Of a stretch of 64,000 nucleotides of DNA, positions 1 to 64,000 are shown one piece after another. Every line of letters begins with the position of its first letter. Position 1 is the first letter of the stretch. The notes below the pieces were generated by a model that saw only the letters and a program-made list of their open reading frames with translations, was not told the DNA's origin and did not search any database. The translations under genes and the position numbers were made by a program. The DNA comes from an uncultured delta proteobacterium (GTDB lineage: Bacteria > Desulfobacterota > Binatia > UBA9968): positions 64,001 to 128,000 of the forward strand of contig CAWDPO010000017.1 of NCBI GenBank assembly GCA_963804165.1, given 5' to 3'.

Positions 1-125
1 ACCGGCTCGGCAGTACAGCCCTAGGGGATGTAGTTGATTTAGTTGATCAGTTTTAGAAAGCGAAAATCACAACCAGAAAATCAACGACCTACACCCACCA
101 CAACCGCGTGAACGATCTCTGGGCA

Positions 126-475
126 GTATAGGAAATTTAACTCCCCTGGTTTTTCTGACCGGAGATATATCGCTCAACCGGCGAGCGTTTCGATCATCGG
201 AGAGCGAACTGAAATTCGCGGTTTTGCTTCGGTGGGCTCGGACAACGCAGAGGTCGGATCGCCGGCAAGTGTTACAATCTCACCGCTTGCTCGCACTGAG
301 AGCGAGCGTTTCCATCGGCTTGGGTCGCTCAGCGGTTTGGGCTTCACCGATTGTCTGGAATAGATCGACTCGGCGAGCTGGGGCACGGGGCGGGGCGCGG
401 GTAGGTAGGCCGAGATGGCTGAGGATTTTGACAATCACCGGCGGATATTCGATCGCGGCAATGATCTTCAAAGCG
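126..475 (-). mobile_element. IS91/ISCR-family remnant: transposase C-terminus plus oriIS end (copy 1)
   Basis: Minus strand encodes ALKIIAAIEYPPVIVKILSHLGLPTRAPPRAPARR, an IS91/ISCR transposase tail, followed by about 215 bp ending GGGGAGTTAAATTTCCTATAC. Aligns with 17433-17775. Confidence 0.85.
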
Positions 476-565
476 CAAAAACACAAAAAGTAATTGAACT
501 TGTGATTGAATCTGCGTGTGCTTATCGTTGAAATTTGCTGGACGTGCGAAAACTTCTCAGAAAAC

Positions 566-677
566 TCACCACGGAGGTCACAGAGAACACAGAGGAAAAG
601 ACCGAGAGAAAGACTATTTTTAAAAAAATAGGAACCTCTCTCTCCCCCCTCTGTGAACTCTGTGCGCTCTGTGGTGA
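566..677. repeat. REP-like inverted repeat (CACAGAG…CTCTGTG type)
   Basis: TCACCACGGAGGTCACAGAGAACACAGAG … CTCTGTGAACTCTGTGCGCTCTGTGGTGA form two complementary arms. Confidence 0.7.
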
Positions 678-708
678 ATGATCCGAATTCTTTTGCTGCC
701 GCGCTGCA

Positions 709-1747
709 TCAGGTAGGACGAAAAAGGCACACGCATTTGCTCGAGTTGAAGATGTAGCACTCTGCCCAAGCCAGGATTTCGGCCTTGCGGTCATCCATGG
801 CACCCGCCAAGCAAATCCAATTTAAGAACTCATGTTGACCGGCGTCTCGGATCAACACTGGGTCCAAGCCCCGCCACTTCCGGTGCTCACCGCTTTTCAG
901 TTCCGCAAGTCGCTGGCGGTCTGTTTCTACGTCCGGCCATAGATAATAGTTCTTCGTTGTGAGCGACGCATGGGACCAGCTGGATGAACCGATCACAACC
1001 GCGCGCCAGGGGCTTTGTTTGATAATTTCCGCCACCGCCTTACCAAGATCATAGCAACGCCAGGGTGGTGGCGACGGAGGTGGCGGCTCAGAAACGTTTT
1101 CTAAAAGCCGACCGATCATCTTCGTGACTGGATACTGTATCATTGGGGACACGCAGATCTCTCCCATAACAATTTACCGTCAGCGGAATAATTGGGTAGT
1201 CAAAGCCTCTCTTGTCCAGGTCCAAGTACTGCATCGTTGTCGTAAAGGCATGCCCGTATTTCTCTTGATTGCGCAAACTCCAGCAGCAGGCCACGTCGAA
1301 TCCCTTTGTCACCAACCCCTGGACCAAATAATTACCAATCTGCTTGCTTCCCTTGATGTTCGCACGCTCGTCTTTAGAGTCAGGCGAATCTTTTACTGGA
1401 ATGTTATCGATAGCGAAGACGGCGAAGGGTGGAATACAGTCTTCTTTGAAAACCTCATACTGGTCGTCACCAAAAATGAGAACAAAATCTGGCTTGAATT
1501 CGTCGATGCACTCACGGGCCTTTCGATAGGCCGGCTGTAGTATTCGTTGGTACTCTGCGGCGAAGGCCATCCCTTCATCGCCGCCCCACTCCTCCTGCAT
1601 CTTTTTCGGCCAGTTCTTTGGGTCCTTCATATGAGCCGGCGTAAGTTCGCTTTGCAAATTGCGGCGCAAGTAAATATCCGTTAGACGCTGCAGCGGCCCC
1701 GAAATTCCCGGCCCGTGACTACAACCAATACCAAGAATCTCTCCCAT
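709..1747 (-). pseudogene. LigB-type extradiol ring-cleavage dioxygenase, one frameshift near 1140
   Basis: MGEILGIGCSHGP start, FGDDQYE, HAF, SSSWSH and GQHE motifs split across ORFs 1088..1822 and 709..1167. Removing one base rejoins them, so this may be a sequencing error. Confidence 0.8.
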
Positions 1748-1803
1748 AACATCCTCCCGGTTCGGACTGAACGATGAACCAAAATCTGGTCCGCGAAACC
1801 CTT

Positions 1804-2964
1804 CTAGGGCTCTCCGAAGCATTTCGTCGCGTTGTCCCAGAGCATTTTTCGCATGACCTCATCGCCCAGAGATTTCCACGCCAGTACCACGTCGGTGGAC
1901 CCCGGAAAGCGGGATTCGGGGTGAGGGTAATCGGACGAATACATTAACAAGCCGTCGCCGAGATAGTCGCTGACCATTTTGGCCATCTTCTCGCCTTCAT
2001 GGATCACCAGGCTGGCGAAAAAGCGCCCGCTGGTGATGTACTCGCTGGGTTTGTGAGCCAGATTCTCCGGCAGTGCGTAAGAGATGTAGTCGCTTTGGTC
2101 GTCCAACCGCGCTGCCCAAAACGGCAGCCAGCCAAAGCCGGACTCGAGGATGCAGTAGCGAATATTCGGGTATCGCTCCATGATACCGGCGCCGAAAAAT
2201 GCCGCCATCGCTCGCATCGCAGCCCACGGATGCGAGGCACTCCGGCCGAGGAACGGGTTGTCCCAGAGGTCGCGGTAGCCAGGGAAACCCTCGGTAAAAC
2301 TGTGATGCGCGACACAGAGCCCGGCTTCGTTCGCCACGGCCCAGATCGGCTCCAGATCTGGGTGATCGATGGGAAAGCCTTCATCCAAGTGCGGATAGAT
2401 CCCCGCAACCCATGCCGCGCGCGCCCAGGTTTTGATTTCTTCCACGGATACGTCAACCGCTTTATTGCTCACCACGACGAGAGATTTGAGCCGATGGGGA
2501 TATTTACTGCAAAAGTCGTTCGTAAAGCGGTGACCCGCGCGAATAAATCCAACCTCGATCTCAACGTCATCCGAAGGCGGCGGCGTTGGAGGAAGCATGA
2601 GCTGGACATCGACTCCTTCTTCATCCATGTCGCAAATGCGCGCTTCGAAATTGTCATCGGAAACGCCGGGTGTCGGAAAGCGGCTACCCATAAATTTTGG
2701 GTGATGCCGCTTAACCTCTTCCCTCGGACCCGCTTCGCCTAAAATCCGCAGTTTCTGGCGCCAGCCGGATCTTTTCTTAAACTGATAGCGGTGACGATAG
2801 GGCGGTTCCAAAATCTCGCCGGACCAGCCTACACGAAATGGAACTTTAAAGCTCTCCCACTCTGGCATCCGCTTGCGGATATTGGCATCGAAATAGGGCT
2901 CCAGGGTTTCCACATTTGGAGCGAGGTGCGTATCCGAATCAAAAATCTTAAAACGTTGGCGCAT
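1804..2964 (-). CDS. Amidohydrolase_2 family protein
   Basis: DSDTH metal motif, LESGFGWLP, SSDYPH. Confidence 0.9.
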   Translation of the reverse strand: MRQRFKIFDSDTHLAPNVETLEPYFDANIRKRMPEWESFKVPFRVGWSGEILEPPYRHRYQFKKRSGWRQKLRILGEAGPREEVKRHHPKFMGSRFPTPGVSDDNFEARICDMDEEGVDVQLMLPPTPPPSDDVEIEVGFIRAGHRFTNDFCSKYPHRLKSLVVVSNKAVDVSVEEIKTWARAAWVAGIYPHLDEGFPIDHPDLEPIWAVANEAGLCVAHHSFTEGFPGYRDLWDNPFLGRSASHPWAAMRAMAAFFGAGIMERYPNIRYCILESGFGWLPFWAARLDDQSDYISYALPENLAHKPSEYITSGRFFASLVIHEGEKMAKMVSDYLGDGLLMYSSDYPHPESRFPGSTDVVLAWKSLGDEVMRKMLWDNATKCFGEP

Positions 2965-3182
2965 TTGTGCTTCCTCCTTGCGCGCAAAGCAGCGACTTTA
3001 CGCTATCCATAACACAACCATCGGCCTCGTGAACAACGGCTGTTTAGCGCTAGCACAGATAAAACCGGATACGATTTTCGTTCCGGATGGCTGCGCAACT
3101 CGCATGCAGACCGCGGCGAAACCCGTTCCGAAGAGTCCGGTGCAAGTAGTCAACACCGCGTGGCAGCCTGGTGAGCGCAACG

Positions 3183-3263
3183 TCAAGAGACTTGCGCGAC
3201 ACAGACCGGGAGCCAATAGCGGCGCAGCAATTCGCCTGCAGGTTGTCCAGGTCCGACTCTCAC
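3183..3263 (-). pseudogene. N-terminal remnant of a Rieske aromatic oxygenase alpha subunit
   Basis: Minus frame reads VRVGPGQPAGELLRRYWLPVCVAQ*, matching the RVGPGTP(A/M)GELLRRYWxP start of phthalate-dioxygenase-like Rieske proteins. Confidence 0.65.
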
Positions 3264-3266
3264 CGA

Positions 3267-4139
3267 TCACTGCCAATAAAGTTTTCGATAGGTATCGATG
3301 AGCAGGTCATCCTGGCTGCCGCTCAAAAACTCCAGCAGCGTGCGGTTGAACTCGACGTCCCGCTCGTATTGCGGCCAGTGCCCTGATTTGTCAACTAGCA
3401 CGAAGCGCGAGCCGGGCACGCTCTGGTGCACTTTGAACGCTACCGGCCATGGGCAGGTGGGATTGTGCGTCGTCCAGAAAAACAGAATCGGTGCTTGAAG
3501 CTTGGGGATCTTGTCAATCAAGTGATAGATTTTCCGGTCCCGGGCTTGTAGCACTTCTTGCATCGCGGGGTTGCTGTAAATCTTCAGCCGGATATCGACC
3601 AACTCGTCGGGCAGAACTTTTGGATCGTGAAACAACCATTCCATGCGCTTGCGGATCGTCTCCTTGGTTGGAGTTCCGGTTGCTTCGCGGGTTAGCTCTT
3701 GGAGCTGAGTCAGTCCCGCCGTGTAGCCATGCTCGTTGGACGGAATCCCGCCGACAATGAGGGCCAGCCGATTGACTCGTTCTGGGTGTTCTGACGCGGT
3801 CAGCACGCTGATCTGCCCACCCTGAGATTCGCCAACTAGGTGAGCCTTTTTAACGCCCGCCGCATCCATGAAATCGAGCAAGTGTTTGGAGAAGTTCGGC
3901 AGGTTGTAGGTGATTTTAGGTTTGTCGGTGAAGCCATGGCCGAGGTAGTCAATCGCCAACACGCGGAACTTTTCCGCGAGTGGAATCAAGTTGCGCACCC
4001 ATGTCTCGGCGTGGCCGCCGCTGCCGTGCAGTAGAATCACCGGCTCGCCCTCGCCTTTCTCAAAGCAGCGGGTGCGAACCCCCCCGGCGTTGTAGTAGCG
4101 CTCATACTTTGCGTAGGTTTCTAGTTCCTGTGATGCCAT
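3267..4139 (-). CDS. Alpha/beta hydrolase, MhpC/BphD-like meta-cleavage product hydrolase
   Basis: LLHGSGG, GESQGG nucleophile elbow, C-terminal GHWPQYE. Confidence 0.85.
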   Translation of the reverse strand: MASQELETYAKYERYYNAGGVRTRCFEKGEGEPVILLHGSGGHAETWVRNLIPLAEKFRVLAIDYLGHGFTDKPKITYNLPNFSKHLLDFMDAAGVKKAHLVGESQGGQISVLTASEHPERVNRLALIVGGIPSNEHGYTAGLTQLQELTREATGTPTKETIRKRMEWLFHDPKVLPDELVDIRLKIYSNPAMQEVLQARDRKIYHLIDKIPKLQAPILFFWTTHNPTCPWPVAFKVHQSVPGSRFVLVDKSGHWPQYERDVEFNRTLLEFLSGSQDDLLIDTYRKLYWQ

Positions 4140-4292
4140 TTTTTTTCTCCTTTTATTGTCCAGCTTAAAACTAATATTGGTATCTTCTGAGTTACTCCCA
4201 CGCCGCCACTTGGTGCGACATCTGGATTTCTTTACGTTCCGCCGCCGATTGTAAAATCGCCAGGCAAACTTCCAGCGGGAAAAATTACAGGG

Positions 4293-4466
4293 TCAGGCGT
4301 GCATAATTGAAAATTTGGGGTTGGCGAGTTTACTGTACAGTTGCGCATGTCTGACCGCTTCCATGTGGCCAGCGTTTGCCTTGTCGCGCGCTGCAATCAA
4401 GCGATCCGGTCGCAGCAGGCTGCCGACATGGTCCGCCCGTGCGCTCCAAACATCACTTGTCGCCAT
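4293..4466 (-). pseudogene. N-terminal remnant of a MetE-like (methionine synthase II) protein
   Basis: RADHVGSLLRPDRLIAAR motif, after which similarity is lost. Confidence 0.65.
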
Positions 4467-4530
4467 GGATTGCCCCTCAATCACCGGTTGGCCTCATCGT
4501 TGGGGAAAATGTAAGTCAAGCGCTTTCCGG

Positions 4531-5457
4531 TCAGGCCATAATCTGAATCAGCGCATCGATGAAGCCTTCGTCGTCAAGCTCCTTGACCCAATGCATGTCC
4601 CAGAGAGCCAGTGGATTTAGGCGCTGGGCGCCGTATTCCTCGCAAGCGATCTCGTAGGTGGCGGCCAGGGCCTGCAGCGTCGGATACGGTTTGATCTGCA
4701 GCTTCCCAACGATGGCGTCAAAATGTTTCTCCATCTCATGCACATCGCTAATTTTCATCCGCTGCATCGGCTCTCCCGTGACAACTTTCATGGCTTCCTG
4801 CTTGTGATGCTTCATCCAGCAAATCCCATGAATGACCGCCTTCACATAGTTTTTTAATATGGCAGATTTCTCGCGCGCGAACTCGGCGGTGCACGCCTGG
4901 GCGTAATGGCTCACCACCGCAAGTTCGGGCACCGGGAGAAATTTTAAGCCGGCTTGCAAAGGCTCGGCTTGATAGAGCGGGTCCATGAAACAGGCGATGC
5001 ATTCGCCACTGACAACTTTCTTCCACTGTCCCCACCTTCCCACGTCCGCATCCTTGAAGATGGGAACTCCCACTTTGCCCTCTAATCCCATCATCCTCAG
5101 CCAGAGCGTAACAGTATAAGGCCGGCCCGAATCCCTGACCGCCATATTCTTGCCAGTGAATTCGCTCACGTTTTCGACATGCTTGGGCACCATCAAATCC
5201 AAACCACGGAGGATTCGGGGGGCGCAAAAGAAAGTTATTTTCTTCCCTTTGGTCGCTTCGGCGTAAAGAAATTCCACGTGGTCGATCAACACATCGGCTG
5301 AATCGTTGAACAGCGAAGCTTCGAACTCGCCATAATCTTTGATCTTCAAAACCTCAACGTTGATTCCATAATGTTTCGCGCCCATTTCTTTGATGCAGTA
5401 GATGACCGGAGTTCGATCATCGTCGCGATAGGCGACTCTCACAGTGTCCATAGACAT
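4531..5457 (-). CDS. NMT1/TauA-type substrate-binding-fold protein, no evident signal peptide
   Basis: Typical C-terminus (WDMHWVKELDDEGFIDAL). Likely start MSMDTVRVAY. Confidence 0.75.
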   Translation of the reverse strand: MSMDTVRVAYRDDDRTPVIYCIKEMGAKHYGINVEVLKIKDYGEFEASLFNDSADVLIDHVEFLYAEATKGKKITFFCAPRILRGLDLMVPKHVENVSEFTGKNMAVRDSGRPYTVTLWLRMMGLEGKVGVPIFKDADVGRWGQWKKVVSGECIACFMDPLYQAEPLQAGLKFLPVPELAVVSHYAQACTAEFAREKSAILKNYVKAVIHGICWMKHHKQEAMKVVTGEPMQRMKISDVHEMEKHFDAIVGKLQIKPYPTLQALAATYEIACEEYGAQRLNPLALWDMHWVKELDDEGFIDALIQIMA

Positions 5458-5624
5458 CAAACCTTCCTGCTGCTCGAGCGAAATGCTTGCGGCGACCAAA
5501 AGCTTCCTGCGGCTCGACAAAATTGTTTTCGATGCAAGGTCAACTTGACACCGATGAACCTAGCACGCTTTCGCAATTCCGAAAACGTGGGAACGAGCGG
5601 CGTCCGCAGAAATGTTTGCATTCA

Positions 5625-5702
5625 ATCGCTGCGCCGTCGCGCAGGGCGCAGAGCTTTGATGGCGATTTGCGGATGGACAGGGCCGCCCACGCCGCAGTCG
5701 GT
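5625..5702 (-). pseudogene. Diverged copy of the 3' end of the MetE-like gene at 22500..23705
   Basis: Aligns by eye at roughly 80% with 22525-22604 (TDCGxGGxVHPQIA…LRDGAAI). Confidence 0.75.
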
Positions 5703-5779
5703 CGGGCAATGGTGGCGAGTCGTCGATGACGGTGTTTGTTCAGCAGTCGTCTTCGGTTCTTGCTCTCAACGATTAAGAC

Positions 5780-7057
5780 TCAGGGGTTCTTCCAGGTGTC
5801 CCACGTCCGGAGGATCTGTCCGGCGATCTTGTCTGGGTCCGCGCCGGGGATCGGTTCGAACTTCTGCAGCCGGCCGGCGAAGCAATCTGCCAGGTACAAA
5901 TTGCCGAGTTGATCGGTGGTGATCCCGTGTGAACAGTTGAGCCGGCCAGCTTGGGGACCGGGAGCGCCCCAGGCGTACAGGAAGTTTCCGTTCAGATCGA
6001 ATTTGAGGATCCGACTCGTGGGCGCATCGCCGACCCAGATGAATCCCTTGTCGTCGATGAAGTGATTCACCATGAGGGTGGGCTGATTGGCAGGCCAGTG
6101 CGGTGATTTGAGCGGCCACATATCGAGGAACTTTCCGTTCTCGTCGAAGACCTGCATCCGTGCGTGTCCGCGGTCGATGACGAAGAGCCGGCGGTCCGCG
6201 CTGATCGCGATGCTGTGGACGGTATTCCACTCGTTCGGTCCCGGGTTCTTGGGATCCTTGGGCGGCCCGCCCCAGTCCATGATGAAGTTGTCATTCGCGT
6301 CGTACTTGACGACGCGTGTGCCGCCGTAGCCATCGGTGATGAAGTAGGTTCCGTCGGGCAGCCACGCAATGTCGGTCGGCCGGTCAAAGGTGTTCGGCCC
6401 ACGACCGCGCACGCCGAGCTGCCCTTTGCTGTGCACCAGTTTACCGTCCTGCGTAAAGCGGTAAATCATGTGGAGCTGGTCGTCGATGATCCAGACGTGC
6501 TTCTGTTTATCGTAGGGGCTGATCTTGATCTGGTGCGGCCCGCGACCGCAGGGAAACTTCGAGAACAGCTCATCGAGGTGCGGCCACTCGCCGACGAGGT
6601 TGCCCTGGCGATCGAGCACGATGATCGAGTGCTGGAACCGGCGCTCCCATCCGCGCTTTTTATCAGCCTGGCAGGTGGCCGTTAAGCCGTCCGAGTTTCC
6701 GCTAGCGTTGCCGCGCGACGGATTGAGCGCCGCGTAGGGTGTCCAAGGAGCGGCGTCCTTCGGCAACGGCAGCTCGCCGCGCATGGCGACCCAGATTCGG
6801 TCGGGGGTTTCTGCGTAGACGCCGCCAAAGGATCCCCAGGTCCAACCGTCGTGCGAGTGACGCGTGTCCGGCAACGGCTTGGGCCATCCTTCGACGACCC
6901 TGTAGTGACCCGTAGGCCAGTCCTGGTGGCTCCATCGACCCGACCGCGTAGCGCCAGTGCTACACGCCACCGCGCCGATCGACAACAGCGCGCAGCCAAC
7001 GATCAGCCGCGCGAAAGAATGGTTGCGAGACATGAAGCCTCCAGGGGAATTACTCAT
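5780..7057 (-). CDS. NHL-repeat beta-propeller lipoprotein (peptidyl-alpha-hydroxyglycine lyase-like)
   Basis: Lipobox-like AVAC; repeats FDRPTDIAW, TVHSIAI, CSHGITTD. Start may be 7033. Confidence 0.8.
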   Translation of the reverse strand: MSNSPGGFMSRNHSFARLIVGCALLSIGAVACSTGATRSGRWSHQDWPTGHYRVVEGWPKPLPDTRHSHDGWTWGSFGGVYAETPDRIWVAMRGELPLPKDAAPWTPYAALNPSRGNASGNSDGLTATCQADKKRGWERRFQHSIIVLDRQGNLVGEWPHLDELFSKFPCGRGPHQIKISPYDKQKHVWIIDDQLHMIYRFTQDGKLVHSKGQLGVRGRGPNTFDRPTDIAWLPDGTYFITDGYGGTRVVKYDANDNFIMDWGGPPKDPKNPGPNEWNTVHSIAISADRRLFVIDRGHARMQVFDENGKFLDMWPLKSPHWPANQPTLMVNHFIDDKGFIWVGDAPTSRILKFDLNGNFLYAWGAPGPQAGRLNCSHGITTDQLGNLYLADCFAGRLQKFEPIPGADPDKIAGQILRTWDTWKNP

Positions 7058-7091
7058 CGCTTTTCATCAACGAGTAGGATTCCTCAATAAG

Positions 7092-7210
7092 GTAGAGGAA
7101 AATTCAAGCAAGTTTTTTTCCGGCCCGAGCAATACCGCACGACCGGGAAAGTTGTCAATCACCTTCTGTCTGCGGAAGCTTCGGCCGGCATGGGCACCGC
7201 AGCAGTCGGA
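7092..7210 (-). mobile_element. Degenerate IS91/ISCR oriIS end (copy 2)
   Basis: GTAGAGGAAAATTCAAGC…TTTTTTCCGGCCCGAGCAATA…GACCGG…AGTTGTCAAT…GCTTCGGCCGGCATGGGC aligns with 17433-17555. Ends 35 bp upstream of the NHL gene. Confidence 0.7.
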
Positions 7211-7286
7211 GCGAGAAGGCTAACAAATCGTTACCGATGAACTCGAGCTTGTTGACCGGCGTCTGGGATTACGTTTCAATTCAGCG

Positions 7287-8303
7287 ATGAAGAAAAAGAT
7301 TGCGCTGGTTTTGATCCTGATATTCGGCGCTGGGTTGAACGGCTTGGCCCAAACGAGCTCTACACCCAGCGCGCCGACCGCGGGTATCGTCGCCGCCACG
7401 AAAAAATTCCTCGCCACGCTTGATGATGCCCAGCGTGGCAAGGTCGTCTTTGACTTCAAAGACGAGGCGCAGCGCAAGCGCTGGTCGAATCTTCCGACAG
7501 CAATCTTCAAACGCCAGGGTTTGCGCATGGGCGACCTCACAAAACCGCAGCGCGAGGCCGCGCTGGCCGTCCTGGCAGCGGCGTTCAGTCCGCAGGGGTA
7601 CGAGAAGGTTCTGCAGATCGTCGAGGCCGACGAGGTGTTGAGAAAATCGAGCGGCCAGTCGATGTTCGGGCGCGATGAATATTACGTTTCATTCCTCGGC
7701 CAGCCTTCCACCACCGAGCCGTGGATGATTCAGTTCGGCGGGCACCATCTCGGCCTCAACCTCACGCTTGCCGGCGAGCAACGCACGCTCGCCCCTAGCC
7801 ACACCGGCGCGCAGCCAGCGATTTATGAACTCGAAGGCAAGACCGTGCGCCCCCTGGGTCGCGAGACCGACAAGGCTTTTGCCCTGCTTAGTTCGCTGAA
7901 CGAAGCGCAGCGCAAGCAGGCCATCCTCGACTTTCAGATGCGCGACCTTGTACTCGGGCCCGGCCGCGACGGGCAGACGATTCAGCCGGAAGGAATCAAA
8001 GGCTCGGCCTTGACCGAGAAGCAGCGCGAGATACTGCTGGATCTCGCCAGCGAATGGACCGGCATCCTGCACGAAGCCGTCGCGAAAGCGAGAATGGACG
8101 AGATGAAAAAGAATATCGCCGAAACCTGGTTCGCGTGGAGCGGTCCGACTGAAAGGGGCAGCGCCGCTTACTTCCGCATCCAAGGGCCGACGGTCATCAT
8201 CGAATACGCCCCGCAGCGCCTGGGCGGCGACGCGACAAAGCACATCCACACGATTTACCGCGATCCCACGAACGATTACGGAATGAAATGGTGGAAGCGG
8301 TGA
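7287..8303 (+). CDS. DUF3500 domain secreted protein
   Basis: Signal peptide; RWSNLP, QFGGHHL, YFRIQGP and HIHTIYRDPTNDYG motifs. Confidence 0.85.
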   Translation: MKKKIALVLILIFGAGLNGLAQTSSTPSAPTAGIVAATKKFLATLDDAQRGKVVFDFKDEAQRKRWSNLPTAIFKRQGLRMGDLTKPQREAALAVLAAAFSPQGYEKVLQIVEADEVLRKSSGQSMFGRDEYYVSFLGQPSTTEPWMIQFGGHHLGLNLTLAGEQRTLAPSHTGAQPAIYELEGKTVRPLGRETDKAFALLSSLNEAQRKQAILDFQMRDLVLGPGRDGQTIQPEGIKGSALTEKQREILLDLASEWTGILHEAVAKARMDEMKKNIAETWFAWSGPTERGSAAYFRIQGPTVIIEYAPQRLGGDATKHIHTIYRDPTNDYGMKWWKR

Positions 8304-8884
8304 CCAGGGCACTCTGTTGCCTGACGCTGCTGCTCGCGTTATTTGCGTTTCCGTCTGCCGTTTTCGCGCATCGGGACGACCATTATCTGCAAGCGACGCT
8401 TGTGGCCATCGAACCGAGTGGCGTCCGGCTGCAAATCAACCTTACGCCGGGCGTGACTGTCGCCGAACAGGTGATCGCCAAGATCGATCGCGACCGCGAC
8501 GGCGCGATTTCCAAGAACGAAGCGGCAGCTTATGCCAAGTTGCTGAAGCGCGATCTCACGCTCCGCGTAGACGGGCGAAAGTTAGAATTGAAACTGACCG
8601 CGTCTGAATTCGTCCCGCCTGCAGAGCTCCGCACCGGCTCGGGAACAATTCAGATGGAATTCTCCGCAATCTTCGGCGCGGTCGCGCCCGGTCCCCACAA
8701 GCTCACGATCGAGAACGGGCATTTAACCGCGATCAGCGTGTATCTCATCAACGCTGCTCAGCCCAGGTTTGCCACGGTCCAGATCACCAGGCAGAAACGC
8801 AACGAGAACCAGAGCGCTGGCGAAATCGAATTTACTTTTTATCCGTTCCGTCCAAAGGTCGCTGAATCCGGCGCGCGGTCTTGA
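8300..8884 (+). CDS. Secreted hypothetical protein resembling HupE/UreJ-associated N-terminal domain
   Basis: Signal peptide then AHRDDHYLQAT; EF-hand-like DRDRDGAIS; GTGA overlap with the DUF3500 stop. Confidence 0.7.
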   Translation: MTRALCCLTLLLALFAFPSAVFAHRDDHYLQATLVAIEPSGVRLQINLTPGVTVAEQVIAKIDRDRDGAISKNEAAAYAKLLKRDLTLRVDGRKLELKLTASEFVPPAELRTGSGTIQMEFSAIFGAVAPGPHKLTIENGHLTAISVYLINAAQPRFATVQITRQKRNENQSAGEIEFTFYPFRPKVAESGARS

Positions 8885-9112
8885 AATGGATGGGGAGGAA
8901 ACAAGCAGGACAACTTCGGCTTTGCTTCCGACCAGGAGTTTTTAGCAACAGTCCGGAACAGTCAAGCGGCGGTACAACGCCTGATTTGTCAGCGGAGCGC
9001 GAAATAGATAAGGATAGAGGCTGGATTCGATACTCGTCAATATGCGTTTTCAAACGACTCTTGCATGCGCCCTCGGCAGTTTCACTGTTGCCGACGCAGA
9101 CAGCTGCTTGCA

Positions 9113-10264
9113 TCAGAGCGATAGCTTATACAAGTCAATGGCGTTCTGCCGCGTCACTTTACGTTTGGTCTCTTCTGAAATGCCCTCGAATTGTTGATCC
9201 ACGATCTGTTGAGAGTCTGGCCAAGTCGTAGCGCCGTGCGGATAGTCACTTGCCCACAAGAAGCGGTCCGCACCGTAGAGTGGCGTCGTCAAAACTCCGG
9301 CCCGATCGTTCTCGAATGTGAACCAGATGTTCCTGTGAAAGTAATCCGCCGGCGCCAACCTGAGCCCAGCTTTCGGATCATGGTCCTTAAGCTTGGCGAC
9401 CATGTGCGCGACCCAGCCGATGTCCCACTCGGCAGCGACAATTTTTAAGCGGGGGAATCTATCGAAAACTCCCCCATAGATCATCTCCAGGAGAGATGTT
9501 TGAATTTCTCCTTCGCCGCGAATGAAGGTGCGAATTTTCGGATGATGAAATTTTGATTTTTTCCAGGCGCCTGTCGTCGTATGAAGGCAGAGTGGCACAT
9601 CTGCATCTTGGGCAGCGGCCCACAATCGATCAAAATTCGCTTCGCCGTAATTCATTCCGATCGGCGTTGAGGATGCAATCATGAAGCCCTTCGCCGCCTG
9701 CTTCGCATAGTGGGTCAGATCCTCAACGGCGCCCTCGATGTTCAAGATCGAAAGAACGGGGAGGCCAATCAGCCGGTTAGGCGCGACGCTGCAGTATTCC
9801 ATTAACCAGTCGTTGTAAGAATGAACGATGGCTCGAAAAAAAGATTCGTCCTTTAAGCTCAAGCCGTAAACGTGTCGCAGGTGACTTGCGTACAAAATAT
9901 CGACTTCCACTCCATCGCGGTCCATGTCCCTGAGACGGGCATTTGGTTCCCAAGGCCCCGGCCAGTCTTCAAACCGGAAATCCTTGCGGAATTCGGTCGC
10001 TTTTGAAGAAGTGCGGCCGATAACACTGCCTACGCCAAGCCGGCCGATCATCATTCCGAGAAACTCCATCGCACAGGACTCCCGGTTTTTCCCTTCGAGA
10101 CTCGTTTCCCAGTCGCGGATCGATAGGTAAGGACCGTGTTCCTCTTCGCTCGGATTCCACACGATCTCCGGAGCCCGCTCGCCGTACTTCCGGCGCACCC
10201 GCTCCCAAGTGGCAGCGACTTCGTTGACGTGGGAATCCGCAGAGATCAGTTTGTAGTCGGCCAT
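9113..10264 (-). CDS. Amidohydrolase_2 family protein
   Basis: SADSH, DRFPRLKIVAAE, ASDYPH. Confidence 0.9.
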   Translation of the reverse strand: MADYKLISADSHVNEVAATWERVRRKYGERAPEIVWNPSEEEHGPYLSIRDWETSLEGKNRESCAMEFLGMMIGRLGVGSVIGRTSSKATEFRKDFRFEDWPGPWEPNARLRDMDRDGVEVDILYASHLRHVYGLSLKDESFFRAIVHSYNDWLMEYCSVAPNRLIGLPVLSILNIEGAVEDLTHYAKQAAKGFMIASSTPIGMNYGEANFDRLWAAAQDADVPLCLHTTTGAWKKSKFHHPKIRTFIRGEGEIQTSLLEMIYGGVFDRFPRLKIVAAEWDIGWVAHMVAKLKDHDPKAGLRLAPADYFHRNIWFTFENDRAGVLTTPLYGADRFLWASDYPHGATTWPDSQQIVDQQFEGISEETKRKVTRQNAIDLYKLSL

Positions 10265-10314
10265 CGAATCCTCCCGAGTTGATTCATCATCAGCTCCATA
10301 GTTAAAGTATCAAG

Positions 10315-11493
10315 TTAACTTATCAAGCGCTGTCCGTATAGTTTGACGGCGTTGTCCCAGAGAATTTTTCGCTTTGCTTCGTCGGATATGGGATGTGCAT
10401 CAAAATCGGGAAGAGCTCTTGCTGGTTCCATTCCGTCAGCATGCGGATAGTCGGTGTTCCACACAATGTTTTCTCCATTTAGAAAATCCACCGCATACTT
10501 AAGCGCCGCTTCGTCACTGTCGCAGGCAACCGTACATTGCCGCTTGAAATACTCGCTCGGTAACATGGATAAATGCTCTGGTTTTCCCATCACGCTGTGG
10601 CGACCGTGCGTGTGTACATCCATACGGCCGAGCCAAAATGGCGCCCAGCCCGCGTTCGACTCCAGTATTGCCAGCCTGAGCTGGGGAAAGCGTTCCAAAA
10701 TTCCGGTAAAAATGAACTGTCCAAGCGTAGCCATATTGTCAAAGGGAAACCCCATCGCATGATTAAGTCCCCGCAACGTCATAGCGTCATGGTACGGCGT
10801 TTTTTCGCCAGCTGATTCCTCTTTAATGACCAAATCTCGAAACGGCTGAAATCGCTCATTCCTGTACTCGCCGTGAACAGCGATGGGGACATCCAACTCG
10901 GACGCGAGGGCCCATAGCGCGTGATAGTCGGGCTCATGCAGCCATCTGCCTTTAGGCAGAAGAACGTTTCTTAAGGAAACGGCTCCCAATTTCTCAACTG
11001 CGCGCCGTCCTTCTGCAAGCATCTCATTGATATCAGTTGAAATGATTACGGCGATGAACTTTAGCCGCTTGGGAGCGGCGCTACAGTAATCGTAGGCCCA
11101 GTTGTTGTACGCGCGGCATAAGGCTGCGCCGATTTCGCTGTCTTTCAGCGCGGCCCGTGGGCCAAAATTGCCATTACTCCCGGTGGGCAGCAGAACCTGA
11201 ATATCCCACCCATGTCGGTCCATGTCTTTAAGGCGAATCTCGGGCGACCACCATTTGTGAAAGGCTTCCCCATATTTTTCCTCGAGCGCATTCCATGCGG
11301 TTTGAGGCGGGCGACTCTCTATTTGTCCTTTCGGGATGATCTTTCCATCAGGTTCATAAACCATGAATGTACCATCCATGTAGGCCACTTTAGGAACTCG
11401 GTCCTTATATCTGCCTTCTACATAGCGTTCCCACATATCCTTCGGTTCGTGCATGTGAGCGTCAGCATCGATCACTTTGAATGATTTCCACAT
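10315..11493 (-). CDS. Amidohydrolase_2 family protein
   Basis: DADAH, LESNAGW, NTDYPHAD. Confidence 0.9.
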   Translation of the reverse strand: MWKSFKVIDADAHMHEPKDMWERYVEGRYKDRVPKVAYMDGTFMVYEPDGKIIPKGQIESRPPQTAWNALEEKYGEAFHKWWSPEIRLKDMDRHGWDIQVLLPTGSNGNFGPRAALKDSEIGAALCRAYNNWAYDYCSAAPKRLKFIAVIISTDINEMLAEGRRAVEKLGAVSLRNVLLPKGRWLHEPDYHALWALASELDVPIAVHGEYRNERFQPFRDLVIKEESAGEKTPYHDAMTLRGLNHAMGFPFDNMATLGQFIFTGILERFPQLRLAILESNAGWAPFWLGRMDVHTHGRHSVMGKPEHLSMLPSEYFKRQCTVACDSDEAALKYAVDFLNGENIVWNTDYPHADGMEPARALPDFDAHPISDEAKRKILWDNAVKLYGQRLIS

Positions 11494-11589
11494 GGGTCAT
11501 CTCCTGCTATATGCGATTTGTCTAACAGCACTATAAAGACTGAGCCGCGAGCGACACTTTTTCGCGCGCAAAGATCACTTTCTTCATCA

Positions 11590-11656
11590 ATATAGTTTTT
11601 GCGTCGGATCTGTCCAATACTTTTTTATCAGCAGAAAGTATAGACGTTCGTCTATA
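11590..11656 (-). promoter_or_regulatory. Putative sigma70 promoter plus palindromic operator upstream of the amidohydrolase pair
   Basis: Minus strand TTGGAC-N17-TATATT; perfect inverted repeat TATAGAC-GTTC-GTCTATA at 11639-11656, beside a LysR gene. Confidence 0.4.
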
Positions 11657-11754
11657 GAGGGCCAACTCTTGTGCGTTCGGCCGATGAATTCGGACGCGCC
11701 ACGCTAGAAGTCGCTCAAACGGAAAATTGCCGATGTTGAGAGAAGCGCGAGCCG

Positions 11755-12663
11755 CTAGAACTTGCGTTGAGATTTACGTAGGAGTCCGAGAAACTCCTGT
11801 GCGTTGGGAGAGAGCGGTTGGTCTTTCTTATAAACTACAAACGACTCGATCTCGATCTTCTTTAAATCAGTAATACTTAAGATCTTGAGATCACCTCTGC
11901 CAACCTCGTTCTTCAAGTGATCGCGGTAAAGCACTCCCACGCCTAAACACTTCATGACCGCAAGTTTGACAGCCTCGGCAGACTCACATTCCATAAAAAC
12001 GTTTAGCTCAAAACCTTGCTGCTCGATCTGCTTTAGAAGCTCCTGAGTTTTGGATTGACTTCTTTGCTTCACGATCAGAGGCAACTGGGCCAGTTCGGCC
12101 AAAGTCAGCCTTTTTCTCCTGCCCAGCGCGTGGTTAGTCGAAACAAAAAAAACAATCTTCTCAGCGCGACATGGCTCAACGTGAAACCTGCCTGAAACCT
12201 TCATCTGGGAAAGGTTGGTTACGACCGCAACCTCAATGCCGTCAGACTCGGCAAGAAGGCGCTCGATACTTAGACTGTCCCTGGTCCTGAGAGTTATCTG
12301 GATGAGAGGATGAGTTTTTTTAAAACTAGCCAAAAGGGATGGAATCAGAGACGCTGATGGGCCGTGTGACGCGCCGATCATCAGCCGACCGGGTGCCGGC
12401 GAAGGAGTGCGCGGACCGAAATTGTTTTCCAGGCTTTCGACTCGACGAAGAATTTCCTCCACTTCGCGCTGAAAGAGTTGTCCCTTTTCGGTCAGCTCGA
12501 TTCCACGGCCGGTTTTCCTGTACAGCTTCGTTTTATAGGACTCTTCCAGCGATCTCACTTGCTTGAACACCGAAGGCTGGCTGATCCGCAACTGTTTCGA
12601 GGCTTTGGTAAAGTTACGGTGATGGGACACCACCTGGAAAATTTTCAGCTGATGCAAGGTCAT
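11755..12663 (-). CDS. LysR family transcriptional regulator
   Basis: MTLHQLKIF…FTKASKQLRISQPSV…LTEKG HTH followed by a substrate-binding domain. Confidence 0.9.
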   Translation of the reverse strand: MTLHQLKIFQVVSHHRNFTKASKQLRISQPSVFKQVRSLEESYKTKLYRKTGRGIELTEKGQLFQREVEEILRRVESLENNFGPRTPSPAPGRLMIGASHGPSASLIPSLLASFKKTHPLIQITLRTRDSLSIERLLAESDGIEVAVVTNLSQMKVSGRFHVEPCRAEKIVFFVSTNHALGRRKRLTLAELAQLPLIVKQRSQSKTQELLKQIEQQGFELNVFMECESAEAVKLAVMKCLGVGVLYRDHLKNEVGRGDLKILSITDLKKIEIESFVVYKKDQPLSPNAQEFLGLLRKSQRKF

Positions 12664-12916
12664 AATCTTGGCTCGTTCTCTTAAAAGCGCCGTGTTTGTG
12701 CGATGCCTATCAGGACGTGCCCTGGCGATCAATATACAAATATCTATAGCTAGCTTTGACAAAAAAGTAGTGGACGCCAGACAGGCGACCGCCGTAGGTT
12801 AGGCAAGACATATTTCTAGAAGTCCCGTGAAACGGTGGGAGCCTATACGATTGGGCCAGGCCAACGGCTGTTGCGCATGAACGGAATAAAACCACATCCT
12901 TAGAAGGACGCTCACC

Positions 12917-13975
12917 ATGACATTTTGCAATGCCAGAACTTTCGTCGGCGTTAGCATTTGCTTGTCTCTCATGAGTATACCCCTCTGTGCGGCAGATATC
13001 TCACAGATTGCGCTCTATCGCGGCGCTGACCGGCAAACGAAGCTGGAAAAAGCGGCGCAAGCGGAAGGATCGGTCGTCTGGTACACTTCTATCGCATTGG
13101 GAGAGTCGCCTCGTTACGTCGAACTGTTCGAAAAACGCTATCCTTTCATTAAAGTCCATCTCGTTCGCTCCAACTCTTCCAGAATGGCGCAACGATACAT
13201 AGCCGAATATCAGGCGGGAACTTTTCTGGCTGATATTCTCGATACCGGTGATACCACCATAGAATTTTTTCGGCGCAAGGGAATGCTTCAATCGTATTAC
13301 TCCCCGCTTGCGGAGAAATTCGACAAGCGATTTATTCAAAATCAAAATTTTTGGGTCGCCAATCGGGCGACCATGACTGTGCTCGGATACAATACGCGTC
13401 TTGTCAAAGCTGCGGAGGTTCCAACTCGCTATGAAGAAGTGCTTGATGCGAAGTGGAAGGACAAATTTTCATTAGAGCGCGAGGATTCGCCATGGTTTAT
13501 GGCCCTGATGGAATATTGGGGCGAACAGAAAGGCAGGGTTTTCTTCCAAAAACTGCGCGCACAGAATCCGAGGATTCGTACCGGCCACACGCTTCAGGCA
13601 CAGCTCATTGCGGCGGGTGAGGATGCATTTTCTCCTGACACACATAGTGGAGGGATCGCCTCGGCTCAGCGTGCCGGCGCCCCCGTCGATTGGATTGATC
13701 TTGAGCCCGTGGTCGCCGCAAACAATGTCGCCGCTTTGGGAAAAAACGCGCCGCACCCCAACGCGGCAATGCTTTTCCTTGATTTTATGTTGAGCAAAGA
13801 CGGCGCTCAGAAGGTTCTCCGAGACGTTAACCGTATACCTACGCATCCCGAGGTTCTGCCGAATCCCCCTCGCTTGCGCGAGGGATTCAATTTTATTGTC
13901 ATCGATCCTGCGAAGTATAACGACAGTGCCGCACGCTATGGAAAATTGTGGCGTGAATGGGTGCTGCGAGAGTAG
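12917..13975 (+). CDS. ABC transporter extracellular solute-binding protein (Fe3+/thiamine-like)
   Basis: Signal peptide, EGSVVWYTS, APHPNAAMLFLDF. Confidence 0.85.
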   Translation: MTFCNARTFVGVSICLSLMSIPLCAADISQIALYRGADRQTKLEKAAQAEGSVVWYTSIALGESPRYVELFEKRYPFIKVHLVRSNSSRMAQRYIAEYQAGTFLADILDTGDTTIEFFRRKGMLQSYYSPLAEKFDKRFIQNQNFWVANRATMTVLGYNTRLVKAAEVPTRYEEVLDAKWKDKFSLEREDSPWFMALMEYWGEQKGRVFFQKLRAQNPRIRTGHTLQAQLIAAGEDAFSPDTHSGGIASAQRAGAPVDWIDLEPVVAANNVAALGKNAPHPNAAMLFLDFMLSKDGAQKVLRDVNRIPTHPEVLPNPPRLREGFNFIVIDPAKYNDSAARYGKLWREWVLRE

Positions 13976-14173
13976 ATTTCGGCCAACACGAACCTGGGAG
14001 GGACAGCGACGCGGTATCAGGCTTTGCTTATTTGATTCTCCCGGGTCGAAGGCGAGAAAACCCTAAACAAGCAAAAAGGGCAAAATCGGTGTTTGCTTTT
14101 TGTCAAAGCTTTTTCGATTCCCGAACTCTTCAGTGAAGCTCTCCTCCGTTTAGCTTGTTGAAGGATTCGCAGT

Positions 14174-14272
14174 TTATTCGACGACGACCTGCGCAACATG
14201 GATGTTCTGCGGCTGCAGCTCTAGCGCCATGCTTTGGACCAATCCGGTCAATCCCATTTTGCCCATCGCGCG
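14174..14272 (-). pseudogene. Internal fragment of an SDR oxidoreductase
   Basis: AMGKMGLTGLVQSMALELQPQNIHVAQVVV matches the SDR segment after the catalytic Lys. Confidence 0.6.
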
Positions 14273-14277
14273 GGGAT

Positions 14278-14458
14278 AAGGGTCAAATCCTTTGTTGACA
14301 ATTACTTCTCGGCAACTGCATGTTTCTGAGAAACTGGATACTTGCCTAGGCCGTCTTGGCAAATCCTTCTTTCACTTCTTTCTCGTAGGCGTGCAGCTTG
14401 TTAACGCTCGGGCGCTCCTGCATGCGTTTGAGTCAACAAAAGGTTCGCGTCCCCTTTT
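14278..14458. mobile_element. Inverted-end mini-element enclosing a GST 3' end fragment
   Basis: Left AAGGGTCAAATCCTTTGTTGAC; right GTCAACAAAAGGTTCGCGTCCCCTTTT. Interior 14346-14430 matches 25044-25128. Confidence 0.55.
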
Positions 14459-14489
14459 CTCTCTCTCCCCCCCAAAAAAAAATCAAGCG

Positions 14490-14606
14490 CTGCATCGCCC
14501 AAGCCAACACCGGGATTGTCATCAAACAGAAAGGCGATTGACAACTCTCTAAGTCCGGCGATATTGCTCGCGTCAGAAAAAAAGGTGCTTGAAATATCCT
14601 ATACAG
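14490..14606 (+). mobile_element. IS91/ISCR oriIS end (copy 3) with outward TTGACA
   Basis: …GATTGACAACTCTCTAAGTCCGGCGATATTGCTCGCGTCAGAAAAAAAGGTGCTTGAAATATCCTATACAG. Reverse-complement homolog of 17431-17550, about 30 bp upstream of the aldolase ATG. Confidence 0.8.
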
Positions 14607-14635
14607 AAACACCCGACTGAATTGCGCGAGGTACC

Positions 14636-15424
14636 ATGGACGACATGACATCGAGTCCCTATCCACCGTTCGCCGGGGTCGAGCCCTACGGCACCGTCCG
14701 TTCGGTTGTCGACGAACGGGCGCATCGCAAACGGATGTGTGCGCTTGGATACCGCATCTTCGGCGCGATGCGGTGGGGGATGCTCGGCGACGGCCACGTA
14801 TCGGCCCGTGACCCCGAGTTGACCGACCACTTCTGGCTGCTCGACTGGGGCGTCCCCTTCGGCGAGGCGACGGTCCACCAGTTGGTGCTGGTCGGACCCG
14901 GTGGCGAAGTGAAGGATGCCGACGGCAACGCGACCGGTGCCGTCAACACGGCCGGCTACAACATCCACCATCCGCTGCTCGCTGCCCGTCCCGACGTCGT
15001 GAGCGCATCTCACACCCACACCGCCTTCGGCACGCCATGGTCGGCCAACGTCGAGCCGTTTCGCGCGATCAGTCAGGAGGCGTGTGCCTTCGTGTTCGAC
15101 CAGGCACTCTTCGACGATGAGGATGTGGAGGTGCTTTCGATCGATGGCGGCAAGCGCATCGCCGCAGCACTCGGCAACAGGAAGTTCTGCATCCTGCGCA
15201 ACCACGGCCTGCTCACGGTCGGCCGGTCGGTGGAGGAATCGATCGGATGGTTTGTGATGGCCGAACGGGTGGCTGAGGTCCACGTGAAAGCGCCGAACGG
15301 GCGACCGATCTCTAACGAGGCCGCTGCGGTTGCAGCGTCGACACTCGCCCCTGACCCCGTCGGATGGCGGATGTTCCAGTGGGTCCAGCGGTCGCTCGTT
15401 CCCGATCGATCGGTGGTCGACTGA
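14636..15424 (+). CDS. Class II aldolase/adducin family protein
   Basis: GHVSARD, HTHT, LRNHGLLTVG; GAGG RBS; visibly GC-rich. Confidence 0.9.
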   Translation: MDDMTSSPYPPFAGVEPYGTVRSVVDERAHRKRMCALGYRIFGAMRWGMLGDGHVSARDPELTDHFWLLDWGVPFGEATVHQLVLVGPGGEVKDADGNATGAVNTAGYNIHHPLLAARPDVVSASHTHTAFGTPWSANVEPFRAISQEACAFVFDQALFDDEDVEVLSIDGGKRIAAALGNRKFCILRNHGLLTVGRSVEESIGWFVMAERVAEVHVKAPNGRPISNEAAAVAASTLAPDPVGWRMFQWVQRSLVPDRSVVD

Positions 15425-15877
15425 ACAGCGCGCCCGGCCAGCTACGCCGGCGTCAGACCGATGAGTCGATGATCGCAGAAGCAAATGGGGTCAAGTCCGC
15501 TCGTCACACTGAAACAACAGGACCGCGCGCGGTCCTATGGAACGCTTGGTGAGAGCGACGAAAATCCGAATGTCAAAACATAGGACTCAACCCCAAGGTA
15601 TTTAAAAGCTAAAAGCGGACTTGACCCCTTTGGGACTTTCTCGTCTCCGATCGCTCGGTGGTCGACTGAACAGCGCGCCCGGCCAGCTACGCCGGCGTCA
15701 GACCGACGAGTCGATGATCGCAGAAGCAATGGGGTCAAGTCCGCTCGTCACACTGAAACAACAGGACCGCGCGCGGTCCTATGGAACGCCTGGTGAGAGC
15801 GACGAAAATCCGAATGTCAAAAACATAGGCTCAACCCCAAGGCATTTAAAAGCTAAAAGCGGACTTGACCCCTTTGG
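15395..15877 (+). repeat. About 240 bp tandem direct repeat (two copies), each with a ~142 bp GGGGTCAAGTCCGCT…AGCGGACTTGACCCC inverted-end element
   Basis: Copies at about 15395-15633 and 15640-15877 differ by a few substitutions and indels. The unit begins with the aldolase 3' end. Confidence 0.9.
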
Positions 15878-15926
15878 CTGTGGACCCCTTTGGCTGTGTT
15901 GACCCCTTTGGCTGTGTTTGGCTGTG
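15867..15926 (+). repeat. Stutter repeat GACCCCTTTGGCTGTG x3 plus partial
   Basis: Units at 15867, 15883 and 15901, partial at 15917. Confidence 0.9.
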
Positions 15927-16268
15927 CAAAGCGGGCGGCCAAATGGCGCACGGTGCAGATCAGGCCTCTGTAACTCGCGCTATCGACAGCGTAGCGGCGA
16001 CGACCTCTGGGTTTATGACTCGGATATCCCGCACGAGCCGCCTCTACAGTGCGGTCGATGCTTTCGTCAAACGAGACGATATCAGCATCAGAGTAAGCGA
16101 AAGCTACTCCGCGCCTTTTACGGGCTGAGCGGTTCGAACGGGAGGTTAAGGGAACAAGGCTGAGCATACACGAGAAGTCGAGCGGCCAAAGTGATTTGTT
16201 TAGTTATCCAGCCGGACCCTGCAGCCTACACACGGGATACCAACATCCGGCAAGATAGAATCCAGATT

Positions 16269-16308
16269 CAGGCCTGACCCTACCACTCCAGGCCTGACCC
16301 TACCACTC
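16269..16308 (+). repeat. 20 bp tandem CAGGCCTGACCCTACCACTC x2
   Basis: Exact duplication seen directly. Confidence 0.9.
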
Positions 16309-16339
16309 TGCCCCTTTATCTTAATCTTCGGAAAGAGCC

Positions 16340-17260
16340 TTAACGCGTATCGATCGCCCGATTGTAATAGGAGAGATCTACGTACTTCTCCGCCGGTGGC
16401 AGCGGCGGCTTAAGGTATCCCATCTCGGCGCGCAGGGCGACAACGGATTTCAACCCCGGAAGATTCAATTCCGCTTTCGGATATAGACCGTAGTCCGAAT
16501 CCAGCAGGACATCTAAGGTCTCTTCCGCCACTTTGTCTTCAAGGCCGTTATGTGTAGCAAGAAGCTCCAAACAGGAGGCACGATTGTGAATGTCAAAACA
16601 CCATTCCGTCGCCTCGACATAAGCGCGAATATAGCGAACCAGCAAATCCCGATTCTTTTCAGCCCAAGAGCGCTTGGCCGCGCCCACAGTTCCCTGATAG
16701 CAGGAAACGATCTGATCGCCGCGCGCCAGCAGGTGGCAGCCTTGCGCCACAGCGTTGCCCGCGAACGGCGGCAAAAGCATGGTGCCGGCAACTCTACCCT
16801 CCAACAATGCTTGATAGCGCCGGTCGACGCCGCCGATCTCGACGAATTTGTAATCGTCGGGACCGAAGCCATTCGAGCGCAGCAGCTTTTCCAGGATGAA
16901 AACGAAACCGCTCGCGCGCGCGTCGACGGCCAGTTCTTTCCCGCGTAGCGACTCGACGGTCGTCATCCCCGGCGCTCCGACGATGCTCAAGAGGCCGCTA
17001 TGGAGTCCCATAAAGATAAAGAGGCTCGAAGGACCGCCGCCGAAGTCTTCCACATCGGCCACAATATCGTCAGCGCCCGTGTGGCCAATCTCGAATTCCC
17101 CCTTCCGCAAAGCGTCGCTGATATAAAGCGAGCCCGGCGTATAGGTTATGTCGATATCGAGACCATGCCGCGCAAATATTCCCTGCTCCCGGCCGGCGTG
17201 TACCGGAAGATTGTAGCCTGCCCGGAATTGGATCAGTCTAAGTCTTGTAAGACTGGCCAT
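16340..17260 (-). CDS. NitT/TauT-type substrate-binding-fold protein, no evident signal peptide
   Basis: GIFARHGLDI, LRGKELAVDA, KYVDLSYY; AGGAG RBS. Confidence 0.85.
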   Translation of the reverse strand: MASLTRLRLIQFRAGYNLPVHAGREQGIFARHGLDIDITYTPGSLYISDALRKGEFEIGHTGADDIVADVEDFGGGPSSLFIFMGLHSGLLSIVGAPGMTTVESLRGKELAVDARASGFVFILEKLLRSNGFGPDDYKFVEIGGVDRRYQALLEGRVAGTMLLPPFAGNAVAQGCHLLARGDQIVSCYQGTVGAAKRSWAEKNRDLLVRYIRAYVEATEWCFDIHNRASCLELLATHNGLEDKVAEETLDVLLDSDYGLYPKAELNLPGLKSVVALRAEMGYLKPPLPPAEKYVDLSYYNRAIDTR

Positions 17261-17278
17261 GGGAATCTCCTAGAGATT

Positions 17279-17909
<631 letters not shown>

Positions 17910-17910
<1 letters not shown>

Positions 17911-17942
17911 GCGGAAATGCGGTGAACCTTGGCGATCGGCAT
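17910..17942 (-). pseudogene. First 11 codons of a probable ring-opening amidohydrolase (cyanuric acid hydrolase/barbiturase family)
   Basis: AAGGA RBS then MPIAKVHRISA, cut by the transposase remnant. Matches the rhizobial cyanuric acid hydrolase N-terminus as I recall it; unverified. Confidence 0.5.
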
Positions 17943-17950
17943 GGTGTCCT

Positions 17951-19396
17951 TCAACAGCAGGGGGGTTGTGAGCGGTAGTGCGCCGCGACCGCGTGCTCGA
18001 GTTCGCCGATCGCCGACACGAGGCCGGAATTTTGCTGCATGTCGGCGCGAAGCCGCGCCAGCATGTCGTCGCGCATCGCCGGATAGTCGATGCCGAGCAC
18101 CTGGCCGTCGCGCACGACGGAGCGGCCCGCGACGATCAGCTCGTGGATGTGGCGCATGGTGGTCCGCGAGAACAAAAGATCCTGCGGATCGAGATCGGCG
18201 CGGAGCCGCTCGTGGTCGACCGCATCCCAGTCGAGAACCAGGATGTCGGCCGGCATGCCGGGCGCGAGCGCGCCGCCGTCGTCCTTGTTGGTGACCGAAA
18301 GACGGCCATTTTGGAACGCCATGCGCAGCATCGATGGGCGATCCACGTCGGTGGTGAACGCCACGCCCTGATGCAGCAGATGCGCGAGCCGCATCTCGCG
18401 CAGCGCATCGTCGTCCTCGTCGAACGTCGAGCCGTCGAGGCCGAGCGCCACGCGGCAGCCGCGCTTCACCATCTCCTTCAGCGGGGCGACGCCCGAGCGC
18501 AGATGCAGATTCGAGCTGGTGTTGACCGAGATGGTCGCGCCGCGCGCGGCGATCAGCTCCAGCTCATCGGGTCGCGCCCAGGTGCAATGGGCGAGCGTCA
18601 GCCGCGGGCTGAGGAAGCCGATCCCGTCGAGGAATTTCAGGATGCCGCCCGGATAATTGGCGTCGAGCCAGGCCCGCTGCGTGCTGGTCTCCAGGAGGTG
18701 CATGTGAATCCGGCGGCCGGTGCGCTTCGACGCGTCCGCGATCGCTTCCAGAAGCTCATGCGTGCACCATTGCACCGCCTGCGGGCCATACTGCACGTCG
18801 AACATCGGATTGGCGGCCGCCCCGGCCACCGCATCGACCAGCGCGATCTGCTGCTCGACCGGCAGCGGCGGGCGCAGATAGCGCTTCTCGACCTCCGCGC
18901 GCGCCTGCGGCGAAAGCGCATCGAGGATCGGCTCGGACGGTCCGTACACCAGCGGGTTACGGTTGCGCATCGCGATCGCAAAGCCCACCCGCACGCCGAC
19001 GTCGCGCGCCGCGCGCGCGACCTCGGCCACCTCGGTCGGCAAATCAGTGAGACTCTGGACGCGCGTGTAGTGCACCATGACGGCCGCCGCGCCGCCAAGC
19101 GCGCTGCGCGACAACGACACCGCGCCCGCAAGATAAGGATCGACCGACGGCAGCAGCGCCAGATAAGCGATCCAGGTTTCCAGCGGCTTGCCCGCGCCGC
19201 CATAGGCCGAGGTCGACGTCACGCGCGCATGATCGTGAGCGTTGGTGAGCGCCGGCAGCGCCAGCAGGCGCCGGGCGGCGCCGGCCCTGGCCGGCTCGAC
19301 CGAGACGATGCGATCGCCGTCGATCCGGATAACGTGCGCGCCCGCGGCCGGCGCAGTGGCATCCGGCTGGATGTGGGAGCACGTCAATTCACGCAT
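17951..19396 (-). CDS. Amidohydrolase_1 family (AtzA/TriA/SAH-deaminase-like)
   Basis: NAHDH, HMHLLE, AHC, SNLHLRSG, LGLDG; very GC-rich. Likely start MRELT. Confidence 0.9.
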   Translation of the reverse strand: MRELTCSHIQPDATAPAAGAHVIRIDGDRIVSVEPARAGAARRLLALPALTNAHDHARVTSTSAYGGAGKPLETWIAYLALLPSVDPYLAGAVSLSRSALGGAAAVMVHYTRVQSLTDLPTEVAEVARAARDVGVRVGFAIAMRNRNPLVYGPSEPILDALSPQARAEVEKRYLRPPLPVEQQIALVDAVAGAAANPMFDVQYGPQAVQWCTHELLEAIADASKRTGRRIHMHLLETSTQRAWLDANYPGGILKFLDGIGFLSPRLTLAHCTWARPDELELIAARGATISVNTSSNLHLRSGVAPLKEMVKRGCRVALGLDGSTFDEDDDALREMRLAHLLHQGVAFTTDVDRPSMLRMAFQNGRLSVTNKDDGGALAPGMPADILVLDWDAVDHERLRADLDPQDLLFSRTTMRHIHELIVAGRSVVRDGQVLGIDYPAMRDDMLARLRADMQQNSGLVSAIGELEHAVAAHYRSQPPCC

Positions 19397-19455
19397 TGGC
19401 ACCGGCCCGGCAAGCGAAAACCCGCAACCCGATGATGCGGGCTCTCTCATTGCGG

Positions 19456-19725
19456 TCAATTGGACAGCACCGCCGGCATCCGATCGGCCTTGGCCGGCAG
19501 GAAGTCACGGCTGAACACGTCGGCGGCTTGGGCACGCGCGGCAGCTCGAACGACTCCGCGATGGTCGCTGCCGCCGCCGCCATCCGCTCGTCGCTCACGT
19601 CGCCGATGCCCAGCGAACGCGACTCGGGGGTGTCGATCAGCGTCTTGTAGACATAGAGCATGCGGCGCTTTTCGATGTCCTTCTTGATCAGCGCCTCCCT
19701 CTGCGCGAGAAGATCGATCGCGGCA
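19456..19725 (-). pseudogene. C-terminal fragment of a NitT/TauT ABC SBP, cut at the oriIS
   Basis: AAIDLLAQREALIKKDIEKRR…GIGDVSDERM…DVFSRDFLPAKADR*, with one indel. Confidence 0.75.
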
Positions 19726-19727
19726 CT

Positions 19728-19846
19728 GTATAGGAAATTTAAACCACCTTTTTTTTCTGGCCTGAGCCATATCGCCGGACCGGCGAGTTGTCAATTTCTT
19801 TTCTGTCTGATGAAATTCGCAGTTTTGCTTCGGTCGGCTTGGGCGG
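19728..19846 (-). mobile_element. IS91/ISCR oriIS end (copy 5)
   Basis: Near-identical to 17433-17545; ends GGTGGTTTAAATTTCCTATAC; truncated at the stutter repeat 19847-19883. Confidence 0.9.
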
Positions 19847-20001
19847 CAGGCCGAGTAAGGGGTCACAGGCCGAATAAGGGTCTTGGATATTGCTCTTTCT
19901 CGTGGTTTGCCGGATTGCGCCTTGCAAAAGGATTGAGGTTGAGTTGCTTGTGTATGATTTCTGGGCTTGAAGGCGCTGCTGCTGCACTAGAACTAGAACG
20001 C

Positions 20002-20030
20002 AAAACGCCGGGGATTTGCCCCGGCGTTTT
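20002..20030. terminator. Intrinsic terminator hairpin
   Basis: AAAACGCCGGGG-ATTTG-CCCCGGCGTTTT. Confidence 0.8.
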
Positions 20031-20053
20031 CAATTGCGCGTAAGATTTGAAGG

Positions 20054-20605
20054 TTAGGCGGCACCGCGAAAGTTGGGGCGTTTCTCTACCACCATGGTAC
20101 CCGCCTCGCTGTTGTAGCGGCCGCGCGGGATGTTCTCTAGATTTGTCCCAGTGACGCGGATGAAACGCCCGCCGGCGGGGTAGGCGATGGAGTGGATGGC
20201 GCGGTTCTGAAAGATGCCGGCCTGGCCGCGCTCCATGCGGTAGGTGTTCGCCTTTTCTATTGTCGCTTTGCCGGGAACGGAGCCGTCATCCGTACGCTTC
20301 CACTCGCTCATTTCGGTATGCTTGACCGCCTGGCCGTAAATTGCCCAGGAATCACCATGATCGTGGGGTCCGCCGGCATATTCCCGGTCCATGATATGCG
20401 CCAGGATCTGGAAGCCTAGCTCCGGGTCCTCATAGAGTAGATTGGCGCCGACGCTGGCGCTCGGCCCGCAATTGGCGGCGACGAAATCGTCGTTCATCAG
20501 CAAGTCCTGCAATCTTTTTCGCACCGTTTCGCGCCCCGCCGGACCTTGGTCGGCCTTGAGGATGCGACGGCAGTCGGCGGCGAACTCATCGAGCGTGTAA
20601 GCCAT
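20054..20605 (-). CDS. Cupin-fold protein (cysteine dioxygenase-like)
   Basis: PHDHGDSWAIYGQ…IHSI. Confidence 0.7.
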   Translation of the reverse strand: MAYTLDEFAADCRRILKADQGPAGRETVRKRLQDLLMNDDFVAANCGPSASVGANLLYEDPELGFQILAHIMDREYAGGPHDHGDSWAIYGQAVKHTEMSEWKRTDDGSVPGKATIEKANTYRMERGQAGIFQNRAIHSIAYPAGGRFIRVTGTNLENIPRGRYNSEAGTMVVEKRPNFRGAA

Positions 20606-20672
20606 GCTATTTCTCCTGACGTATCGGAAATTCAATCAACTTGTTTTCTGACGCGAGCTTTTCGTGATTTAC

Positions 20673-22192
20673 TTAGCCTTTGATTTTCATTTCCGAGGCA
20701 AGAATCTTACCGTCCGGTGAGCCCTTCCAGATCACGTTTCGCGTCACACCATAAAGTTCCGCGAGCGTATACAGCGGCGCGAACGGCACGTCTTCCATGA
20801 GAATGCGGCCCGCCTGATGCAGAATCGCGATGCGCTTCTTGTGATCGCCGGTGCGTTGTTCCTCGTCGATGAGCTTGTCGAATTCCGGATTGTTGTAGTT
20901 GATGCGCTTGGAACCGCCGGTGCGAAAGTATTGTTCGAAATAGACATCGGCGTCGCTGCCATTGCTGCCGGCGTAGTAGAACGGCAACTTGCCGCCGTTG
21001 ACGCCGTCCTTGCCCCAGTAGATGGCGTACTCTTGCGGCACCAGCTCGGCTTTGATGCCGACCTTGCCCAACTGATCGGCGATCACCTCGCAAACCTCCC
21101 TGCCTTTGAGGTGGCGGTCCGGCGCAAGATAGAGCTTGGTCTCAGTCCGTTCGGATAACCGGCTTTGGCCAGCAGCTCGCGCGCTTTTTTCGGGTCGTAA
21201 GGATAGCGCTTGATCTTGGGGTCGAAGCCCACCCAATTCGAGCCCAGCGGGCCGTTCACCACCGCGCCGTGGCCGTCGTAGATGTGCTTCAACATGACGT
21301 GGGGATCGAGGGCGTAGTTGATCGCCTGGCGCAGGAGCTTGTTGTCGAAAGGTTTCATCGTCACATTCATGCCGAGAAAATACATGCGAAAGCCGACTAC
21401 CTCCTGAAGCCGAACGCGCGGATGCTTGGCGATGCGGTCGACGTCTTCGATGGGCACATTGCTGATGAGATCGGCTTGCCCGGCCAACAGTCCCGCCACG
21501 CGCGCCGCTTCTTCCTTGACGCCTTTGATAATGACCTCGCGGATTGGCGGCTTGGCGCCCCAGTAATCGTCATTGCGCCGCAGCACCAGGTTGCCGCCGC
21601 GCTGCCAGCTCACGTATTTGTAGGGTCCCGTACCCGCCGTGGCGCTGTCCAAATCATCGCCGTATTCCTTCGAGAGAATAAACCGAGTCTCCAGCCTGGT
21701 GGGCAAAAGCGCATTGGGCGCCTTGGTCGTAAGAACAGCCGTGTAATCGTCGGGCGTTTCCACCTCGACGCCTTGCACGTAGGCGCCCTGCAGGCTGCGC
21801 TTGTCGTTCTGCAATTTGTCGATGGAGTAGGCGACGTCTTTCGAGGTAAACGGCGCGCCGTTATGAAAACGCACACCTTTGCGCAAATGAAAAATCCACT
21901 TGCGCCCCTGAAACTCCCACGACTGAGCGAGCACGCCGACATATTCATTGCGGGCATAATCCATCTGGATCAGCGGCTCGATGATGTGGCGCCAGATGCC
22001 CGTGATGCCGCCGCCGCTGTAACCGTAGGGATGGAGCGAGTCCAGACTGACGCCTTGATAAATGACAATGCGATCTTTAGTTACCGCCCACGCCTTTGGA
22101 GCCAAGGCAGGCGCGAAGAGGGTTCCCAATCCTAGAGCTGCGCTCTGTCGCAAGAATCGGCGCCGATCGATCGCTGTGCCATGTCTACGCAT
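20673..22192 (-). pseudogene. Family 5 (peptide/nickel) ABC SBP with Tat signal, one frameshift near 21140
   Basis: DRRRFL Tat motif, HLRKGVRFHNG, GTGPYK, YDPKKARELL; continues in ORF 20673..21236. Confidence 0.85.
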
Positions 22193-22499
22193 TGAAGTTC
22201 TCCCGCGCTGAAATTGAGCCCGTTATATTCAGGCCGCGACGAACCTGTCAATGAAATTCCACTAGGTCTTAAGGATCGTGGATGCCTTGGAAAGCAGCGC
22301 TCGGCCCGCTGGGGTTCGATCGCTCAACAAGTTTTCGGATATCTATCAGACTCGGCTCGAATAGATGAATCGACCGATCTAGGTGCGCGTTGTGCACCGG
22401 GGCAGCCCACTCCGCTTCGGTAAAAAGCAAGTCCAGTGTAAAACTTTTACCTGTAGACTTTCTTCCTTTTGTTTCGCTCCCGCACACGCACTTTTGAAT

Positions 22500-23705
22500 T
22501 CAACTCCACAACTTCTTGCTCGCGATCGCCGCGCCGTCGCGCAGGGCGCGCAGCTTGGCCCAGGCGATTTGCGGATGGACGCGGCCGCCTAGGCCGCAGT
22601 CGGTGCCGGCGATGACGTTTTCCCGGCCGACGATTTCAGCGAACGTGATGATGCGATCGGCCACCAGTTCCGGGTGCTCGACGAGATCGGTGGAGTGGCT
22701 GACGACGCCGGGGATGAGGATTTTTCCGGCGGGGAGTTTCACGTCGCGCCAGACTTTGAATTCATGTTCGTGACGGACGTTGCCGGCTTCGACCAAGTAC
22801 GCCTGGGCGTTGACACGGAGCATGACGTCGACGATGTCGCGCAGCGGAAAATCGGTGGTGTGCGGACCATGCCAGCTGCCCCAGCAGATGTGATAGCGCA
22901 CGCGATCGACCGGGATGCCTTCGAGGGCGTGATTCAGAATTTCAACCCGCTGCGACGCGTAGCGCCGGTACTCCTCGACGCTTGGCTGGGGATCGAGCAT
23001 GTCCCAGGCGCCGGGAAGACCGGGGTCGTCGAGCTGGAGGATGAAGCCGGCGTCGACGATGGCGCGATACTCTTCGCGCATCGCATCGGCAATCGCTTCC
23101 AAGAATTTCTCGGTGGTCGCATAGTAACTGTTCTGATCGCGGCAGAACATCTCCAGGCTGCCGGGCGCGATGGCGCTGACGAAGGCCTCTTCGACGCCGG
23201 CGGCGTTGGCGGCGAGCTTCAAGTTGACGAGCTGGTCGCGCAGAAACTGTTGCGCGGTGTAAGCGATCGGGCCGGTGCAGGTCGGGCGCAGCGCGGCGGT
23301 GCTGGGCGCACCCAAGCCGGTGTCGGCGTAAAATTCGGCGAACTCGCGCTGCTCCCAGCGCACGCCGACGATGCGCATCGGCGCGCCGGGTTTAGCAGTA
23401 TCGGGTGCAATGGTCTGTGCCGAAGTCGGCGTGAAGCCGGAGACGCGGTCGAAGATGTAATTGCCCCAAGCGCCCCGGTCGGTGGACGCGCGCATGGGTT
23501 TGCCGAACTCGCCGTCGTTGGGAATATCGATGCCCATGTCTTTCTGCGTGCGCACGACTTCACCGATGGCCGAGCGCAGCCGCGTTTGCAGCGCCGCTTC
23601 GTCCTCCGCCGTGACGGTTTTTTTCGCCCACATGGCGCGCAAGTCCGCCGGCCGCGGCAGGCTGCCGACATGGGTGGTAAGAATGCGTTCAGTGCTTCGT
23701 TTCAT
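22500..23705 (-). CDS. Cobalamin-independent methionine synthase II family (MetE C-domain-like)
   Basis: TTHVGSLPRP, HICWG and TDCGLG zinc motifs. Confidence 0.9.
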   Translation of the reverse strand: MKRSTERILTTHVGSLPRPADLRAMWAKKTVTAEDEAALQTRLRSAIGEVVRTQKDMGIDIPNDGEFGKPMRASTDRGAWGNYIFDRVSGFTPTSAQTIAPDTAKPGAPMRIVGVRWEQREFAEFYADTGLGAPSTAALRPTCTGPIAYTAQQFLRDQLVNLKLAANAAGVEEAFVSAIAPGSLEMFCRDQNSYYATTEKFLEAIADAMREEYRAIVDAGFILQLDDPGLPGAWDMLDPQPSVEEYRRYASQRVEILNHALEGIPVDRVRYHICWGSWHGPHTTDFPLRDIVDVMLRVNAQAYLVEAGNVRHEHEFKVWRDVKLPAGKILIPGVVSHSTDLVEHPELVADRIITFAEIVGRENVIAGTDCGLGGRVHPQIAWAKLRALRDGAAIASKKLWS

Positions 23706-23904
23706 AACGAAGGCGGTTCCAATGGTTCCAGACGTTTCAATCGTTCCAATTGTAAGGCCGGGGAGGTCTCCAATATTACGAATAAGTGATTTCTCGAGCT
23801 GAAGCGAGCAGAGTTCCTGACGGTTGCCTCATCCTGAGGATTTGAGTGGGCGTTCTGAGATCAAATCTTGACTCAAGGACTTGGCCTCGTGAGCTTTCGA
23901 ATCT

Positions 23905-24997
23905 TCAGATTCCGTAGAATCGTCTGGGATTGTCGGAAAGAATTTTTCGTTTTACCTGTGGATCGAGGCCCTCCATCGCTTTGAACCGGGAAATCGCGTT
24001 GAGTTCGCTAGAGGTATCGCCATGGCCGTAGTCGGTACCGATAACCAGATTTTCCTCGCCCGCGTAAGAGATCACATAAGAAAAGTCGTCATCGGTCTGG
24101 GTTGAAACATAAATCCCGTAGTCGCGGAAGCAGTTCATCGAGACCGGGTGTTCGCTTCCCAAGGAGCGCCGCACGGCTTCGTGAACGACCCAGGGCACCC
24201 ACTGGCTCGATGTCTCGATGAAACCCCAACGCAGCTTCGCGAAGACGCGCGGTATCTCGCTCATGATCAGCGCGTAGCACGCGGTGACTGTCGGGACTCG
24301 AAATGTCGAGAAACCACCGCCGGCTTCGTTGTTCAGCAATTTGAACAGGTCGGGATTGCCGTTGGCAATGTGCACGGTCACCGGAATGTCGAGTCGCTGC
24401 GGCCTCGTCATAGATTGGATAATAAAATGGGTCCGTCATCAGCTTGCCCCTTTCGAAGGGGCGTACGCAGACGCCGACGGCGCCATGTTCCTTGGCGAAG
24501 CGAATTTGCGGCGCGGCTTCGCTCGGGGTCAATGCCGGAACGACGCAGGTCCAGCGCAAGCGGTTCTCGCCGAGTTTCCAGACATCCGCCAGCCAGCGGT
24601 TCCAGCTCCAACAGAGCGCGATCTCCACTTCGGGGTGGCGCGTGAGCGGCCGGAGCCAGAGCGAGTTGTAGAGCACTTGCACATCGATTCCCAACGCATC
24701 CATGTGTCTCAGCCGCTGGCTCACATCGCTAAGCTCCCGGGCTTGCACCGGAGTGGCCACTTCCCGGCCGAATCTTTTGACATGCTCTTCGGATTGCTTC
24801 TCGTTGGGCGAGGGAAACTTGGGGCCGAGATCCTCGCCGTCGAGAACCCAATGCTGGCGCTCGGGATTGTCCGGCTCGGCCACTAACGTAGGGCGATATT
24901 TTTCCTCGCTGGCCTCGAGATAATCCCATACTCGCTCGTTCTCTACCACGTGCGCGTCGGCGTCGATCACGTCCGTTTTTACATTCGGCGTTAACAT
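23905..24997 (-). pseudogene. Amidohydrolase_2 family protein, one frameshift near 24400
   Basis: DADAH in ORF 24089..25069 and GTDYGH in ORF 23905..24411. Confidence 0.85.
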
Positions 24998-25043
24998 GGG
25001 ATCTCCGTCGGCAAAAGCATTACCCAACATAGGCCGTTCGATC

Positions 25044-25687
25044 CTAGGCCGTCTTGGCAAACCCTTCATTCACTTCTTTCTCGTAGGCGAGCAGCTTCTT
25101 GACGCTCGGGCGCTCCTGCATGCGCTTGAAATGCGCCATGACGCTGGGGAAGCCTGAGATGTCCACCTCCAACTGGGTGGCGCGGCGGCAGCACCAAAAG
25201 AAATGCGCGTCCGGGGCGGTGAAATGGTCGAAGAAGTACTCACGCCCGACCAGCATATCGTCGCCGATCCGGAAGTTCTCGTACAGAGCTTCCGTGGCGA
25301 ACTTGATCACGCTGTCGGACGCGCCCGTTGCGTCGCAGACTTTGGGCGGGTTGTTGATCCGGCTCAGATACGGGTGAATGCCGCTGGCACACCAGCCGTG
25401 CAGCGAGATCGCTTGCAACTCGTCCCACGGATCGGCGGGCAGGATCTTCGCGTCTGGAAAGGTCCGATGGACCCATTGATGGATGGCGACGTTCTCGGTC
25501 AGGATCTTGCCGTCGACCACGAGCAAGGGACCTTGTGCTTCGGGTTGATCTTCAGATACTCGGGCGACAAATTCTGCCGCTTGCGGTAATTGAGCGGGCG
25601 GACCTCGAAGTCGGCGCCCGCCTCGGTCAAGGTGACATAGGGAGCGAGCGCGCAGGTGTTGGGGGCGTAATAAAGAACAATTTCCAT
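25044..25687 (-). pseudogene. Glutathione S-transferase (beta class-like), one frameshift near 25530
   Basis: LYYAPNTCAL…INPKHKVP then LTENVAI…FTAPD…ERPSV. Confidence 0.85.
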
Positions 25688-25829
25688 TCACGTCTCCTCA
25701 TTGGGTTGATTGATCAATTGCGAATCTAGTACCCGCGTGTGGTGAGTGCAACCCATCCAAGAGCGCAACGAAGCAGAGGTACGTTGCAACCAAGTTGAGG
25801 GAATTCTGCCAGCTTTAGATCTGATCAAG

Positions 25830-26262
25830 CAAATATCCGCCAGTCACCGTTTACTTCCACACGACTTGATCACCGACGGCACGATCTCTAAGGGCAGATC
25901 TTTTTCCGCTTTCCAAAAACTATGCACGCCCGGCGCCGAAACGGGTGATGCCGCTTTTCGGCGCGGGTTTCATGGCGCGGAAGCCGGGCATGATCACTTC
26001 GGCGTAGACTTCCGGACTGTGGTCACGGCTGTCTTTGGAAATCTCGAAGAGAAACGGCGGCACAGGTTTTACGTTCGCGCCTGATAGTTCGCGGGTGTGG
26101 CCGATGAAGTGATTGACCAGCGCATCGGTTTCATCTTGGTTCATTTTGAATCTTGCCGCACTCACGCGCGCGCCCTCGGCAAGAGAATCGGTAATGTTGT
26201 GCGTGACGATATATGCGGCCTTTGAACTGCGTCCGGTTCTTTGCTTTCTCCCACGGTTCGAA
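25830..26262 (-). pseudogene. Degraded ~430 bp copy of the 3' part of the 27380..28745 gene
   Basis: ITDSLAEGARVSAAR…PPFLFEISKDSRDHSPEVY…, high DNA identity to about 27385-27814 with indels. Confidence 0.9.
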
Positions 26263-26415
26263 AACATGCGAAACCGTTGAAGTGGCCAGGTCTTCCAACG
26301 CGCGACCCCATCAATCCATCACGTAACCCTGCTGCCGTACAACTTCCCGCTTACTTCCGTATAGAGTCTGCTGAAACTCGGCACACCCGAAAACACTCGG
26401 ACCCTCTCTCGGGGG

Positions 26416-26446
26416 TTGACAAACGTGTCATCCTTTGTCCTATAAT
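26416..26446 (+). promoter_or_regulatory. Consensus sigma70 hexamers with 19 bp spacer
   Basis: TTGACA-AACGTGTCATCCTTTGTCC-TATAAT; TGACA-N4-TGTCA palindrome overlaps the -35. Confidence 0.65.
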
Positions 26447-26483
26447 GACTTCGGTTTCATACTGACATTCCAGGGGGCGTACC

Positions 26484-26654
26484 ATGGTCAAAGACAAGGA
26501 ACTGACCGAGCTCCAATCAATCAATGCCAAGATGGCGAAACTCTCACGGAAGATTTTGAGCGACCCGTATGATTCGCACAGGACGGAACAGCTCAAAGAG
26601 CTCTCCGAGCTAAGAGAATCGGCCAGGCTACTACGCAACAATCGACTGCCCTGA
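26484..26654 (+). CDS. 56 aa small helical protein, absent from the ORF track
   Basis: MVKDKELTELQSINAKMAKLSRKILSDPYDSHRTEQLKELSELRESARLLRNNRLP*; AGGGGG RBS; downstream of the promoter. Confidence 0.6.
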   Translation: MVKDKELTELQSINAKMAKLSRKILSDPYDSHRTEQLKELSELRESARLLRNNRLP

Positions 26655-26701
26655 CCGGCAACAGGGAGTGATGCCGGTTCGGGGCAGTGAAGGAGGGGGC
26701 G

Positions 26702-27019
26702 TTACTCCCCTCCGAGCAGGAATTCAGTGACGTAGTGGTGTTGGAAATGTAGCTTCTGCTCCCGCACCTGACTTTTCCCCGTAGGGTCTTCATCGCACGG
26801 TCCATAGTAGTCGATGACATCTCCCGCCTGCGCACTTTTCAGTGCGGGATCGTTACTAGCCAAACTCTTACCTTCTATCGCCGGAAACTTTTCATGACAG
26901 TAACTGCCCGTGGAAAGTACGTCTTCGCTAATGACGCCGTCAGCGGCTAACGCTGTCACACCCACTGCGACGTTACCTAAAAAGATCAGAGCAGCTAATA
27001 GTGATTTTGTGTTTTTCAT
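26702..27019 (-). CDS. Small secreted protein with two Cys
   Basis: AGGAGG RBS, signal peptide ending ALA-AD, YCHEKFPAI…YGPCD. Confidence 0.75.
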   Translation of the reverse strand: MKNTKSLLAALIFLGNVAVGVTALAADGVISEDVLSTGSYCHEKFPAIEGKSLASNDPALKSAQAGDVIDYYGPCDEDPTGKSQVREQKLHFQHHYVTEFLLGGE

Positions 27020-27059
27020 TGGGTTCACCTCCTTTCGTGTTTGTTGAAAAACTTTATGC

Positions 27060-27075
27060 GCAAGCGATATGCCAA
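27060..27075 (-). promoter_or_regulatory. Sigma54 (-24/-12) promoter
   Basis: Minus strand TTGGCATATCGCTTGC fits GG-N10-GC, about 40 bp upstream of the ATG at 27019. Confidence 0.7.
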
Positions 27076-27379
27076 GTAACTCTGATCTTGAGAAAGCGCT
27101 TATGGATCGCGGAAGTTCGGAAACTTATGGTGCCAGGGGAGGTGGAGCGCGGCTAGTGACAGGAAAAAAGGCGCCGAATGTTCGACAGATGTCGAATGAC
27201 AGGCGTTTACATCGAACCGAGAATGCGGTGGAGTGCGCCGGTTGCAGACCGCGAAATTGAGCAACCGGCGCTCAATGAGTTCGAAACTTATTCAAAATTA
27301 TTTTAGAGCTCAGGTCTTGCAATGACACTTAACGGACAACAGTCATGGCGCTAATGCGTGCTGCATGCGCTCGTCTGGG

Positions 27380-28745
27380 CTAAACAAAATAGCCGCCGGT
27401 TACCGCCTGATTCCACGACTTGATCACCGACGGTACTATACCCACGGACAAATCTTTTTCCGCTTTCCAGAAACTGTGCACGCCGGCGCCAAAGCGGGTG
27501 ATGGCGATCTTGGGCGCGGGCCTCATGGCGCGGAAGCCGGGCATGATCACTTCTTCGTAGACTTCCGGACTGTGGTCGCGGCTGTCTTTGGAAATCTCGA
27601 AGAGAAACGGCGGGACGGGTTTTACGTTCGCGCCTGACAGTTCGCGCGTGTAGCCGACGAAGCGGTTGACGAGCGCGTCTGTTTCGTCTTGATTCATTTT
27701 TAGCCTGGCAGCGCTGACCCGCGCGCCTTCGGCGAGCGAATCGGTGATGGCGTGTGTGACAATATATTCGGCCTTGAACTGGGGCCGGTTCTTGGCCTTT
27801 TCCCACGCTTCGAGAATGTCTTCCATGATCGCCGGCAGCCGCATCAGCGCCGCCGGTCCTTCCTGGCCGAGCGCTTCCGGTCCCTGGTAGCGCGCCAGGT
27901 CGCGCCAGGTGCGGATGTAGAGTTCGTTGAACGGGTCGGTGCGGCCCTTGCCTTGCTTTTCAACTTTCTCGTAGCCGCTGATCTTGCCCATATCGCCGCC
28001 CCACAAATCGCGACTGCCCGAGAGATAACCGAACGGTGAATGCTCGGTGGCGCAGACGCCGGCCATGTTGGGAATCCGTTGCGATAACATGCAGACAAAC
28101 GGCCCGCCGGTCGAGTGACCCTGGCCGTAGACGGAAAACTCCTTCTCGGGAAAATGGCGCCGACAGGCTTCGATCATGCCTTCTTCAAATGCCGCGGGCC
28201 AAGCCGCCATGCGATACCAGAAATTAGTATTCGGGCTTCGCGCGCGCGAGGGTGCGCGTGCCGTAACGATTGCGTTTCGAAGGATCTTTCACGATCTCGT
28301 ACTCAGCCGGCGCAATCACTTCGCCCTGTTTCCATATCGGCGTGCGCACGGTGCCGTCGCCGTGAATCGTATCATCGGGCCAATCGCGACTCGCATCGGG
28401 AAAATAAAATCTGCCCGGGAACGTTCCCGCGATCACGCGAAAGCCAAATTTACTGGCGAGCATTTTCGCGTGTCGCTCGATGCCCTTGAAGTCGCCGGAG
28501 CCGCCGTGCAGCAAGAAGAATCCGGCCTTCTTGCCGTCGGCGCCGATGGGGATTCGGCTCGCGTCTACGGGCTCGTGCACCACCATGCCGAGATCCCAGT
28601 CCATGCCCAAAACGTTGATGCGAAAAATATCCTCGGTGCTCTTTATCGGAACGTCGGCCATGCCGAGAACTTCCTCGGTGTCTTTGATGCATTGCTCGCG
28701 AGTCACAAACTCAGGGGGTTGCCAGTTAGAATTCAAATTGGCCAT
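27380..28745 (-). pseudogene. Uncharacterised alpha/beta-hydrolase-like protein, frameshift near 28225
   Basis: LLHGGSG in ORF 28224..28853 and GHSTG nucleophile elbow in ORF 27380..28210. Confidence 0.7.
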
Positions 28746-28842
28746 TTTCATTCTCCTTAATACAGTTTCTTTTACTAACGCAGGTGAAGGCGTGTCAACC
28801 AGCGATAAAGTTACCAGCGGGGTGCCGAAAACGCCCAAGGAG

Positions 28843-28922
28843 TCCTTCGACAATGCTCAGGACGAACGAGGGGTTTGAAATCGTGGATGATTTTCCGTTC
28901 TGCTGAGCATGTCGAAGCATGA
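28843..28922. repeat. REP-like palindrome pair
   Basis: TCCTTCGACAATGCTCAGGACGAACG…CGTTCTGCTGAGCATGTCGAAG. Confidence 0.65.
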
Positions 28923-29086
28923 GGGTCTCGAAGCATTCCTAACGGTTTTTTCAGCATCCGGCTATTTCAAATTTCCGCTTTCCCGTTACCAGAAACTCGA
29001 AACTACAAACCCAAAAACTATTTCGTCGCGCACTGGACAAAGCTGAAAAACGGCTAGAAAATTTGCGTTGCAAGGAGGAGCTCTAG

Positions 29087-30049
29087 ATGAAAGTGCTGAT
29101 TACCGGCGGCTTGGGCGTCAATGGCGCAGTTACGGCGCGTCTGATGACTCAGGACGGCTTGCGGCCGGTGCTCATGGACAACCGAATGGATCTGACTTTG
29201 ATGGGCGACATCAAGGATCAGGTCGATATCGTGATCGGCGATATATGCGATCGAGCGGCGTTGGAAAAAGCCGTCGATGATTTCGGCGTCACACACATCG
29301 CTCATCTCGCGGCGTTGATGCCGGAGCCGGCGGAAGCCGATCCGCGACTCGGGGTTAAAGTCGGGGTCGACGGGACGATCAATGTTTTGGAAGTCGCGCG
29401 GGCCAAAAATATCAAACGTGTGGTTTTTACCAGCTCCAAGGCGGCGTACGGTGAGATCACCGGCGAATACGCGCCGCCGACTTGCAAGCCCGTGCGCGAG
29501 GACTATCCGAAGCGGCCGGCGGATCTGTACGGTTCAATCAAAGTTTGCTGCGAGGAGCTGGGGCGTTACTACCGTGAGACATACGGTATCGAATTCATCG
29601 CCCTGCGCTTCGTGTCGATCTACGGTCCGGGAAAAGAAGCGCGCCACGGCCCGCTGTCATTTTATGGGCAATTGATCGAGAAGGCGCGCAGCGGCGAGAA
29701 ATGGCTGATTCCACAGGGCGGGGATCAGCTGAACGACGCAGTCTACGTCGGCGACGTGGGGCGTTCAGTTTATCTCGCGGTCAAGGCGCCGACGCCGAAC
29801 GAATGGACATTTAACATCGGTACGGGTAAGGCTTGGACGCCGCGTGATTTTTTGAACGCCGCGGCCAAATTGTTTCCGGAGCACAAAATCGAGCTCGGTC
29901 CCGGCCCGAGTAAATTGGGCAGAAGCAAACAAAGCTACTGCGTCTTCGATATTTCCGCGGCGGAAAAAAATATCGGTTATGAGCCGGCATACGATGTCAC
30001 GCGCGGCGTGCGCGACTATGTCGCGACCCTTGAGCGATTGGGACGATAG
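29087..30049 (+). CDS. NAD-dependent epimerase/dehydratase
   Basis: TGGLGVNG, TSS, YGSIK. Confidence 0.9.
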   Translation: MKVLITGGLGVNGAVTARLMTQDGLRPVLMDNRMDLTLMGDIKDQVDIVIGDICDRAALEKAVDDFGVTHIAHLAALMPEPAEADPRLGVKVGVDGTINVLEVARAKNIKRVVFTSSKAAYGEITGEYAPPTCKPVREDYPKRPADLYGSIKVCCEELGRYYRETYGIEFIALRFVSIYGPGKEARHGPLSFYGQLIEKARSGEKWLIPQGGDQLNDAVYVGDVGRSVYLAVKAPTPNEWTFNIGTGKAWTPRDFLNAAAKLFPEHKIELGPGPSKLGRSKQSYCVFDISAAEKNIGYEPAYDVTRGVRDYVATLERLGR

Positions 30050-30112
30050 GTTCGCGATGTAGCGCGGGTTGCGAGTTTGGTGCATTAAACTGAGGTCGTC
30101 GTCCGATGAGTT

Positions 30113-30243
30113 TTTCCTTCCCCCTCGACGGGGGAAGGTTAGGATGGGGGTGCTTTCGGATCCAGTGGCGAGTGGGTGCAATTCTCTGCTGATGGGGATA
30201 TCGCACCCCTACCTCATTCCTCCCCCGTCGAGGGGGGAAGGAG
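30113..30243. repeat. REP-like palindrome pair
   Basis: CCTTCCCCCTCGACGGGGGAAGGTTAGGATGGGGGTG…CACCCCTACCTCATTCCTCCCCCGTCGAGGGGGAAGG. Confidence 0.75.
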
Positions 30244-30341
30244 GTCGGATGGCGTTTTAGAAGCAGCATTATGAGCGCAAGCAATTTAAAATTTAGTTCA
30301 CTTATCGTTTAGAAATTTTCCAAACAACGGAGGAATAAACG

Positions 30342-32141
30342 GTGGCAGAACAACCTAAAGGAACTCCCGAAGTCTGGGCCGCGGGGATTGGCCGCAAGAG
30401 CAACGCCCAGTACGGCTCCGATCTGATGGCCGAGGTGCTGCGCGAGTTGGGGATTAAATATATCGCGCTCAATCCCGGCGCGAGTTATCGCGGTTTCCAC
30501 GATTCGCTGGTGAACTTCGAGTCGGAGAAAGGCCCGCAGATGATCATGTGCACGCACGAAGAAATCGCCGTCGCGATCGCCAACGGTTACGCGCGCGCGA
30601 CCGGCGAGATCATGGCGACGGGTCTTCACGATATCGTCGGCTTGCAGCATGCGAGCATGGCGATCTTCAATGCATGGTGCGACCGCACGCCGATCCTCAA
30701 TCTCGGCGGCGGCGGGCCCCAGGACACGACCAACCGGCGCTCGACGGATTGGGTGCACACGGCGAACGTGCAGGGTTTGGCGGTGCGCGAATATGTGAAA
30801 TTCGATGACCAACCGAATACCGTCGACGCCGTCGCGGAATCTTTCTTGAAGGCCTATCGGATCGCCATGACCGAGCCGAAGGGGCCGGTTTACATCTGCC
30901 TCGATTCGGACGTCCAGGAAGCGAAGATCGACAAGCCGATGGTCGTGCCACATGCGCAATTTTTCCGGCCGCCTCCGGGTCCGGGACCGAATCCCGAGTC
31001 GCTGCGCAACGCGTCGCGATTGCTGGCCGAAGCTCAGTGGCCGGTCATCGTTGCCGGCGAACTCGGGCGCAATCCCAAAGCGCTGCCGCCGATGTTGGAT
31101 TTGGCGGAAGCGTTGGGTGCGCCGGTTGTCGACGCCGACGGCCGGTTCGCTTTCCCCAGCACGCATCCATTAAATCTTACTAACGCGCGCGAAGATGCTT
31201 TGCGTGGCGCCGATGTCGTCCTGGCGCTCGACGTGCCAAGCTTGGGCGTCCCGCTCGGGCCTTCGGTGCGCGAGCGCGGCAACTTCGCGCCGATTATTTC
31301 GCCGAGTTGCAAGGTCATTCACATTACGCTGCTCGATCTCGAGCGCCAGAGCTGGGTAAGCGATAGCATGTGGCTGTTACCCGTGCATGTGCCGATGGCG
31401 GCGGATACGTCGGTGGTCTTGCCGCAGTTGCTCGAACAAGTGCGCGAGCGTTTGAGCGCCAACAAGGATTCCGCGCGGCAGGTGCAGGAGCGCCGCAAAA
31501 AAGTCGAAGCCATTTATTACGAGGCCAAGAAAAAGAGTCAGGAGTGGATCGAAAAAACCTGGAACGAAAAACCGATCTCCCAGGCGCGCTTTTTCAGCGA
31601 GATCAACAAGCGGGTTCAGGGAAAACCATGGGCGCTGGTATCGTCGCACGGCCGGCGCTGGCGCGAAGCGATCGATGTGACCGAGCCGGCACACGGCATG
31701 GGCGGTGGCCGTGGCGGGGGAGTCGGTTACGGCTTGCCTTCGTCCATCGGCTCGGCGCTGGGCTTCAAGGATAGCGGGCGTCTGAGCGTAAGCATCCTCG
31801 GCGACGGCGATTTCTTGATGACTTCGAATGCGCTCTGGACGGCGGCAAAATATCAAATCCCGCTGCTCGTGGTCGTCCTTAACAACCGCTCCTATTACAA
31901 CGACGAAGAGCACCAAGAGCGCATGGCGCGCGCGCGCCAGCGGCCGGTGGAAAACAAAGGCATCGGCATCCGCATCGAGGAGCCTGCGCCGGATCTGGCG
32001 GCGATCGCTCGGGCGTTACACGTTGACGGGTTCGGGCCGATTACCGAACCGGATCAACTGGGGCCGACGCTGGACAAAGCGATCGCGATCGTCGAAAGCG
32101 GCAAGCCGGCGGTGGTCGATGTGATCACGCAGCCGCGTTAG
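30342..32141 (+). CDS. Thiamine-pyrophosphate-binding enzyme (ALS/benzoylformate decarboxylase-like)
   Basis: NPGAS, HEE, GDGD…NNRSY TPP motif. Confidence 0.9.
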   Translation: MAEQPKGTPEVWAAGIGRKSNAQYGSDLMAEVLRELGIKYIALNPGASYRGFHDSLVNFESEKGPQMIMCTHEEIAVAIANGYARATGEIMATGLHDIVGLQHASMAIFNAWCDRTPILNLGGGGPQDTTNRRSTDWVHTANVQGLAVREYVKFDDQPNTVDAVAESFLKAYRIAMTEPKGPVYICLDSDVQEAKIDKPMVVPHAQFFRPPPGPGPNPESLRNASRLLAEAQWPVIVAGELGRNPKALPPMLDLAEALGAPVVDADGRFAFPSTHPLNLTNAREDALRGADVVLALDVPSLGVPLGPSVRERGNFAPIISPSCKVIHITLLDLERQSWVSDSMWLLPVHVPMAADTSVVLPQLLEQVRERLSANKDSARQVQERRKKVEAIYYEAKKKSQEWIEKTWNEKPISQARFFSEINKRVQGKPWALVSSHGRRWREAIDVTEPAHGMGGGRGGGVGYGLPSSIGSALGFKDSGRLSVSILGDGDFLMTSNALWTAAKYQIPLLVVVLNNRSYYNDEEHQERMARARQRPVENKGIGIRIEEPAPDLAAIARALHVDGFGPITEPDQLGPTLDKAIAIVESGKPAVVDVITQPR

Positions 32142-32196
32142 TGTCCGGAGCATTCATTCAAAAAATGAATTGTACGGCGACCGTTCAAATCACACC

Positions 32197-32284
32197 TAAA
32201 TCCCTTGATCCCCCTTTTTCAAAGGGGGAATTTTCTTCGTGGCTACTCTAACCCCTCTTTTACAAAGAGGGGTAGGGGAGATTT
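32197..32284. repeat. REP-like palindrome pair
   Basis: AAATCCC…CCCCCTTTTTCAAAGGGGG…CCCCTCTTTTACAAAGAGGGGTAGGGGAGATTT. Confidence 0.7.
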
Positions 32285-32340
32285 GAGGACCGGCATGGTT
32301 CAAAGAATTTCAGATACAGCGCGTTAAGGAGAGAATCGAT

Positions 32341-32532
32341 ATGGATAAACTGATCGAGGAAAATTTGCTCGCGGTGCTCAAGCGAGAAGGGCTCGAACCG
32401 ACCGAAGGGGACTTGGAACAGTTTGCCAAGATCATCGAGCTCTATATGGAAAACTTAAAGCAGCTGCATTCGGTCAATTTAGGCGCGGAAGAGTTGGCGC
32501 CGGTGTTCCGGCCCGAGTGGACGGGGAAATAA
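32341..32532 (+). CDS. Small GatC/AtzG-like protein
   Basis: AAGGAG RBS; 63 aa, two helices then LAPVFRP tail. Confidence 0.6.
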   Translation: MDKLIEENLLAVLKREGLEPTEGDLEQFAKIIELYMENLKQLHSVNLGAEELAPVFRPEWTGK

Positions 32533-32724
32533 GAGTTTTAAACGAATTCTCTCAAGGTGCTCAAGCTCCCGCATGCATCCAGCTTTGTTGTCGCTCTAAA
32601 TACAAAAACGCCTGGATTCCGGCATGCGCTGGAATGACGGAAACGGGAGCCGACTTCGAGTCGGCAGATTCAGAACAGAGCCGAGGGTTGGTCAGTTTTT
32701 CATCGTCTGTAGAAAGGGACCATT

Positions 32725-34513
32725 ATGGCCAAAGCGCAAAAAATGGAAAAACCGCGCGCCGAATGGGGCTCGGACGTCGTCGTCGATCTCTTGAAGGCGT
32801 TCGAGATTGAATATATCGCGATCAATCCCGGCGCGACGTTCCGCGGCCTGCACGATTCATTGGTCAATTATGGCGGCAACCATGCGCCGGAAATCATTCT
32901 CTGCAACCACGAAGAGATCGCCGTGGCGCTGGCGCACGGCTACGCGCGCGCCAAGGGCAAGCCGATGGCCGCGGCGGTGCACAACGTCGTCGGCCTGCAG
33001 CACGCGTCGATGGCGATCTACAACGCCTGGGCGGACCGCCTGCCGGTGATCGTGCTCGGCGGCACGGGACCGATGGATTCCGCCAATCGCCGCCCATGGA
33101 TCGACTGGGTGCACACGGCCAACGTGCAAGGCAATCTCGTTCGCGACTTCTGCAAGTGGGACGATCAGCCCGCGAGCGTCGAGGCGGTGCCGGATTCGTT
33201 CATCCGCGCCTATCGGCTGGCGACGACCGATCCGCAGGGGCCGGTCTACATCTGCTACGACGGCGACGTGCAGGAAAAACAACTCGACAGCGAAGTGACG
33301 TTTCCATCGACTCGACGCGTTATCCCGCGCCGCTGCCGCTGCAGGCGCCGGAAGAAGGTTTCGAAAAACCATTCGCTGGCTGTTCGAAGCCAAGCGGCCG
33401 GTGATTTTGGCTGATTGGGTGGGCCGGCGAGAGGCCGGCTTCAAGGCGCTCGGCGAATTGGCCGAACTGCTCGCCGCGCCCGTGCTCGATCAGTTGGGCC
33501 GGTTTAATTTTCCTGTGCAACATCCGCTCAATCTGACCGGTCAGAGCCGACAAAGTGATTCCGCAGGCCGATCTGATTCTGGCGCTGGATGTTCCCGACC
33601 TCGAAGGCGCCACCGTGCGGCGTGCGCAGGAACGCGGCAATCGGCGCGCCGACGCCGCTATGTCGGCCTAGTGACAAAAGTGATCAACGTAAGTCTCGAC
33701 GATCTGCTGGTGCGCGCCTGGGCGACCGGATTTCAACAAGCTGCGCGAAGCCGATCTGATGATTCTCGGCCGACACATCGGTTTTCCTGCCGGAGTTGGT
33801 GCGGCGGCTGAAGGCGGAGAAGAAACTTGCCGACTTGAAAGGACGACATCGACAGGCGGCGCGCCGATTGGGGCAAGATTTACGAAGAGAAGAAGAGCCG
33901 CGCTGGAAAAAGAAACGAAAGCGAAGTGGGATGAAAAGCCGGTGTCGATGACGCGCATCTATGCGGAGATCGGCGACGCGCTCAAAGGCGAGGACTGGGT
34001 GCTGACCAACGGCAGCTCGCAGGGAAAAGAGAATCTGTGCCTGCCGGCGACGCAAGTTCAATCAGATTCTCGGCAAGTACAAGGGCGGCGGTTTGGGATA
34101 CGGCTTGCCCGCGTCGTTGGGCGCGGCGCTGGCGCACAAAGGCTCCGGCAAGTTCTGCGTCGACATTCAACCCGACGGCGATTTACTGTTTACCGTGAGC
34201 GGTATCTGGACCGCGGTGCACCATCAGATTCCATTGCTGATCATCGTCTGCAGCAACCGCTCGTACTTCAACGACGAAGAGCATCAGGAGCGCGTTGCGA
34301 TCCAGCGCAACCGTCCGGTGGAAAACAAAACCATCGGCATCCGCATCGAAGATCCCAACGTCGACTTCGGCGCCATGGCGCGCACCTACGGCTGCTGGGG
34401 CGCCGGGCCGATCACGCGAGCCGAAGGATTTGATCAAGACGTTGCGTGAAGCAGTGAAAGTGGTGAAAGACGGGAAGCCGGCGCTGGTCGACGTGGTGTG
34501 TCAGATGCGGTGA
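32725..34513 (+). pseudogene. Second TPP-binding enzyme, paralog of 30342..32141, multiple frameshifts
   Basis: GSDVVVDLLK…NPGAT…HEE; PDGD…SNRSYFNDEEHQ; ends PALVDVVCQMR. Confidence 0.85.
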
Positions 34514-34577
34514 TCAGTCTCCGTTAAATCTCACAGAGCGAAGGCGTCAATGGGGCAACCCTTGACGCCTTTGTTTT

Positions 34578-34892
34578 TTACCGGCGTGTTGCCTGCATCG
34601 CTTGGTCTTCTCTTCGCAAGCGGCCGTCGATTACAAACGGGCCGAACGGAAGTAGCGCGGCGATGAGAACAGTTCCTGATCGCCATGAACTCCATTTCGC
34701 TTCCTGGTGCGCCTGAGTCAAGGCGATGCAGAACGCGATGAACAGCATGCCGTGCAGCCAACCCGCGAAAGTCACGGCTTGCGGCATGCCGGCAAAATAT
34801 TTCAGTGGCATGGCGATACCCAACAACACGATAAACGAGATGCCTTCGACGAGGGCGATGGCGCGAAGGCGGCCGATAGAAGTTTTAAGCAT
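34578..34892 (-). CDS. DUF3817 membrane protein
   Basis: EGISF…AMPLKY…HG…PFGPF. Confidence 0.85.
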   Translation of the reverse strand: MLKTSIGRLRAIALVEGISFIVLLGIAMPLKYFAGMPQAVTFAGWLHGMLFIAFCIALTQAHQEAKWSSWRSGTVLIAALLPFGPFVIDGRLRREDQAMQATRR

Positions 34893-34971
34893 AAGTATTT
34901 TTATCAACTCAACGTTAACTTGACGAGACCCGGCGGCGAAGAGCTGGACTGGTAGTGGTTCATTTAGGGAA

Positions 34972-35218
34972 AGATCTCTCACTTTGTTCGAGATGACAGC
35001 TCCCGTATTTTGATGTCATTCCGAGTCCTTCGGTGAGACTCAGGATAAACTCCGCGAGGAATCTTTCCCCAGGGTACGAATGAAAAACCCCGCCGCAAAC
35101 AGCGGGGTATCGGATGCTGACAGAGCATCCTCTGAAGAGCGTCACCCCAGAATGCTTTTGTCGAGGCTCCAGGTCCGGATTCGCCTGGATTCCGCTTAAA
35201 GCGTGCGGGAATGACGGA
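34972..35218. repeat. Cluster of REP-like palindromes
   Basis: AGATCTCTC…CGAGATGACA/TGTCATTCCGAG…GAGGAATCT, ACCCCGCC…GCGGGGT and CTGGATTCCG…GGGAATGACGG. Confidence 0.65.
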
Positions 35219-35432
35219 CTTCGGATTGGCCATTGCACAGACGCAGGAAGCTGCTGGGAATGAATCCGTAAGCGATTCAAGAAACCTAAAACTGAACCAC
35301 TACCGCTGGACTTCATTGCGAGCCGAAAATGTTGTACCCATGTATCGTCGTTTGAAGCGGTCGGCTCGCCGATCGTATTGCGCCTCCACCGCATCTCAGC
35401 TGTTCCACTTTCTTTGCCCTCACCGGTATAGA

Positions 35433-36110
35433 TCAAAGACCTTCGAACGGCGTGTCTTTATACGGCCCGACAAAGTAAGTGTAGAACGCATCGTTGACGT
35501 CATCCCAATACGGGATCGTTTTCATCCTTGCGAGCCAGCGCATCATGTTTGGATAGCCCGAATAATCGAGACGGATCACCTCGCCGAGCGTGATCATGCA
35601 TGCGCCTAAGAAATCCGCGATGGTAAGCCGCCCGCCGCAAACGTAGGAATTTTGTGGCCCGATGAGATGCTCGTCAAGAATCTTCAGCCATTTCTTCACG
35701 TTTTCTCGCGCACGTGCCAGCGTCGCCGATTGGACTTCATCGTCCGCGTAGCCATAATTCTGAATCATCTGCGGATAGACCAATCCATAGCCCAGGTCGC
35801 GATACAAGCCGGTATTGAACCAATCCATGCGTTCATTCACCCGCGCGCGTTCGCGCAAATCGCCAGGATACGCCGGTGATTTTTGTTTGTCGGCGAGATA
35901 CTTGAGTATCGCCGAGCTCTCGGCCAGATGAAAATCGCCATCCCCTAGAAAGGGAACCGCCTGGTTCGGGTTGATTGCCGTGAAAGCCGGCTGATAGTTT
36001 TCGCCGGCGAAAAGATCGACGACATGATAATCGAGCTCGAGTTTTTCCGCGGCCGCGAGCAGCATAATCGGCCTGCAGGTTGTCGACGCGGGGTGATAAT
36101 AGAGTTTCAT
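35433..36110 (-). CDS. Glutathione S-transferase (theta-like)
   Basis: STTCR, INPNQAVP, LAESSAIL, TIAD. Confidence 0.9.
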   Translation of the reverse strand: MKLYYHPASTTCRPIMLLAAAEKLELDYHVVDLFAGENYQPAFTAINPNQAVPFLGDGDFHLAESSAILKYLADKQKSPAYPGDLRERARVNERMDWFNTGLYRDLGYGLVYPQMIQNYGYADDEVQSATLARARENVKKWLKILDEHLIGPQNSYVCGGRLTIADFLGACMITLGEVIRLDYSGYPNMMRWLARMKTIPYWDDVNDAFYTYFVGPYKDTPFEGL

Positions 36111-36215
36111 ATAAACTCCGTGAGGCGATTTCTAACTAAGAAGTAGTTAATGACCTTACACTCACCCACAGAAAATGAAAAAGGAAGGCTGCCTCCACGT
36201 GGTGCTCCTCTCGAC

Positions 36216-36293
36216 GTGTCATTCCCCCGCACGCGGGAATCCAGGTTTGTTGCGCTGAATTTGCCTGGATACCCGCATTCGCGGGTATGACGG
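36216..36293. repeat. REP-like palindrome pair
   Basis: GTCATTCCCCCGCACGCGGGAATCCAG…CTGGATACCCGCATTCGCGGGTATGACGG; relatives at 32611-32640 and 47200-47281. Confidence 0.75.
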
Positions 36294-36425
36294 AACGGGC
36301 GGTATTCTCGTTACCATCCCTGCACCAGATTGGAAAGGCCGCTAACTCTTAGGTTCGTCCTTCCGGCTGTTCCATGTTCATAGCGATATGGTTTCACTCC
36401 TCTCTACGCGGTCGATGGGCGCTTT

Positions 36426-37434
36426 TTACCATTTCATCCGCTCGACAAAGCCACTCTTCTTGATTTCATCCAAGATACTTGGATCGACCAACTTCAAGCT
36501 CTCCGGCGTCGGCCCATGCCTTTGGGATTGGTTTTGGCGACTTCGGCGATGACGAATTCGAGGCCGCGGCGCTCGGGTAAGCTGAGCAATCCTTCGCCAT
36601 GTTTGGCGATGTAGAAATCGTAGCCGATGGATGCGCTTTCATCGTCGAAGCGCAGATATTTTTTGATCAAGCGGATGCCGAGTGGTATGTCGCGCTTCAG
36701 CAGATACAGTCCTTCAATCACGGCTTTGATAAAATTAGTGGCTTGTTCGCGATTGGATTCCAGAAAACTGCTCTTCGCCATGAAACAGTTATGGCAATAG
36801 CGAGGAAAGCCCCATTTACTATCCGACAGATCGACCATCAGTTTCATGCCGTTTTTGGTCGCGGCGGTGGCTTGCGGATCGCTCAAGATCGTCGCTCGTA
36901 CCTGTCCGGCGATCAATGCCGTCTGACGCGTCGAGACGCCGCCGACTGGATGATCTGTGTCAGCTCCGGTTTCACTCCAAGTTTCTCCAGGCAGATTGCG
37001 CTAAATTTATTCGGATGACGAGCCAAAACGGCTGATCGCCAAGTGCTTGCCTTTGAGATCTTCGGGCGTGTTGATTTCGGGGCGGGCGATCAGCTTGTCA
37101 GGAATGAAATTCAGGCCGCCGGCGACCATGGCGATATCCGCGCCGACGCAAGATTGGCATTGACTGCGAGGGAGCCGTCGAAAAAAAAAACTGCGACTGA
37201 TTGGCCACCAGAGTCTGCATGCCGACGGTGCCGCTCTCGATGGCGATATATTCCAGATCGACTCCGTATTTCTTCAAAAGCTTTTGCTCGTACGGCGCCC
37301 AGAGTAAAGAATGAATGATCGAAAGCCCGCCGCTCGCGGCGCGGACGCGTTGAGCGTTTGCCGGGACATGACTGACGAGCAAAGAAGCTATGGCGACAAT
37401 CAGTCAAGGGTTCTGAGAATCAAGATATTCCCAT
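36426..37434 (-). pseudogene. NitT/TauT ABC SBP, multiple frameshifts
   Basis: KKYGVDLEYIAIESG…NFIKAVIEG…LDEIKKSGFV in successive frames. Confidence 0.75.
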
Positions 37435-37515
37435 TTATTAAGTAGATTATAAAATATTTCCTCGACGGATACTTAAGCTATGAACGGCGGTCAAGCCGAG
37501 TGCGAAAGTTCGCGT

Positions 37516-38242
37516 TCAAGCGCCGAGTTTTTCGGCTAGATCCAAAAAATCTTTTGCAACGAAGTCATAACGATCCGTCGGCGGGATTTCGGTTGCCTTT
37601 CCCGGCCCGTGCTCCAAAGGGCGGTGGATGAATGCGGTTCGCAACCCATGCTTTTGCGCGGATTGAAGATCATGCTCGTGAGCGGCGACCATCATCACTT
37701 GCTCGGGTTTGAGATCGAAGAGTTGCGGCGACGAGAAGGTAAACTTCCGGATCGGGTTTGTAGCGGCGGACGTTTTCCGCGGACAAGATGCAGTCCCACG
37801 GCAAGCCGGCGTGTTTCGCCATGTTGGTCAGCAGCGAAATGTTGCCGTTGGATAACGTCGTGATGACGAAGCGCGACTTCAAACGTTGCAAGTCCGGGTA
37901 CCGAGTCCGGCCAAGGTTTGAGCCGATGCCAGACGCGATTGAAATGTTCCTTTTCGTCGTCGCTGAGATGAATCGATAGCGAATTTCTGCAGCGTCTCGG
38001 CGAGCATCATGCGATGCAAGATCGTCGAGCTTGGTCCACGGCAGTTCGCCGCTCTGACCTTGTCCATGTACGGCCGGTAGATGGATCGCCATGCGTCGGC
38101 GAATGCCGTCCAGTCGATGTTGAGGCCCTTTGTTTTGCCGAGTTGCTCGCCTTCGGCAATCACGCTCGATCGCCAGTCGACGACTGTGCCGAAGACGTCG
38201 AAGGCGAGGAGTTTGACATGCAGATGTGTTGAGATGAGTCAT
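37516..38242 (-). pseudogene. Haloacid dehalogenase type II, multiple frameshifts
   Basis: AFDVFGTVVDWR, LSNGN, YKPDP and VAAHEHDL across frames. Confidence 0.85.
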
Positions 38243-38261
38243 TAGACCTTGCTGTGAGCCC

Positions 38262-39426
38262 CTAGCCGCACACCGGAAACTTGAACGGATAGTTATGCAG
38301 CGCCTCGCCGCCGCTGGGTTTCACCACAACCGCGGCGCCGAGTTGAAGGCCGGCTTTGAAGTCTTTCGTTATCGGGTTGGGTTGGATGACGTGGACCATG
38401 TTTTCTTCCAGCGTCCATTTCTCCAGAGGGTGCGCGGCCGACTTGCGTGCCGAGCTCGGGCGATTTGCCGGCTTCGCCGTGGAAGACGCTGTCGTAGGAG
38501 GTGAAGCCGCTTTCTTCGATGACCGAAGTCGCGGCGACGATCTGTTCGCTGGTGGTGCCGGGTTTGCAGATACTGCGCACGTTTTCGTAGCATTCGTAGG
38601 CGGCATCGAAAAGCTTGCGGTACGTGGGCGAGGGTTCTTTGCCGATGGCGAATGGGCGATGGATTTGTGTCGAGTAGCCCCAGTAGCTGACGGTCAGCTC
38701 CGTGATGACGACGCTGCCTTTTTCGAGCACGCGTGAGGTTTGCCGCTGCCAGGGCACGAAGCGGTCGGGATTGTCCATGTTCGTTGTCGCGATGAAGTGA
38801 ATGCCGGGATCGCCGCCATTTTTTATATAGGCGCTGTAGACGATCGATAAAACGTCTTGTTCGGTCAGGCCGGGCCGCAAATTATTTTCCAAAGCTTCGC
38901 AGGCGAGGTCGGTGAGGTAGCCGCTCTTGCGCAGATAGACGAGCTCTTCTTCGCTCCGCACTCGTCGGATGCGGCCGAACTGCGGTCCGAACTCGACGAA
39001 CTCGGCTTCGGGAAACTGGCGCTGCAACTCCGTCACGTGGCCATAGGCCATGGCGCGCATCGTGACCAGGCCGATTTTGCTCTTGCCGAGCCCGCGCTTC
39101 CGAATTTCTTCAGCGATCGTCGGCATCGGCGTCGGCCCGTACCAGCGAACATCTTCGATGATCGATTGCGCTTTGGCGCAGGGCTGGTGATTGAAGAAAG
39201 TGGATGAAGACGGTCGGCGTCCGCCTTCGCCGCGGAAACAGCAGCCAGCACGGAGACTGCGCCTGGTAGTTCGATAGATAATCCACTTCCGACGAGCCGC
39301 GCGCGCCGGAGATCAGAATCGCATCGAGATTGTCTTTCTTCATCGCCTCGCGGATCGCGCTGTATCGGCGCACGTATTCGCTATCGGAAAAACGAGGAAA
39401 CATTTCTTCAGCGCTCATCTTGTTCA
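38262..39426 (-). pseudogene. M24 (Xaa-Pro peptidase/creatinase) fold protein, frameshifts
   Basis: FSDSEYVRRY, RRVRSEEEL, RPF, FHG. Confidence 0.8.
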
Positions 39427-39460
39427 CGGGTTTAAAATTTACATTTCGCTTTGGAATTGC

Positions 39461-41375
39461 TTATTCGCCGTTGGGTTGACTCGACTCGCATTGCGGCGGT
39501 TCGAGCGCGGTGAAGAGGGCGCGATTGGCCGGCATCACGGTGAAGCCGTCGCTGTAGAGCCGCGGGCCGCCCCATTGGAGCTGGTCGCCTTCCTTAGTTA
39601 ATTTTTCGATCCCCTGGTAGATCGGCATGACCCGGCTCATCTCTTCGCGGATCGCTTGGGTATCGTGGAACGGAAAAAGCTTATCGCCATTGGGCATCGA
39701 TTTGCGGCCGATGAGAGTCGGGATTTCCCACTCGGGTAGGGTCTCGCCGATCTGGATGGCCCGGAATCTCCGGTGTGAAGCGAATCCTTCGTTCGGTGCT
39801 CGTCGAGGTGCCGCCAGTGCGTTGTTCGTAACGGGTTTGTCCCGGAAGGATGACGACGGCGTCTTCTGGCGTCGAGCAGCATCGAAGTGTTGAGCACGAT
39901 GTCCTGATGCACACGCACGGAAACTTGGCCAAGCGCTTCGGCCACGAACTTCGGATCGGGCATGGTTTCGAGCAAATTGCCGCCGATGGAATAGAGAAAT
40001 TTGATCTCGCCATGGTTCGCGGCTTCAATCATGTGCGGGACTTTGAGGCCGGGATTGGACGGTACCGGGTGATGCCAGAGATTGGAGAATCGTCGTGCGG
40101 TATCGTCGTTGACGGCAAACCCGCCGGGAAATTTATCGGGCTCCGCGCCGCATTCGCCGCCGCCTTGGACGCCGCTGTGGCCGCGGATCGGCATGATGCC
40201 GCACTTTTCCCGGCCCAACATGCCGCGCGCCAAAGCGAGATTGACGACCGCTTTGACGTTGTCGACCGCCGAACTCATGCTGCGTCAGCCCCATGCTGTA
40301 AACGATTACCGCCGTGCGCGCTTGGCCGTACAGGGCTGCGAATCTTTGCATGTCGGCGCGGGTCAGACCGGAGCGCTGCTCAAGCATTTCCCAGGTTTGT
40401 CGATCCAGCGCGGCTTTGAGATCGGTGAATCCCGCGGTGTGTTTGTCGATAAACTTGCGGTCCAATCGATTCGTTAGCGATCAATGTTTTCAGTACGCCG
40501 TTGATGAACGCGATGTCGCCGCCGACCCGGACTTGGAAAAAATCGTCCATCAGTTTCGTGCCGAACACGGCGCTACTCGCGACCGACGGAACCCAGGAGC
40601 GCTCCAGACTGTGCTCGCGCACCGGATTGACGACGACGATGCGGGTGCCGGCCTTCTTGGCATAGTGCATGTATTTGGTCGTGACCGGCTGATTGTTGGC
40701 GAGGTCGGAGCCGAAGATAACGAGCAAGTCCGTGCCGATAAAATCCGCGAGCGAGCAGGTCGGCGCGCCGAGCCGAGGGTCGATTTCAAGCCGGAGACAC
40801 TGGCCGGCGTGACACACACGCGAGCAGAGATCGACGTTGTTGGTGCCGAGCACGCGCGCGAGTTTTTGAAAGACGTAATAGACTTCGTTGGTGAGCCCGC
40901 GCGAAGTGGCGAAGAAAGCTCATCTCGTGGGGCGCGGTGTTGTGAATCGATTTGCAGACGACGTCGAGCGCCTCGTCCCACGATACCCGCAAAAATCCGC
41001 GCTCGCCTTTTCGCCGCATCATCGGATGGGCAAGCGACCGAGCGAGCGCAGCTGTTCCGGCTCCATACTGCGAAGCCGATTGACATCTGTCATGACCGAC
41101 ATGTCGAGCGCGGCCATGGTATTGAGCTTGAGCAACTTGAGCCGCGTCATGCACAGATGCACGCCGTCGAGCACGTTATCTCGAAGGCCGTAAGGTCCGA
41201 GCGAGCAGCCGTCGCAGACGCCGTGATTGAGGACGTTCCACGCGTAGGGGAGTTCTTTGCGGTTTTCCCAGAGGACGCCGAGCATCTCGCGGTAATGCTG
41301 CGGTTTGGTCTGGCCGACCAGACCGAAAGGCACGATGCGCGAAAGCAAGGTGTCGTTGGATTTTACAGTGGGCAT
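39461..41375 (-). pseudogene. FdhF/YdeP family molybdopterin oxidoreductase, multiple frameshifts
   Basis: CDGCSLG, NNVDLCSRVCH, SMGLTQH, PIRGHSGVQG, TSTERR. Confidence 0.85.
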
Positions 41376-41394
41376 CGGTCGCTAGCTGCCAGTC

Positions 41395-41854
41395 TCAAGT
41401 TTTCTTAGCTGTGCGCAGTTCATCGAGCACGTCGGCAAACGCCTCGGGTTGACTCTTCGAGATCGCCGTCTTGTACAAAGCATAACGCTGATGGGCTTGC
41501 CAGCCAGGCCACTCGTTGGCGGTAACGATACCACCGCGACTCGCTGCTTTTTTCACGAACCGGGCCGGGAACGCGCGATCCCTCCCAAAGCGCGCTGTCC
41601 ATCGCTTCGGTGACGCTCACCGGCTCGCCGCGGTATCTTTTTGCCAGAAAATCCAGGTAGGCTCGGAACGCGCTCTTTTCCTCGTCCAAGGCGCAAGGCA
41701 GATGGCATAGAACGGTTCGTTCCACAAAACTAAAGGAGAGCCAATCGTCGAGGGAAATTTTCAGGCCGGCAACATCGAGCTTCATGCGCACATGGAGTGG
41801 CAGGCGGTTCAAGGTCGGATAATATTCGGCTTCGTAGCGGAAACGGTGAAACAT
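41395..41854 (-). pseudogene. Nitrate-reductase-associated (NarM-like) protein, one frameshift
   Basis: F.YE…LPLHVRMKLDVAGLKISL..W…QRYALYK. Confidence 0.75.
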
Positions 41855-41990
41855 ATGTCGCAAGTGGTTTGCCTTTTGGCCCCGCGTGACGCTATTTTCC
41901 CTATGCCGGATTGGCAAGTCAACCGCGCGAAAAGATACGGCGGTCGTGCGAAACGCAGCGTTAGCTGAATCAAACGACGAGGAGGATGTT

Positions 41991-42398
41991 ATGGCGGCAA
42001 GATATTCGAAGGCATTTATGCCTCTGAGCAGAGTGAAGGAAAAAGAATTTCTGTCCCGCCCGATGGGCTGCAAGGGGATCGGTTTCAGCTTCGTGCGCTG
42101 CAAACCGGGGCAAGGCGCGACGTACGTGCATCGTCATAAGGTGCAGGAAGAGGTATTTATCGCGCTCAAAGGAGACGGTACGATAATTCTCGACGGCAAA
42201 CGGATCCGAATGCCGGAGGGAACCATCGTCCGGGTTGGTCCTACGGCGTGGCGGGCCCTGGGAAACGACTCAAACAAGGACGTTGTCTTTATGGTTTTGG
42301 GAGCGGTCCCGCCGATGAATTTTCCCTTGGGCGGGCGCACTCTGTTGGGCGATGGGATTCCCAATCGAAAAAAGGTACCGCAGTGGAAGAAAGTATAA
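41991..42398 (+). CDS. Cupin domain protein
   Basis: GGAGG RBS; HRHKVQEEVF..LKG. Confidence 0.85.
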   Translation: MAARYSKAFMPLSRVKEKEFLSRPMGCKGIGFSFVRCKPGQGATYVHRHKVQEEVFIALKGDGTIILDGKRIRMPEGTIVRVGPTAWRALGNDSNKDVVFMVLGAVPPMNFPLGGRTLLGDGIPNRKKVPQWKKV

Positions 42399-42571
42399 AA
42401 GGAAATGGAACGGGTTGCGAAGGAAGTCGAGCGGAAAAGTACGTCGTCTCGGCGGCACGTCAGGTTTAAGGATCTTCGATGACGCGAACATTTCGACTCC
42501 GTTCCAATAGAATCGGTCGAGCCGCCAACGCCTTTAATGGCAGGCGTGGGTAAGAGGTCGCTGAAGAAACG

Positions 42572-43096
42572 ATGCAGTACGATCCCCACGACCAATCGCC
42601 GTCACCGATTCAGCCGACCGGCTTCTTTACCGGTATTCAATTCCGGCCGATTATCGGCGGCGTGGTCGTGGATACGATCGCGACCATAGCGCTGACGACG
42701 CTGTATTATTCATTTTTTGTCGCTAAGAACTTGGCCGCCCAGGCTGGTGCGACTGACGACGCTTTCACCCAATATTGGAATTCCAGCGACGGTCTGATCG
42801 CCAGTCTGCTGCTCGGCTCGCTCGGCACCGTGATCGGCGGATTTTTTGCCGCTTATAAAGCCGGCACACTGGAGATGAAACACGGCGCGCTTGTGGGCAT
42901 GGGCTCGATCATCCTTGGACTGGTTCTGCAGGCCGGGGGACAACAAGAAACCGCGATGCCGGAATGGTTCATGGCGTTGTCTTTCGCCGCCGCGATACCG
43001 GCAGGGGCAATCGGCGGATTTTTCGCGGAGATGGTCAAGAACGCCATTGGCGGCGGCGCTCCGCCGGGCGCCAGAAACACGCCAGTCTCGCGGTAA
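42572..43096 (+). CDS. Hypothetical membrane protein
   Basis: Four hydrophobic Gly-rich segments. Confidence 0.7.
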   Translation: MQYDPHDQSPSPIQPTGFFTGIQFRPIIGGVVVDTIATIALTTLYYSFFVAKNLAAQAGATDDAFTQYWNSSDGLIASLLLGSLGTVIGGFFAAYKAGTLEMKHGALVGMGSIILGLVLQAGGQQETAMPEWFMALSFAAAIPAGAIGGFFAEMVKNAIGGGAPPGARNTPVSR

Positions 43097-43129
43097 TCCA
43101 CATATCTGCAGAGGCCTTGCGGTCTGAGA

Positions 43130-43471
43130 ATGAAGTACACGTTGGCCTTTTGGTTACGCATGGATCTCGTCGTCGCATTTGTTTTGTTGGCGTTCGCGAA
43201 AGCGGGACGGCTCGGGAGTCCTAATCCCGATGTTTGTTATTACCTCGGTGACCGCTATTGGTGGTTGGCGGCTTATTACGAGCGTCGAGGCAATGCGATC
43301 AAAGCGAAACGTCTTCGGGACAAGTCAGAACAGTATTTGCGGGCAAGCGGCTGGTGGCATGGTGGCCCGCCGCCTTCCGGAGCGCTGGCAATGCCAGTTC
43401 CCAAGCGGCCCACAATCACCGCAGCCATCGGCTGGCGTTCGCGCCCTCGACCGCCGGATGATGCCGCATAG
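43130..43471 (+). CDS. Hypothetical protein
   Basis: Co-directional ORF with hydrophobic N-terminus and ALAMPVP…PPDDAA tail. Confidence 0.55.
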   Translation: MKYTLAFWLRMDLVVAFVLLAFAKAGRLGSPNPDVCYYLGDRYWWLAAYYERRGNAIKAKRLRDKSEQYLRASGWWHGGPPPSGALAMPVPKRPTITAAIGWRSRPRPPDDAA

Positions 43472-43487
43472 TCCCCGCTCACGTCGC

Positions 43488-43856
43488 ATGCGTTCGTACA
43501 AAGAGATTCTCAGTTTTCTCATCATCCGAGAGCAGCTTTCGCTCGGATGGAAAATTGTGTTCTTCGTCGTCTGCGCGGCGCTGCTCTACGGCTCCGTGAC
43601 GCTCAGCGATTGGAGGATTCAGTCCACTGAAATTTTGGGAACGGTTCTGAACGATCGAGTCGACTTGAAGGAGGAAACACCGGTCGACTATTTGATCATA
43701 CAACTTGATAATGGCGATACGGTGCAGGCGAGGGCATCGCCTGGAATTGGCTATCGACCGGGAAAGAAAGCTATCGTCAATGCCAGGACAACGAATTTTT
43801 TTGGGATGCGAAAACACGAAGTTAAGAGATATGTAGACGAACGTGGTCGCAAGTGA
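43488..43856 (+). CDS. Hypothetical membrane-anchored protein
   Basis: One TM segment followed by a beta-rich domain. Confidence 0.55.
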   Translation: MRSYKEILSFLIIREQLSLGWKIVFFVVCAALLYGSVTLSDWRIQSTEILGTVLNDRVDLKEETPVDYLIIQLDNGDTVQARASPGIGYRPGKKAIVNARTTNFFGMRKHEVKRYVDERGRK

Positions 43857-43892
43857 CATTTATCAAGCGTTTCGTGAGGAGGTTTAGATTCC

Positions 43893-44447
43893 GTGTCGGC
43901 GATGGCGTATCGACGGGCGACGGTGACTGATTACGATCAGATTCTTCGGCTTCAGACTGCTAATTTTATCGCTAATCTTACAGAAGAGGAGCGCAAGCAA
44001 GGCTTTTTATCTGCGCAGTTCACGCCGGAGCAGACTGCTCGGATCGCCGAGGACTTAGGCACAATGATAGCTCTCGTCGACGATCAAGTCGCGGGTTTCT
44101 TGTGCGCGTTTCGGAAAGATTTTCAAACCGGGTCGCCGGTGATTGCCAAGATGCTTCAGTCGTACGACCGACTCAAGTTTGATGGCCGGCCGCTGAGCGC
44201 GTACAAGAGTTACATCTATGGCCCTGTGTGCATAGCGCGGGAATATCGCGGCCGTGGCTTGTTGAGGGGCTTGTACGAAGCCCAGAAAAAGGACTTGGCG
44301 GGAAAATTCGACATCGGCGTTGCCTTCGTGTCGCGTAGCAATCCGCATTCATTGAGCGCTCACGTTGCCGGTCTTGGAATGACGGATGCGGGCGATTTCG
44401 AAGTGAATGGCAACGTCTATGTGACTTTGGCTTTTCGGGTGCCTTGA
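43893..44447 (+). CDS. GNAT family acetyltransferase
   Basis: GPVCIAREYRGRGL, NPHSLSAH. Confidence 0.85.
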   Translation: MSAMAYRRATVTDYDQILRLQTANFIANLTEEERKQGFLSAQFTPEQTARIAEDLGTMIALVDDQVAGFLCAFRKDFQTGSPVIAKMLQSYDRLKFDGRPLSAYKSYIYGPVCIAREYRGRGLLRGLYEAQKKDLAGKFDIGVAFVSRSNPHSLSAHVAGLGMTDAGDFEVNGNVYVTLAFRVP

Positions 44448-44573
44448 AAGCAGCATAGTTCGCACGATAGCGCGATGCCTGGGCTTGCAGATTTCGTCCT
44501 GCTTCCATAGAATCGAATTCGATCAGAGATCTCTGCCGTTAGTTGAAAATCAATTTGAAAGGAAATACTGAAG

Positions 44574-45077
44574 ATGGATGCTGATGCAAAGAAGACCGCG
44601 CTACGGATGATTCCCTACGGAATTTACGTTCTTACGTCGGAAAGCAAGGATGGCAAAGTGGCGGCTTCGACCGTCAATTGGGTGACGCAGACGGCGTTCC
44701 AGCCGCCGCTGGTTGTCGTCGGCGTGAAAGCCGATTCCGGCGCTCACGCGATTATCAAAGAATCGAAAGTGTTTGCGCTCAATATGCTAGGTAAAGATCA
44801 AAAGGGACAGGCCTTTACTTTCTTCAAGCCGCTCGAGCGCGAAGGCAACACCATTGGCGGCGAGCCGTTTCGCAAAGGGTAGCTCGGCGCGCCGATCTTG
44901 GAAAATGCGCCGGCATTTGTCGAGTGCCAGTTGGTCAACACGATCGAGATGGGCGATCACTCGATCTTCGTCGGTGAAGTGAAGGATGCCGGCGTTGCGG
45001 TGGCACCGACGGGTCGGCCGGACGACGCGATCTTGGCGATGCGCGATTTAGGCGAGAAAGTTTTTTACGGCGGATGA
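44574..45077 (+). pseudogene. Flavin reductase family protein with in-frame TAG at 44880
   Basis: IPYGIYVLT…PP; same frame continues LGAPIL…EC…GDHSIFVGEV…YGG*. Confidence 0.85.
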
Positions 45078-45149
45078 GCGCGCTTCCGCGCGCGGTTCAA
45101 GGTTCAAGGGTTCAAAGTTAAGGTCGGATACTCAGAAGGAGGATAAACA

Positions 45150-45531
45150 ATGGCAAAAATACGGCATATCGCTTATCGGGCAGACCGATGTGGATGCGAT
45201 GGCGAAATTTTTCGTCGACGCGATGGGCATGACAGATGATCCAGAAACGTAAGAATAACGCCATCGACTCTGAGCGATGGCTCGGTCAATATCACGGTGC
45301 TGCCGCTCGCGCCGGCCGGCGGGCGGCGAGGTCAAGCAGGCGGCATCGATCACATCGGCTTTTCCACCGACAATGACCAGGAGCAATTTAAGTCTGTTGG
45401 AAGCGGCGGGCGCGGAAAAAGCCGGCGCGGTGAATCTCGGCACAGCTTATTACGAAGACAAGTTTCGCGGCCCAGAGGGCATCATCGTCGACGTTGGCCA
45501 CTGGCAGGGCGCGGCGCCGGTCGATAAATAA
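45150..45531 (+). pseudogene. VOC/glyoxalase family protein, frameshifts
   Basis: MAKIRHIAY…GIDHIGF…KFRGPEGIIVD. Confidence 0.75.
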
Positions 45532-45645
45532 TATCGTTCAAACGTTCAAAGCCTGTCCGAGCAGCTTGTCGAAGGGTTCAGAAACGTTGCTCCGGCCTTG
45601 ACGTATCGACCTTGAACTTTGAACGGGGAACCTTGCCAACGCGCT

Positions 45646-47118
45646 TTATCGGATCATCAACCGTTCGGCCTTGCCGGAGTAGTTGATAAAGACGGTTTTC
45701 AGTTCGGTAAAAAAGTTTAAACCCTCTTCCGCCATCTCCCGTTCGCCGACGCCGGTGGCTTTGGTGCCGCCGAAGGGGAGCTGGGCTTCGCCGCCGATGG
45801 TCGGTTCGTTGACGTGCACCATGCCGGTTTCGACTTCTTCGACGAAGTTCATGATCGTGTCGATGTTCTCCGTGAAGATCGATGTCGTTAGGCCGTATTC
45901 GACGCCGTTGGCGAAGCTGAGCGCTTCGTCCGAAATGTTTTGCCGTGGAGATCGACAGCACCGGACCGAAGATTTCTTCTTTGAAGATGCGCATATGACG
46001 GCGTAACGTTGTCGAAGATCGTCGGCTCGACGAAATAAGCCTTTGCCGAGCTTTGCGGCACTTTTCCGCCGAGCAGCAGCCGGGCGCCTTCTTGCGGCCG
46101 ATGGCGATGTAATCGAGATCGGTTTTCCATTGTTGATTCGTCGACGGCGGGTCCCATATCGACCGACTCGTCCAATCCCGGGCCCACTTTGATTTTCTTC
46201 GCAGCATCCACTAACCGTTCAACCAGCGCGTCTTTTACGCGGCGCCGCGATGACACGCGAAGTTGCCGTGCAGCGTTGGCCGGTGGAGCCGAAGGCGCCG
46301 CCGTGGATGGCGATGGCCGCTTTGTCGAGATCGGCGTCGGCCATGACGATGACCGCGTTTTTACCGCCCATCTCGCAGGTGACTTTGGCGCCGCGCTGCG
46401 CCGCTTTGGCGTAGAGCGCGCCGCCGACTTCATTCGAACCCGTGAAGGAGATCGCGCGCAGCACCGGCGAGTGCACCATCGCTTCGCCGACCACTGAGCC
46501 GGAGCCGACGAGCATGTTAAACACGCCGGCAGGCAGGCCGGCTTCGGCGTAAATCTCGGTAAGCAGAGCCGCCGTGGCCGGCGTCAGTTCAGCGGGTTTG
46601 AAAATCACACAATTACCCGCGGCCAACGCCGGGGCGGATTTCCAAACCGGAATCGCCCAGGGAAAATTCCACGGCGCGATCAGGCCGACGACGCCGAGCG
46701 GGCGGCGAATCGTGTACGTAAACGTGTCGCGCGCTTCGGACGGCAAAGTCATGCCGTGCATGCGAAATCCCTCGCCAGCGTAGAATTCCAAAAGCGAGAT
46801 ACCTTTCATCACTTCGCCTTTGGCTTCTTTGAGAATTTTACCTTCTTCGCGGGTTAGTGTTCGGGCGATCTCGTCCGCGCGTTGGCGCGCGATGTCGGCG
46901 GCGCGCCAGAGCACGCGGCCGCGCTCCGGGCCGGGCGTTTTGCGCCAGCCTCGAAACGCGGCCTGCGCCGCGTCGATCGCGCGCTGCGACATCTTCAGCA
47001 GTCGCCGCGGGAAACTCGGCGATCACCTCATCGGGGTCCGCCGGGTTGATATTGCGCACAAGACGAGTTGGACTTCGGATGAAACCATCGGCCAGTCGAC
47101 ATAGGAACCGGTGTTCAT
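45646..47118 (-). pseudogene. Aldehyde dehydrogenase, multiple frameshifts
   Basis: PWNFP, KPAE, FTGS, EMGGK, GQRC, EEIFGP, PFGG. Confidence 0.9.
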
Positions 47119-47332
47119 AGATGACCTCGCTGTGAAAGAAAAATCTGGCTTAAAAATGATCTCCAGCAGGTCAGGTAAAGACCATAGCATGAGCAATATC
47201 CGTTATTGCCGTGAAAACGGCAATCCAGTTTTTTCACCGTTGGGAATCGAATCTGGATTCCACCTGCGCGGGAATGACGGATTGGGGGTCGGGTTACAGT
47301 CTATGCGGTTTCTTTGAGTGGTCCTGAAATGT

Positions 47333-48400
47333 TTAGAACGACGATCGTTTGGTCATATCGCGCATAATCATGCGCCATTTGCCTTCGAGGGTGTCGATCT
47401 GCTCGGCGGTCAATGCCCTGCTCCGGATACCAGCGTTTAAAGCCATAGTCTTGCTTGGATTGCCGTACTCATACTCTTCGAGAACCTTTTGTCCGCCTGC
47501 GCCGAGGATGAAGTCGGCCAAGCAGCAGCGCGGCGTGGGGATGCGGGCCTTTGGCTAAACCGCAGTGGAGCCGGAATTGGCTGGCACCACGTCCATGGGA
47601 ATCCATTCGATCGGTGCGCCGGCTTTGAGCGACACTTCGACATGATTGCGAAATGTCTGGGTGAAACGCCGACTTCGCCGGAGATCACCATATCGAGCAA
47701 CGCCCGCCCAGAGACATTGTGCACGGAGGGATTTTGACTTTCGAGTTTTCTGACATATTCCTCGCCTTGAATTTGAGCATGGCGCCGGTGACAGTGACGC
47801 CCGGTATCGCTGCCCGCAAAGGCGATCTTGTCTTTCAATTCCGGCCGCAACAATCCTTCATAATTTTTCGGCGCGAGGTTCGCCGCAATTAGGATTTTTG
47901 TTGTAGGCGAGACCGATGTGCGACTCGCGATCGATGGCCCAGTAAGACTAGACCATTGGGGCTTTTTCTTTGACGTGATCGGGAAATTTCGCCATGCGTC
48001 GGAAAATAATAGGGCACCAGCCAATTGTTGTCTTTCAGAAGCTTGAACAGCGGGATGGTCGTTTCCATGGTGTCGGCGATGTAGCGTTGCGCTTGGGACT
48101 CCGCCAGGATTCTCGCGCTCATTTCCTGGCGCGTGGCGCGGTAGGACTCGACCGATACGCCGGGATATTTGGCTTCATACGCCGCGGCGAGTTTTTTATA
48201 CGAGTTCGCCGGCTAGTGAGGTGTACCAAGTAATTTGCCTTCGGCTTTGCGCCGGTGTAGAGCATTTTTTCGCGGTCTGGTTTGTTGTAGGCGGCCAGTT
48301 GTTCCAGGGGGACATTTTGCCGGTTTGCGCGCACACCGCGGAAACCAAACTCGCACTGAATAGCAAGCGCCGATGAAAGACTCCATCGATCTGCTTCCAT
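47333..48400 (-). pseudogene. ABC extracellular solute-binding protein, multiple frameshifts
   Basis: WYTSL-like start, LLDMVISGE, ADFILG across frames. Confidence 0.7.
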
Positions 48401-48415
48401 AAGCGGTCTCAATTT

Positions 48416-49349
48416 TTAATACCCGGTTTCCATCAGTTGGTTGTAGAAGAGCTTGAGAAGGATTGTAGCCGCTCGGGCCGGGTGTAGTTGGCGAATTCCT
48501 GCGGGACTTTGAATTCTTTTTCAATCTGCTCGAGATTCTTGCCGGCGGCGATCATCTTCGCGACTTCATCTCTCATCACCACGAAGTAGCGCTTTTGCTC
48601 TTCAAGATCTTTCATGCCGCGGCCGATATGCGCGGGCCCATGGCCGGGAACGTAGGTTTCAACCGGAAGGTTGCGCGCCATGATGTTATCGAGGATCTGG
48701 ATCCAGCCTTTGACGTTGGAGTAAAAAATCTCCGCGGACTCGCCTTGGCCGGGATGAATTTCGGTGTCGAGCAGATCGCCCATCAAATGACCCGCTTCTG
48801 CGGAATATAAACCGTCAGATCGCCGGTGCTATGGCCGCGTCCTTCGGCGGTGATTTGAAAGGTCAGTCCGCCAAAGTAGAGCGTCATGTTGCCGTCGAAT
48901 GCCGATGTCCGGCGGAATCAATTCCCTTTCTTTGTAACTCGCGTTCCGCGGTTCGTTGGAATTTTTCCGCTCGTTAAACTCTTCAGCTCTTGCATACGAA
49001 AATCGTGGATTTGATTCTTGGTCGCGAATCCAAGCGGCTTGTCTTCGCGGAAATGCCATGCGCCGGAGGCATGGTCGCCGGCGCTGTGCGACGTGATGAG
49101 ATATTTAACTTTCTTGTCAGTGGTCTTGCGGATAAACGGCAAGGGTTTGATCGGCGTTGTCGATGTGCGAAGTCGAACACCAGCACGCCATCGTCGGTGA
49201 AAACCACGGTGGAGTTACCGGAGCCCTGGGAATGCTGAAGCATGTACACATTGTCGGTAATTTTCACCGGCGTCATGCGCACCGGCGCGGCTGCACCCAT
49301 GGTAAGGCACCAAACTGGCACAGCAGCAGTGGCAAGGTTTCAATTTCAT
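48416..49349 (-). pseudogene. MBL-fold metallo-hydrolase (cyclase-like), multiple frameshifts
   Basis: TSHSAGDH, GHSTGD, GD, VPGHG. Confidence 0.8.
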
Positions 49350-49379
49350 CTTATCACTTCCTCTGACGATCGTCGGCAG

Positions 49380-50267
49380 TCAATTATTAATCATACCCAA
49401 AGACTTCGCCATGTCGATGGTGCGCCGGGCGCGCTCGATGATCGGGCGGTCGATCAGTTGGCCGCCGAAGGCGATGGAGCCGTCGCCGCGGGCGTTGGCT
49501 TCCTCGAAGGCTTGCAGCACTTTTTGACAATAGTCGATTTCTTCAGCCGTAGGACTGAAGATGGTATTGATGGCATCCACTTGCGAAGGATGAATGCAGG
49601 ACATGCCGGAGAAGCCGAGCTGGCGCGATTGCTTGGCAAATCCAAGCAAACCGCCGCTATCGTTGAGATCGACCCAAACGCCATCGACGGTTGTACGTGG
49701 GCTGCCGCTGCGGCAACACGATGGCCGATCGCGCATAAATCAGATCGCGCGCTTCGCCTTCGCGCACCGCGGGCAGGCCGATCTCCCGGCCAAAATCTTC
49801 CGCGCCAAAGATGATGCCGACGATTCGCTATGAAGCCGCCGCGATGGCCGGGCGCGTTGAGCAGTCCACGCGGGCTTTCGATGGCGATCAGCAGCTTCAC
49901 ATGCCTTTTGCCAGTTTATTGTTCGGTTCTAATGTCGTTGAGAATCGCGTCGATTTGCGGACTTCGTCGACGGTATCGACTTTTGGGCAGACCAAACCTT
50001 CCAGCCCGGGCCGGACAACTGCTTCCAGGTCGGCGTCCATGCGCGTGATGGCCGATGGCGTTGATGCGCACGTAGCGCGCCGGGGTTCCCGGCGCTTTGA
50101 CGCGTCCCGAGAGACGTCGGCGATATTTTTGCGCGCCGTGTCTTTTTCGTTGGGTGCGACGCCGTCTTCGATATCGAGCATGATGGCGTCGGCGTTGAGC
50201 CAAGCGCTTTATCGATCATTTTCTGCCGGTGTCCCGGCACGAACATCCACGAGCGGATTAGATCCAT
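49380..50267 (-). pseudogene. HpcH/HpaI aldolase / citrate lyase beta-like (CitE), multiple frameshifts
   Basis: RSWMFVPG, LDIEDGV, YVRIN, IESPRG, IHPSQV. Confidence 0.85.
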
Positions 50268-50638
50268 GGAGAAAAATTCTCCTCCGCCGGAATTTCCTTA
50301 CCTGAAGGCGGCGGCAAATGTCTAACATGCTGCAACGAAAATCGGCCAGTCACAATTGCCAGCCGAGAATCAGAATGATTTCTCACTTTGTTCGAAATGA
50401 CAGGTTCGGAAACAACATGTCGTTGACTATCTGGCTGTCATCTCGACCGACAGAGCGTGGAAAAACTCTATCGGAGTCCTTCGACTAGGGCGAAGTACTT
50501 CTTCTCTAATCAAACTACTCCGATCGTTGTGAGTTGAGTCGAACCATGAACCGTGTTCTCACATAGCCGGGCGGTGCGAAAGTTCCATGACCCGATTCGA
50601 TTGAACCAGCAGGAATTTTAGCGAATAAGTGAAGAGAT

Positions 50639-51824
50639 ATGAAACTCAGCACGTTCAAGCTCCTAGTGCCGATAGTCGCCGTGACGGTCCAAAGCAACTC
50701 CGCGTCGACGGTGATTCCGCCCGTTTCTCGATCACATGCGCATGCCAGTGGCGCTGATCGGCACGTTGATTTCCTCGGGCCGGTGCTTGCGCTTGCATGG
50801 CGCGCTTGCCGATGGGCATGCCTACAACCATCGAGCGCGCGCTGGCTGGTATCGGTCGCAATCATGGCCATGGGCGCTGACCAATTATCTTTATAGTTTT
50901 GCGACGGACAGTTTAGTTTTGCCGTGGTGCATTCGCTGAACGGTTTCGCTTACAGAGCGGTGACCACGCTTTACATGGCGTTCTACGTCGATTCGCTGGC
51001 GCCGATGAAAACCGCAACCATGCCATGGGCTATTACGTCGGCAGTTTGGCGCTGGGATATTCCACGGGAAATTTCTTCGGCGGACTGATCGCCGACCATT
51101 GGGGTTACGCCTGACTTTTCAAGTTGGCGCGATTCTCTCACTAGTCGTCGGTGTGGCTTGTTGTGGCTCTTGCACGGAAGACCAGCCTGGAGACCGCGTA
51201 GGTGGAATGAAGACGAGCGGTAAATGACTCGGTGGCAGAATCCTCAAAGCGTTGGTTGAGCCTGAATTGGCGATCGTGGTCATTCGTGGCGATGTTTCTT
51301 AATCTGCTGCACCAGATGGGCGGCGTGTTCATTTCGCTTTATGGCCTGGCCGTTGGCATGAGTCTGACGCAAATCGGCATCATTCGTGCTGCTTACGCGG
51401 GCTGCAACGCGGTGACCCGGCCGATCAGCGGCCATGTGGTCAGCAAGTTGGGTCACAAAGGATTGTCGTATTTCGGACTTCCACTGCAGTCTTTCATTCT
51501 CATGCTGGTGCCGCTGTTTACCGGCTTCGGCACAATTTTGTTGGTTTATGTCTGTCGGGATTGCTACGCGCGATTGTGATTGTCGCTAACGCAGTCGGTT
51601 TAGTGCAGGACGTGCCGGAGTCGCGCGTGCGCCGCGGGTTGGCGTCCGGTGTCTATAACGCCGCGGGGGATTTGGGAAATATTCTGGGTCCCACGATCGG
51701 TGGCTTGATCGCGCACGCAACCGGGATTGCGAGCGTCTTTGTCGTGGGCTCGTTGGGATCGACGGCGCTGTTTCTTATCGGTGTATTCTTGGTCAGGCGG
51801 ATGAAGACAACGGCGGAGTCGTAG
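50639..51824 (+). pseudogene. MFS transporter, multiple frameshifts
   Basis: Hydrophobic segments; RGLASGVYNAAGDLGNILGPTIGG. Confidence 0.8.
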
Positions 51825-51891
51825 AGTTTCCCTTCCGGGTCTAGCTTCTTCGAGTATTCCACACGCCGGACCTTAGACTCCGAGCGTGAAA

Positions 51892-53052
51892 TCAATACGA
51901 CTTTGGCATTCCCAGAACATGCTGACCTAGATATGCGAGCACCAGGTTGTTGCTAACGGGCGCCACGGTGAGTAATCGAGTCTCTCTGAATTTTCGTTCC
52001 ACGTCATACTCCGCGGCGAAGCCGTAGCCACCGTGCGTCGTGAGACAGGCATTGGCTGCTTCCCATGCGGCTTCCGAGGCCAAATACTTGGCGAGATTTG
52101 CTTCGGCGCCGCATTTTTCTTTGCGGTCGAACTTGGTTGCCGCCTGGAAGCGCACTAAATCCGCGGCTTCGATATTCGCATAGGCTTTGGCGATGGGAAA
52201 TTGGACGCCCTGGTTAGCCCCGATCGCTCGGCCGAATACATTGCGCTCGCTCGCATATTTCGCCGCTCGCTCGACGAACCAGCGGCCGTCGCCGATCGCT
52301 TCGGCGGCGACCAGAATACGCTCGGCATTCCAGCCGTCGATGATGTAACGAAAACCCATGCCTTCTTGGCCGATCAAATTCTCAGCCGGCACTTCAACAT
52401 TATCGAAGAAAAGCGCGTTAGTATGGTGATTGATCATCAGATCGAGAGGCTTAACCTCAAGTTTTCCTTTAGCCTCGCGCAAGTCGACGATAAAGACGGA
52501 GAGGCCGCGGGTTTTGTCTGTTAATTCATCATAGGGGGTGGTGCGCGCGAGCAGCAGCATGAGATCGGATTGCAGCACGCGGGAGATAAATATCTTTTGC
52601 CCGTTGATGAGGTATTTTTCGCCTTTGCGCGTCGCCGTTGTCTGAATGCGAGTACTTTCAGAGCCGGCATTGGGTTCAGTGACGCCGAACGCCTGCAAGC
52701 GCAGCTCGCCGGTGGCGATCTTGGGTAGATAGCGTTTTTTCTGGTCTTCGTTGCCGTGACGCAGCAGTGTTCCCATAGTGTACATCTGCGCGTGGCATGC
52801 GGTGGCGACTCCGCCGGAGTGATTGATCTCTTCTAGGATAATGCTCGCTTCGGTGATGCCGAGGCCGGTGCCGCCGAACTCCTCGGGGATGAGTGCCGCG
52901 AGCCAGCCGAGATCGGAAAGTTTGCGCACGAACGCGTCGGGATATGCCTTCTTGCTATCGATCTCGCGCCAGTACGCGTCAGGAAACTCTTTGCAGACTT
53001 TCTTAATCTCCTCGCGGATCTGCTGCTGCTCCACGCTCAGGTTGAAATCCAT
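51892..53052 (-). CDS. Acyl-CoA dehydrogenase
   Basis: FGVTEPNAG, INGQKIFIS, HGGYG. Confidence 0.92.
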   Translation of the reverse strand: MDFNLSVEQQQIREEIKKVCKEFPDAYWREIDSKKAYPDAFVRKLSDLGWLAALIPEEFGGTGLGITEASIILEEINHSGGVATACHAQMYTMGTLLRHGNEDQKKRYLPKIATGELRLQAFGVTEPNAGSESTRIQTTATRKGEKYLINGQKIFISRVLQSDLMLLLARTTPYDELTDKTRGLSVFIVDLREAKGKLEVKPLDLMINHHTNALFFDNVEVPAENLIGQEGMGFRYIIDGWNAERILVAAEAIGDGRWFVERAAKYASERNVFGRAIGANQGVQFPIAKAYANIEAADLVRFQAATKFDRKEKCGAEANLAKYLASEAAWEAANACLTTHGGYGFAAEYDVERKFRETRLLTVAPVSNNLVLAYLGQHVLGMPKSY

Positions 53053-53080
53053 CCCTACCTCCTATAATTAGCCGGTATCA

Positions 53081-53203
53081 AGCTGCAGAAAAGGACTCAT
53101 AGGCTTCGTTGCGCTTGTTCGCTTCGCTTCAACGTACTCGCACTGTACGCTTCCGCTCGTCGATTCTTCGCGCGCCTCGCCTCTGAGGTCTTTTGAACAG
53201 CTT
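53081..53203. mobile_element. MITE-like element between divergent genes
   Basis: AGCTGCAGAAAAGG…CAACGTACT…GTACGC…TCTTTTGAACAGCT with imperfect inverted ends. Confidence 0.5.
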
Positions 53204-53271
53204 GAAAGAGCGCTTCCGCGCTCCGCTGAACTATAGCGTAATGCTGTTATTGTCAAAAGAGGAGGAACGTC

Positions 53272-53778
53272 ATGGCCGTCAAAGCAGGTTGGGAAGGCCG
53301 GTTCTTTGAAGATTTCGAGGTAGGTGACGTGTACCGTTGCCGCCTGGGGCGAACCGTGACCGAAACGGACAATACCTGGTTCACACTATTGACGAACAAT
53401 CCCAATCAACTCCATTTCAACAACGAATATGGCAAGCGCACCGAATTTGGCAAGTGTTTGATCAATAGCGCGTTGACGCTCGCCATCGTCGCCGGCTTAG
53501 GCGTGTCGGACGTCAGCGAGAATGGTTTTGCGCTGGGCTGGGACGAAATCAAACTGCCCAATCCGCTTTTTGCCGGTGACACGCTTTATTCGGAATCCGA
53601 AGTGCTGGAAAAGCGCGAATCCAAATCCAAGCCGCAATGGGGCATTATCAAAGTGCGCACACGCGGGATTCAGCAAGAGGGCAAGGTGGTCATCGACTAC
53701 GCGCGCAGCGTGATGGTGTGGAAGAAGGCGCATGCGCCCAAGGCGGACTTATTTCCAGAGATAAAAGAAAACAAGTAA
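53272..53778 (+). CDS. MaoC family dehydratase
   Basis: GRFFEDFEVG, GRTVTETDN..F…N.LH. Confidence 0.9.
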   Translation: MAVKAGWEGRFFEDFEVGDVYRCRLGRTVTETDNTWFTLLTNNPNQLHFNNEYGKRTEFGKCLINSALTLAIVAGLGVSDVSENGFALGWDEIKLPNPLFAGDTLYSESEVLEKRESKSKPQWGIIKVRTRGIQQEGKVVIDYARSVMVWKKAHAPKADLFPEIKENK

Positions 53779-53788
53779 TTCCGACGTT

Positions 53789-53848
53789 GAACCATTGAAC
53801 CTTTGAACGAATAGGCCGTTCAAGCGTTCAAGGTTCAAAGTTCAAGGT
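53789..53848. repeat. TTGAAC/GTTCAA heptamer-type inverted repeat cluster
   Basis: Similar arrays at 45095-45123, 45535-45625 and 23715-23750. Confidence 0.6.
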
Positions 53849-53858
53849 CAGATTCGAG

Positions 53859-55064
53859 GTGACTGTGGCAGATCAGCGTAAAGCTGCGCGCGCGTTGGAC
53901 GGGGTCAAGATTTTGGCTTTCGAGCAGGTGCTGTCGGGACCATTCGCAACCTGTTTGCTTGCCGACATGGGTGCGGAGGTCATCAAAGTCGAACGGCCGG
54001 GTGTCGGCGACGTGATCCGTTCTTGGGATTCGGTCGTTAAGGGATTGTCTTCCGGTTACGTTTGGCTCAACCGCAACAAGCGAAGTCTGACCGTCGACGT
54101 GAAAAAAGAAAAAGGGCGCGAGATTCTCCAGGAGCTGGCAAAGCAATCGGATATATTTTTCGAAAATTACGCGCCAGGCGTTGCTGGACGATTGGAACTT
54201 GGCTACGAAAAACTGAGCGAACTTAACTCACGGTTGATTTACTGTTCTCTATCGGGCTACGGCCAGGACGGTCCTTATCGCGACGTCAAGGCGTACGATT
54301 TACTGATTCAAGGCGAAGGCGGCATCATTGCTACGACGGGTTATCCCGACAAACCCGCGCGCGCAGGCATTGCGATCGCCGACATCGCATCCGGCATGTA
54401 CGCGGCCATCGGAATTCTTCTTGCGCTTTACCAGCGAGAAAAGACCGGCGCGGGACAGCTCATCGACGTTTCGATGCTCGACTCGATTGTCTCTTGGTTA
54501 GGCTATTTTCCCCATCACTATTGGCACGCCGGCGAAGAACCCGCGCGGGTCGGCATGCGCCACCACTACGTCACGCCCTACGGTCCCTATCTCGCCGGCG
54601 ATGGCGAGTATGTGAACCTCGCAGTGGCAAGTGCGTCGGATTGGGAAGTGTTTTGCAAGAAAGTCATCGAAATGCCGGAGCTACTTGAAGATCCACGCTT
54701 TGTCACCGTCGAAGGCCGGCGGAAGAATCGCGGACTCTTGGAAGAAACCATCGAAAACATTTTCTTGGAAAAAGATCACAAGCATTGGCTGGAACAACTC
54801 AAAAGAGCCGAGCTACCGCATGGAATCGTGCGCGGTATCGCGCAAGTGCTCGCGCATCCCCAGGTCGCGGCACGCAAGCTGATCCGCGAGGCTGAATCAC
54901 CGGTGGGTAAAGTTCCCGTGATCGCCAATGCGCTCAAAATGTCCGCCAGTGAGTCGCGCTACGAACGCATCCCTGCGTTGGGTCAAGACAATGAGGCGAT
55001 CCTGCGTGAACTCGGTTACGAAACATCGGATATCGACGTGCTGCGGCGCGATAAAGTTATTTAG
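53859..55064 (+). CDS. Family III CoA-transferase (CaiB/BaiF)
   Basis: LADMGAEVIKVE, NRNKRS, D.ASG. Confidence 0.92.
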   Translation: MTVADQRKAARALDGVKILAFEQVLSGPFATCLLADMGAEVIKVERPGVGDVIRSWDSVVKGLSSGYVWLNRNKRSLTVDVKKEKGREILQELAKQSDIFFENYAPGVAGRLELGYEKLSELNSRLIYCSLSGYGQDGPYRDVKAYDLLIQGEGGIIATTGYPDKPARAGIAIADIASGMYAAIGILLALYQREKTGAGQLIDVSMLDSIVSWLGYFPHHYWHAGEEPARVGMRHHYVTPYGPYLAGDGEYVNLAVASASDWEVFCKKVIEMPELLEDPRFVTVEGRRKNRGLLEETIENIFLEKDHKHWLEQLKRAELPHGIVRGIAQVLAHPQVAARKLIREAESPVGKVPVIANALKMSASESRYERIPALGQDNEAILRELGYETSDIDVLRRDKVI

Positions 55065-55163
55065 CAATAGATTCCTGTCTCCTTAGGGTTGATGCCTGCG
55101 ATGGAGCAGTCTTGCTCAATGCTTGTGGGGTTCGATCGGCGAACTTCATAGCGAATCCAAATT

Positions 55164-55715
55164 ATGTCTAAACCCCTCGTCGGAGTCATGGGCGCGTCGG
55201 CCAACGATGCGCTGACGAAGACCGACGAAAATCGGCTCAAGTCGCTTGCTAGAGCCCTCGGCGTGGCGATCGCGAAACGGGGCTGTATTCTCATCACTGG
55301 CGCGACTACCGGATTGCCGGATCTAGTTGCAAAAGCGTTTCGCAAGAATGGTGGCTTCGCGGTCGGTGTCTCGCCGGCGGAAAACCATCGCGAGCACGTG
55401 GGGCGCTACGGACTGCCTGAGGACGGGGCCGACGTGATGATTTACACCGGCTTCGGCTACAAAGGACGCAACGTCATCAATGTCCGTTCGGCTGATATCG
55501 TGATCATCTTCGGCGGCGCGACCGGGACGTTGAATGAATTCACTATCGCCTACGACGAAGGCAAAATTATCGGCGTGCTCGAAGGCAGCGGCGGGGTGGC
55601 CGATCATCTTCGAGAAATTATCGAGTTTTGCAACAAACCGACGTCAGGATCGGTTCTTTTTGGGAGCGATCCGGCAAAACTGATCGCGCGGTGTGTTCAA
55701 GCTTTCGGTTTTTAG
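55164..55715 (+). CDS. LOG/TIGR00725 family protein
   Basis: TGATTG, GRN, GATGTLNE. Confidence 0.85.
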   Translation: MSKPLVGVMGASANDALTKTDENRLKSLARALGVAIAKRGCILITGATTGLPDLVAKAFRKNGGFAVGVSPAENHREHVGRYGLPEDGADVMIYTGFGYKGRNVINVRSADIVIIFGGATGTLNEFTIAYDEGKIIGVLEGSGGVADHLREIIEFCNKPTSGSVLFGSDPAKLIARCVQAFGF

Positions 55716-55764
55716 CCGTCGGCAATTTGCGCGGCGCGGGCTAAGCGGTGGGTGCCGACTTGAG

Positions 55765-56334
55765 TCAAATCTTCTTTGGTCCTGTCAGGTATTCCTTCGC
55801 AAACGCTTTTAGCTGATTGCGGTTTAACCCACTCAGGCGGCCTTCTTCTAGTGCTTTTTCTTCGCTCCAACCCTGTTCGATGATGCGAAACATCATCATG
55901 AACGGTGCGACGCGCTCGGCGAAGGCGCAGTTGATCAGCATGGGGTGGTTGGCTGGGTCTCTAACGAGTTTCAAAAAATCGTCAACCTGTTTACGTCGCG
56001 GCAGTTTGGCGGCGGCGGGAATGTTAAAGTAGCGCAGCTTGTTCTGTTCCACCAGTAAACGCTCGCGGATGAGGTCGACGCCGTCTTTCGCCGACCGCAG
56101 GGTCAACACCGAGCGGTAGCCGTTGGCCGCGGCCTTCGCATAAGCCTGCGCCGAAGGTTGGCCGCCTTCGGTCGGCTTGTCGTCGATGCAGAGCACCACC
56201 GGTGCGTCAACTTGTTTTCCGAATGGTTCAAGTTGCTTTGACCGCGGTATTTCGCTTTGTTGAGCGAAAATCGTCGTCTGGAACAGCACAATGATCAACG
56301 TGGCGCTGGCGTACACTGAAATTAGCCTTTTCAC
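55765..56334 (-). CDS. Secreted DUF442/PTP-like protein (paralog 2)
   Basis: GGQP, LTLR, HPMLINCAFAER; start uncertain. Confidence 0.75.
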   Translation of the reverse strand: MKRLISVYASATLIIVLFQTTIFAQQSEIPRSKQLEPFGKQVDAPVVLCIDDKPTEGGQPSAQAYAKAAANGYRSVLTLRSAKDGVDLIRERLLVEQNKLRYFNIPAAAKLPRRKQVDDFLKLVRDPANHPMLINCAFAERVAPFMMMFRIIEQGWSEEKALEEGRLSGLNRNQLKAFAKEYLTGPKKI

Positions 56335-56425
56335 CTTTCGCTGCCGGTAAAGTGTTGGGGCGAACAGCAATGGAACGTAACCCCCGATGGTTGAAGTGAA
56401 ATACTCGTCGCGAGTCGAGACCATG

Positions 56426-56995
56426 CTATACGCGCTTTGGCGGGTGGCTCGCGATATAGTCTTTGGCAAACTTTTTCAGCCCGTCGCTGCTGAGGCCGAT
56501 CTTGATCGCTTCTTCCAAAGCCTTCTGTTCACTCCACCCCTGCTCGACGACGCGCAAGATCATCATGAAGGCGCCGACCCGATTGGCGCTTGCGCACTGG
56601 ACTAGCATTGGATGGTTGGCCTTATCGCGCGTCAAACGGAGAAATTCGTCGGCCTGCTCCGGCCGCGGCGACGAACTGTTAACCGGAATGTTGAAGTAAC
56701 GCAACTTGTTGCTTTCAACCTGCGCGCGTTCGCGCGCCAGATCGATGCCTTCGCCGGCGGTTCGCAAGCTCAAGACGGCGTGAAATCCGCTGGCAGCTGC
56801 TTTTGCATAGGCATCCCCAGTGGGTTGTCCACCGGTGGCGAAGTTTGTGTCCAAGCACAATATCCGTGGCACATCCGTGCTCAAGGACTTCTGGATCTGA
56901 TCGAGCCGGGCGCGCTCGGTTTTAACAGTTTCCGCTGCGCCGGCGCTCGCGATGTTGAGACTAAGGATGGCGATTAGGGTCAAAAACATTTTCAT
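56426..56995 (-). CDS. Secreted DUF442/PTP-like protein (paralog 1)
   Basis: Signal peptide, GGQP, HPMLVQCASANR. Confidence 0.8.
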   Translation of the reverse strand: MKMFLTLIAILSLNIASAGAAETVKTERARLDQIQKSLSTDVPRILCLDTNFATGGQPTGDAYAKAAASGFHAVLSLRTAGEGIDLARERAQVESNKLRYFNIPVNSSSPRPEQADEFLRLTRDKANHPMLVQCASANRVGAFMMILRVVEQGWSEQKALEEAIKIGLSSDGLKKFAKDYIASHPPKRV

Positions 56996-57018
56996 GCTGA
57001 TCGACCTCAACGATCGTC

Positions 57019-58017
57019 TTACAGCTTAAATAACCTCGCGGCGTTCTTGCCGAGAATCGCGATTTTATCCGAGTCGGAGCAGGGCGCCTGGCGAACCATG
57101 GCGAGCGATTCGGTCAGATTCGCCGCTGTCTTGCATTCAAGCGGGTAATCGCTGCCAAACATGATGCGGTCGGCCGTCGTGATATTAAACGCCGCCGCCA
57201 TCGCCGGCAGCCAAGCCCCGGTCCCCGCCGTATCGAAATAGAGACGTTGAAAAAGTTTTTCGAAGCGTTCGGTGAGGCCGAATTGCTTTTGCTCCGCTTG
57301 AGTTTTTAAGTAGCCTTTCATATCGGCGGGGATGTCAGCGTCTTCGGTTTCAAAAAAAGCCATCATGCGCCCCTTGAGCGAGGACGTGCCGCCGCCGAGG
57401 TGGGGCATGATGAAGCGCAGCTCGGGGTAACGCGGCAATACGCTGTTCATCACGCGCACGATCGCCTGAGTCGTTTCCAGCGGGCGAAACACGCAGCGGT
57501 CGAGATTATACAGAGTGTCAGAGCCCGTCGGCTTGGATTGCGGATGGATGACGATGGGCAAATTGTTCTTTTGGATAATTTCGAACAGCGGGTTCATGAC
57601 CGGATTATCGAGCTGGACGTCAAGATGGCAGGCCAGCAGGGCCACGGCGCGCAGGCCCAATTCATCCATACCTCGCTCGAGTTCGCGTTTTGCCGCGTCC
57701 GGCTCATGAACCGGTAGATGAATGCAGCCGCGGAATCGTGTCGGGTATTTTTTCTCGACTTCGGCGATGCCGTCGTTGAGCGCCTTGGCGACGTCCGCGC
57801 CCATGACTTGAACTTGATCCGTTAGGATGGACACGGTCACGCCAGCTTCGTCCATGCATTTCAAGTGCGCTTCGAGATCTTTACGCGACGGATGCAGCGT
57901 CAAGCTGATTTCTTTGGTGACAATGCGTTTGCCGCCCGCCATATTGGCGAGACGATCGAACAACATTGCCGGCATATAGTGATGGTGCACGTCGACGATA
58001 AGTTCTGCTGAAGCCAT
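57019..58017 (-). CDS. Amidohydrolase_2 (ACMSD-like decarboxylase)
   Basis: DVHHH, IHP, HLGG, YFDT, GSDYP. Confidence 0.9.
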   Translation of the reverse strand: MASAELIVDVHHHYMPAMLFDRLANMAGGKRIVTKEISLTLHPSRKDLEAHLKCMDEAGVTVSILTDQVQVMGADVAKALNDGIAEVEKKYPTRFRGCIHLPVHEPDAAKRELERGMDELGLRAVALLACHLDVQLDNPVMNPLFEIIQKNNLPIVIHPQSKPTGSDTLYNLDRCVFRPLETTQAIVRVMNSVLPRYPELRFIMPHLGGGTSSLKGRMMAFFETEDADIPADMKGYLKTQAEQKQFGLTERFEKLFQRLYFDTAGTGAWLPAMAAAFNITTADRIMFGSDYPLECKTAANLTESLAMVRQAPCSDSDKIAILGKNAARLFKL

Positions 58018-58117
58018 GCTTGGTATAGTCTCCTTGTCGCTGAGATTACTGCGCCAAAACTACGTGACGGCGTTCGTGACTGCAAGAGAGCGCATTACTC
58101 GGACCAGACTTGGGATT

Positions 58118-58834
58118 CTAAAGCGTTCGTCGCGACTCGCGCACAGGAGTGATGAAATAAGAAGCGATCAAGATGAATATCGGCGCAAACACGGCATGCA
58201 CGAAGAAATCCGCCGGCGTCCAGGCGTAACTTGCAGAATACGATGAGGCACAAGGCGGGCAGAGCCACATCAGCGGTCCGGACAAATAAAAAGAGTTGTG
58301 TACACCGCCGAACATGAAACGCTCGCCGAACAGGGCGATGGCACCGCCCAGCGCGAAAGTGCTAGAGATCACCCAGATGCGATCTATACTTTGGTTGTGG
58401 AAGCGAAAAAACAGCGCACCGACGAGAAACAAATAGATAAGGTAAAGCATTAGAATAAAGTGAAAGGGCTCAAACGCGGTCTCGTGAAAAACCGAATGCA
58501 GCCCGAAATTCTTGAAGATTTCAACTTGCTGTGGACGGTCCCAGCGGAAAAAAAGCGCTTTAGAGCCGAAATCCACCAGTAAAACACCGAGCAACAGGCG
58601 CACATAAAGTTTCGATTCTTCAGGCATCGGCTTTCGCCATCTGCCTCTTACGTGAAAATGGGGATGCTTCGTGATTAGCAGCCAACAGGCGGTAAACACG
58701 CCGGTCCAGATCAACGCGTCGTGGGTTGCCTGCGCCGCAGAGTCGCCGCTGTTTAACGCGGCGCCGAGCCAAAAAGGGGTGACAAGCGCCAAAACCAAGC
58801 CTAAAGAGTAGTACCGATCGAGGTTCGAAATCAT
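58118..58834 (-). CDS. Membrane protein with degenerate signal peptidase II (LspA)-like domain
   Basis: DFGSK, GGAIALFGER…GGVHNSF and WTPAD occur in LspA motif order. Confidence 0.6.
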   Translation of the reverse strand: MISNLDRYYSLGLVLALVTPFWLGAALNSGDSAAQATHDALIWTGVFTACWLLITKHPHFHVRGRWRKPMPEESKLYVRLLLGVLLVDFGSKALFFRWDRPQQVEIFKNFGLHSVFHETAFEPFHFILMLYLIYLFLVGALFFRFHNQSIDRIWVISSTFALGGAIALFGERFMFGGVHNSFYLSGPLMWLCPPCASSYSASYAWTPADFFVHAVFAPIFILIASYFITPVRESRRTL

Positions 58835-59021
58835 GACAGGTACCTGCCGGCCGTTTCGCTTATGTTAGCTTAACCAAGGCGGGGCAGGCAGGTTTGTTGG
58901 TTAATGCCAGCGACGGTCTGTATTTCCTCTCCACAATTCTTCCTACAAATGTGTAGACGCGATTGACGGCGCGCATCTTATAGCCTTCTCATCGTGTGGT
59001 CAATTCCGCAATCGATAGTCA

Positions 59022-59678
59022 TCAGATCGGTGAGGCCTCCAGCGAATGCAGGACGTCCATTGTCACTTCTTTCAACGATGAACAGATTCTCGTCGCTTTG
59101 GAAAAGTCGTGGTGACGGGTATAGTCGTTGGGCACGGCGATGCAGCGCATACCCGCTAGATAGGCCGCCATGACGCCCTTTTCCGCGTCTTCGAGGACCA
59201 GACATTTATTCGGTTCGACCCCGAGGTCATGGGCCGCTTTGAAAAAAATGTCGGGCGCAGGTTTGACCCGCAGCACGTCCAGACCGCTGACTATAACGTC
59301 AAAAAAGTGGGCCATCTTGAGACCGGCCATCACTCCATCGACAGCGTCCCGATAAGACGAGGAGGCGAGCGCGATCTTCAAGTTGCCGTGAAGTGATTGG
59401 AGCAATTCCAGCGCACCCTCCATCGGGCGTAAGGATGACGTTAATAGTTTCAAATAGTGTTCGGACTTGCGCAAGCGGAGCGCCTGGGGATCCAAGTCCA
59501 GACCATGCATCACCACCCAGTCGGCGATTCCCTTACCCGCGCGAACCCAGTGTTCGCAATAATCAGGTTCGCTGAGTTCGACGGCGTGCTCGGCAAACGT
59601 CATCTGATACGCGCGGCAATGGAGCCCTTCGGTGTCAGCCAGGAGGCCATCCAAATCGAATATTACGGTACTGATCAT
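59022..59678 (-). CDS. HAD family phosphatase (beta-PGM-like)
   Basis: DLDGLLADTE, KPAPD, ED…G. Confidence 0.9.
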   Translation of the reverse strand: MISTVIFDLDGLLADTEGLHCRAYQMTFAEHAVELSEPDYCEHWVRAGKGIADWVVMHGLDLDPQALRLRKSEHYLKLLTSSLRPMEGALELLQSLHGNLKIALASSSYRDAVDGVMAGLKMAHFFDVIVSGLDVLRVKPAPDIFFKAAHDLGVEPNKCLVLEDAEKGVMAAYLAGMRCIAVPNDYTRHHDFSKATRICSSLKEVTMDVLHSLEASPI

Positions 59679-59774
59679 TTTCGCGATTCGCAGTTCCTAT
59701 TCTAATTCTACCAGGTTTTCAGCGGCTTTCACCCGTCAATTTAGCGACGTTGAAAGCGAATCAAGAGATGGATT

Positions 59775-59810
59775 AAAAAAGGCCCGGGCTTTTTCAAGCC
59801 GGGCCTTTTT
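59775..59810. terminator. Intrinsic terminator hairpin
   Basis: AAAAAAGGCCCGG…CCGGGCCTTTTT. Confidence 0.8.
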
Positions 59811-59832
59811 GCTGCGTCAGGGGATCAGGTTG

Positions 59833-60351
59833 TTAAGAAGGTTGGCCTTGCGGAGTGCGGAAATGACCGTGGCGCGAGCGCACGAGCGTCTTCAATTGGT
59901 CTTGTTGCTGTGTTGATAATACCGAGCGGCCGTTATCGAGCGCTTCGACGCGCAAATAGCGCAGTTCGGATCGATACTTCTCGGCTTCCTGGATTTTGGT
60001 CTTAATCTGGATCAAGTTGGCCGGCGTCTGTTGCATCAGCGTGGCGATTTCCTTCTCGATACCCTGCACTTGTTGGTAGAGAGGGGTAACCTGGCTTTGG
60101 TAGTGGTTTTTGATCTTTTCCAAATTCGCCACCTGGTCATTCGTCAAGTTGAGCTCGGTTTTGTGTTTAAGAGCGATGGTGATCAGGGGTGCGCCACCCG
60201 TGAACGGGCCAATCATGCGATCGCCGCGGGCGAACGGCCTTTTCGTGGGCCCGGCTTCCTGTTGTCCCGCAACGACCGGGACGTTGACTAAAGCGCCGCC
60301 CGCCAGAACCGTAAACGCGCTGCCCAGGATTAGTTTTAGAACCTTGTTCAT
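59833..60351 (-). CDS. Spy/CpxP-type periplasmic protein
   Basis: Signal peptide; LNLTNDQ and VLSTQQ (LTXXQ) motifs. Confidence 0.8.
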   Translation of the reverse strand: MNKVLKLILGSAFTVLAGGALVNVPVVAGQQEAGPTKRPFARGDRMIGPFTGGAPLITIALKHKTELNLTNDQVANLEKIKNHYQSQVTPLYQQVQGIEKEIATLMQQTPANLIQIKTKIQEAEKYRSELRYLRVEALDNGRSVLSTQQQDQLKTLVRSRHGHFRTPQGQPS

Positions 60352-60514
60352 ATATACCCTCCTCAGGGGGTGTTAGATTTTAGCCCTTTAGACGAAGATC
60401 GTTGCAAAAAGTTTACTGATGCCATCCGTAAGGCGGAATGACCGCCTAAACGACCAAATCAGGCGAAATTCAAGCTTGTTCGAAGGTTATCCCTGGGGGG
60501 GAACGGGGCAGCAG

Positions 60515-61329
60515 TCACTTGTGCTTGGTCGCCGACTTGCGCCGGAGGGTGGTTCTCCGCGGGTTTTTCTGCGACGTGGAAGGTGGAAGATCCAATAGTC
60601 TGTCGAGCATCCGTGCCGGGCTAACCAGAAAATCATGTGTCACCTGATAATGCTCTGTCTGATAATAGTCGACCTGTTCTATTCCTTTGGCTGACAGGTT
60701 GTAAATTATTGCCTCGGGGTAGGCCATCAGAATAGGCGAGTGCGTTGCGATGATGAACTGGGAACGGTGGGTGACGAGATCGTGAATGCGCGTCAGCACT
60801 GCCAATTGCCGCTGCGGAGACAATGCGGCTTCCGGCTCGTCCAAGATGTAGAATCCCTCGCCGACGAAGCGGTTTAATAATAAAGCCATGAAAGATTCCC
60901 CATGGGACTGCTCGTGCAGTGATCGTCCACCAAAGTAATCGATGATGCGCGGACCGATGCCTTCCGAGTCCAGGCGTTCGATTTCAGTAGCGACGTTGAA
61001 ATAGCTTTCGGCGCGAAAGAAGTAACTGTCCGACGGACGGCGCACGCCCTTTACCAGAGTAACGAAGCGTCTCAGTTCGGAATGGGAGGGGCGCGCCTCA
61101 AAGAAAAAATTGCGCGATCCACCCTCAGCATTGAGCCCCCAAGCAATCGCAATCGCTTCCAATAAGGTTGACTTCCCCGTACCGTTGTCACCGACGATAA
61201 AGTCACCTTCGGGTGAAATTCCAGCGTGTGTAGGTGGCGTATGGCGGGCAGGCAGAAGGGATATTCCTTGAATGACCGCACCTCGTCCCGTTTGAGCTGG
61301 ATGGCTCGCACATACTGCGTTGCGATCAT
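60515..61329 (-). pseudogene. ABC/AAA-type ATPase (COG3910-like), one frameshift near 61200
   Basis: G.NGTGKST, SHGESF, LDEPEAALSP, ATHSP. Confidence 0.85.
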
Positions 61330-61550
61330 CGGATTGTCATCGGCCGATCGGGCTTATGTTGCGCAATCAATGATATAGCGAGGAATAGTTTCACTTTAAC
61401 GATGTTTCTCTGTTATCGTAGCCAATGTTCCACTGCGCTATGAAATATGTCAACGGTCTTTGACAGCGTTTACATAGCGATCAACTTGCATCGGTATTGG
61501 CTGCTCTATTAGACTCGGTTCGCGAGAACCTGGAGTCGGAGGAGAAAAGG

Positions 61551-62012
61551 ATGGAAATCGAAAACAGGCTCAAAGAATTGGGCTACGAACTGCCCAATCC
61601 TCCCGTCCCGGCGGCGAACTATATAGGCTATGTCAGGGTCGGTAATCTGCTTTTTATCGGCGGCAACATCGGCCGCATCAACGGTACGCTCAAATATCGC
61701 GGCAAAGTGGGCGATACCGTGACGCTCGAACAAGCCTACGAAGCTGCGCGCAACTGTGCCCTCAACCATCTTGCGATCATGAAGGCTGCGCTCGGTGATC
61801 TCGACAAAGTCGAACGCATCGTCAAAGTCTTGGGTTATGTCAATGTCGCGCCAGGATTTACCGAAATGCCGAAGGTGGTGAACGGCGAGTCGGATTTATT
61901 CGTCGAGCTTTGGGGTGAACAGGGCCGGCACACGCGCGCGGCGGTGGGCGTGGCATCTCTGAGCCAGCAATCGCCGGTGGAGACCGAAGTGATCGTGCAA
62001 GTGAAAGAGTAG
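61551..62012 (+). CDS. RidA/YjgF family protein
   Basis: PAANY, VNG.SD, HTRAAVG. Confidence 0.88.
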   Translation: MEIENRLKELGYELPNPPVPAANYIGYVRVGNLLFIGGNIGRINGTLKYRGKVGDTVTLEQAYEAARNCALNHLAIMKAALGDLDKVERIVKVLGYVNVAPGFTEMPKVVNGESDLFVELWGEQGRHTRAAVGVASLSQQSPVETEVIVQVKE

Positions 62013-62140
62013 GTGATTTCGTCGTCCGGCGTGACGGAGCATTAGAGTAACGAACTTCTTACCCGTGATCCAACCGGGAGCACAATTTACCGCTCCTTTT
62101 TTTGCCCGGGATGGCGCCGTACCCTTGAAGCAAGAACCGA

Positions 62141-62520
62141 TTAATACACGATACTCGCGCGCTTGATCAGATCCTGACTAATCCAGCCTTGTTTGGCGAA
62201 AAACTCGGAAAGGTAGCGCACAGCTTGATCGGCGCTAGCCGCGGCCATGCGAACGACATCGGAACTATTGCCATTAACTCCCGCCGCGACGACGCCGCCG
62301 GCACTTAATCCGAGGCTCAATCCGATCGGAACTGCAGTGCCAACCGGCACAGTAGCGGCGGCTCCCGGCATCGTCCCGCTATCGGCATTGGTCGCGAACT
62401 CCAAGACCTTTTGGCGTTGTCCGGCGGCAAAAACTTGCACGCGGGTGCTCATTGTTGATGCTCCCGACCCGAACCCAATCAACAGGCAGTGCAGCGGATT
62501 ACCTTCGTCGGCGCGCCACT
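62141..62520 (-). pseudogene. C-terminal remnant of a DUF4410-like lipoprotein
   Basis: DEGN…LIGFGSGAS…SG.MPG; no N-terminus or start seen. Confidence 0.6.
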
Positions 62521-62575
62521 GAACAAGCTTAGCAGATGGTAGGACTGGCGATCAAGAAATTTTCCCGCACACCCG

Positions 62576-62902
62576 TCAATCGTCAAGAGCTAACAACCGG
62601 TGCACGATCATCGCACTCGTCAAAATTAGCGCGACAGTCATGATCGCGGCGCCGAAGGGGGCGAGGGCGATGAATTCAAGCACGCCGACTGCGCTCACGG
62701 CCAATGCTGCGAGAGCTAGTTTGAGATAGAATTTCAGCGTGCCCCGGTGGTTTTTAGGCCTCCCGAAAAGCGTCCGCCGGTCAAACTCGGAAAAAAGCGG
62801 TTGATTGTTCCGCCAACGACGGAACTGAACAAACCTGACCGTGAACCACATCACAAAAATCAGTACGGGTACTTCCGATAGTAGGTATCCAAGTTTTTCC
62901 AT
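62576..62902 (-). CDS. Hypothetical membrane protein
   Basis: Three hydrophobic segments. Confidence 0.6.
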   Translation of the reverse strand: MEKLGYLLSEVPVLIFVMWFTVRFVQFRRWRNNQPLFSEFDRRTLFGRPKNHRGTLKFYLKLALAALAVSAVGVLEFIALAPFGAAIMTVALILTSAMIVHRLLALDD

Positions 62903-63127
62903 GGTGAGTTGGCGTCTGGTTGAGGCGCGTCTCCTTCGTTGCGTAATTTTCAGCACAATCCCCCCGCAAGCTTCCTATAAGAGTGTGCAATCCATGTCAA
63001 TCCCTCGCATTGCTTGGCGTAAATCGAGCCTTTAGGTGCGGAGGCATGGTTTGGCAATGGGAAACATTGTTACGCGACAGCCAGAGTTATACTTCGATAG
63101 CTCTTGTTCGCGACGTCATTGAATTGG

Positions 63128-63988
63128 TCAATTGCGATACTCCGCAGGCTGAGAAAGGACCTCGATGATGTCCGCAACGGTGGGAGCGGGGTCGGTCTGA
63201 TCCTTAAAGCCCGCCAACCGCTCGCAAAATTGGGCGGCGGCACGATGAAAACCGGTCGGTAGGCCGGCCGCTTCGAAGGCCGCCGCAATCTCATTCATCT
63301 CGCCGACGTAGCGCCATGCCTTAGGAACTGCTACGGCGGCGGCTCGGTCACATTTTTTCGCAAGTGCTGGTTGCGACACCGACCATTCATCGAGCAGCGC
63401 CTTTTCGACGCCTTCGTGGGCGGCGAATGAGCGAATCGCCAGAACCAAGACGTCGGTACACTTTGTCCACGCAGCATACGCCATTTTCAGCGCTGAGGCC
63501 GCGCCCGGTCGGTTGCCGATCGGTCGCGCGTCGAGCATGCTCGCGGCAAAAAGGCGGGCGATGTCTTCAGCGCGGTCACCGGAGAGATACAGCCGGGTCG
63601 TTCCGGCTTGCTTGACCGGTGAGCCGATGATGCCACCATCGACGAAGCTTGCGCCGGACTCGGTGACGATACCACCGATCTCCTCGGCCGTGGCGCGAGA
63701 CACCGCATTGGCATCGACGTAGACGCCGTGGAAGTTCATCGCCGCAACTTCCTTGGCAACATCTACCGCTGCGTGCGGCGGGCAGACGGATAAAACGACT
63801 TGGCTTTGTCTGACGGCGTCGTCGACGTTCACGATGTCCTTGAGACCTGCGTTGCCGGCCCGTTTGCGGGTAGCTGAACTCCGTCCGTTTGACGCCCAAA
63901 GCACTTGCGCGCCGCTCGTCGCGGCAGCGGCACCGATCGTTACGCCCATATTGCCGGGATGAAGGAGTGCGATTGTCTTAATATTCAT
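63128..63988 (-). CDS. NAD(P)-dependent oxidoreductase with DUF1932 C-terminus (6PGDH-like)
   Basis: HPGNMG, DANAVS, VDGGIIG, SALKM, AWRYVGEM. Confidence 0.88.
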   Translation of the reverse strand: MNIKTIALLHPGNMGVTIGAAAATSGAQVLWASNGRSSATRKRAGNAGLKDIVNVDDAVRQSQVVLSVCPPHAAVDVAKEVAAMNFHGVYVDANAVSRATAEEIGGIVTESGASFVDGGIIGSPVKQAGTTRLYLSGDRAEDIARLFAASMLDARPIGNRPGAASALKMAYAAWTKCTDVLVLAIRSFAAHEGVEKALLDEWSVSQPALAKKCDRAAAVAVPKAWRYVGEMNEIAAAFEAAGLPTGFHRAAAQFCERLAGFKDQTDPAPTVADIIEVLSQPAEYRN

Positions 63989-64000
63989 GGTCCGATCCTC

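Follow-up and report, generated by a model that had tools for sequence, protein, structure and literature searches.

Truncated, co-oriented copies flanking passenger genes are a familiar pattern of ISCR2. ISCR elements are blamed for the spread of resistance genes; according to the accounts in PMC6218425 and PMC9376610, the transposition of any ISCR element has never been demonstrated experimentally. Their 3′ boundary is described as the oriIS (PMC9376610), placed in the literature 167 bp (PMC5737581) or 232 bp (PMC6218425) after the coding sequence. The oriIS promoters of ISCR1 are reported to lift downstream expression 13-15 fold (PMC6218425). Mosaics in the sdpA cluster of Sphingobium herbicidovorans, with the oriIS 167 bp past the coding sequence, have been explained by one-ended transposition and circular forms (PMC5737581), and ISCR8 is reported to be multi-copy on environmental plasmids (PMC13393415). 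For ISCR28, a "sandwich" has been described in which a gene is preceded by a remnant bearing an additional oriIS and followed by a second oriIS, and capture of the gene was proposed (PMC12772301, citing Yuan et al. 2024).

The window, i.e. the whole 64-kb stretch of DNA analysed here, carries a set of short relics comparable to these systems. We lean towards the view that they are six eroded oriIS (3′-end) relics of one ISCR/IS91-family rolling-circle element, which mark where a catabolic gene mosaic was joined and probably serve as promoters.

Copies of the terminus in the window

Six copies of one shared terminus (…TTCCTATAC) are present at 126, 7092, 14604, 17433, 19728 and 20621, all within the first 20.7 kb and five of them in the same orientation. 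An nhmmer profile of the first ~125 bp detected the five copies reported in the initial annotation (E = 1e-34 to 1e-22) and added a sixth of 38 bp at 20621-20658 (E = 1.7e-4), overlooked there; it found none between 21 and 64 kb of the window. The + strand carries GTATAGGAAATTT at 126, 17433 and 19728, the terminus at 7092 reads GTAGAGGAAAATT, and GTATAGGATATTT is found on the − strand, ending at 14604. The end motifs among the copies are TTCCTATAC, TTCCTCTAC and ATCCTATAC, and AG directly follows the terminus in three copies (14604, 17433, 19728). Positions, orientations, end motifs and AG were thus as first annotated for the five copies. With a 13-mer and up to 2 mismatches, 8 matches were obtained in the window against 0.97 expected, a number reached in 0 of 100 shuffles; six of the eight are genuine copies. 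The matches at 5975 and 17139 have no support from the profile.

The longest copy (17433..17950, − strand; nhmmer E = 1.7e-32) consists of the oriIS end, a 214-nt spacer and a C-terminal transposase remnant at about 17650-17910, with the stop codon at 17647-17649. At 126..480 (− strand) the oriIS end adjoins an untranslated 3′ stretch, behind which ~65 C-terminal codons of the transposase remain (283-480); this copy is the most diverged (nhmmer E = 4.8e-26; 74.8% identity over 353 bp to 17433-17777). Only the oriIS end is retained at the next three. The copy at 7092..7230 (− strand; about 105-140 bp; nhmmer 7092-7196, E = 1.4e-22; blastn to 7211) takes up the spacer that separates the NHL (−) gene from the divergent DUF3500 (+) gene, that at 14484..14604 (+ strand; about 105-125 bp; nhmmer 14490-14604, E = 5.7e-30) is the sole inverted copy with its outer end at 14604, and that at 19728..19848 (− strand; 120 bp; nhmmer E = 1.1e-34) is 92.7% identical to the copy at 17433. 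The last copy (20621..20658, − strand) comprises the outermost 38 bp only, and was also seen as a 2-mismatch match and an inverted-repeat pair. The earlier description of two copies with a transposase C-terminus (126-480, 17433-17950) and three reduced ones (about 105-140 bp each) was borne out.

Identity of the terminus

Homology identifies the terminus as the 3′ (oriIS) end of an element of the ISCR/IS91 family, on account of the ties of the adjoining remnant to Y2 transposases and the same end motif in ISVsa3/ISCR2. The remnant of the 17433 copy corresponds to residues 400-484 of the 486-aa Zn_Tnp_IS91 and Y2_Tnp protein P0048 with 79% identity, and matches the NCBIfam profile ISCR_clade_Ia (E = 1.2e-12, profile 442-487 of 509) with a score of 47 bits, the cut-off being 925. 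Among the best 120 longer homologues, 16 are proteins of 434-502 aa with both Zn_Tnp_IS91 and Y2_Tnp. The outer end of this copy lies 214 nt past the stop of the remnant, as against 233 nt for the TTCCTATAC motif of ISVsa3/ISCR2, and the same end-to-stop register recurs in the copy at 126 and at the related loci L003 and L002/L007. The last ~87 residues of the transposase are left in the 17433 copy and ~65 in the 126 copy. Judged by homology, these remnants descend from the ISCR group of the IS91 family, the intact gene being absent. The initial annotation of the motif as an ISCR/IS91 oriIS terminus is thus upheld by ISCR_clade_Ia, P0048 and the ISVsa3/ISCR2 end.

No full-length copy with the terminus was found in the 64-kb window or at seven related loci, and the link to an active element would run through homologues known as protein sequences. 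A full element would read terIS, a transposase of ~486 aa, ~214 nt and the oriIS ending TTCCTATAC. The subfamily appears to be common in uncultured soil bacteria of Binatia type.

Other hallmarks of IS91/ISCR elements were compared. An oriIS that bounds the element at 3′, shortly past the transposase stop, and has a conserved end motif is present; the 5′ part of the element, with terIS as its boundary, is missing from each of the six window copies and from every related locus. The tetranucleotide target typical of IS91 (GTTC, CTTG or similar, with T at position 2) is not conserved beside the ends in 12 flanks. The outer flanks end in TTCT, TACT, CACT, ATCT, AGCT, TTAT (twice), TGAC, CGAC, GGCA, TAAG and CACG, i.e. 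with a loose ..CT preference and no fixed tetranucleotide. A weak, imperfect palindrome of 8 predicted pairs lies 29-52 nt from the end in an alignment of 12 copies; it is near-invariant, with a double change at one pair and no useful covariation in that alignment. Single-strand folding gave z-scores of -2.3 to +0.7, and in four of the six tests the folds did not surpass those of shuffled sequences.

Truncation of the copies

The outer base is the same in all window copies and at the seven related loci, and the inner stops differ, the cut points forming a continuum of 38, ~70, ~107, ~120, ~355, ~500 and ~520 bp. None of the six window copies retains the catalytic domain. A domain scan of the ORFs detected no Zn_Tnp_IS91 or Y2_Tnp domain in the 64-kb window, and none of the seven related loci has an ORF with either domain within 2 kb. 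The related loci L004 and L005 share 96.7% identity over 1301 bp spanning a common outer junction; of the end, L004 has ~70 bp left and L005 ~107 bp. One outer junction with different inner cuts points to loss of the inner side after insertion, by erosion, and not to a defined mini-element. The first-proposed discrete class of "ori-only elements" does not survive this comparison, and the view that all copies are non-autonomous does. Short copies are colinear with long ones up to the variable cut, with no second end added. A MITE-like non-autonomous element was considered and rejected, as there are no joined parental ends and no fixed length.

The same kind of truncation recurs elsewhere, as seen from the chimeric database proteins P0113, P0034, P0046 and P0088, in which a host N-terminus is joined to a transposase C-terminus. 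The window copies differ from one another by 7-30% and are often nearer to copies in other genomes, which points to several arrivals rather than local duplication. No DNA match of the terminus was found in 72,556 plasmids.

Flanking genes and mosaic seams

Head-to-tail junctions occur at 7091/7092, 19727/19728 and 20620/20621, with no shared motif ahead of the three. At two outer ends the flank begins within a gene. A cut SDR gene, of which the C-terminal ~45 residues are left (17279..17432, − strand; NCBIfam SDR profiles, ~208-248 of ~250, E down to 6e-15), begins exactly at the outer end of the 17433 copy. The tail of an NMT1/THI5-type solute-binding protein (19459..19725, − strand), which matches a 264-aa PF09084 protein (71% identity across 65% of the query) and has no direct Pfam or NCBIfam match, begins at the outer end of the 19728 copy. 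Both tails had been correctly recognized in the initial annotation. The remaining halves of the two genes are absent from the far side of the relics.

Between these two copies lies a TRZ/ATZ-type amidohydrolase gene (17951..19459, − strand; Pfam Amidohydro_1; NCBIfam chlorohydrolase/deaminase families), whose GC3 of 0.851 is the highest of 32 genes. Together with the binding-protein tail it forms a segment (17951-19727) of 68.3% GC, compared to 56% for the window, limited by the inner cut of the 17433 copy and the outer end of the 19728 copy. The two cut-gene junctions and the GC-rich segment at element edges fit an element-assisted mosaic.

A conserved 183-aa protein is encoded at 20054..20605 (− strand); its best named match, with 92% identity, is from a Candidatus Binatia MAG, and it matches no Pfam family. 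Some sources describe it as a double-stranded beta-helix metal enzyme. The gene starts with AGGAGA and ATG 15 nt from the 20621 copy and is followed after its stop by a hairpin with a T run at about 20000-20031. The gene, the terminator-like hairpin and the 120-bp end at 19728 thus make up an ori-to-ori unit of 893 bp (19728-20620). At L004, positions 506-1996 make up a second single-gene unit of this kind, in which two co-oriented ends flank an alpha/beta-hydrolase gene.

Directly outward of the 7092 copy, and co-oriented with it, is the NHL-repeat protein gene (5780..7057, − strand; Pfam NHL), with an ATG 34 nt out and a better-placed GGAGG and ATG at 58 nt. The class II aldolase gene (14636..15424, + strand; Pfam Aldolase_II, NCBIfam) has the same relation to the 14604 copy, its GAGG and ATG lying 31 nt out. 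These two outward genes agree with the initial annotation. The first whole gene outward of the 17433 copy encodes an NMT1-type solute-binding protein (16340..17260, − strand; Pfam NMT1_2/NMT1), its ATG at 172 nt, past the SDR tail. On the inner side of the 14604 copy is a cut gene tail (14345..14431, − strand) with 93% blastn identity to 25043-25129, the 3′ end of an ORF; it is putatively glutathione-transferase-like, a label given by reading of the translation. The copy at 7092 is flanked by divergent genes of like composition (GC3 0.796 and 0.761) and looks like a plain intergenic insertion. The gene-capture mosaic proposed at the outset is supported at the two cut-gene junctions and the 68% GC segment and not at 7092. 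In GC3, the genes that lie immediately outside ends (four in number) take ranks 1, 3, 4 and 7 of 32; the comparison is post hoc, and other genes at a distance from any end are equally GC-rich.

Split reading frames were seen for LigB (709-1822), SBP_bac_5 (20673-22192), aldehyde dehydrogenase (45578-46992) and MFS (51232-51824). Split frames are numerous in the window and suggest decay or indel errors.

Outward promoter-like motif

A perfect TTGACA, a spacer of 16-18 nt and a TATNNC or GATATT hexamer are present in 11 of the 12 copies of at least 70 bp, 35-39 nt from the outer end and pointing outward. The general promoter scan picked out just one of the copies, that at 14604, with TTGACA-16-GATATT at 14538-14565 (+ strand). 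The motif is missing from the copy at 20621, of which only 38 bp are left. A family-supported co-oriented gene or gene tail lies outside 8 of 11 assessable independent termini and a supported opposed one outside none of the 11, with neither at the other three. At 4 of the 11 a Shine-Dalgarno motif and ATG are found 15-58 nt out.

Since this outward sigma-70-like motif lies within the outer ~75 bp, ~37 nt from the end, and the ISCR1 oriIS provides a precedent, the relics probably act as promoters and, by analogy, now drive the co-oriented gene just outside. The portable promoter of the initial annotation has thus gained a conserved TTGACA-type motif and the POUT precedent as described for ISCR1 (PMC6218425); from these we infer its activity. 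Alternatively, TTGACA may be conserved for origin function in the active lineage and not for transcription, and the co-orientation with neighbours could reflect strand-biased insertion of single-strand transposons, or survivorship.

History of the cluster

The sequences show the oriIS identity of the end, its truncation in every copy, genes cut at seams, copies set head to tail and a conserved motif; the order of events and the capture of DNA we infer. Full or already shortened copies would have entered the cluster several times. Some would have brought neighbouring DNA via one-ended rolling-circle transposition, and some would have landed right beside the origin end of an earlier copy, which would explain the three head-to-tail junctions. 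The transposase and terIS side would later have been lost through deletions advancing from the inner side, leaving the outer 38-520 bp and none of the six relics able to move alone. The truncation continuum, the high divergence, the loss of all transposases, the many split frames (LigB, SBP_bac_5, aldehyde dehydrogenase, MFS) and the position of the 7092 copy between divergent genes of similar GC3 would equally be seen if a common soil element had inserted independently into a tolerant region and decayed neutrally, bringing no genes and having no present function. Simple insertion is insufficient, however, for the two flanks that begin within genes whose other halves are not across the relic, and it does not account for the 68% GC block with element edges as bounds. 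Also against it, the first 20.7 kb contain all six copies and the other 43.3 kb contain none, each of the 8 neighbours that could be assigned is co-oriented, and even the most eroded long copies retain the -35 hexamer. We consider such neutral accumulation a serious but rather unlikely alternative. That the mosaic arose by false metagenome joins at repeats is highly improbable. Related contigs do break within the repeat (L002 starts and L007 ends inside it, with 96.8% mutual identity over 410 bp) and GC jumps at element edges; false joins would, however, be expected inside the shared repeat, and the seams coincide with its outer base or with inner cuts that are unique, e.g. 17950/17951. Moreover, only one pair of copies exceeds 90% identity, over just 123 bp.

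The origins could also be live. A transposase supplied in trans would nick one oriIS, replicate inward and stop at the next co-oriented oriIS, so that ori-to-ori cassettes (17433-19727, 19728-20620, 126-7091) would be released and re-insert by other origin ends, giving a cassette array without integrase or attC. The three head-to-tail junctions exactly at outer ends, the two single-gene ori-to-ori units (window 19728-20620; L004 506-1996) and the occurrence of full-length transposases of the subfamily in metagenomes are consistent with this mechanism. IS91 is reported to need only the terminal 82 bp of its oriIS end and the adjoining tetranucleotide when transposase is supplied in trans (PMC13181058), and gene capture between two successive oriIS is what was proposed for ISCR28 (PMC12772301). 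Against it, no cassette with ori-to-ori limits was found in two places among the seven related loci, and the L004/L005 module runs from the upstream end to the gene, the downstream end excluded. One "site" is just 38 bp and the copies are 7-30% diverged, as in decay; there are no transposases in the 64 kb, the 7092 copy resembles a plain intergenic insertion, and the accounts of ISCR elements cited above (PMC6218425, PMC9376610) report no experimental transposition. We therefore regard live origins as improbable. Still more doubtful is the form in which single-gene circles re-insert beside origin ends and every end also supplies the following gene with a promoter. The initial annotation took the array as "integron-like, mobilised in trans", which is a possible reading; as an array it fails on the cassette with ori-to-ori limits, not found in two arrays among the seven related loci, and on site copies of 38-520 bp. 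Its novelty had also been overstated, as successive-oriIS capture and ISCR-catabolic links are already in the literature. Nothing in the window shows the relics working as a new cassette system. On present evidence, the locus is the kind of trace that a known family of mosaic-building elements ordinarily leaves.

In the preferred reading, of eroded relics at mosaic seams, a soil subfamily leaves many origin-end relics in catabolic clusters, with a conserved outward promoter-like motif, and a pattern of clinical plasmids and pesticide degraders is extended to uncultured Binatia-type bacteria. The small, well-defined ori-to-ori units are possible test objects for rolling-circle capture. If the origins were live, the locus would do by rolling circle what the integron does, building up catabolic operons in soil bacteria, and would be a natural substrate for the first proof of ISCR-type movement.

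Comparison with known systems

Like an integron cassette array, the locus is a row of mostly co-oriented genes or small groups parted by one short site. Unlike integrons, it has no integrase, attI/attC, common end promoter or discrete cassette limits, and its chemistry would be HUH nicking as against tyrosine recombination. No integrase or recombinase family was detected among 87 ORFs scanned over the 64 kb, and discrete cassettes with one site copy each in different arrays were not found at the seven related loci. The sole module seen in two contexts, the 1301 bp of L004/L005, is not bounded ori-to-ori. The layouts at 17433-19727, 19728-20620 and L004 506-1996 resemble that of ISCR28, where one partner is a whole element; in the window both partners are relics. 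ISCR1 is similar in that an origin-end region of ~230 bp with outward sigma-70-type promoters lies upstream of variable co-oriented genes, as described in PMC6218425. There the promoters were proven by reporter fusions and MICs and the copies keep the transposase, whereas the window has the conserved motif and its copies have lost the transposase. IS91-type elements and ISCR8/22/23 likewise have IS91-family copies, some partial, among degradation genes; those clusters have whole transposase genes and a sequenced circular form, and the window has relics known from sequence alone. Compared to ISCR2/ISVsa3, the remnant shares only 45-63% identity across 45-78% of its 103 aa, the relics belong to an uncultured soil bacterium, and the genes around them serve catabolism and transport instead of resistance. 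The transposase family is the same (tblastn match of the remnant to ISVsa3; ISCR_clade_Ia match), and in both TTCCTATAC lies about 215-235 nt past the stop.

Copies of one terminus in the window

The initial annotation had placed five copies of one terminus in the window. All five were recovered when the window was searched for direct and inverted repeats and for the terminus motif, and again by alignment, with outer ends (the oriIS, or 3′, ends of the element) at 126, 7092, 14604, 17433 and 19728; the copies are designated w126 to w19728 accordingly. The sequence GTATAGGAAATTT or a near variant is present on the + strand at 126, 7092, 17433 and 19728, and the terminus of w14604 reads on the - strand. 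With up to two mismatches, the terminus 13-mer occurs eight times in the window against 0.97 expected, a count matched in none of 100 shuffles. An nhmmer profile made from twelve terminus copies was run across the entire window. The five known copies were detected at E = 1e-34 to 1e-22, together with a sixth copy of 38 bp at 20621-20658 (w20621; E = 1.7e-4), and no copy was detected between 21 kb and 64 kb. The six copies lie within 20.7 kb, and five of them share orientation.

Identity of the element

On the strand carrying the motif …AAATTTCCTATAC, the terminus of w17433 is preceded by an open frame that ends at 17647-17649. The last ~87 residues of this frame match NCBIfam ISCR_clade_Ia (E = 1.2e-12, profile positions 442-487 of 509), and in tblastn the remnant matched transposases of ISVsa3 and of the IS91 family, on 2,878 plasmids. 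In a large protein collection 767 longer proteins were matched; among the best 120 of these, 16 are 434-502 aa long and carry both Zn_Tnp_IS91 and Y2_Tnp. The remnant aligns with residues 400-484 of P0048, a 486-aa database protein in which both domains were confirmed, at 79% identity. A shorter piece of the same transposase C-terminus is found at w126. The catalytic domain is absent from both copies, and Pfam identified no transposase or integrase in any of the window's 87 scanned ORFs.

The w17433 terminus lies 214 nt past the transposase stop. An ISVsa3 (ISCR2) copy on a Klebsiella plasmid has TTCCTATAC, common to the window terminus, 233 nt past its stop, and a Piscinibacter remnant has a similar end, …AAATTCCTATGC. 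In published accounts, ISCR elements are bounded on their 3′ side by oriIS (PMC9376610), which lies 167 bp past the coding sequence of a Sphingobium IS91-type element (PMC5737581) and inside a 232-bp region in ISCR1 (PMC6218425). Since the transposase matches, the position and motif of the end agree with ISVsa3, and its position agrees with published oriIS, the initial identification of an IS91/ISCR oriIS end was right; lineage membership is supported by the remnant and by the oriIS position.

The window copies lack terIS and an intact transposase. No terIS-like motif was seen at unit ends, and no fixed target tetranucleotide adjoins the ends among the flanks compared. When plasmids were searched by blastn, a consensus-like terminus gave no match, and the longest copy gave one weak Piscinibacter match, in the transposase part only. 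Rfam gave no match across the whole window at gathering thresholds, and thus the repeat is not a known RNA. An imperfect palindrome predicted 29-52 nt from the end hardly varies between copies, and its folding energy does not reach significance.

Truncation of the copies from the inner side

Genome contigs were scanned with a degenerate terminus pattern, and the seven loci obtained (L001-L007) were examined with 2-kb flanks. All seven are from soil metagenome-assembled genomes, three of them from a Binatia MAG; the genome of the window itself contributed none. At none of the seven is a Y2 transposase ORF present within 2 kb. The initial annotation had asked for a count of ori-only against full-length copies; relics are present both in the window and at the seven loci, and no full-length copy occurs there. 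L004 carries a second, diverged terminus copy at 506-601 (L004b), and the contig ends of L002 and L007 break within the repeat.

When all copies were aligned from the outer base, the outer end was common and the inner stop points, on the transposase side, differed. The length kept is 38 bp in w20621, ~70 bp in L004 and ~70 bp in L001 and L006, where it is followed by ~60 bp common to only these two. It is 105-125 bp in w14604, ~107 bp in L005, 120 bp in w19728, 105-140 bp in w7092, at least 275 bp in L002/L007, ~355 bp in w126, ~500 bp in L003 and ~520 bp in w17433. Short copies align colinearly with the long ones and lack a second end; the proposed class of ori-only elements therefore dissolves into a truncation continuum, not a discrete mini-element. 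A MITE reading was ruled out by the missing second end and the lack of a fixed length. L004 and L005 are 96.7% identical over 1301 bp spanning one outer junction and keep ends of different length, which indicates that here, at least, insertion came before loss of the inner side. Truncation of the same type is seen outside the window, in database proteins where the transposase C-terminus has been joined to an N-terminus of host origin (glutaredoxin, methyltransferase, response regulator, flavoprotein).

The module common to L004 (770-2067) and L005 (768-2067) is 1.3 kb long, 96.7% identical, and consists of a hydrolase gene with 70 bp of origin end. It is binned to Candidatus Udaeobacter in one case and to a "delta proteobacterium" in the other, with unrelated DNA on both sides; the module has either moved between lineages, or a 3.7-kb contig was wrongly binned. 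In L005, the alpha/beta-hydrolase gene and the origin-end relic lie between the two copies of a 455-bp direct repeat (30-469 and 2946-3393; 85% identity), in which no ORF reaches 100 aa. At 410-1237 of L002, a Binatia contig, an IS200-like Y1 transposase ORF lies within the ISCR-type remnant; thus a second single-strand transposon landed in the first.

Genes and units at the outer ends

The neighbours proposed for four of the ends were confirmed. Outward, on the transposase-sense strand, w7092 faces an NHL gene (ATG at 34 nt, GGAGG with ATG at 58 nt) and w14604 a class II aldolase (GAGG with ATG at 31 nt). The flanks of the next two begin within genes: w17433 is followed by the C-terminal ~45 residues of a short-chain dehydrogenase and then an NMT1-type binding protein, and w19728 by an NMT1-type binding-protein tail and then a TRZ/ATZ amidohydrolase. 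The sixth copy, w20621, faces a conserved 183-aa protein (AGGAGA with ATG at 15 nt) whose best named match is a Candidatus Binatia MAG protein at 92% identity. This match, with the Binatia source of three of the seven related loci, makes a Binatia-type soil bacterium the probable host. The other halves of both cut genes were not found across the relics w17433 and w19728, so these two junctions are not simple insertions. Orientation was counted at 11 independent termini with enough flank. A co-oriented gene or gene tail with family support lies outside eight, a supported opposed one outside none, and the remaining three (L001, L003, L004b) have neither assigned.

Three junctions are head-to-tail (7091|7092, 19727|19728 and 20620|20621), and the units follow on the - strand in the order 20621…, 19728-20620, 17433-19727 and, further on, 126-7091. 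Unit 19728-20620 holds a single gene, a T-run hairpin past its stop, and the 120-bp end; the same layout is found at 506-1996 of L004, around an alpha/beta-hydrolase gene. The segment 17951-19727, whose limits are element edges, has 68.3% GC against 56% for the window. In GC3, the four genes directly beyond ends take ranks 1, 3, 4 and 7 of 32; the ranking was made post hoc, and there are other GC-rich genes at a distance from every end. A tRNA scan of the window found no gene; without a tRNA gene or an integrase, the term "island" has patchy GC alone to recommend it.

Several further repeats were observed near the copies. An 87-bp stretch at 14345-14431 is 93% identical to 25043-25129, the 3′ end of an ORF, and is thus a displaced gene tail beside w14604. 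A 244-bp unit at 15395-15877, beginning in the last aldolase codons, is present in two tandem copies of 96% identity, and small tandem repeats of 16-20 bp occur at 15865-15918 and 16269-16308. Just inside the cut end of w126, a CACAGAG-rich imperfect inverted repeat of 39 nt with arms 52 nt apart (557-686) may be another small repeat element; a similar G/GA-rich run adjoins the cut end of w14604.

Elsewhere in the window, genes for a LigB dioxygenase (709-1822), SBP_bac_5 (20673-22192), a TPP enzyme (32725-34433), an aldehyde dehydrogenase (45578-46992) and an MFS transporter (51232-51824) are each broken into two frames that overlap or adjoin, and are either real pseudogenes or assembly indel errors. 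Paralogous stretches of 65-84% identity (25831-26264 and 27387-27816; 30446-30920 and 32799-33276; 55842-56166 and 56509-56833) include two TPP-enzyme genes and two tandem phosphatase-like genes.

A promoter-like motif in the terminus

Eleven of the twelve copies of at least 70 bp contain a perfect TTGACA followed, after 16-18 nt, by a TATNNC or GATATT hexamer. The motif faces outward, stops 35-39 nt from the element end and has 9-10 of 12 consensus matches; it is lacking in the 38-bp w20621. A general promoter scan flagged the 14604 copy alone. A published passage describes two outward promoters in the ISCR1 oriIS region, with downstream expression up 13-15 fold (PMC6218425). Judged by sequence, the relics would probably act as outward promoters at present. 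Origin function in the lineage that is active could equally explain why the motif is conserved. The terminal 82 bp of IS91 and the adjoining tetranucleotide are described as enough for transposition with transposase in trans (PMC13181058).

Origin of the array

On balance, we lean towards the copies being what erosion has left of the oriIS ends of an ISCR/IS91 subfamily from soil, lying at the seams of a catabolic cluster that is itself a mosaic. The window copies are 7-30% diverged from one another and often nearer to copies in other genomes, which suggests that the element would have reached the cluster in several separate arrivals. One-ended rolling-circle transposition may have brought in DNA that landed beside earlier origin ends, as would be suggested by the two truncated genes, the GC-rich segment and the head-to-tail junctions. 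The transposase side would have been lost after insertion, as at L004 and L005.

A neutral graveyard formed without gene capture is less likely, though by no means negligible. The divergent NHL and DUF3500 genes around w7092 are alike in composition, so this copy looks like a plain intergenic insertion; the junctions at w17433 and w19728 are of another kind. The same insertion argues against a cassette reading. An active ori-to-ori cassette system served by a transposase in trans is doubtful; the head-to-tail junctions and the one-gene units at 19728-20620 and in L004 are the features that bring it to mind. An assembly chimera, which would account for abrupt junctions such as the limits of the GC block, is very improbable.

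Comparison with known systems

The "integron-like array" of the initial annotation fails as an analogy, having neither a recombinase nor discrete cassettes. The known systems closest to the mosaic of relics that we favour are ISCR2/ISVsa3 with its truncated copies, the promoters in the ISCR1 oriIS region, elements of the IS91 type and ISCR8/22/23 from degradation clusters (PMC5737581; PMC13393415), and the ISCR28 capture model with "two successive oriIS", as given in a citing paper (PMC12772301).
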